Source: a virus (Duplodnaviria; Caudoviricetes). Taken from it: a stretch of DNA of 26,462 nucleotides. The translations under genes were made by a program, and so were the position numbers. This document shows positions 1 to 26,462 of this stretch, one piece after another (within the stretch, counting starts at the first letter, position 1; each line of letters begins with the position of its first letter). The stretch is taken from positions 1-26,462 of IMG/VR virus record IMGVR_UViG_3300020043_003758, one strand, 5' to 3'. A model generated the notes under the pieces. The model was given only the letters and a program-made list of their open reading frames with translations, made no database searches and had not been told where the DNA came from.

Positions 1-2
1 TT

Positions 3-1649
3 TTCTTCCACCTCACCGGACTCTGTGATCCTGCGGGTAACTGTTACGGACTGCGCAAGGTGGGGTTTATCCCCCATTACTGTCTGCGGGTTGGCTCGCA
101 CTGTATCCGCCTGCGGCATGAGCAGATCGAGTTCCTCACCAACAGGCACCACCGCAACTTCGTCCCCAAGGCGCGGAAGCTGGGGATGAGCACCTTGATC
201 GTCCTGGACTACCTCGACTCCTGTCTCTTCACCAAGAACTTCCGTTGTGGGGTGATCGACATCAAGGAGGCGGATGCCCAGGACAAACTAGCCATTGCCA
301 AATTCGCATGGGACAAGGGACCGACTGAGCACCCAGACCTTGCCCTGCGCACCATCTGGGCAACTTCCATCTGCCCCCGCAACAAGCTCACCTCCTCGTC
401 CAATGGGCACCTCGAATGGCGCAATGGCTCGGAATACACCGCAGGTGTCCGCTACACGGGGAAGACCCCGATCAAGTTGCACATCTCCGAGTTCGGCCCC
501 ATCGCTGCGCAAGCACCCAAGGTGGCTGAGGACATCGTGCGAGGTTCCATGAACGCCGTGCCGATGAATGGCACCATCGATGTGGAGACCACGATGGAGG
601 GTGGGCGCATCGGGCACTGCTATCACATCTTCCAGCAGGCACTCCACGCCACCAAGGAGAACCAACTCACCCCGCTGGACTGGCGGATGCACTTCTTCTC
701 ATGGCTCGGGCATCCGTCCTACCGCATCCGAGGTGCCCGCCCAAAGCTCCAAGCTACCCAGGACTACTTCGATAAGCTCACCGAGAAGCACCGCTTCTGG
801 ATCATGGACAAGTTCGGGTGGGCAGACGGCATCATCCCCTCAGATCGGCAGGCGTGGTGGGAGAAGAAGCGTGAACAACTCAAAGACCTTATGTGGCAGC
901 AGTTCCCGTCCACCGTGGATGAGTGCGACATGGCGAATGTCACTGGGCAGATCTACCCAGAGATGACCACGGTGCGCAATCAGGGGCGTGTGACCACGTT
1001 CAACCCCGAGCCACACCTCCCCTTTTTCATGTCGGCCGACCTCGGCTCTTCAGTCAACACTGCACTCTGGCTACACCAACCAGCAGGCAAGCAGCACAAC
1101 GTGATCGACTGCGCGTTCGGAGAGGGCAAGGGGGCAGCATGGGTGGCAGAACAGTTCCGCAAATGGGAGACCCAGTTCGGGCAGATCGTCCAACTCATCA
1201 TCCCGCACGATGCCAACACCACCGATAAGGGATCGGGCCTCACCTATGTGGAGAACCTTGTGAAGTGCGCTATCCCCAGGGCGAAGATCACCGTGGTCCC
1301 CCGCACCCCCGACGTGTGGGCAGGGGTCGATGCCGTGCGCAAGCTCCTCTCCCGATGCTGGTTCCACGTCCGCACCGACACCCCCACCACCGACACCGAA
1401 GGGAACGAGCACCCAGGTGGAGTGGTGCGGCTGGAGGGCTACCGAGTCAGACCCTCGACCTCCGGCGCAGCCTCGACCAGTCCATTCAAGGATGGCGTGT
1501 GCGACCACGCAGCGGACGGGTTCCGCACCTATGCCGAGGCGGATGAGCAGTCGCTCGTTCGCACCCACCTGCGCGTTGAGGAGAAGGGGGACGGCAGAAC
1601 CACCATCACCGGACAACGCACGGTGAAGATCATCATGCAACAACCATAA
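3..1649 (+). CDS. terL: Phage terminase large subunit (5' end uncertain; frame is open to the window edge)
   Basis: Walker A-like NFVPKARKLGMST, Walker B LHISEFG, coupling motif ETT, RNase H-type nuclease motifs MSADLG, IIPHDA and DHAADGFRT. Lies upstream of the portal. ORF track starts at GTG 60, but there is no stop from position 3. Confidence 0.9.
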   Translation, partial: FFHLTGLCDPAGNCYGLRKVGFIPHYCLRVGSHCIRLRHEQIEFLTNRHHRNFVPKARKLGMSTLIVLDYLDSCLFTKNFRCGVIDIKEADAQDKLAIAKFAWDKGPTEHPDLALRTIWATSICPRNKLTSSSNGHLEWRNGSEYTAGVRYTGKTPIKLHISEFGPIAAQAPKVAEDIVRGSMNAVPMNGTIDVETTMEGGRIGHCYHIFQQALHATKENQLTPLDWRMHFFSWLGHPSYRIRGARPKLQATQDYFDKLTEKHRFWIMDKFGWADGIIPSDRQAWWEKKREQLKDLMWQQFPSTVDECDMANVTGQIYPEMTTVRNQGRVTTFNPEPHLPFFMSADLGSSVNTALWLHQPAGKQHNVIDCAFGEGKGAAWVAEQFRKWETQFGQIVQLIIPHDANTTDKGSGLTYVENLVKCAIPRAKITVVPRTPDVWAGVDAVRKLLSRCWFHVRTDTPTTDTEGNEHPGGVVRLEGYRVRPSTSGAASTSPFKDGVCDHAADGFRTYAEADEQSLVRTHLRVEEKGDGRTTITGQRTVKIIMQQP

Positions 1650-1653
1650 CCCT

Positions 1654-2292
1654 ATGCCATTACACGAAACATCCATCCCCCCGCTTAAGTGCTTTGTTCG
1701 CCGTGAGTTCCTGACAGGCAATCCCGACCATGCGGGGCAGTATGAGAAAGGCGTTGCCGTCTCAGTCCGATCCATCCCCGGTTCCTGCGCATTGTTCCAG
1801 GTGCTGCTGGAGAATGGGGCACTGCGCGACAAGCTGCCCATCCACGCACTGCATGACTACGAGCACACCCACGTCCACCCGTTTCACCACCTGCAACTTT
1901 GGAACTCCTTCTCAGCCAACTTCAGCATCGTGGAGATCAACTTCCTCTCCGGTCTCAAGGTGTCAGTGCGGATGAAGGACGGCACCTGGGCAGACGGCAT
2001 TTACCTTTGGACAATGCAGTGGGGACCAGACTACACCAACGGGGCAGACATCACCCTTGCCATCCACCCAGAAGAGCACAAGAGCGGACACTTCATCGCC
2101 CTCGACTGCGGTGAGTTTGCCGTGCAGCCCAACAACCGTCTGCGGTGGCAGGAACCGAGTCACGTCACCAAGCCATTCCCAGATCGCCCAGACTACGTGG
2201 TGAACGAGGATGAATGGAACTGCGAGGCGTATGCCAAGTGGCAGACAGAGGACAGCAATGCGTGGCACTACCAAACCCAGGAGAATCCGTGA
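1654..2292 (+). CDS. Conserved phage protein of unknown function (212 aa)
   Basis: Tightly packed ORF with phage-like codon usage. Motifs LENGA..KLPI, LQLWNSFS, EHKSGHFIALDCGEFAVQPNNRLRW resemble a widespread uncharacterised phage family (from memory, not searched). Confidence 0.75.
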   Translation: MPLHETSIPPLKCFVRREFLTGNPDHAGQYEKGVAVSVRSIPGSCALFQVLLENGALRDKLPIHALHDYEHTHVHPFHHLQLWNSFSANFSIVEINFLSGLKVSVRMKDGTWADGIYLWTMQWGPDYTNGADITLAIHPEEHKSGHFIALDCGEFAVQPNNRLRWQEPSHVTKPFPDRPDYVVNEDEWNCEAYAKWQTEDSNAWHYQTQENP

Positions 2293-3017
2293 CACCCAAG
2301 CAGCAGGCGATCGACCTCTACAACGGCAACGCAGTGCGCTACGTGGGTGAGCGGCACCTCATCCGCAGCCTTCCGCAAGGGCGCACCATTGAAACACCCC
2401 AGTGCTGCCTGTGGGGGTTCCCAATCCGACTCACACCCCGGCTGCTGAAGCATGGCACCGTTACCATCCACCACGAACCAGACCCCGATTGTTGGATGGT
2501 GTGGCTATGCACAGGCGACCTGGAGTCCGTCCTGCACCTCATCCCCTACCCCTTGCCCTACGTCGCATTTGCGCGTGACAACCGACTCAGGGGGTATAGT
2601 TTTGAGAAGTTGACCCGCAAACTTATGAAATCACTACCCCCTATCCAGTGGCATCGTCATCCCGAGCAGCAGCACCAGTTCGGAGGTGGTGGGGGTGGAG
2701 GACCCTCCAAGACGGCAAAGGAGAATGAGAAGCTGAACAACCAACTGCTCAAGCAGCAGCTTGCGGCAATGGGCAAAGAGCAGCCGGAGATGCCTGCCTT
2801 CATCCCACCACCCACACCCAAGTATGCCCCACCCCCGAGCCAGACCTCTCAGGATGCGGAGGCAGCAGCGCAGGAGTTTCGACGGGCATCCAAGATGCGC
2901 CGGGGGTTCGCCCGCTCCAAGTTGGGAGCGGGTGACACGGGCAGACCTTCCACCTCCACACCATCCACCCCCGCACCTGTCGCTACTGCGCAAGGTGCTA
3001 AGTCCACACTCGGCTAA
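2289..3017 (+). CDS. Two-module hypothetical protein: ~112-aa globular N-module plus Gly/Pro/basic virion-associated module (possible internal start at 2625)
   Basis: GTG at 2289 overlaps the previous stop (GTGA), so it is preferred over 2214. C-part MKSLPPIQWHRHPEQQHQFGGGGGGG...RRGF..S.LG..LG sits directly before the portal, like T7 gp6.7/7.3-type small virion proteins. Confidence 0.6.
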   Translation: MTPKQQAIDLYNGNAVRYVGERHLIRSLPQGRTIETPQCCLWGFPIRLTPRLLKHGTVTIHHEPDPDCWMVWLCTGDLESVLHLIPYPLPYVAFARDNRLRGYSFEKLTRKLMKSLPPIQWHRHPEQQHQFGGGGGGGPSKTAKENEKLNNQLLKQQLAAMGKEQPEMPAFIPPPTPKYAPPPSQTSQDAEAAAQEFRRASKMRRGFARSKLGAGDTGRPSTSTPSTPAPVATAQGAKSTLG

Positions 3018-3023
3018 CCTACC

Positions 3024-4700
3024 ATGAAAATCCCCCTCACTGAATTAGGAGTCCGTTGTCATCGAGCTTGGCAGGAAGCTGAGTTGAAGCGGATGCAGAT
3101 GGTGAACGTGTTCAAACAGTTGGGGGACTATGCCCGCCCATCTGTGGATGCGATCAACAGCACCGAGCCGAACCAGAACTCATCCAAGTCCACCCATCGC
3201 CACACCCGTCTGTTCGACTCCACCTTGATGAACTCGGTGGAGCAGCACGCATCGGGGATCAAGGCGTGGATGTCACCTGCCAACTCGTTCTGGTTTCAGG
3301 TCCTGCCCGATGATGCCTACAACGGAGACGATGAGGTGGCTGAGTGGCACTCCCGTGTCTCGCAAATCATGGAGCGGCAGATCAATCTGTCCAATTTCCA
3401 CGCTGAGGACTTCGAGGCAGTCATCGACGGTGCGGCATTCGGCACCCGCCATCTGCTCATCACCGAGTCACCTCCCGGCATCGACAAACCGTTCGTCTGC
3501 CAACGCTGGGACCCCAACACGTTCAGCATGACGGAGAATGCAGAAGGGTTCGTGGATGGTGTCTATGCCACCAAGAACTACACCCCCAAGCAAGCAGTGG
3601 AGAAGTTCGGGGAGGACATGGTGCCTGACTCAGTGCTCCAGAAGTTTCGGCTCAAGCCAGAGGACGCATCGCAGGAGCAGTACGTGCTGTGCATCTACAA
3701 ACGGCAGGACGACGAGCGAGTTGAGGACTCACCGCTCGCAGAGGACATGGAGATTGCCTCGGTCTGGATTCACGCAGCAAGCAAAAAGGTGGTGCGCAAC
3801 TCAGGACACCCAGACATGCCCTCCATCGTCTCCCGGCACCTGAAGTGGTCGGACACACCGTTTGGAATCGCACCCGCGATCAAGGCACTAGCCGATGCAC
3901 GGCAACTCAACTCCTTGCAATGCAGCCTAGACCTCTTAGCCGATGTCGCAGCCAACCCTCGGCTGCTCATCCCCGTGGAGCAGGAGGGCAACGTGAACCT
4001 CATGCCGGGAGGACCGACCTACTATGCCGATCCCAACCGCATCCCCCGCACCTGGGGCAGCGAGGGCACCTACGTAGAGGGGCAGAACCGTGTGCAGATG
4101 CGCAGGCAGGACATCGAACGTGCTCTCAACCTGGACGTGTTCAGGACCTTCCGCAACATCACGAAGGAAATTACGGCAACCGAGGCATTGGAGATTCGGC
4201 AAGAGGCTATTGACCTCTTCTCCCCGGTGTTCTCCCTCATGTCCACTGAGCACTACGAGCGGGTGCTCATCCGCATCTTCAACATCCTCCTCCGGCAAGG
4301 CTACTTCCCCCCGGTTCCCGAGAAGATGATGATCCCCATCTCGGACACCGAGGCAACGATCCTGCCACCCAAGGTGTCCTTCACCAGTCGCATGGCGATG
4401 GCTATCAGCCAGCGGCACAAGGCAGCTATTGACGAGTCCCTGCAACGCAGGCTCAACGTGGCATCCATCATCGGTGAGGCAGCGTTCGACGACATCAAAA
4501 TCCCCGAGGCGTTGAAGCTCATCGACCAAGGCAATGGTCTCCCCGCCCACCTCCACCGCACCGACGAGGAGCTTGCCCAGTTGCAAGAGGCACGCAGGCA
4601 GCAGCAAGCCCAAGCACAGCAGATGCAGATGCTTGAGCAGGCAGCGAGTGCAGCAGGCAAGCTCAAGGGCACAGGAGTACTTGAAGCAGCAACCGCATGA
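3024..4700 (+). CDS. Portal (head-to-tail connecting protein, T7 gp8-like), 558 aa
   Basis: Size, position after the terminase, motifs LFDST, DGAAFGT, PFGIAPAIKALAD..QLN, ITATE, and a Gln-rich C-terminal tail typical of podoviral portals. Confidence 0.9.
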   Translation: MKIPLTELGVRCHRAWQEAELKRMQMVNVFKQLGDYARPSVDAINSTEPNQNSSKSTHRHTRLFDSTLMNSVEQHASGIKAWMSPANSFWFQVLPDDAYNGDDEVAEWHSRVSQIMERQINLSNFHAEDFEAVIDGAAFGTRHLLITESPPGIDKPFVCQRWDPNTFSMTENAEGFVDGVYATKNYTPKQAVEKFGEDMVPDSVLQKFRLKPEDASQEQYVLCIYKRQDDERVEDSPLAEDMEIASVWIHAASKKVVRNSGHPDMPSIVSRHLKWSDTPFGIAPAIKALADARQLNSLQCSLDLLADVAANPRLLIPVEQEGNVNLMPGGPTYYADPNRIPRTWGSEGTYVEGQNRVQMRRQDIERALNLDVFRTFRNITKEITATEALEIRQEAIDLFSPVFSLMSTEHYERVLIRIFNILLRQGYFPPVPEKMMIPISDTEATILPPKVSFTSRMAMAISQRHKAAIDESLQRRLNVASIIGEAAFDDIKIPEALKLIDQGNGLPAHLHRTDEELAQLQEARRQQQAQAQQMQMLEQAASAAGKLKGTGVLEAATA

Positions 4701-5011
4701 TCGGATCACTCGACTCAGCAATGGTGGAGGTCATCACACGCCTCTACCCAGATGAACCCAACCCAGTCGCACGGTTGCAGCAGCTTTGCCGCAACACGTT
4801 CGGCTCGGGGTCTGGACGTGAGCTACTGTCCATCCTCAACTACGCAGTCCCACCGATGGCACCGAGCGTGCGTGAAGGCACGGACAACGACCCTGCCGTG
4901 GTTGGTATGAGAGATGGTCGCCGGGAGGTCTCCGCATTCCTATTCCGATACTCGGGGAATCCCCCGGCAGCACCAGAACAACCCACCACAAAGACCAAAC
5001 GCAATGGCTAA
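4697..5011 (+). CDS. Bbp19-like small protein downstream of portal
   Basis: ATGA overlap with the portal stop. Pattern FGSGSGRELLSIL...RDGRREVSAFL matches the F..G+.VL..L...EG+R.V family found between portal and scaffold. Confidence 0.65.
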   Translation: MIGSLDSAMVEVITRLYPDEPNPVARLQQLCRNTFGSGSGRELLSILNYAVPPMAPSVREGTDNDPAVVGMRDGRREVSAFLFRYSGNPPAAPEQPTTKTKRNG

Positions 5012-5300
5012 GAAAGCAGCAAAGAAGGTCGCAGCCAAGAAGGTTGCGAGAACCCGCGTCACCGATGACGACCTCATCGGGGATGCACCCAAGAAACCAG
5101 CAACCAAGCAGGCGAAAGAACCGGAGACTCCGGCAGAGGTTGACCCCAACGCACGCATCGTGCGTGGAGTCGTCATCCCACCCTATCCACCCGAGCTTGC
5201 CACCATCCAGGATGGTGATAAGACCCCGGCAGTGAAGAAGTGGTTCAAGGACAACCACCCCGAGGCATACGATGCGCTCTACCAGAACACGGTAGGCTAA
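5004..5300 (+). CDS. Hypothetical protein with Lys/Ala-rich (histone H1-like) N-terminus, 98 aa
   Basis: ATG 5004 overlaps the previous gene end. MAKKAAKKVAAKKVAR followed by a small C-domain GDKTPAVKKWF..HPEAY. Confidence 0.7.
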   Translation: MAKKAAKKVAAKKVARTRVTDDDLIGDAPKKPATKQAKEPETPAEVDPNARIVRGVVIPPYPPELATIQDGDKTPAVKKWFKDNHPEAYDALYQNTVG

Positions 5301-5306
5301 CCCCCA

Positions 5307-5322
5307 AGCAACCCTAGACCGA
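5307..5322 (+). promoter_or_regulatory. Scaffold translation-initiation region; exact target of antisense element at 7924-7939
   Basis: AGCAACCCTAGACCGA, ending 7 nt before ATG 5330, is the perfect reverse complement of TCGGTCTAGGGTTGCT (7924-7939). Confidence 0.6.
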
Positions 5323-5329
5323 CAACAAC

Positions 5330-6217
5330 ATGAAACGATACAACCCAATCTCCCTCGCCCTTCTGCCGCTCATGTGGCATGACCAGTGGGAGCAGCAGAA
5401 CAAAGAAGGTGATGGCACAGGTGATCCACCACCTCCGAGCGATCCACCCCCACCCCTACTCGGTGAGGACCTATCCTTCACCCCCGGTTGGCAGGAAAAG
5501 CTGCCGGAGGAATACCGGCCCACCGCAGCCAACTTCAAGGACCTCCCATCCTTGATGAAGTCTCTGGTGGAGACCAAGCGGATGGCAAGCGGCAAGCTGG
5601 AAGGCTATGTCAAAGTCCCCGGCGAAAGCGCAACCCCCGAGGAGCTTGCGGCATACCGCAAGGCGCAAGGTGTGCCCGACTCCCCAGATGCCTATGATTT
5701 GAAAAAGCCTGATGGTGAACTCGGGAACTTCTACAATGAGGAGGAGGTCAAAGCGTTTGCTGCCAAGGCTGCTGAACTGGGTCTCACCAAACAGCAGGCA
5801 TCGGCACTTGCTGAATGGCGTTTGAACATCTCCAAGGACTACGACGACAAGGAACGCGAAGAGGGCAGAGCATTTCTTGCGCAGCGGGACAAGGTGTTCA
5901 CGGAGGCTTGGGGTGGCAAAAAGGAAGCAGAGTTGGTCGATGCACAGCGCATGTTGCTCACACTCGACCACTCCTTGAAACCCGAGCTGGTGAACTTCCT
6001 CGAACCCAAGCTGGTGGTGGCACTGGCTGCGTTTGCGAAAAAGCTCAACCCAGACGCGATGGTGGCGAAGGAGCAGTTCGAGAACAAGCTATCATCCACC
6101 TCCATGTCGAACGACATCGTGACCAACAAGAGCAATCCTGATTACGAGGCGTTTCACAACCCCCGCCACCCCAACCACGCTGCTGTGAAGCAGAAGGTGC
6201 TTGACGGGTTCAAGTGA
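5330..6217 (+). CDS. Capsid assembly scaffolding protein, 295 aa
   Basis: Between portal and capsid gene. Acidic/Pro-rich N-part, W...LPEE, GVPDSPDAY, A.ELGLTKQQA, EAWG, and C-terminal Y.....HP.H...V motif typical of these scaffolds. Confidence 0.8.
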   Translation: MKRYNPISLALLPLMWHDQWEQQNKEGDGTGDPPPPSDPPPPLLGEDLSFTPGWQEKLPEEYRPTAANFKDLPSLMKSLVETKRMASGKLEGYVKVPGESATPEELAAYRKAQGVPDSPDAYDLKKPDGELGNFYNEEEVKAFAAKAAELGLTKQQASALAEWRLNISKDYDDKEREEGRAFLAQRDKVFTEAWGGKKEAELVDAQRMLLTLDHSLKPELVNFLEPKLVVALAAFAKKLNPDAMVAKEQFENKLSSTSMSNDIVTNKSNPDYEAFHNPRHPNHAAVKQKVLDGFK

Positions 6218-6259
6218 TCTGGTAGCATTCGGGATGCCTCGTAGTGGGGGTATTTCGAT

Positions 6260-6272
6260 GTAGCTCATGGTG
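6260..6272 (+). ncRNA. Putative 3'-UTR antisense element complementary to the start of the collagen-like gene
   Basis: GTAGCTCATGGTG is the reverse complement of CACCATGAGCTAC (22535-22547, includes ATG 22539). It abuts the terminator stem. Function is inferred. Confidence 0.45.
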
Positions 6273-6274
6273 AG

Positions 6275-6310
6275 TTGCCCACCTCTTAACCGAGGTGGGC
6301 AATTTTTTTT
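6275..6310 (+). terminator. Rho-independent terminator after scaffold gene
   Basis: 11-bp perfect stem TTGCCCACCTC / GAGGTGGGCAA, 6-nt loop TTAACC, followed by T8. Confidence 0.9.
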
Positions 6311-6311
6311 G

Positions 6312-6339
6312 TTGCATTCTCCAGAATTGCCCTCACACT
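6312..6339 (+). promoter_or_regulatory. Possible sigma70-type promoter for the capsid transcript
   Basis: TTGCAT-N16-CACACT directly after the terminator T-tract (possible UP element). A promoter is expected here because a strong terminator precedes the capsid gene. Confidence 0.4.
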
Positions 6340-6356
6340 GGAATCTGACAGAGAAA

Positions 6357-6450
6357 GTTAGTGCAGGCCCGCAAGGATTCCCACAAGCACTAACCGGATC
6401 ACCCAGGACTGCATGACACCCGCAAAGCGGACTATGGCACGGCAGGACTA
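6357..6450 (+). promoter_or_regulatory. Structured 5' leader of major capsid mRNA
   Basis: Stem GTTAGTGC(6357-64)/GCACTAAC(6387-94). Second hairpin CCGC-AAA-GCGG (6420-30) inside CTGC/GCAG. CCCGCAA occurs twice and GGA(C/T) five times. Confidence 0.5.
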
Positions 6451-6484
6451 ACCCTCCTATCCAAATCCATACCATAATCGTGTC

Positions 6485-7393
6485 ATGTCTTTAACCATTC
6501 CTCAAAATTACATTCGGGCTTTCAGCGCAATCTGGGAGCACACCGTCCAGCAAGAAACCGCACTCCTCGCAGATCGCGTCACCATTGACGACTTCGAGGG
6601 CAAGGAAAAGGTCTATACCGACCTCGACCGAGTGCAGTTCGTCAAAAAGCGTGGTCGCCTCCAGAAGACCATCTCCCAAGAGGCTACTGCCCAAAAGCGG
6701 AAAATGAGTCGCCAGGACTTCTCCTGCCACATCATCTTTGACCGTGGTGACAACCAACTGCTCGGGATGCTCGGTGAGCCTACCTCGGAGATTCAGGTGG
6801 AAATGCGCTACGCCTTCCAACGCTCCATGGACGATGGTTTGATCGAAGCAGCTTCCGGCACCGTCTACGGTGGTGCGGACCCATATGTTACCCCAATCAC
6901 CCTGCCTAACTCGCAGAAGGTTGCGGTGAACTACGTCCCCTCCGGTTCTCCTGCCAACTCAGGTCTGACTCCTGACAAGCTCCAAGCTGCCATCAAGCGG
7001 TTTGAGGACAAGGAACTCAGCGTTAACAGTGAGGAGTTCGTGCTCGCCATCGGACCCAAGCAGAAGGAAGACCTCTTCCAGTATGTGAAGACTGCCCCAT
7101 CCAGTGCTTACGCCATGATGATCGGCAAATGGCTGAACAACCCCAACGAGAAACTGTTCGGGTTCACGGTGATTGTCTCCAACCGTCTTGCCCTCAACAC
7201 CAGCACAGATGTTCGCACCTGCCTTGCCTGGAGTCGCCGGGGCATCTACGCCGCACCGAGCAAGATGGAAGTGATGATCGACGTGCTGCCTGACCAAGAG
7301 CACGCTCGCCTCATCTCCAGCTACGGGCAGTGGGGCTTTATGCGCCGCTACGAGGAGAGGGTCCTTGAAATCTACTGCGACGAGTCCCCCTAA
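6485..7393 (+). CDS. Major capsid protein (BPP-1/T7-like type), 302 aa
   Basis: Follows the scaffold. N-terminal YIRAFS..WEHTVQQ..ALL, AFQRSMDD.LI.A, KLFGF.VIVSNRL, C-terminal G..R.EE.VLEI.C.E pattern of this capsid family. Confidence 0.88.
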   Translation: MSLTIPQNYIRAFSAIWEHTVQQETALLADRVTIDDFEGKEKVYTDLDRVQFVKKRGRLQKTISQEATAQKRKMSRQDFSCHIIFDRGDNQLLGMLGEPTSEIQVEMRYAFQRSMDDGLIEAASGTVYGGADPYVTPITLPNSQKVAVNYVPSGSPANSGLTPDKLQAAIKRFEDKELSVNSEEFVLAIGPKQKEDLFQYVKTAPSSAYAMMIGKWLNNPNEKLFGFTVIVSNRLALNTSTDVRTCLAWSRRGIYAAPSKMEVMIDVLPDQEHARLISSYGQWGFMRRYEERVLEIYCDESP

Positions 7394-7401
7394 CCCCTAA
7401 C

Positions 7402-7430
7402 TGCCCCGCCCAGTAACCCTGTGCGGGGCA
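7402..7430 (+). promoter_or_regulatory. Intergenic stem-loop without U-tract (mRNA stability/processing element)
   Basis: TGCCCCGC-C-CAG-TAACC-CTG-T-GCGGGGCA: 8+3 bp hairpin, 8 nt after the capsid stop. Confidence 0.6.
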
Positions 7431-7458
7431 AACCTTAACCCCTCAACTCCTCAGCATT

Positions 7459-7917
7459 ATGGCCTCAATCAAATCTCCAATCTTCACGAACCAGCAGAAC
7501 CGGGACATCTCCCTCCACGCAGATCAGTCTGTGCGGGAAATCGTGGGTGGTCTCAAAGTGGTCCGCATTCCTTACACTGTCCTCGGCACTGAGACGGGCA
7601 CCGACACCATTGAACTGTGCTACCCACAGATCGAAGGGGTCCTCATCCCTGAAATCTCCCGTGTGTCGAACTCAGGTGCAGGTGATGTGGATGTTGATCT
7701 CACCATCCGCAAAGTGAACGCTGCTGGCACTGCCACTGCGCTAACTGCTGCGGCTGCGGTGGACAACGACTCGGTTGCCTTCGCCCGTCCATCCGGCAAT
7801 GTGGTTCCCGCCATTGAAAAAGGCGATTACCTGCAAGCACTCACGGCTGTCACGGCAATGACTGCCGGGGACATCCTGGTGTTTGAACTGGTGTTCGCCG
7901 TGTTCAAAAACGACTAA
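7459..7917 (+). CDS. Probable capsid decoration/cement protein, 152 aa
   Basis: Small beta-rich Ala/Thr/Val protein immediately after the capsid gene and before the terminator, so likely co-expressed at high level. Confidence 0.6.
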   Translation: MASIKSPIFTNQQNRDISLHADQSVREIVGGLKVVRIPYTVLGTETGTDTIELCYPQIEGVLIPEISRVSNSGAGDVDVDLTIRKVNAAGTATALTAAAAVDNDSVAFARPSGNVVPAIEKGDYLQALTAVTAMTAGDILVFELVFAVFKND

Positions 7918-7923
7918 GCCCTT

Positions 7924-7939
7924 TCGGTCTAGGGTTGCT
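7924..7939 (+). ncRNA. Putative 3'-UTR antisense element complementary to scaffold translation-initiation region
   Basis: 16/16 reverse complement of 5307-5322. Partly displayed in the loop (TTCGGTCT) of hairpin AGCCCT/AGGGTT (7917-7936), 4 nt before the terminator stem. Confidence 0.6.
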
Positions 7940-7943
7940 CTGA

Positions 7944-7983
7944 GGGGGCAGAACTGCGGTTGCGGTTCTGCCCCTTTTCCTTT
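7944..7983 (+). terminator. Rho-independent terminator after capsid/decoration genes
   Basis: 14-bp stem GGGGGCAGAACTGC / GCGGTTCTGCCCCT (two G-U pairs), loop GGTT, followed by TTTCCTTT. Confidence 0.8.
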
Positions 7984-7995
7984 ACACTCATCGCC

Positions 7996-8793
7996 ATGAC
8001 TCAACTCGAACTCTGCAACCTTGCCCTCGACAAGTTGGGGGAACCCCCCATCTCTGCCCCCAACGCAGCAATGCCAGCAGCGCAGGCTTGCACTCGACTT
8101 TACCAACCAACCCTCGACACCTTGGTGCGGAAGTATCGGTGGAACTTCGCCCGCAAGTCCGTGCGTCTCAAAGCCGTGTTTGAGGAAATGGACGATCTGG
8201 TGGACAGTGGGGTTGCCGACCTCATTCAAGTGGAGGGTAACAACCATGGGCTGCAAACTGGGGATCGGGTGGTGTTGAAGGGCACAGGGGCAGATGGCAG
8301 CTACATCATCACCCGCATCGACTCGCATAACTTCACCTGCGACGACTCGAAGTTCACCTCGCTGCTCACCGTGGGCAGCTATCATGTCTCTCCACCCCAC
8401 ACATGGGAATATAAGATCGCACTGCCGGATGACTGCCTCGCCCTGCGCACGGTGGAGGGGTATGAGGTTGGTCGCCCACACCAGTTCTTTGTCCTCGAAG
8501 GGCAGAACATTTTCTGCAATCTGGAGGAGGTCGATGTCACCTACACGCAGAAGCAGACGGGTGGCACAGATGAGGCTAACTTCGACACTATATTCACGAA
8601 CCTGTTTTCGTGCATGTTGGCAGCAGAGCTTGCCATGCCGATCACGGGGGCGATGTCTCGCCGGGGGGATATGCAGGCACTCTACCAAGAGGAATTGAAC
8701 TCTGCGCTCATGTCCAATGTGTTTGAGCACCGTGACAACCTGATTGACCGAACCCAGGGTCCTACCTCCGCCATGACCCGCCAATACGCCTGA
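7996..8793 (+). CDS. Tail tubular protein A / adaptor (T7 gp11-like) with ~70-aa inserted domain
   Basis: ATG 7996 preferred because 7960 lies inside the terminator. ELCNLALDKLGEPPI, WNFARK...L, WEY..ALPDDCL, FDTIF.......LAAELA.PITG motifs. Confidence 0.85.
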   Translation: MTQLELCNLALDKLGEPPISAPNAAMPAAQACTRLYQPTLDTLVRKYRWNFARKSVRLKAVFEEMDDLVDSGVADLIQVEGNNHGLQTGDRVVLKGTGADGSYIITRIDSHNFTCDDSKFTSLLTVGSYHVSPPHTWEYKIALPDDCLALRTVEGYEVGRPHQFFVLEGQNIFCNLEEVDVTYTQKQTGGTDEANFDTIFTNLFSCMLAAELAMPITGAMSRRGDMQALYQEELNSALMSNVFEHRDNLIDRTQGPTSAMTRQYA

Positions 8794-8795
8794 TT

Positions 8796-11700
8796 ATGCC
8801 TCAGACCTCCCAGCAGAAAATCTCATTCAACTCGGGCATCATGTCCCCCAATCTGGCTGCACGGCTGGACTTGGAGAAGGCAGCAGCGGGTTGCCGCATC
8901 CTCGACAACTTCATCCCCCGAGACTCCGGCGCAGCGTTCAAGCGTGCGGGGTTTGAGTATCTGGGACGCACCAAGAACTCCGAGCCTGCGTGCCTGCGTC
9001 CGTTCAACTACTCGGTCAACACTCGGTTCCAGCTTGAGCTTGGAGCGGGTGAGGTGCGGTTCTGGGAGGATCGTGCGCGGGTGCATCTGCCCGTGGGGGC
9101 GAACTCCAACTGGAGTGGCACCACCACGCAGTATGAGATTGGGGAACCTGTGTATCAGTCCAACGTGCTCTACCGAGCAGCGAGCACGCACACCCCGAGT
9201 GGGGGCAACCAACCTCCTTCTGTTTCCTGGACAACCACCAATTTGCGCAGGTGGGTGACTGCTACCAGTTATGTGGTGGGGGACATGGTGTTGGTGGGTC
9301 TAGTCCACTACGTATGTGTGACAGCCCACACTTCAGGGGCGTCCTTTGTAGCTACAAATTGGGCGCAAGTAAGTGTGTTTGTCGGTTGGTCTGTCAGCGG
9401 AGTGTCTTATGCGTTGGGCGATAAAGTAAGCCATACCGTATCAGGCAACCGTAGGTTTTTTCGGTGCATCTCAGCACACACATCAAGCTCAGGCACGGAA
9501 CCTGGGGTTGGGGTAAATTGGACAACTCGTTGGGAGAATATCAGCACTCCACCGAATCATGCCACCGCATCAAAGGTGTATGTTGCTGGGGATGCGGTGA
9601 AGGTCGGCAGCACGGTTTATATCTGCAACGCTAATCACACCAGTAGCACCAGCAACGAACCAACAGACGGGGGGTCACCGTGGTCGGCTATTACCGGGAT
9701 TATTGCTTGGTCTGGGACAAGCACGTCACGGGCAGTGGGGGACTGGGTGTTCTACGGGAATAACATTTACAGATTCAATGTCAGTGTCACCACTGGACTT
9801 TACATTTCAGTAGCCCAATTCAACAACTCGGATGTGGTGTTTGCATTGGTGTCCAACCCACAGAACTGGACATCCTCACCCACCTACTCAGTCAACAACA
9901 TCGTCTCCAGTGGCACCCCGGCAGCACTCTATGTCTGCATCGCAGATCACGTCACAGCAGCAACCACTGAGCCAGGGACAGAAGGTGGATCATTTTATTG
10001 GCAGAAACTCAGCAATGTGTTTCTATGGGTGACTGCCACCAACTACACCGCTGGTGAGTATGTGGTCAACGCAGGCATCTCCTACCTCGTCCTCACCGAC
10101 CACACCAGCGGTGTGTTCGCCACCGATCTGGCAGCGAACCGATCGGTTGCAGCAGCCTACCCCCTCGAACTAGCACTGCCCTACACCATCGACGAGGCGT
10201 TCGAGGTGAACCCCGTGGCGATCAACGACCAAGTGTGGCTGCTGCACCCGAACCATGAGACACTGCTCCTCGAACGGTTCGCGGACACCGCATGGAAGGT
10301 GGGTCCGGTGAACTGGGATTGGCCCCCCATGCGCGATGAGAACTTTGCCAACGATCACACCATGACGGCATCGGGCACCACGGGCAACATCACCCTCACC
10401 AGTTCCAAGAAATTCTTCGACTCCCGCATGGTTGGTGCTTACATGCAGATCGCCCATCGCCGGGATCAGAGCACCGAGAAACTGTCCTTCGCTGCCTCCG
10501 GCACAGGCGATGCCCTGCGTGTGAATGGTCGGTTGGATGTCTTCATCTACGGCACTGCCTGGAAAGGCACAGTCCACCTGGAGTTCTCCGACGACGGCAC
10601 AACCAATTGGATGACGGAGCGATCTTGGGTGCAGCCAGTCGCCAACATGCGCACCATCTCTACCAACGTCACCACCCCCAAAGAGGTGTTCGCCCGCCTG
10701 CGGTTCGTGCGTGATGGTGCGGGCACTGCCAATGACTTTGGTGTGATCGAAGCTGCCAACTCCCGAGTCACAGGATTGGTGCAGATCACGGCTTATCAGT
10801 CCCCCACCTTGGTCAACGCCAAGGTCATCAAGGGAGTGTGGAGCACTGCTGCCACTACCTTATGGTCCGAGGGAGCATACTCGAACTACCGGGGTTGGCC
10901 AAGGGCAGCAACGGTGCATGAGCAACGTCTCATCCTCATCGGCACCGAGGACGAGTCGGAAAAGGTGCGGGCATCCCGGTTCGACGGGTTCTTCGACTTC
11001 ACCGAATTGACCTCAGATGATGGGGCACTTGCGTTTGTAGCGGCTAGCCGGGAGAGCAATGCGCTCATGTGGGTTGAGTCCTTTGGGAAAATCCTCGCAG
11101 CCGGATCGCTGGCTGAGGAGTGGTCGATCGGCAGCGGCAGTGAGGGCAAGATTCTCACCCCCACCAACCCACCACGCATTGAGCGTGAGACCCGAGTAGG
11201 CAGTTGCGACATGCCTGCACTCCTCCTCGGGGACGCACTCGTCTTTATCGCCAATGATCGGCAGCAGGTGATGGAGTTCAGCTACTCATTCTCCGACGAC
11301 AAGTACGTGAAGCAGAAGATGACCCAGCTTGCGGAGCACATGTTCAACTCGGGCATCAAGCAGGTCGCCGCATCTCGGCAACCGGACACCGTGCTCTACT
11401 GCGTGATGAACGATGGTCGTCTCATGTCCTTCACTTATGATCGTGGGCAGGGTGTGGTCGCATGGGCACAGCACACCACGGATGGTCTGTTCGAGTCAGT
11501 CTCGGTCATCTACGGTGGCGAACTCAACGCCGATGAGGTGTGGGTGGTGGTGAAGCGCACAGTCAATGGGCAGGATGTGCGCTACGTGGAGGCACTGCAC
11601 AAGGACACTGCCCGCTACCGCTTCGAGGGCACGATCAATGAACTCTGCTACTGCGACTCCGCGGTGCTCATCACCAACTCCCCGGCATCGACAGCAGTGG

Positions 11701-12161
11701 CAGGTCTCGACCATCTGGAGGGCAAGGCAGTGGTGGTGCTCGCAGACGGCATCGTGCGCACTGCCACAGTCTCCGCAGGTGCGATCACCCTCCCGGTGGC
11801 AGCGTCCACGGTGCGGGTGGGACTGCCCTTCACTGCCAAGCTCCAGGGCAACTGGCTGGACTTGCAACTCCAGGACGGCAGTTCGCAGGACAAAAAGCAG
11901 CGGGTGAGCAAGATCACCGTCATTTCCCAACAGTCCAACGGCATGGAGTATCATGCGGACCCCGACGAGGGCACAGGGCAGTGGTATTCGGAGGGGTTGG
12001 GCAACATCTCCGCAATCGCTCAACGGGTTACACGCCCAACCAAGTTCGAGGTGACGAACGTCGCCCGTCACTGGTGGGAGACCAACCTCACTTTGCGCTC
12101 TTCTCTGCCCTTGCCAGTCAACGTCCTCGCCATTATCTACAAGAATGAGTACTTTGGTTGA
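8796..12161 (+). CDS. Tail tubular protein B / nozzle (T7 gp12-like) with tandem carbohydrate-binding-like repeats, 1121 aa
   Basis: SFNSG.MSP.L.AR.DL, NFIP...GAA.KR.G, GWPRA...HEQRL, VVAWAQHTTDG.FESV, GLDHLEGK.V, VGLPF motifs of podoviral nozzles. Confidence 0.88.
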   Translation: MPQTSQQKISFNSGIMSPNLAARLDLEKAAAGCRILDNFIPRDSGAAFKRAGFEYLGRTKNSEPACLRPFNYSVNTRFQLELGAGEVRFWEDRARVHLPVGANSNWSGTTTQYEIGEPVYQSNVLYRAASTHTPSGGNQPPSVSWTTTNLRRWVTATSYVVGDMVLVGLVHYVCVTAHTSGASFVATNWAQVSVFVGWSVSGVSYALGDKVSHTVSGNRRFFRCISAHTSSSGTEPGVGVNWTTRWENISTPPNHATASKVYVAGDAVKVGSTVYICNANHTSSTSNEPTDGGSPWSAITGIIAWSGTSTSRAVGDWVFYGNNIYRFNVSVTTGLYISVAQFNNSDVVFALVSNPQNWTSSPTYSVNNIVSSGTPAALYVCIADHVTAATTEPGTEGGSFYWQKLSNVFLWVTATNYTAGEYVVNAGISYLVLTDHTSGVFATDLAANRSVAAAYPLELALPYTIDEAFEVNPVAINDQVWLLHPNHETLLLERFADTAWKVGPVNWDWPPMRDENFANDHTMTASGTTGNITLTSSKKFFDSRMVGAYMQIAHRRDQSTEKLSFAASGTGDALRVNGRLDVFIYGTAWKGTVHLEFSDDGTTNWMTERSWVQPVANMRTISTNVTTPKEVFARLRFVRDGAGTANDFGVIEAANSRVTGLVQITAYQSPTLVNAKVIKGVWSTAATTLWSEGAYSNYRGWPRAATVHEQRLILIGTEDESEKVRASRFDGFFDFTELTSDDGALAFVAASRESNALMWVESFGKILAAGSLAEEWSIGSGSEGKILTPTNPPRIERETRVGSCDMPALLLGDALVFIANDRQQVMEFSYSFSDDKYVKQKMTQLAEHMFNSGIKQVAASRQPDTVLYCVMNDGRLMSFTYDRGQGVVAWAQHTTDGLFESVSVIYGGELNADEVWVVVKRTVNGQDVRYVEALHKDTARYRFEGTINELCYCDSAVLITNSPASTAVAGLDHLEGKAVVVLADGIVRTATVSAGAITLPVAASTVRVGLPFTAKLQGNWLDLQLQDGSSQDKKQRVSKITVISQQSNGMEYHADPDEGTGQWYSEGLGNISAIAQRVTRPTKFEVTNVARHWWETNLTLRSSLPLPVNVLAIIYKNEYFG
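9111..10150 (+). repeat. Seven tandem CBM5/12 (ChtBD3)-like protein repeats within nozzle gene
   Basis: Repeated W....Y..GD.V......Y.C...HTS.....P......W pattern, e.g. WVTATSYVVGDMV..HYVCVTAHTSG, YALGDKV..FRCISAHTSS, YVAGDAV..YICNANHTSS. Confidence 0.75.
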
Positions 12162-12633
12162 GCGGGAGAATGATCGGGACTTGGTGCTGAAGGGCTTGCA
12201 GGCTCTTGGCATCTCCGAGGAGCATGTGCGTGAGCACGGCATCATCAATGCTGCGGAGTTCGCCCTTGCCCAGATGGACCAACTTGAGAACTACGAGGTG
12301 GAGCACTATGCCCTCCCCGGCTTCTTGGTGCGCCAAGCCCTGTTGCGGGCACCCAGCATCATCACCACTGAGCGGCACAAGCACTGGCACCCATTCGTCA
12401 TTTCCTACGGCAACGTGAGCGTGTTCAACGAACTCGACGGCACCGTGAAGCACATCCAGGCTATCGACGCACCGGGGGGTCACTTCACCTCCATCACCGA
12501 GCCGGGGACACGCCGTTTAATTTTCGTGCGTGAGGACACGTTATGGACTACCTTCCATCGGTGTGACCACGCAGACCCAAACGAGATGGTGCGTGAGAAC
12601 ATCATCCCCAACGACAACCCTCTTCTCCAATGA
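12145..12633 (+). CDS. Cupin-like hypothetical protein at the T7 gp13 position, 162 aa
   Basis: HYALPG..VR, RHKHWHPFVISYGNVSV, EPGTRR...EDTLWTTFH: His-rich double-stranded beta-helix-like pattern. Confidence 0.55.
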   Translation: MSTLVERENDRDLVLKGLQALGISEEHVREHGIINAAEFALAQMDQLENYEVEHYALPGFLVRQALLRAPSIITTERHKHWHPFVISYGNVSVFNELDGTVKHIQAIDAPGGHFTSITEPGTRRLIFVREDTLWTTFHRCDHADPNEMVRENIIPNDNPLLQ

Positions 12634-13463
12634 TTGAACATCTCCTCCATCTGCCTTTGGGCACCATGTTCTTCACATACACGTTCATGGCAGCAACCGT
12701 GGTGTCTGGTGTGGTGGGCGCAGTCGCCACGTATCGCCAGGGCAAAGAGGCACAGCGGGTGTCTGAACTGAATGCAGACCTCGCCAACCAAGAGGCACGG
12801 CAGCAGCTAGCCATTGGTCGGATGCAGGAGCAAATCTCCATGCAGCAGGCAGCAGCAGAGCGGTCTGCGATGATGGCTGAAGCAGCAGCGGCAAATGCCA
12901 ATGCGTCTGCCATCGACCAAGAGACACTGGCAAATGAGGCACGCAGCCGGGAGGAGCAGCGCAGGGCACGGGAGGAGGCACGGCAGCGATTGGCTGAGAC
13001 CGGGGGCATCTTCGCCGGAGCAGGCGTGGTGGGCACAACCGGGACACCCCTCGCAGTGCTGGCTGAGTCTGCCATGCTGGAGGAGGCGAACGTCATCGAC
13101 CAGCAGTATCTCACCAACGTGGAGAGCACCAAGTCCCGATGGGAAGCTGGGGTTGAGCGGGCAAACGCAGGACGGATCGCTGGAGCAGCGAACATGCAGT
13201 ATGCAATTTCCAAGAATGCGGCAAAGGTTTCTGGTGTGGCAGCGCAGATCGGTGCCCGTAACCGGATGACCCAAGCGGACATTGAACGGAGCGCAGGACG
13301 GGCAGCACGCAGGCAAGCCAATCTTGCAGCAGTGGGGCAGGTCATCGGTTCTGTTGGTACCGCAGCAGGGTCTTACTCCATGGGTGCCTCCCGTGCATCC
13401 ACCTCGGGCAGCTATCGCCCAAAAACTAGAAACCCAAGTGCCCCAAAAGACTACTTTTATTGA
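12630..13463 (+). CDS. Internal virion/ejection protein (T7 gp14-like), 277 aa
   Basis: Hydrophobic Gly/Ala N-terminus, Ala/Gln coiled coil, FAGAGVVGTTGTPL.VL motif, position after the nozzle, ATGA overlap. Confidence 0.7.
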   Translation: MIEHLLHLPLGTMFFTYTFMAATVVSGVVGAVATYRQGKEAQRVSELNADLANQEARQQLAIGRMQEQISMQQAAAERSAMMAEAAAANANASAIDQETLANEARSREEQRRAREEARQRLAETGGIFAGAGVVGTTGTPLAVLAESAMLEEANVIDQQYLTNVESTKSRWEAGVERANAGRIAGAANMQYAISKNAAKVSGVAAQIGARNRMTQADIERSAGRAARRQANLAAVGQVIGSVGTAAGSYSMGASRASTSGSYRPKTRNPSAPKDYFY

Positions 13464-13482
13464 ACCCCTGCCTAATTACCCA
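13463..13482 (+). repeat. 20-bp direct repeat, copy 1 (AACCCCTGCCTAATTACCCA)
   Basis: Identical to 13640-13659. Each copy lies 2 nt before an ATG. Confidence 0.95.
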
Positions 13483-13484
13483 TC

Positions 13485-13652
13485 ATGGATACCCCTTACC
13501 CTACTGAAATAGTTGTGAAGTGCGAAGAGTTCGACCTCAAAGTGCGGCTCATGCAGTTACCAGATACCGAAGACTGGGACAAAGTATGGGCAGAACTTGG
13601 GGCAGCACTGAAAGATGCGTATTCCCGCAGACCTCAACAAACCCCTGCCTAA
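13485..13652 (+). CDS. Small hypothetical protein, 55 aa (MDTPYPTEIVVKCEEFDLKVRLMQLPDTEDWDKVWAELGAALKDAYSRRPQQTPA); not in ORF track
   Basis: Fills the gap exactly, has the same start context as the next gene, and its TAA lies within repeat copy 2. Confidence 0.7.
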   Translation: MDTPYPTEIVVKCEEFDLKVRLMQLPDTEDWDKVWAELGAALKDAYSRRPQQTPA

Positions 13653-13659
13653 TTACCCA
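13640..13659 (+). repeat. 20-bp direct repeat, copy 2
   Basis: Identical to 13463-13482, 177 bp downstream. Confidence 0.95.
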
Positions 13660-13661
13660 GT

Positions 13662-15452
13662 ATGATCCGAATCCCACGCAGGAACCCAGAAATAAATGCA
13701 GACTTCTCCCCCCGTCGCAGACTGACAGGTGGGGGCATCCGTTTGAATTTCTCTGACGCAGACAGGGCACTCTCCGATTTGAATCGGGCAGTTGGGCAGG
13801 GACCACGCTACGTGCAGGAGGATGTGTCCAGCGGAGTGCAGGCGATTGCCAAGGGAGCGCAACAGGCAACTAAAGCGTTGCAGGAGTTGCAGGTTCGCAA
13901 TCAGGATATCACGGATAAGCGCAAACTCTATGATGGTGAGACCAAACTGGCTAGATTGCAGCAGGATTTGCAAGGCAAGCTCACCCAGGAGAAGGACCCA
14001 AACAAGTGGGAGTCGTTGGCAGCAGAGCACATGGCAGCAGCGGAGTTCGACACCGAGGGCATGAGTCCTTCGGCAGTGGAGGCGTTGCAGCAGTATGCAG
14101 AGCGCACCAAGGCACTCACCGTGGCACGGGCGAGGAATGGGGGGTTTGTGGAGAACGAGCGCAAATATTTGGAATCCGCAACTGCTCGTCTCCAGATCGC
14201 AGAAGATGCCCGTGATATTGCTGGAGTGGTTCGTATCGCCAATGAAGTTGGGGACTCGTTGGGACAACCACCTGAAGTTGTAGCAGCAAACATCATCCCC
14301 CGTTCACGTAATATTCAAGCTGCGGAAATTCAGGATTTGCAAACCCGAGTAAAAAACAGGGTTGATGTGGGGGATTACGCAGGGGCGTTGGAAGACATTG
14401 AGACTAACCACGCAATTAGTGACTCTCTCCTTGTGGCAGATAAAGAACGCATGGTGCTGGGGGTCAAAGCAGCGAAGGAGGATGCAGAGTTTAACAGTGC
14501 CATCTCAACCAACCCCAAAGCAGAGCTTGAAGAGTTGCGCAAAGGCAAAGATGGAAAGTATGGGGATAAACCTGCATGGCAGTTGCAGGATATGACCTTC
14601 AAGGCTGCGCAGATGATGGAGAACAAGTCTGCCGTCACATCCAAACGTGCAGTTAATCAGATGGTTGAGAAAACACTTACCAAGCCAGAGCAGTTAGACC
14701 AACCTGAGTTTGCAGACCTTACCCCAGCGGACAAAGACACCCTGAAAGAAACTTTGGTGAAAGGTGCGCCCAATAATGACCAAGAGTGGATGGGTGTAGC
14801 TGCGGAAATCAATAATTACACCCCCTCAGACAACCCAGACCAAGATGCGTTGCGTCTCGCCAAGTTAGAAAATTTTGTGGAGGTGAGATTCAAAGGTGCT
14901 TTCAAGGATCAACTTGTCCGCATGATTGCAGAACGCAGAGCAGGGGAAACGGAGAGCGATGCGATGGCAAAGCAGAAGCTCACCAATTACTTCAAAGAAG
15001 GATTCCTCGGGAATTACAAAGTGCCGTACGTGGCACCCAAGAATAACTGGTTCAGCCCAGATACCCCCGGCACTCCACTGTCTCCGGCAGACATGGCACT
15101 TACCTCAACCGATGTCCCCGAGGGGCAACGCATTACCAAAGGAAAGCCTGTCATCGACATTCAACGCGAAGCGATTGCACGGCAGAAGTTGTCGGCAGGG
15201 TTGAATGCATTGGCGTTGATGAAGAAGCAGGGCAAGACGCAGAAGGAGATGGACGATTGGGTGGATCAATACGCACAACAGTATTCGATTGCACCTGCGC
15301 TCAAAGAGGTGGAAACAACCAGCCCAAACCCCCGTCTCCCCGATGACATGCCCAAGGTGCTCAAGCGTGCCAGCGAGTTTGCAGAAGGTCTGCAACTACC
15401 AGATGGACTGAGTGAGACACCCGCCAACGCAGACCTTTTCCCCACCCGCTAA
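13662..15452 (+). CDS. Internal virion/ejection protein (T7 gp15-like position), 596 aa
   Basis: M.RIP N-terminus, helical charged composition, located between the gp14-like and giant genes. Confidence 0.6.
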   Translation: MIRIPRRNPEINADFSPRRRLTGGGIRLNFSDADRALSDLNRAVGQGPRYVQEDVSSGVQAIAKGAQQATKALQELQVRNQDITDKRKLYDGETKLARLQQDLQGKLTQEKDPNKWESLAAEHMAAAEFDTEGMSPSAVEALQQYAERTKALTVARARNGGFVENERKYLESATARLQIAEDARDIAGVVRIANEVGDSLGQPPEVVAANIIPRSRNIQAAEIQDLQTRVKNRVDVGDYAGALEDIETNHAISDSLLVADKERMVLGVKAAKEDAEFNSAISTNPKAELEELRKGKDGKYGDKPAWQLQDMTFKAAQMMENKSAVTSKRAVNQMVEKTLTKPEQLDQPEFADLTPADKDTLKETLVKGAPNNDQEWMGVAAEINNYTPSDNPDQDALRLAKLENFVEVRFKGAFKDQLVRMIAERRAGETESDAMAKQKLTNYFKEGFLGNYKVPYVAPKNNWFSPDTPGTPLSPADMALTSTDVPEGQRITKGKPVIDIQREAIARQKLSAGLNALALMKKQGKTQKEMDDWVDQYAQQYSIAPALKEVETTSPNPRLPDDMPKVLKRASEFAEGLQLPDGLSETPANADLFPTR

Positions 15453-15454
15453 TC

Positions 15455-18400
15455 ATGCCACTACTCGACGAAGATACAGCATTCAGCCTCGCAGATCGAC
15501 TCAGCATCCTCCCACCTGAGAGGCGCAACCCCAATGAGGTGAAATCCCTGTTCGAGTATAAGCAGCACCAACAGGAGTTGGGGTTGCCTCTATTCCCATC
15601 ACAGGAAGCGAAGGCGCGGGAGATGAACACTCAGTATCGCAACATCTTCACTGACATCAAGAAGGTGGACGAGTTCGCCCCATCAATGGCGCAGATCGCA
15701 GCCACATCCCCCGATCCAGACAAGACGAGGCAGATGTTCGCCAACCACGCCTTTCTCGCCAAGGAGTTGGATAAGCCGATGGAGGAGGTGCAGGCGAACT
15801 ACAACGAGTGGATGGGGGGATACTCACAGCAGGTGTGGGGCAAACGTGTTGCCGACACTGCTGGGTTCTACGGCATGGCACAGGGGCATGTCCGCAAGCA
15901 GATCGAAGCGGAGGAAGTGAGTGGTGAGGCGATGCGTCTTGCGCTCACCTCCGCAGCGATGGGCACCAACGACAGTGTTGGCGACTACCAGAAGTGGAAG
16001 GCGAGCACAGCAGGCAAGGCCCCAACGGTGGATGCTCATCGCCAATACTCCGCAGCTTACAATCAGGTCAAGGCGCGGATCGAACCGTATAAGCCCATCG
16101 TGGCAGGTGCGGTGAAGTCCCTGAAGCAGTTGATGGCAGGTGAGGGTGCAACGGCAGGCACCGAGCAGCGCATCGTGGATGCGATCATCGACCTCCCGCC
16201 CCAGGATCGCCCGCTCGTCCTCGCCTCCATCATGGCGGGTGCGCAGGCAACGGGTGAGGGTGCGGACAAGGACTGGACGTTCTGGCAGCAAACGGGTGAG
16301 TCTTTCTCCCGGCTGCTCAAAGGGTCTTTTGCAGGACAGAGCAGTGCAATGATGGACGCCACAATCGGGGCAGTGCGTGGTGGGTTCCAAGCGGACGAGA
16401 CTTTCCTCCCAGCGCAGCCCATCACTACCCCAGAAGCGGCACGGGAGTTTGTGCAGAACTCCCTGCTCAAGACCATGCAAGAGTCTCAAACTCCGGCTGA
16501 AATGCAGAGTGTGAAACCAGACGCCAGTTTGGTGAAACGGCAACCCACTCCCGAGGAAAAACGGATGCTCAACTCGGAGTTGAACCGAGTGCAACGGCAG
16601 ACGCAGATCGCACGGGAGATTGAGAATGCAGCAGTAACCGTTGATCCTGTGAAGAACGTGTTCGCTTCTGCCATTGGTTCCAGTCTCGCTATTCTCCCCG
16701 CATCCGCCATGGGTCCAGGAGGAGTGCTCATCGCCGCACAAGCCTACTCAGGCATGGAGTATGACAAGCTACGGGTGCAATACCCCACGATGTCACCACG
16801 GGCAGCGCAGTCCATTGCTGGTGTCTCCGGTGTGGTCATGGCAGGTCTTGACAAGTTGGAGGTGGACTTCCTCACCGACAAGCTGCCATCCCTGCGTAAC
16901 CTCATCGGTGGTGGGGTGATGAACAGTGTGCTCAAGCGAATGGGTGTGCGTGCAGCAGAAGCATTCGTATTCGAGAACGTGCAGGAGGGATTGCAGGACT
17001 TGTCCACACCTGTGGTGCAGGAGATTGCCACACGTCTCAATGACGACATTCCAGAACTGGACTGGAACAAGGAATGGGCGCAGTGGACCGAGGGGCGTGG
17101 GGATGTTGCACTGGGCACCCTGCCACTTGTCCTCATCGGTGTGGGCGCAGCAGCTTACAACGATGTCTCCAATGCGGCAGACATGATGAAGCAGGACAAC
17201 CTCTTGCAGCAGTTCGGGTTGCCCGAGCAGGACCGTGTGACTGTGATCGACCTCGCCAACAAGGGGGACATGGAGGGTGCCCAAGCAGCGTTGCGGGATG
17301 CTTACCTGCGCCGTGACCCTGCCATCGCAGCAGCGGCAATCAAGGACACCCCGGCAGCACAAGCAGCACAGCAATTCGACACCAACCTCACCCGCAGCCT
17401 TGCGCCACGTTACACGCAGGAAGGTGACAACCACGTCCTCACCTTTCCCGATGGGCGGGTCATCAAGGCTGAGTCATGGAGCGAGGCAAGGTGGTACATG
17501 GAGCAGGCGATGGGGGACACGCTCAACCAAGAGATTAGCACCGTGGCTGAACTCGGGAACTTCTTCACCTCGCAGCAGCGGGAGGGCATGACCGAGACCT
17601 TGGATGTGATCCCCGAGCAGCGCACCATTCAGCAGGACGTGGCAGAGGGGGTCATCACCGAGGAGCAGGCACGGGAGCGTGCAGCTATCGCAGGTGAGGC
17701 GTTCGGTCTCACCCCCGAGGAGGCGCAAGAGGAGGCGTGGACAGTGCTGGGGCGCAACACCACCGACACGCAGAACGATGTGGCGCAGAGTGCGATCCAA
17801 CTGTTCGAGGGTGCGGACGTGAGCACCGTGGTGGAAGAGGTGGTGGAGGGACGGTTAAAGGCAGCACTGGCGCAGAACAAATACTCGGCAGAGCAGGTGA
17901 AGAAGTTCATCGCACAGGTGGAGTCGGCAACGGGTGAGAAGTTCATGGTGAATGACACCGAGCAGGGCATCACTGAGGCGATTAGTGCCATCGTCGTTGC
18001 GGACGTGCTCGGGCGCAGGAAGGATGGCACCCAGCTACCAGCAGGTCTGGTGACTCGGGGGATGCTGGCTGCGGTGCAGAGGCAGTCCACACCCAAGGCG
18101 AACCGCAAGCTCATGGGCATGGTGGCTGCGTTCAGGTCATTCTTCCGGCAGGTGTTCTCCCGCGCCAAGGCGTTGAACAAAGCGAAGGGTGAAGGCAAGC
18201 TGGGGGCAGAGTATCAGGGGTTTGTGGATGAACTGCTCGGTGTCGATCCCCAGGTGCGGGAGTTGAACGTGGCTGCGGTTGAGGCACGGTCGATGGTGGG
18301 GACTGCGACTGGAGAGACGCAGGTTGAAGAAACGCAGCAGACCCCGATGGAGCAACAGGCAGCATCCTCTCTCGAACTTGGTGCTATCGTGCGCTACAAT

Positions 18401-21400
18401 GGTTATGTGGGCAGGCTGGAGCAGGACGGGCAGCGGTTCGTAGTGAGAGCACCCGATCAAGAAGTTGAGCTATCCGGTGAGGACTTGGTGGAGGTGGTGC
18501 TTGAACGTGATCCTGCCACCACCCGTGAACTGTTCGTGAAGGAGTTGGGTGCAATCGAGGTGAACCTCGTTGAAGGTAAGTTCACACCTGCCTCCTCCGG
18601 TCTTGCCATCATCTCCCCAACCGGGGTGCGACTGGTGCCACAGAATCGCACACTCAGCAAGAACGTGGTGCAGACACCAAACGGTGTAGCTTTTAGATTG
18701 CTTGACCCTACCAAGGGTAAGATCACTTTGGTCACAGGGCAGCAGGCACAACAGGCAATGGACGCGATGCTGGAAGCAGCAGCGAACGTGGAGAGCATGG
18801 GGCGCAAAGTGAGCTACTCGCTGGGACGGGCAACACCGCAGGACACCGAGTACTTGGCTGCTGTTGAGTCTGGCGACATGGAGACGGCGCAGCGGATGGT
18901 GGATGAGGCGGCTATATATGACAACACACCAAGGCAAAACTCTAGCACAGGTATTCCAAGAGGAGTTATTGAACCAGAACTCAGAAAGTTGTTTGCCTCC
19001 TATATTAAGGCTCAACGAGGCATCTCCTACGACTATGCCAGTTCAGGCAGGTCAATTAGACAGTCGTCTCCACAGCAAACGGCAGCGACTACCCGTGCCA
19101 GGAAAAAGCTAGTTGATAGGTATCGAGAACTGCACCCAGAAGATGACATGGGTATTGGCATTATGAACCAAGAAATTGCGTTCAATGAAGCAGTCCGAGA
19201 CCCGGTGGTTTATGATGAGCAAGGCAACGTCATCCCCCTGTCTCAGCGGTTCAACCCACAGGACAACCGTATAACCTACGCACTCGCACCCGCCAAGTTC
19301 AGTGAGCAGGTGATGACCGAGCTTGAGCAGCAACTCGGCAAGGACCCTGCCCAGCGTTGGGCATACGGTGTGGAGATTCAGCGCAGGCTTGCCAAACTGT
19401 CCACAGAGGTGGATCAGATGGCAGCAGCAGACCTCACCAGCAAGGAGCGGAAGGATCAACAGGAGCAGTTCGTGCGGGAGAAGTTCGATGAGCTTGTAGC
19501 GCAGATGCCGCCCAACCAACCCGTTGAGGAGTTGGGGAAGGTGATGGCACAAGCGAAGAAGGAGGGTGATGCATGGGCAGCACAGAACAAAGCCGATGCC
19601 CCAGGACAACGTGAGCGCATCATCGGCTACCAGCGCATCGTGAACGCTGCCCTCATGGGACTGCCCAAGAACCTGCGCACCGACATTGGTGGGTTCCTCC
19701 AAGTTGCCGATGCCCGTTCAGCCACCACTGCGTTGAAGGCGATCAAGAAGCACATTGCCCGCATCGGTGAGACCGTTGAGCGGTATCTGAAGGAGGAGAT
19801 TCAGACCGAGGTGAAGGCACTCATCAAGCGAGGCAAGCCCAACATGAAAGCTGGAGAGAAGCCGTCCAGCGACATCGGGGCAGAGGCATCCAACCTGTTC
19901 GCAGTGGCAGCAGCAGCGATCAAGATGGATGAGGTGCAGACCCTTGCTGCAATCGACAGTAGGGAGTCGGAAATCCTTAATGCCAAGAACCCGCCCACCC
20001 CCGAGCGGGAGCAGCAGTTGCGCATGGAGATTGAGGTTATCAACCTCGCCGGGGACCTCGACAACGCCGATGCTGCCCAGTCCAAGGCACTTCTCGACAC
20101 CCTCCAGAACATCTACGACGGGGGATACTTGGTGTGGCTGGATAAGCTCAACCGGGAGAAGGCGAAGATCGACAAGTTGAAGGACTTGTTCAAGGCAGGC
20201 ACAGGCTTGACCTCACCCCAAGAGGTCGAAGCGGCAATGGCGAAGATGCGGGCACGAGGCAAAGGGCAGGCATGGATCGACACCGTTCTCCTCGAACTCG
20301 GGAGCTTTAATGACCTCATCTACCGACTGGCAGGGGAGAACTCAGAGTTTGCCAAGGAACTGCTCAAGATGGAGCGCAAGTCCGACAACATGGTGCATGA
20401 CCTCAATGATGCCATGGAGAAGGACGTGGGCGACTTCTTCACCCGTCTCGCCGGATCGGAGCTTGCGGGGCAGCAGTTGCGTGCGGCGATGAGCCTCAAC
20501 ACCAAAAAGGGGATGCTCTGGTTAGGTGTGAACAAGATGGGGCAACCCCCGGTGAAGCACACCATCAAAGTCCCCGGCAAGCCAGATGCGGTGGAGTTCA
20601 CCTCGCAGATGGAAGCGATTCACGATTTGATGATGTGGCGGCAACCAGATGGACGACGCAACATGAGTGGCAAGTTCGACACCATGGGTGATCGCACCTC
20701 GACATGGGGATACGACGATGCGTGGGCACAGGAGGTCTCCGCACAACTCACCCCCGAGTCCTGGGCACTCATGGACTGGCTCACCGAGAAGTATCAGCAG
20801 GAGGGCAGGACCATCGACCCATTGGTGCGTGATCGCTACGGGGTGATGCTGCCACAGAACCCGCTCTATTCACCACTCACCAACTCCCCTCAACAGGTGC
20901 AGGCAGGGCAGATGACCAACCCCATCACAGGGGCAGCAATCAATGGCAGCATGGGCATCACCCCAGGTTCGCTCAAGGCCCGCAACAAGTCGGTCAACAA
21001 GCCACGCAAAAGGGATGCCCTGCGTGTGTTCATGGCGCACTCCCGGCAGATGAATCACTGGATTGCGAACTACGACTTCGCACGCACCATGCAGCAGTTG
21101 TTCCTCAACCGGGAGATGCTGGACTACGTGGAGGCGATGGGCGGCGAAGCAGCGTCCAAGTTGCTCCTCGCCCGTGTGGACATGGCAGTGGTCGGTGGGA
21201 TGCGGGATGCCGGGGTGCAGCTTGCCATTGATGGGGCGTTGAAGGATGCGGCAGGACGTGCTGCTGCCTCTGCGATCCTCGGGCGCATCTCAACCCTAGC
21301 CGTGCAGTCCACTCAACTCTTCGCAGGCAGTCTGAAGATGCCGCAAGCCACCTTCCTGCGTCTGTTCGGAAAGCTCAGTTCGGGACAACTCAACTGGGAC

Positions 21401-22270
21401 GCAACTCGCAAGAGTGACTTCATCCAACGCCGGATTGCGCAGAAGTCGCCATTGGTGCAAGAGGCGATGAAGGGATTGCTCAACGCCACCTCCCCCAGCC
21501 TCATTAAGAACCAGCAGCGCAGGTTGGCTGAATTGCTCGCAGGCTCGGATGCCTACTTCACCGCAGCCACGCACACCATGATCTACCATCACCAACTGGA
21601 GGTGGCGCAGGGGTTGGGCATGGGCAAAGCGGAGGCTGAGGCATACGCGATGGACGAAGCAGACAGGCAGACCGAGGAGGTGGCTCAACCCGTGCGCCAG
21701 TCGCAGCGTTCGCTCCTTGAACTGCGCAACTCGCAGACGTGGGCAGGACGGGTGGGCTGGGCATTTGCATCCGAGGCACGGCAGAAGTTGGCGATCATGT
21801 TGGTGGCTGCTGAAAAGGTAGCGAAGGACCCAAGCTGGAACAACATTGGCGAACTGGCACGGGTGGCAAACTACATGTTCACGATCAATGGGCTATTGGT
21901 GCAGGTGTGGAAACGGTCTTGGCTGCTTGCCCGCACTCCCGGTGGGGATGAGGAGGAGTTCGACTGGAAGAACATCCTGCTGTCCTCCCTTGCTGCCCCG
22001 ATGTCAGGCACTCCCGGTTGGCAGGCAATCGCTGACACGGGCAACCTATTCTCCTCGGTGCCTCGGGCTGAGGGTCCTGTGAAGCGCATGGTCTCAGCCA
22101 TCCTTGGGGAGGATCAACCTTATGACGGAGACCCCGTTAAGTTCATGCGGGATGCGGAGTTGCTGCTCGGTGCCTTATCCCTGGTATCCGACACGGCGAC
22201 CACCCTTTCTGCCTACTCCCACGTCTTTACCGACCTCGCAAAACTGATTGACGCACAGATTCAAGACTGA
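15455..22270 (+). CDS. Giant internal virion/DNA-ejection protein (gp16-like, polyvalent-protein type), 2271 aa
   Basis: Very long Ala/Glu/Gln-rich helical ORF after the two smaller ejection genes. Contains EYLAAVESGDMETAQRMVDEAA ... DPVVYDEQGNVIPLSQRFN module flanks. Confidence 0.75.
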   Translation: MPLLDEDTAFSLADRLSILPPERRNPNEVKSLFEYKQHQQELGLPLFPSQEAKAREMNTQYRNIFTDIKKVDEFAPSMAQIAATSPDPDKTRQMFANHAFLAKELDKPMEEVQANYNEWMGGYSQQVWGKRVADTAGFYGMAQGHVRKQIEAEEVSGEAMRLALTSAAMGTNDSVGDYQKWKASTAGKAPTVDAHRQYSAAYNQVKARIEPYKPIVAGAVKSLKQLMAGEGATAGTEQRIVDAIIDLPPQDRPLVLASIMAGAQATGEGADKDWTFWQQTGESFSRLLKGSFAGQSSAMMDATIGAVRGGFQADETFLPAQPITTPEAAREFVQNSLLKTMQESQTPAEMQSVKPDASLVKRQPTPEEKRMLNSELNRVQRQTQIAREIENAAVTVDPVKNVFASAIGSSLAILPASAMGPGGVLIAAQAYSGMEYDKLRVQYPTMSPRAAQSIAGVSGVVMAGLDKLEVDFLTDKLPSLRNLIGGGVMNSVLKRMGVRAAEAFVFENVQEGLQDLSTPVVQEIATRLNDDIPELDWNKEWAQWTEGRGDVALGTLPLVLIGVGAAAYNDVSNAADMMKQDNLLQQFGLPEQDRVTVIDLANKGDMEGAQAALRDAYLRRDPAIAAAAIKDTPAAQAAQQFDTNLTRSLAPRYTQEGDNHVLTFPDGRVIKAESWSEARWYMEQAMGDTLNQEISTVAELGNFFTSQQREGMTETLDVIPEQRTIQQDVAEGVITEEQARERAAIAGEAFGLTPEEAQEEAWTVLGRNTTDTQNDVAQSAIQLFEGADVSTVVEEVVEGRLKAALAQNKYSAEQVKKFIAQVESATGEKFMVNDTEQGITEAISAIVVADVLGRRKDGTQLPAGLVTRGMLAAVQRQSTPKANRKLMGMVAAFRSFFRQVFSRAKALNKAKGEGKLGAEYQGFVDELLGVDPQVRELNVAAVEARSMVGTATGETQVEETQQTPMEQQAASSLELGAIVRYNGYVGRLEQDGQRFVVRAPDQEVELSGEDLVEVVLERDPATTRELFVKELGAIEVNLVEGKFTPASSGLAIISPTGVRLVPQNRTLSKNVVQTPNGVAFRLLDPTKGKITLVTGQQAQQAMDAMLEAAANVESMGRKVSYSLGRATPQDTEYLAAVESGDMETAQRMVDEAAIYDNTPRQNSSTGIPRGVIEPELRKLFASYIKAQRGISYDYASSGRSIRQSSPQQTAATTRARKKLVDRYRELHPEDDMGIGIMNQEIAFNEAVRDPVVYDEQGNVIPLSQRFNPQDNRITYALAPAKFSEQVMTELEQQLGKDPAQRWAYGVEIQRRLAKLSTEVDQMAAADLTSKERKDQQEQFVREKFDELVAQMPPNQPVEELGKVMAQAKKEGDAWAAQNKADAPGQRERIIGYQRIVNAALMGLPKNLRTDIGGFLQVADARSATTALKAIKKHIARIGETVERYLKEEIQTEVKALIKRGKPNMKAGEKPSSDIGAEASNLFAVAAAAIKMDEVQTLAAIDSRESEILNAKNPPTPEREQQLRMEIEVINLAGDLDNADAAQSKALLDTLQNIYDGGYLVWLDKLNREKAKIDKLKDLFKAGTGLTSPQEVEAAMAKMRARGKGQAWIDTVLLELGSFNDLIYRLAGENSEFAKELLKMERKSDNMVHDLNDAMEKDVGDFFTRLAGSELAGQQLRAAMSLNTKKGMLWLGVNKMGQPPVKHTIKVPGKPDAVEFTSQMEAIHDLMMWRQPDGRRNMSGKFDTMGDRTSTWGYDDAWAQEVSAQLTPESWALMDWLTEKYQQEGRTIDPLVRDRYGVMLPQNPLYSPLTNSPQQVQAGQMTNPITGAAINGSMGITPGSLKARNKSVNKPRKRDALRVFMAHSRQMNHWIANYDFARTMQQLFLNREMLDYVEAMGGEAASKLLLARVDMAVVGGMRDAGVQLAIDGALKDAAGRAAASAILGRISTLAVQSTQLFAGSLKMPQATFLRLFGKLSSGQLNWDATRKSDFIQRRIAQKSPLVQEAMKGLLNATSPSLIKNQQRRLAELLAGSDAYFTAATHTMIYHHQLEVAQGLGMGKAEAEAYAMDEADRQTEEVAQPVRQSQRSLLELRNSQTWAGRVGWAFASEARQKLAIMLVAAEKVAKDPSWNNIGELARVANYMFTINGLLVQVWKRSWLLARTPGGDEEEFDWKNILLSSLAAPMSGTPGWQAIADTGNLFSSVPRAEGPVKRMVSAILGEDQPYDGDPVKFMRDAELLLGALSLVSDTATTLSAYSHVFTDLAKLIDAQIQD

Positions 22271-22284
22271 TACCCTCCACCCGT

Positions 22285-22542
22285 ATGAACTTACGCACTG
22301 TCTCCTCAACATCCTCCTGGGCAGCATTGCCCGATCTGCCCGCAAGAAATGGGCAGGTGGACATCCTCAACTCGACAGGGGAGGACTTGCAAATTCGCTA
22401 CGCCGGGGAGACCTCCGCAGGGCAGACGATCACCATCCCCGATAAGGGCACTGTGAGTCTGCCCGTGAACAGCAACGCGAACGAAGTGCAGATCAAAGCC
22501 ACCACCGGGGCTGCTGGTGTACAACTCCTTGTAACACCATGA
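22285..22542 (+). CDS. Small beta-rich hypothetical (probably virion) protein, 85 aa
   Basis: Fills the gap, typical start context, ATGA overlap with the next gene. Confidence 0.7.
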
Positions 22543-23051
22543 GCTACGGATCACGATTCGGTGGAGTCGGCGCAGGTGGGGGTTCGCTCACCTACAAAGG
22601 CAATGTCGCCGCTACGGGCGATTTGCCATCTTCCGGCAACTCCATTGGGGATGCCTACTACAACGAGACAACTCTCACTTTGTGGGCATGGTCTGGAACA
22701 GTGTGGTCGGACGTTGGGCCGATCATCCCTATCGCCGGATCGCAAGGTGTGCAGGGGGATCAGGGGATTCAGGGTGAGGTGGGGCCAACCGGACCGACTG
22801 GGCCAACCGGACCGACTGGGCCAGAAGGTCCTGCTGGACCCACGGGTGCAACCGGGGCGACTGGCGCAACCGGACCGACTGGACCCACGGGTGCAACCGG
22901 GGCGACTGGGCCAACGGGACCACAGGGGCCAGCGGGCACCATCTCCGTTTCCACGACGGCACCAAGCTCACCCGTTGAGGGTATGCCTTGGTTCAACCCC
23001 AACACCGGATTCCTGACCGTCTATTACGGCGGCAACTGGGTTCAAGTTTAA
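22539..23051 (+). CDS. Collagen-like fibre protein, 170 aa
   Basis: 23 consecutive Gly-X-Y triplets (mostly GPT/GAT), flanked by YKGNVA...LPSSGN.IGDAY...W.W.G..W.DVG and [13 protein letters not shown]...L.VYYGG.W modules. Confidence 0.85.
22782..22909 (+). repeat. Tandem DNA repeats in collagen region
   Basis: GGGCCAACCGGACCGACT x2 (22782-22817), plus a 31-bp identical repeat at 22834-22864 and 22879-22909. Confidence 0.9.
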
Positions 23052-23052
23052 C

Positions 23053-25203
23053 ATGGCTCTTACCTTCCCATCCTCCCCGAGCGTTGGCGACTACTACTCC
23101 CCAGGGACACGCACCTGGAGGTGGAATGGCACCATCTGGCAACTCGTCACCCCCTTGCAGTTTGCGCAGGTGGGCAACTACGTGGAGACCATCACCCCTA
23201 CCCCCGCTGGACATATGCGACTACTCGATGGACCTGCTGCCCTCATTGCAGCATTGCTACTCTGCCTCGGTGCTTTAACCGGATATGCTCAGACCCCCAC
23301 GGTGAGCAAAGTGATGGTCGATGTGAAGATGTCGAACGGGAAGTTTCAGGAGGTGGAACTGACTCCGGTCAACAACTACGTCATCGGCTTTGACGGCACT
23401 GGGCAACTGGTGGTCAAGGCGGATGGCGGGGGAGGTGGTGGCGGCTCAGGTGATGTGGTCGGTCCATCTTCAGCCGTGAACAACCGTGTCGTCTTCTTTG
23501 ATGGCACCACGGGCAAGCTCATCAAGGACTCTGGCTTAACTCTAAGCGGCACCAACACGGGCGACCAAACTATCACGCTGACCGGCGATGTCACAGGTAG
23601 CGGCACTGGCACGTTTGCCGCGACTATAGCGAACGATGCTGTGACATTTACAAAGATGCAGGAGATCAGCGGCACGCATCTTATCGGCAGGCACGCTGGT
23701 GGCACTGGTAATATCCAAGAAGTCAGTGTCGGCAATGGTGTTGAATTTAGCGGCTCAGGCATCCGCCGCAGCGCATTAACTGGCGATGTGACCGCGCCAG
23801 CAGGTAGCAACACGACCACGCTAGCTAACACCGCAGTTACTCCAGCAAGTTACACCAACGCAAACATCACGGTGGATGCTAAGGGGCGCATTACTGCTGC
23901 TAGCAATGGCACAAGCGGCTCAGGCGATATGACCAAAGCGGTCTATGACCCGCGCAACCTAAACTTAATCACAGGACTTCCCGGTGACGGTCCTATTGGT
24001 GTAGGTGGTGGCGTCGGCGGCGCTTTGGACATGTCAGGCGGGGACTCTGGTCTTTCGCCACAAGGTCCAGGCGGCGGCACTGGCGGCACTGGTGGAGAAA
24101 TTCTCACAGCAGGCGGCAATGGATTTACAAGCGGCGAGCCAGGAGGCGACTATAGCGGTGGTAATGGCGGCACAATCAACACCAGCGGCAGTAATGCAAG
24201 CGATGGGACGAATGGAGAGCCAGGTGGCAACATTAACACCAGCAACGGCGGCGGTGACATCACCACAAGCAATTCTGGCGGTGACATCATTACCAGCGGC
24301 TTTGGTGGAAGTATCGACACCAGCTCTAGCGGCGGCAGTATCGACACCAGCAACGGCGGCGGCAGCATTAGCACCAGAGGCACAGGCAGCATTGGCCTAG
24401 GCATTAGCGGCACCCGAACCACGCTAACAGGAACAGCTTCGGCAGACCGCGCTATCAGCCTTCCCAACGCATCTGGCACCTTACTGCTTACCGATGGCTC
24501 AGGCGCAAGCTTGACGGGCACTGCGACCAACCTAACGGCAGGACAAGCTACTGCCGCATTGGGCCTCAAAACCGCAACCACCACCGTCTCCGTCTCGGGT
24601 GCTGCGGCACCAACGAGCGGGCAGGTGCTTACGGCGACGAGCAGCACAGCGGCTACTTGGCAGACTCCGAGTGGTGGCAGCGGCGACATGGTGCTCCTCG
24701 CCTCTGCGACGGCATCCGCAAGCTCGGAAATCTTGTTTGATAACGAGTTCGATGCCTCGGTGTATGCCGAGTATGTCCTGAAGTTTCAGGGTGTTCAGCC
24801 CGCCTCCGACAATGTGGCTGTTCGCGTGCAATTAAGAAATTCCACGCCTGCCAACATTACTGATTTACATCAAAATAATGGAGTTTTTGGACGGATTGAC
24901 GCGGCGCAAACACCTGCAAATATTTCAAATTTAGGGGGGACTACTGGTTGGGTATATCTAATTGATGCTGGAAATGCAGCTAACGAACTATCTTCTGGCA
25001 CTTTCAATATACAACCTATTAGCGGCCAATGGACTCACATGTCCTTCAATGCTTATATCGGAATTCAAGCCTCCAATGCTCGTTACTCAGCGCAAGGTGC
25101 AGGTTCTTGCGAAGGCACTACCGCACCCGCAGGCGTTAGAATTTACATGAGCAGCGGCAATATCGCCAGAGGCGCTTTTCAACTCTACGGCATCAAAAAA
25201 TAG
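23053..25203 (+). CDS. Gly/Thr/Ser-rich tail fibre-like protein, 716 aa (possible internal start at 23215 with signal peptide)
   Basis: Fibre modules FPSSPSVGD..TWRWNG..W, GDVVGPSSAVNN...FDGTTGKLIKDSG, LTGDVT, YTNANITVDAKGRITAASNG, GG.I.TS repeats, and a C-terminal domain ending GVRIYMSSGNI..G.FQLYGIK. Confidence 0.8.
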   Translation: MALTFPSSPSVGDYYSPGTRTWRWNGTIWQLVTPLQFAQVGNYVETITPTPAGHMRLLDGPAALIAALLLCLGALTGYAQTPTVSKVMVDVKMSNGKFQEVELTPVNNYVIGFDGTGQLVVKADGGGGGGGSGDVVGPSSAVNNRVVFFDGTTGKLIKDSGLTLSGTNTGDQTITLTGDVTGSGTGTFAATIANDAVTFTKMQEISGTHLIGRHAGGTGNIQEVSVGNGVEFSGSGIRRSALTGDVTAPAGSNTTTLANTAVTPASYTNANITVDAKGRITAASNGTSGSGDMTKAVYDPRNLNLITGLPGDGPIGVGGGVGGALDMSGGDSGLSPQGPGGGTGGTGGEILTAGGNGFTSGEPGGDYSGGNGGTINTSGSNASDGTNGEPGGNINTSNGGGDITTSNSGGDIITSGFGGSIDTSSSGGSIDTSNGGGSISTRGTGSIGLGISGTRTTLTGTASADRAISLPNASGTLLLTDGSGASLTGTATNLTAGQATAALGLKTATTTVSVSGAAAPTSGQVLTATSSTAATWQTPSGGSGDMVLLASATASASSEILFDNEFDASVYAEYVLKFQGVQPASDNVAVRVQLRNSTPANITDLHQNNGVFGRIDAAQTPANISNLGGTTGWVYLIDAGNAANELSSGTFNIQPISGQWTHMSFNAYIGIQASNARYSAQGAGSCEGTTAPAGVRIYMSSGNIARGAFQLYGIKK

Positions 25204-25205
25204 CC

Positions 25206-25601
25206 ATGACACGCGAACAAATCGAACAGCAACTAAGGCTTGACAATCCGACAACAACGGATGATGCGGGCAATCGTCATGGGCCTGGCTCGGAGGTGTA
25301 TGAAGCAGCGATTCAGCGTTGGGCGGATGCGATGGAGAATGCCGTGAAACCTCCGTTGGCAGCCGCAGAAAACTATCAAGTGCGCGCCTGGATGATCCGT
25401 GGCGGCATGGACCCCGACCTTGTGCCAGCCATCATCGCGCAAGTGGTGCCCGATGGCCCGCAGCGCAAAGAAGCCCTGATGCGCTGGGACTACGCCGTTC
25501 GCATCCCGCGCGACTTCCCGCTGGTCGATGTGATCGGCGCTCAGATGGGGCTCACTCCAGAACAAATCGACGCGGCATGGCCTGAAATCTTAACCCTGTA
25601 A
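25206..25601 (+). CDS. Tail-fibre-associated (chaperone-like) protein, 131 aa
   Basis: Follows the fibre. QVRAW...G.....V, A..RWDYA..I.R..PLV..IG..MGLT.EQID pattern typical of genes downstream of fibres. Confidence 0.55.
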   Translation: MTREQIEQQLRLDNPTTTDDAGNRHGPGSEVYEAAIQRWADAMENAVKPPLAAAENYQVRAWMIRGGMDPDLVPAIIAQVVPDGPQRKEALMRWDYAVRIPRDFPLVDVIGAQMGLTPEQIDAAWPEILTL

Positions 25602-25605
25602 CCTT

Positions 25606-25890
25606 ATGGCTGAACCCTTCCTCACCTTCCTCAAGCGCCTCGGACTCAGCCCCGCTTCTCTCATCGCAGGCGTGGCGTTTGCTGGGGCGTGGTATCAGAC
25701 CATCAGCCCGATCCCGGCAGAGATGGCCAAGCTGAACGACAACGTGCAGCGGCTGGGGACGAAGGTGGAGATCCACTCGGTGCTCATCGGGCAACTGGCG
25801 GAGATCAAGACGGAGGTGACGGCCATGCGCAAGGAACTCAGCACCGTGGAGGGCAGGCTGGCCCACCTCAAAAACTTCTCTACCCCATGA
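25606..25890 (+). CDS. Small membrane protein with one TM helix and coiled coil (lysis-module, holin-like), 94 aa
   Basis: Hydrophobic ASLIAGVAFAGAWY followed by heptad-like C-terminus. Confidence 0.55.
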   Translation: MAEPFLTFLKRLGLSPASLIAGVAFAGAWYQTISPIPAEMAKLNDNVQRLGTKVEIHSVLIGQLAEIKTEVTAMRKELSTVEGRLAHLKNFSTP

Positions 25891-26270
25891 ACCTTTCCGA
25901 TGTCCTGGCACGACGCCAGAAACGCAACCCTAACACCCTCAAGCTCAAACCTATGGACTACCTCATGAACATTCTCTGGAACTTCCTCCGGCCCAAGCTG
26001 GTGAATTTCAAAACCACCATCGCCGGAGTCGGCTTGATCCTGCTGGGACTGAGCACCGGCTGGAAGGAGCTGGAAGCCCTGGTCGTCGGTGGCGTGCCTA
26101 ACATGGAGATCCTCACCATGGCCGGCACGAACCTGCTGGCAGGCTGGGGGCTCATTACCGCGCGGGATGCTGACAAGACCACCCTGGCCAGTGTGGGCCG
26201 CGAGGTGATGAGCAGACAAGGCGCCGTGGTGCTGCCCGTCAACGACCAACGGAAGGAGGGCGGGCGATGA
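25887..26270 (+). CDS. Putative holin (2 TM); alternative starts at 25953 and 25965
   Basis: NFKTTIAGVGLILLG ... LLAGWGLITARDA motif of small phage holin-like proteins. ATGA overlap at 25887. The ORF-track start 25689 overlaps the previous gene and is unlikely. Confidence 0.6.
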   Translation: MNLSDVLARRQKRNPNTLKLKPMDYLMNILWNFLRPKLVNFKTTIAGVGLILLGLSTGWKELEALVVGGVPNMEILTMAGTNLLAGWGLITARDADKTTLASVGREVMSRQGAVVLPVNDQRKEGGR

Positions 26271-26462
26271 AAGAGTGGCTCATCAAACACCTGATTCTGT
26301 GGCTGGCCAGCCTGACTGCCGACCACTGGGAAGCCGCGCTCGAGGCCGTGCGCGTGGCCGCCCTGCGCTACACCCAACTGACCGGAGAGCAGCGCAAGCA
26401 GTATGTCATCGACACACTGAAACTTACCTGGCCCGCGCTCAGCAACTGGGCTGCAAACTTGC
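26267..26462 (+). CDS. Hypothetical lysis-module protein, truncated by window end (MKEWLIKHLILWLASLTADHWEAALEAVRVAALRYTQLTGEQRKQYV...)
   Basis: ATGA overlap, AAGGAGG about 7 nt upstream, frame open to the edge. Confidence 0.65.
   Translation, partial: MKEWLIKHLILWLASLTADHWEAALEAVRVAALRYTQLTGEQRKQYVIDTLKLTWPALSNWAANL

Follow-up and report, generated by a model that had tools for sequence, protein, structure and literature searches.

The GcvB sRNA of enteric bacteria is described as silencing C/A-rich, ACA-containing translation enhancers upstream of start codons by pairing (PMC3879156), and in Staphylococcus aureus a motif in the icaR 3'UTR is described as pairing with the start region, blocking initiation and forming a substrate for RNase III (PMC3868564). 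FliX, an sRNA derived from the 3'UTR of the mRNA for flagellin, which is the main building block of a large assembly, is reported to lower synthesis of that assembly (PMC10578931), and the 3'UTR-derived CisR is reported to repress the cep mRNA of phage CTXphi (PMC13250501). In the phage satellite PLE, the sRNA SviR is described as lowering translation of a gene that neighbours a phage capsid operon by pairing near the start, with the tested PLE targets being regulated without Hfq or ProQ (10.1101/2022.04.08.487710). For the scaffolding protein of podophage P22, translational autoregulation has been described (10.1101/2022.12.13.520362).

The candidate element analyzed here is the 3' end of a phage capsid-cement mRNA that is complementary to the leaders of genes upstream. 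As described for GcvB, one seed would serve several targets and pair upstream of their starts; however, GcvB is a stand-alone host sRNA, whereas the seed here belongs to the tail of a structural phage mRNA, with a long and near-perfect match. GcvB is also Hfq-dependent. Similar to FliX and CisR, an mRNA 3' end is here predicted to regulate other mRNAs, but these two sRNAs are described as host-encoded and Hfq-binding, and FliX as pairing in coding regions, in contrast to a phage-encoded candidate with targets in start leaders. The icaR motif, according to its description, pairs with its own Shine-Dalgarno (SD) sequence within a single mRNA, whereas the targets here are leaders of other genes, have no SD-like word and lie beyond a terminator. 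SviR is presented as a parasite's separate sRNA directed against the phage, while here the tail of the phage's capsid mRNA would tune the phage's own genes. Wyckoff and Casjens reportedly found in 1985 that the P22 scaffolding protein is autoregulated at translation. Control of scaffold supply at this level is also what we propose, although in P22 the regulator is described as the scaffold protein itself and here RNA of the coat operon would act. A literature search found no report of a capsid-tail antisense element of this kind.

Architecture of the head-gene region

The window, i.e. the whole stretch of 26,462 nt of viral DNA that was analyzed, contains the following relevant features.

4974..4996, + strand: likely second target, an imperfect two-block site in the GDKTP-gene leader that overlaps the end of the preceding ORF
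5004..5300, + strand: GDKTP-motif gene (98 aa) upstream of the scaffold gene; GDKTP-like motif kept in the alignment (11 positional homologues)
5307..5322, + strand: proposed main target in the scaffold leader; C/A-rich, SD-less, -23 to -8 of the ATG at 5330
5330..6217, + strand: gene of the putative capsid scaffold, 295 aa; matches PHROG 3742, a family of unknown function (E 1.5e-25)
6260..6272, + strand: pre-T1 segment, complementary to the start of the collagen gene; the core that is conserved complements a common start context
6272..6310, + strand: terminator-like hairpin T1, 14 pairs plus U run, 3' of the scaffold gene
6312..6339, + strand: promoter-like site of the capsid-cement unit, a weak sigma-70 match read from the sequence that the scan did not call
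6485..7393, + strand: major capsid protein gene; Pfam PF19821, E 8e-34; PHROG 3437
7459..7917, + strand: cement/decoration gene of the capsid, 152 aa; all-beta fold in a predicted model (pLDDT 85.8)
7924..7939, + strand: candidate antisense seed in the capsid-cement 3'UTR, within a small hairpin (7917-7936) of which it spans the loop (7923-7930) and the 3' arm
7942..7985, + strand: terminator-like hairpin T2 with U-rich tail, 16-pair stem by folding (7942-7977), region z -4.7; ends the capsid-cement unit
22535..22547, + strand: start of the collagen-repeat gene (Pfam Collagen); UTR match real, target role unsupported

The name scaffold was taken from the position of the gene before the capsid gene; its product additionally had a weak match to PHROG 458 ('protease', E 1e-4) and no match in a Pfam search. 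In the PDB the cement model came closest to a 140-aa chain from the Pam1 cyanophage capsid (E 8.7e-5) and to the cement protein of KHP40 (E 3.4e-4), both with a TM of about 0.5, and a comparison of the cement family with PHROG gave two weak single-member matches. The GDKTP-motif gene and the other small upstream genes had no match in the PHROG search. A pattern scan for terminators called only T1 (6272-6305), which is predicted to separate scaffold from capsid transcripts; T2 is visible by folding, and its stem is maintained despite base changes in two relatives (L002 and L003). With Rfam 15 covariance models the window gave a single chance-level match elsewhere (E 0.21) and no family, and 13 related loci gave tRNA only.

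Complementarity of the capsid-cement 3'UTR to upstream leaders

A first-pass annotation had proposed that the segments preceding both terminators are antisense to the starts of other virion genes, thereby forming a chain from capsid to scaffold to collagen fiber. Its description of the sequence was confirmed in part: positions 7924-7939 are the exact reverse complement of 5307-5322 (16/16), positions 6260-6272 are that of 22535-22547 (13/13, -4 to +9 of the collagen-gene start), both segments are rich in G and U (12/16 and 9/13 bases, respectively), and each is followed within 0-2 nt by a strong hairpin that has a U tail. Likewise, the start regions in the window are SD-poor and G-poor, with an SD-like 4-mer at only 2 of 24 and a G fraction of 0.12 compared to 0.29 across the window. 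The expectation that the targets are single-stranded held for the scaffold site (mean unpaired probability 0.82) and failed for the collagen start (0.26). Similar to 3'UTR-derived sRNAs, the capsid-cement seed lies in an mRNA 3'UTR before an intrinsic terminator, with termination being predicted. As the match to the scaffold leader runs from -23 to -8, the ATG itself is not covered.

Among 26 start regions the scaffold leader ranked best for the capsid UTR, with a binding energy of -23.7 kcal/mol. When shuffled UTRs were compared with 24 start regions, none of 20000 capsid-UTR shuffles reached 16 nt (maximum 14), whereas 48 of 20000 scaffold-UTR shuffles reached 13 nt; against the entire + strand the respective matches were reached in 1 and 78 of 3000 shuffles. 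These statistics are optimistic because inverted matches are in reality about three times as frequent as in shuffles: the window has 25 exact inverted matches of at least 13 nt compared to a shuffle mean of 8, and one of them is an unrelated 16-mer in coding sequence.

The second-best start for the capsid UTR (-15.4 kcal/mol) was that of the GDKTP-motif gene, whose leader is likely a second target that the first-pass annotation had missed. In 13 chosen loci the cognate UTR ranked first at the GDKTP start in 8, and 8th and 10th in two.

The second link of the proposed chain did not stand up to comparison. For the scaffold UTR the collagen start fell outside the top 5 (rank 11 of 24), the match shrinks to 8-9 nt in relatives, and in both relatives holding the two ends (L005 and L006) a non-collagen gene occupies the place of the collagen gene. 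We therefore rejected the collagen start as a target, also in view of its low unpaired probability, and the chain, with the same architecture occurring twice, is unsupported. The match to the collagen start is most probably incidental, with chance probably explaining its 13 nt; CCATGA occurs at 5 of the 24 starts in the window. None of the adaptor, the tail tube and the 85-aa gene was consistent as a scaffold-UTR target. Genome-wide, in 20 records, matches of the scaffold UTR of at least 10 nt were found in 4 of 782 pairs compared to 2.15 expected. Given the counts at 9 nt (24, with 7.8 expected) and at 11 nt (2, with 0.32 expected), the scaffold UTR may carry a weak general anti-start arm.

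Conservation and covariation in related phages

In homologous phages, complementarity to the starts of other genes was conserved or covarying for the capsid-UTR/scaffold link and not for the scaffold-UTR/collagen link. In two close relatives (L008 and L009) the leaders of the scaffold gene and of the GDKTP-motif gene both have GGACC in place of AGACC, and the seed has the matching change from GGTCT to GGTCC. Binding energies in four close genomes were between -20 and -26 kcal/mol, with none of 200 leader shuffles being as good in each of them. In three other loci shuffled leaders performed as well in 113 (L010), 44 (L057) and 20 (L058) of 200 cases, which is not significant.

Among distant relatives, scaffold-leader matches with different sequences were found in L059 (12 nt), L057 (10 nt) and L058 (10 nt), and matches to genes upstream of the scaffold gene in L120 and L209 (12 nt), L156 (11 nt) and L137 (10 nt). 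L057 and L059 are not fully independent since they are sister lineages with related seeds; in each, a single 9-nt word common to both leaders is complemented by the UTR. Overall, 6 of 41 capsid-sequence clusters had an upstream-operon start that was matched exactly over 10 nt or more, compared to 0.35 expected from non-cognate UTR/start pairs (binomial p 1.3e-6). The target set, at first the scaffold alone, had been extended to the upstream operon once some of these results were known. Without the window's own cluster, 5 of 40 reached 10 nt (p 2.3e-5), and for the scaffold start alone the count was 4 of 41 compared to 0.1 expected. The remaining 35 clusters were without a 10-nt match. A held-out set, drawn from 74 new loci of which 42 could be used, contributed 7 new clusters with a UTR of at least 25 nt to the 41, and none of these 7 had even a 9-nt match, indicating that the element is patchy. 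In 34 clusters the controls, in which the scaffold UTR was compared with these starts, the capsid UTR with other starts, or matches were sought on the same strand, stayed at or below 8 nt throughout. A T1-like hairpin followed the scaffold gene in 21 of 41 cluster representatives and in 5 of the 6 strong clusters, with TTG[AC] located 3' of it in 18 of the 21. A metagenome scan gave two short contigs, neither with a scaffold leader, and capsid homologues in isolated phages were all below 30% identity.

Proposed function and rival explanations

Since the complementary sides change together in evolution, the UTR is likely an RNA brake on scaffold production. On the sequence evidence we lean towards a function in which the 3' ends of abundant capsid-cement mRNA pair in trans with the leaders of the scaffold and GDKTP-motif genes and damp their translation; trans action, repression and an effect on subunit ratios are what we infer from the complementarity. 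T1 and the new promoter would place scaffold and capsid on separate transcripts, so that pairing would be mostly intermolecular. The G/U-rich seed loop may nucleate on the C/A-rich leader and zip to 10-20 pairs, a length that would suffice without Hfq. An Hfq family search gave no match in any of three Verrucomicrobia-labelled genomes with related capsid genes, these being genomes of unstated completeness and not an identified host. The duplex would mask the single-stranded C/A-rich stretch on which an SD-less start depends and may also attract cleavage by RNase III; the resulting feedback would limit scaffold supply relative to coat, with either the entire mRNA or a processed 3' fragment as the active species. 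With evenly divided confidence, we further suggest that the capsid mRNAs of these podophages are bifunctional, coding for coat and cement and carrying a chaperone-free antisense 3' hairpin whose seed re-evolves with two upstream leaders and which meters scaffold against coat, while the scaffold UTR may add a general anti-start arm.

All of the best-supported targets are located upstream, no more than about 4 kb away on the same strand, an arrangement that would also fit pairing in cis, in which read-through transcripts from the scaffold leader to T2 would fold into a loop of 2.6 kb and thereby block the start or create an RNase III site. A precedent is the 5'-3' UTR pairing within one mRNA described for icaR (PMC3868564), and T1 was not found by rule in 20 of the 41 representatives, including L156. 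However, the arms are separated by the 14-pair T1 with its U run and then by the promoter-like site, and presumably also by ribosomes on three translated genes, and we consider pairing in cis unlikely. Somewhat less probable still is that pairing acts on the capsid transcript, with the upstream leaders binding its 3' end and altering the stability of the transcript or weakening T2, which would tune read-through into tail genes, or that it stimulates translation. In four close genomes the predicted duplex does run into the beginning of the 5' arm of T2, and the lowest-energy complex in L007 opens the outer T2 pairs, but the L059 seed stops about 10 nt before the terminator, without invasion, and every positive lineage has sites at or just before start codons. 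Moreover, the leaders are already unstructured and thus leave nothing for pairing to open.

Duplexes of the opposite-strand RNAs were equally or more stable in most pairs, so that G-U pairs do not pick out the sense strands. This observation, together with the word that the L057 and L059 leaders have in common, would fit a motif that works as DNA, the direct copies before two genes and the inverted copy after the cement gene being phage-protein sites or promoters, with the inverted one driving an antisense RNA. In contrast, the 16-mer has only two copies in the window even when 4 mismatches are allowed, the word varies by lineage and its distance to the ATG ranges from -25 to overlap, and the matches are bulged and the UTR copy often lies in a hairpin loop, making such a DNA function very improbable. 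We give least credence to a chance meeting of G/U-rich 3'UTRs with C/A-rich leaders that was noticed post hoc. The high background of inverted matches and the lack of a match in most clusters, including all held-out ones, would agree with it, but the excess of cognate over non-cognate pairs persists without the window, the within-genome controls are flat, and three sites change together in close relatives; for the capsid-UTR/scaffold link, chance is largely refuted.

How the scaffold:coat ratio is set in tailed phages is a long-standing question, and in T7 a wrong ratio is reported to result in polycapsids (PMC3185693). A seed that covaries with two leaders permits a precise and inexpensive test of mRNA-to-mRNA feedback in virion assembly, bears on the mode of regulation of SD-less starts, and provides short antisense modules of natural origin whose partners are known. 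If true, trans pairing of the capsid-cement 3' end with these leaders would constitute a circuit that sets stoichiometry in phage head assembly through RNA alone, and it may be widespread in phages whose starts are SD-less.

The virion module and the two exact complementarities

The complete virus record (26,462 bases) contains a podophage virion module with terminase, portal, small genes, putative scaffold, major capsid, a cement-like gene, adaptor, tail tube, internal proteins and fibres. Three of these genes are referred to throughout:
5330-6217, putative scaffold gene, named from its position
6485-7393, major capsid gene
7459-7917, cement-like gene, with a confident structure model and matches to solved structures

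The best solved matches of the cement-like model were a Pam1 capsid chain and the KHP40 cement protein, which suggests that its product is cement-like. Homologues of the capsid in cellular genomes numbered four (41-47% identity), three of them within Verrucomicrobia records. The closest relatives' capsids (proteins P0001-P0011; related locus L001, 3537-3690) comprise about 352 aa and carry a 50-residue hydrophobic N-terminal extension, for which the window gene, starting at 6485 with the capsid domain itself, lacks the 150 bases; more distant capsids also lack the extension, and its absence in the window could be a true loss or an assembly feature.

The first-pass annotation had proposed an antisense chain leading from the capsid 3'UTR to the scaffold start and from the scaffold 3'UTR to the start of a collagen-fibre gene. 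Both complementarities are exact in the window, the first (link 1) over 16 nt (7924-7939 with 5307-5322) and the second (link 2) over 13 nt (6260-6272 with 22535-22547), and the starts are indeed SD-poor and G-poor. Compared with 24 start regions, none of 20,000 shuffled UTRs reached the 16-mer, and 48 of 20,000 reached the 13-mer. The window contains 25 inverted matches of at least 13 nt, where shuffles average 8. One of the 25 is a further exact 16-mer with both ends in coding DNA (12173-12188 and 13125-13140; 14 nt kept in L001), which was taken as background. Shuffling thus gives too low a background, and the window by itself is therefore indecisive, so that relatives were needed.

The capsid-scaffold match in related viruses

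Capsids about 90% identical to that of the window occur in three records. L007 has an unchanged UTR seed, with 14 nt of the match still in place. L008 and L009 have GGTCC in the seed, where the window has GGTCT, and GGACC in the scaffold leader, in place of the window's AGACC; the leader of the gene preceding scaffold, which is the window's second-best capsid-UTR partner, likewise changed from AGACC to GGACC. This concerted change at three sites is a single evolutionary event, not many. The exact match is down to 8 nt in these two records, with a duplex of about 22 nt containing a few mismatches (-25.9 and -20.3 kcal/mol). Of their 40 and 44 starts the scaffold start is the capsid UTR's best partner, a rank that it also has among the window's 26.

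In distant relatives (capsids 34-46% identical) the post-cement UTR matches the scaffold leader via other words, over 12 nt in L059, 10 nt in L057 and L058, and by split matches in L012 and in the closer L010 (58%). In each of nine chosen genomes the cognate leader was among the top two of 25, and leader shuffles were supportive in six (0-2 of 200 as good), giving no support in L010, L057 and L058. A second set of loci, fetched by scaffold alignment, yielded matches of 12 nt (L120), 10 nt (L137) and 11 nt (L156) with targets between portal and scaffold, and only after these emerged was the target set extended from the scaffold to the upstream operon.

A fixed rule, applied to the 70 usable loci of 99, compared the 50 nt that follow the cement stop with starts taken from -35 to +15 and admitted a single locus from each cluster, clusters being drawn at 70% capsid identity. 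Matches of at least 10 nt occurred in 6 of 34 clusters, where non-cognate pairs lead one to expect 0.24. Three controls (scaffold UTR with the same starts, capsid UTR with other starts, same-strand) reached at most 8 nt in the 34 clusters. A third set (42 of 74 loci usable) contributed seven new clusters, none with a 9-nt match; in most of them the stretch from stop codon to hairpin is short or not G/U-rich. Chance is one rival account of link 1, and the pooled counts speak against it: 6 of 41 clusters versus 0.35 expected for upstream operon starts, 5 of 40 once the cluster of the window is left out, and, with the scaffold start as sole target, 4 of 41 versus 0.1. Strong cases fall in four subtrees of the capsid tree with negative lineages in between, and the element was therefore gained several times or often lost; L057 and L059 are sister lineages with related seeds. 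Taken together, these comparisons indicate that the capsid mRNA tail carries a real antisense element towards the scaffold operon, covarying and patchy across lineages.

This part of the proposed chain was accordingly upheld, while its scaffold-to-fibre step, and with it the two-step chain, found no support. Link 2 shrinks to 8-9 nt in both relatives that contain both ends, where the gene at the collagen-gene place is not collagen. For the window's collagen start, which ranks 11th of 24, pairing is predicted to predominate (0.26 unpaired). The conserved core of link 2 complements the start context CCATGA, present at 5 of 24 starts, and in the whole record G001 it matches best, over 11 nt, a gene of the opposite strand. 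The collagen match is probably incidental; given a small genome-wide excess of scaffold-UTR matches of 9 and 11 nt, a general anti-start arm is conceivable, if rather unlikely.

Seeds, leaders and neighbouring elements

Many positive lineages have the seed within or spanning the loop of a small hairpin immediately 5' of the terminator. In several lineages with a scaffold start that overlaps the preceding stop, the UTR of the cement gene leads almost directly into its terminator and shows no match. The gene preceding scaffold belongs to a single family with a GDKTP-like motif; in 8 of 13 chosen loci its start was the top-ranked partner of the cognate UTR, and L057 and L059 have one 9-nt word in both leaders. 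Of 41 representatives, 21 have a terminator-like hairpin behind the scaffold gene, and in 18 of these the hairpin is followed by TTG[AC], an arrangement that points to a capsid transcript of its own.

The promoter-like site before the capsid leader often has a spaced palindrome, TTGC...GCAA (L024, L029 and L046, after the scaffold gene), suggesting a site for a dimeric regulator. The capsid 5' leader (6345-6484, about 140 nt), without an Rfam match, folds into stems that close relatives preserve by compensatory changes, and it contains a pair of similar GGCCC/GACCC...GGA(C/T) modules, with look-alike twin modules in many distant loci; it is possibly a protein-binding operator. In L024 a tRNA-like gene (5460-5530; confirmed by Rfam in this locus only) lies directly behind the terminator of the capsid operon, with such genes at similar places in L019, L027-L029, L046, L049, L051 and L068, and lineages with such a gene there lack the antisense seed. 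The scaffold-end hairpins of L046 and L027 carry complements of 10 nt and 8 nt to a site at -20 in the leader preceding a small upstream gene, a hint of a variant in which this hairpin bears the seed. Capsid UTRs in whole records also show 10-11 nt complements to starts distant from the head module (G028 at 10582, G027 at 10177, G004 at 3974), and the target set may be wider than this module. Near-identical leaders of about 20 nt (13459-13484 and 13636-13661) precede a 55-aa ORF and a 596-aa gene; complements of their motif lie far upstream in L002 and L003 (12 and 17 nt), in a region absent from the window.

Possible modes of action

The capsid-UTR element would work like a 3'UTR-derived sRNA, such as FliX (PMC10578931) or CisR (PMC13250501), and is a candidate member of this class. 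The satellite-encoded SviR lowers translation of a gene adjoining a capsid operon (10.1101/2022.04.08.487710), and P22 scaffold translation is controlled via the scaffold protein (10.1101/2022.12.13.520362). Rfam gave no family match in the window and related loci, and full-text searches of the main texts of non-subscription papers showed no report of a phage capsid-UTR antisense element; word look-up in a 2025 phage sRNA review (PMC12197685) and a giant-phage transcriptome paper (PMC11512511) found none. No Hfq match was present in three Verrucomicrobia-labelled genomes, whose completeness is not stated.

Besides chance, the complementarity might reflect cis pairing inside read-through RNA, resembling icaR (PMC3868564), or pairing that acts on the hairpin ending the capsid-cement unit (7942-7985) or on capsid mRNA stability, for which it speaks that the duplex extends to an arm of this hairpin in close relatives. 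The motif might also operate at the DNA level; opposite-strand duplexes equal the sense duplexes in stability, and wobble pairs are therefore no proof of the acting strand. Most likely, the capsid-cement mRNA or its 3' fragment pairs in trans, via the loop, with open C/A-rich leaders, a mechanism in which every functional step is inferred. Such pairing in trans would lower initiation in a manner similar to GcvB, which acts on ACA enhancers (PMC3879156), and scaffold supply would be capped while coat mRNA rises.

What the first reader, a model, noticed from the sequence alone, without database searches (positions are those of the whole stretch)
7917..7983. Capsid-operon 3'-UTR is a perfect 16-nt antisense to the scaffold ribosome-loading region
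Seen: TCGGTCTAGGGTTGCT (7924-7939) is the reverse complement of AGCAACCCTAGACCGA (5307-5322; -23 to -8 of ATG 5330). Pairing can extend with bulges via TGAGGGG to CCCCCA (5301-5306), invading the terminator's 5' arm. Both partners are in tiny intergenic gaps. The element is presented in a hairpin loop beginning TTCG (a YUNR U-turn, as in kissing antisense RNAs). A terminator at 6275-6310 separates the two loci, so pairing is in trans or on read-through RNA. Inference: capsid mRNA level feeds back on scaffold translation, and/or pairing disrupts the terminator to allow tail-gene read-through. Rough chance expectation for any 16-mer inverted match in the window is ~0.1, and far lower for two intergenic sites.
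Basis: partly seen in the sequence, partly recalled or inferred. Interest (0 to 1): 0.85.

Follow-up and report, generated by a model that had tools for sequence, protein, structure and literature searches.

The report
Capsid mRNA tail targets scaffold start
In this uncultured freshwater phage the tail end of the capsid genes is an exact 16-base mirror of the translation start region of the likely scaffold gene, and several related phages keep such a match with different letters, so the capsid message likely pairs with the scaffold message and turns its translation down, although no RNA has been observed.

Summary
Confirmed. 7924-7939 is the exact reverse complement of 5307-5322. One such match is weak alone (0.11-0.18 expected per window), but relatives settle it.

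Close phages show a compensatory insertion on both sides. Distant phages pair the two regions with unrelated sequences. Across 37 representatives without this window, each phage's post-cement spacer fits its own scaffold start better than others' (p 2e-4 to 6e-4); the capsid, cement and tail starts show nothing.

The target lies between -30 and +27 of the scaffold ATG and often covers it. A terminator-like hairpin (30 of 38) and a promoter-like -35 box (26 of 38) separate the partners. Best reading: the capsid-operon 3' end likely represses scaffold initiation in trans (0.6).

Clear pairing is seen in only 4-6 of 38 representatives, mostly where the scaffold has its own leader. No RNA data exist. 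Known analogues are bacterial (hly-prsA2, icaR); eight paper searches found no phage case. This scan noted a similar layout before on other DNA (crAss-like phages; unchecked notes).

The parts
5004..5300 (+). Small gene upstream of the scaffold gene; its stop leaves a 29-nt untranslated leader
   Evidence: ORF ending at 5300; homologous C-terminus found upstream of the scaffold gene in 44 loci by an iterated HMM; no Pfam family
5301..5306 (+). Possible extension of the duplex towards the base of the terminator arm (this clade only)
   Evidence: Duplex prediction; formed in the cofold only for L001
5307..5322 (+). Target site, -23 to -8 of the scaffold ATG, in an unstructured leader without a Shine-Dalgarno-like motif
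   Evidence: opening cost 2.3 kcal/mol; unchanged in the dominant strains of runs X3, X6, X9, X10 while 5321-5328 varies
5330..6217 (+). Likely capsid scaffolding protein, 295 aa (inferred)
   Evidence: Lies between portal and capsid genes; model almost all alpha-helical with a 59-residue helix and C-terminal helix-loop-helix, pTM 0.42; no named structural match at E<=0.001; PHROG 3742 (unknown) and weak PHROG 458 labelled protease
6272..6310 (+). Predicted intrinsic terminator closing the portal-scaffold unit
   Evidence: similar hairpin plus T run in 30 of 38 representatives, 3 of 38 in single shuffles
6312..6339 (+). Promoter-like site for the capsid operon (TTGCAT, 16 nt, weak -10); inferred
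   Evidence: -35-like hexamer 100-200 nt before the capsid start in 26 of 38 representatives, 9.6 expected; not listed by the consensus scan
6485..7393 (+). Major capsid protein, HTVC010P-related
   Evidence: PF19821, PHROG 3437, 28% identity to HTVC010P capsid
7459..7917 (+). Predicted cement (decoration) protein, last gene of the capsid unit
   Evidence: Beta-sandwich model, pLDDT 87; best Foldseek hits a 140-residue chain of the cyanophage Pam1 capsid (E 1.6e-4) and KHP40 cement protein (E 5.2e-4)
7917..7936 (+). Weak hairpin that exposes the 5' half of the antisense element in an 8-nt loop
7924..7939 (+). Antisense element, 6 nt after the cement stop codon
   Evidence: best of 22 gene starts tested in the window, -31.8 against next -20.3 kcal/mol
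7942..7985 (+). Predicted terminator hairpin of the capsid unit with an interrupted U tail
   Evidence: paired changes in the stem among relatives; not listed by the scan

Best explanation
The stretch between the cement stop codon and the capsid-operon terminator is complementary to the start region of the likely scaffold gene, and it likely acts as a trans antisense arm that pairs with the scaffold mRNA and would block ribosome loading. Shown: the complementarity, its co-variation, its specificity for the scaffold start and its position between -30 and +27 of the ATG. Predicted: a terminator and an internal promoter put the partners on different transcripts; the loop seeds pairing; net binding in the cofold is about -20 to -23 kcal/mol. 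Inferred: as capsid-operon RNA (whole mRNA or a 3' fragment) builds up, scaffold synthesis is throttled, which would set the scaffold-to-capsid ratio. This is the job that P22 gives to its scaffold protein. It appears mainly where the scaffold gene has its own leader and is not coupled to the upstream stop.
For: Close relatives: L002 gained one C in the arm and one G in the leader; L003 has the same extra pair; L001 keeps 14 bp. Run X3 holds both the extra-C arm and an extra-G leader, not physically linked. Distant phages pair with unrelated letters: L080 12 bp perfect, L051 11 bp perfect at +15, L010 17 pairs over the ATG, L115 20 pairs around a bulged ATG, L004 15 pairs, L139 13 bp. Permutation test on 37 representatives (<80% capsid identity, window left out, no spacer filter): energy p 6e-4, Watson-Crick run p 2e-4; capsid, cement and tail-A starts p>0.7. 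Four adjacent 25-nt windows from -30 to +24 carry signal. The scaffold start ranks 1 of 36 gene starts in L002's record, 1 of 42 in L003's and 2 of 53 in L115's. The excess is larger on the sense strand than on the antisense strand (p 0.014-0.028). Top rank in 5 of 9 phages with a leader of 15 nt or more against 1 of 28 without (p 0.0016).
Against: No RNA evidence of any kind. The own scaffold start is the single best partner in only 4 (window -30..+18; binomial p 0.073 without this window) or 6 (window -30..+27, widened after seeing L051; p 0.0027) of 38 representatives. The 16 representatives with spacers under 19 nt show nothing. L082 and L159 have long GU-rich spacers that do not fit their scaffold start. 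L003 carries two mismatches. Most helices are nearly pure Watson-Crick, and raw antisense-strand energies are lower than sense in 17 of 21 hand-picked pairs, so the strand test is modest. An unexplained signal lies at -90..-66 (p 0.001, one of 41 windows). The sign of the effect is inferred from position only. The scaffold label rests on gene order and helical shape.
Confidence: 0.6

Rival explanations
1. The RNAs pair, but the coupling is positive: the arm stabilises the scaffold mRNA, brings the two messages together for co-assembly, or hands ribosomes that stop at the cement codon to the scaffold ATG, which lies at the same end of the helix.
For: hly-prsA2 is a substrate-mRNA 3' UTR that stabilises its chaperone's mRNA (PMC8722363). 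In the window the stop is 6 nt and the ATG 7 nt from the same helix end. The element occurs mostly where coupling to the upstream gene is absent.
Against: In L004, L009, L010, L018, L025, L051, L115 and L139 the predicted helix covers the ATG or the first codons, which is hard to reconcile with initiation. The leader has no inhibitory fold to open. The target is intercistronic, not at a known 5' end.
Confidence: 0.17
2. Pairing happens in cis on read-through RNA and marks a processing or decay site (RNase III type) that excises or destabilises the scaffold-capsid-cement message.
For: 16 bp, up to 22 with bulges, in this clade; 8 of 38 representatives, among them L137, lack a called terminator between the partners; precedents icaR and yabJ-spoVG (abstracts).
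Against: Terminator-like hairpin between the partners in 30 of 38; in the distant phages the longest unbroken helices are only 8-13 bp.
Confidence: 0.09
3. The scaffold leader acts on the capsid-operon terminator and raises read-through into the tail genes.
For: The leader can extend 4-6 pairs into the base of the terminator arm in this clade; realised in the L001 cofold.
Against: Terminator intact in the cofold of the window and 15 of 17 relatives; opening cost 25 kcal/mol; in L080, L115 and L139 the helix ends 10 or more nt before the stem.
Confidence: 0.07
4. A DNA-level inverted repeat: recombination or inversion site, protein operator, or a product of template switching.
For: Few G.U pairs; the leader 5298-5327 is duplicated around an inserted gene in some strains, so it does take part in recombination.
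Against: No shared sequence between clades; bulged and multipartite helices; the target moves with the ribosome footprint; sense-strand excess larger; no strand-changing joints listed in the contigs of 4 runs (contigs drop rare forms).
Confidence: 0.05
5. Chance plus composition: AC-rich leaders meet GU-rich spacers.
For: 0.11-0.18 expected per window and a second 16-mer present; many spacers share a GGTTG-like core.
Against: The cognate-versus-non-cognate test removes row and column composition and stays significant without this window; equally AC-rich capsid and cement leaders show nothing.
Confidence: 0.02

Closest known systems
Listeria hly 3' UTR - prsA2 5' UTR mRNA-mRNA pairing (PMC8722363; abstract and section 12 read)
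   Same: 3' UTR of a substrate's mRNA pairs in trans with the 5' region of its chaperone's mRNA; Hfq not needed there
   Different: There it protects the 5' end from RNase J1 and raises output; here the target is an intercistronic start region, often over the ATG, so repression is predicted; phage, assembly genes
S. aureus icaR 5'-3' UTR pairing (PMC3868564; abstract read)
   Same: A 3' UTR motif pairs with a ribosome-loading region and blocks initiation
   Different: Same mRNA and an anti-Shine-Dalgarno motif; here a different, likely separately transcribed gene and no Shine-Dalgarno
S. aureus yabJ-spoVG cis RNA duplex (10.64898/2026.09.18.752551; abstract read)
   Same: Long-range pairing sets gene-specific output within a gene cluster
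   Different: A 5' UTR acts on a downstream intercistronic region in one transcript through RNase III
P22 scaffolding-protein translational autoregulation (one passage in 10.1101/2022.12.13.520362; titles of Casjens and Adams 1985 and Wyckoff and Casjens 1985 seen in the reference list of PMC5529062; details recalled)
   Same: Post-transcriptional damping of scaffold synthesis tied to capsid assembly
   Different: The effector there is the scaffold protein; here it would be capsid-operon RNA
3' UTR-derived base-pairing sRNAs (CpxQ type recalled; GlnZ-type PMC9731577 and CisR PMC13250501 seen in search listings only)
   Same: Short seed plus terminator at an mRNA 3' end, aimed at a translation start region
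   Different: No evidence here for release as a separate RNA or for Hfq; phage-on-phage target; perfect 11-16 bp helices in some members

Membership tests
3' UTR-derived base-pairing sRNA | Seed upstream of an intrinsic terminator at an mRNA 3' end | tested here: met
   Predicted hairpin and tail; tail interrupted and not listed
3' UTR-derived base-pairing sRNA | Conserved complementarity to a target's translation start region | tested here: met
3' UTR-derived base-pairing sRNA | Exists as a separate short RNA (processing or internal promoter) | not testable with these tools
   No RNA holder listed
3' UTR-derived base-pairing sRNA | Chaperone (Hfq/ProQ) use and measured regulation | not testable with these tools
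   Needs experiments; host not established
hly-prsA2-type mRNA-mRNA coupling | Partners on different transcripts that encode a substrate and its chaperone | tested here: inconclusive
   Terminator-like 30 of 38, -35-like 26 of 38; scaffold identity inferred
hly-prsA2-type mRNA-mRNA coupling | Binding at the target's 5' end that shields it from exonuclease | tested here: inconclusive
   Target is intercistronic and often over the ATG; RNA ends unknown
icaR-type 5'-3' UTR pairing | [quoted passage not shown] | tested here: not met
   Own capsid and cement starts show no excess
icaR-type 5'-3' UTR pairing | Anti-Shine-Dalgarno motif | tested here: not met
   No Shine-Dalgarno-like motif in the leader; arms share no fixed sequence
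Kissing antisense RNAs (CopA / RNA I type, features recalled) | YUNR U-turn in the recognition loop | tested here: not met
   4 of 13 spacers (W, L001, L018, L127)
Kissing antisense RNAs (CopA / RNA I type, features recalled) | Encoded opposite the target, fully complementary | tested here: not met
   Encoded 2.6 kb away on the same strand; 8-20 pairs
Invertible DNA segment (features recalled) | Both orientations present; conserved recombinase site | tested here: not met
   No strand-changing joint listed in contigs of 4 runs (rare forms can be lost); site sequence not conserved
Any Rfam family | Covariance-model match | tested here: not met
   4900-8300 gave one match at E 0.58, elsewhere and below the cut-off
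P22-type scaffold autoregulation | Free scaffold protein represses its own mRNA | not testable with these tools
   Needs experiments; could coexist

The most novel reading that the evidence does not exclude
Tailed phages have repeatedly evolved an RNA governor of capsid assembly. The capsid mRNA's own 3' end binds the scaffold start, so transcript abundance sets scaffold supply with no protein regulator. Because the helix begins a few bases after the cement stop codon, terminating ribosomes could strip it, so that scaffold output would report whether capsid message is being translated. It appears on scattered branches of this family with unrelated sequences, and unchecked scan notes point to the same layout in crAss-like phages.
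Probability: 0.3. Interest if true: 0.85.

Novelty: new variant of a known kind. Interest (0 to 1): 0.7.

Why it matters
How phages set the scaffold-to-capsid ratio is known mainly from P22, where the protein represses itself (recalled; passage). An mRNA-mRNA feedback between two structural-gene transcripts would be a second, protein-free solution. It would be a case of phage post-transcriptional control of virion stoichiometry that the searches run here did not find in print. It is short, has natural compensatory variants, and can be tested with reporters and toeprints without culturing the phage.

Tried and rejected
No RNA holder was listed for 5000-8300; this says nothing about expression. 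Rfam gave no match. Two scans of species genomes found no relative, so the host is not established. The nearest named capsid relative is from Verrucomicrobium sp. BvORR106 at 47%, a hint only; locus L017 has no scaffold gene beside its capsid gene. The metagenome scan gave three short loci, none with both sites. Sequence and fold searches did not name the scaffold. A shared multi-gene target, suggested by earlier scan notes, was not found: next-best start -20.3 against -31.8 in the window, and one match per strand in the records of L002 and L003. Antitermination and YUNR were rejected as general features. The second 16-mer was meant as a chance control but kept 16 pairs in L110, so it was not used as one. 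The genome-wide script left L051's scaffold gene out and stopped; its own value (-21.6) is below the best other start listed (-18.9). Dropped before counting: duplicate loci, loci lacking the scaffold start or the cement stop, and L105 (mis-parsed); 66 loci remained and gave 38 representatives. The 19-nt spacer filter and the +18 and +27 window limits were chosen after looking at sequences, so unfiltered results are given too. Start codons were picked by me, and the upstream gap was entered by hand for 22 loci. Paper searches listed no phage capsid-UTR/scaffold pairing; the library lacks most subscription papers, and no supplements were read.

Full report
Observation. 7924-7939 is the exact reverse complement of 5307-5322. 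Simulated windows give 0.11-0.18 such 16-mers each, and the window has a second one in coding sequence. The match alone is therefore only suggestive; what makes it unusual is that both arms fall in short intergenic gaps.

Context. The window is part of a podophage: terminase, portal, two small genes, a 295-aa gene, major capsid protein, a 152-aa gene, then tail tube genes. The capsid is distantly related to HTVC010P. The 152-aa protein folds like a cement protein. The 295-aa protein is a likely scaffold by position and helical shape, with no named match. Related sequence occurs in lake-water runs. The host is not established. One arm lies at -23 to -8 of the scaffold ATG in an open leader. The other lies 6 nt after the cement stop, in a weak hairpin in front of a strong one.

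Close relatives. Three close contigs have both sites. L001 keeps 14 bp. L002 has one more C in the arm and one more G in the leader, plus a one-base bulge. L003 has that extra pair, one G.U and two mismatches. Run X3 contains the extra-C arm and, in a minor strain, the extra-G leader; the two are not linked on one contig. In the dominant strains of four runs the target is unchanged while the bases just after it vary.

Distant relatives. I collected loci through capsid, portal and tail alignments, kept 66 with both regions and reduced them to 38 representatives under 80% capsid identity. For each I paired the spacer between cement stop and terminator with every phage's scaffold start, removed row and column means, and permuted. 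The first test (-35..+3, 19 representatives with spacers of 19 nt or more, window left out) gave p 1e-4 for the longest Watson-Crick run and 4e-3 for energy; four control regions gave p>0.28. Without the spacer filter (37 representatives, -30..+18) p was 2e-4 and 6e-4; capsid, cement and tail-A starts gave p>0.7. A sliding profile shows signal in four adjacent windows from -30 to +24 and one unexplained window at -90..-66, of 41 tested. Examples with unrelated letters: L080 12 bp perfect, L051 11 bp perfect in the first codons, L010 17 pairs across the ATG, L115 20 pairs in three helices with the ATG bulged out, L139 13 bp.

Limits. The own start is the single best partner in 4 of 38 (-30..+18) or 6 of 38 (-30..+27, widened after seeing L051) representatives. 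The 16 with short spacers show nothing. L082 and L159 have long spacers that do not fit. The six best cases need at least four changes on the capsid tree, so the trait is scattered: repeated gain, or loss with sequence turnover. It goes with an uncoupled scaffold start: 5 of 9 with a leader of 15 nt or more against 1 of 28 without (p 0.0016; L018 left out, 22 gaps entered by hand).

Specificity. The scaffold start is the best of 22 starts tested in the window, 1 of 36 and 1 of 42 in the records of L002 and L003, and 2 of 53 in that of L115. Some non-start windows score as well in L003 and L115, so ranking by energy alone is not decisive there.

RNA or DNA. The excess over non-cognate pairs is larger for the sense strands than for the antisense strands (p 0.014-0.028), although raw antisense energies are often lower and G.U pairs are few. 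Bulged, multipartite helices without shared sequence, which stay within the ribosome footprint, suit RNA. Contigs of four runs list no strand-changing joint.

Mechanism. A terminator-like hairpin (30 of 38) and a -35-like hexamer (26 of 38, 9.6 expected) lie between scaffold and capsid genes, so the arm likely sits on a separate, abundant transcript. Opening the arm costs 8.6 and the target 2.3 kcal/mol against a -31.8 duplex, and the cofold leaves the terminator intact in the window and 15 of 17 relatives. Pairing over the ATG in eight relatives points to blocked initiation; this step rests on general knowledge of sRNA action, not on a test. I put trans repression of scaffold translation at 0.6, positive coupling at 0.17, cis processing at 0.09, antitermination at 0.07, a DNA site at 0.05 and chance at 0.02.

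Known systems. It works like hly-prsA2 in layout (PMC8722363, abstract and section 12) and like icaR in predicted effect (PMC3868564, abstract). It fails icaR's same-gene test and the kissing-loop tests. yabJ-spoVG is a cis precedent (abstract). P22 solves the same problem with its scaffold protein (one passage; reference titles; the rest recalled). A 2025 review of phage sRNAs has no occurrence of capsid or scaffold in its main text (PMC12197685, passages). Some Verrucomicrobia are listed as poor in Shine-Dalgarno pairing (PMC10783764, passages), which would fit these leaders if the host hint holds. Eight searches listed no phage example. Earlier scan notes describe similar anti-leader arms in crAss-like phages; they are unchecked and not counted as support. 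Look-ups by place and by sequence found nothing on this family.

Verdict. A real, co-varying feature and a new variant of 3' UTR-to-start-site pairing, applied to phage capsid assembly. Function is untested. Interest 0.7.

Noticed in passing
window 6485 (capsid start); P0001-P0011, P0013, P0014, P0017, P0018, P0020; L001-L004: Most close capsid relatives carry a ~50-residue hydrophobic N-terminal extension (350-359 aa) that the window's 302-aa capsid lacks at the same leader; run X3 shows ~150 extra bases there. It looks like an optional membrane or signal-type leader on a major capsid protein.
   Followed up: no
window 5298-5327; runs X3, X6, X10: Some strains carry an extra ~350-nt stretch between the small gene and the scaffold gene, flanked by a direct duplication of the scaffold leader; in X10 both copies keep the target. 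Its end resembles the ORF upstream of the scaffold gene in L119.
   Followed up: partly
window 12173-12188 and 13125-13140: Second exact inverted 16-mer, both arms in coding sequence. L110 keeps 16 pairs through one compensatory synonymous change and one G.U; L111 keeps part; the first gene is absent in L112; no equivalent was found in L113. Unresolved.
   Followed up: partly
L003 leader and 3' arm: CTAG became CCAG on the same strand in both copies, costing two pairs; possibly avoidance of a restriction or repair site.
   Followed up: no
window 6345-6484 and the same region in relatives: The ~140-nt capsid leader repeats CCC..GGA-type small hairpin motifs across the family; no Rfam match.
   Followed up: no
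L024, L028, L035, L037, L038, L046, L056, L058, L063 after the capsid-unit terminator; L052 before the scaffold gene: A tRNA-like stretch with a T-arm-type motif sits between the terminator and tail gene A in phages with short spacers (seen by eye; not scanned).
   Followed up: no
L082 4744-4786, L159 4778-4826: Long GU-rich spacers with no fit to the scaffold start; L159's best nearby helix is 13 bp at -116. Target unknown.
   Followed up: partly
window 7398-7430: A hairpin lies between capsid and cement genes (z -3.1 for 7380-7470), and similar hairpins follow the capsid stop in many relatives.
   Followed up: no
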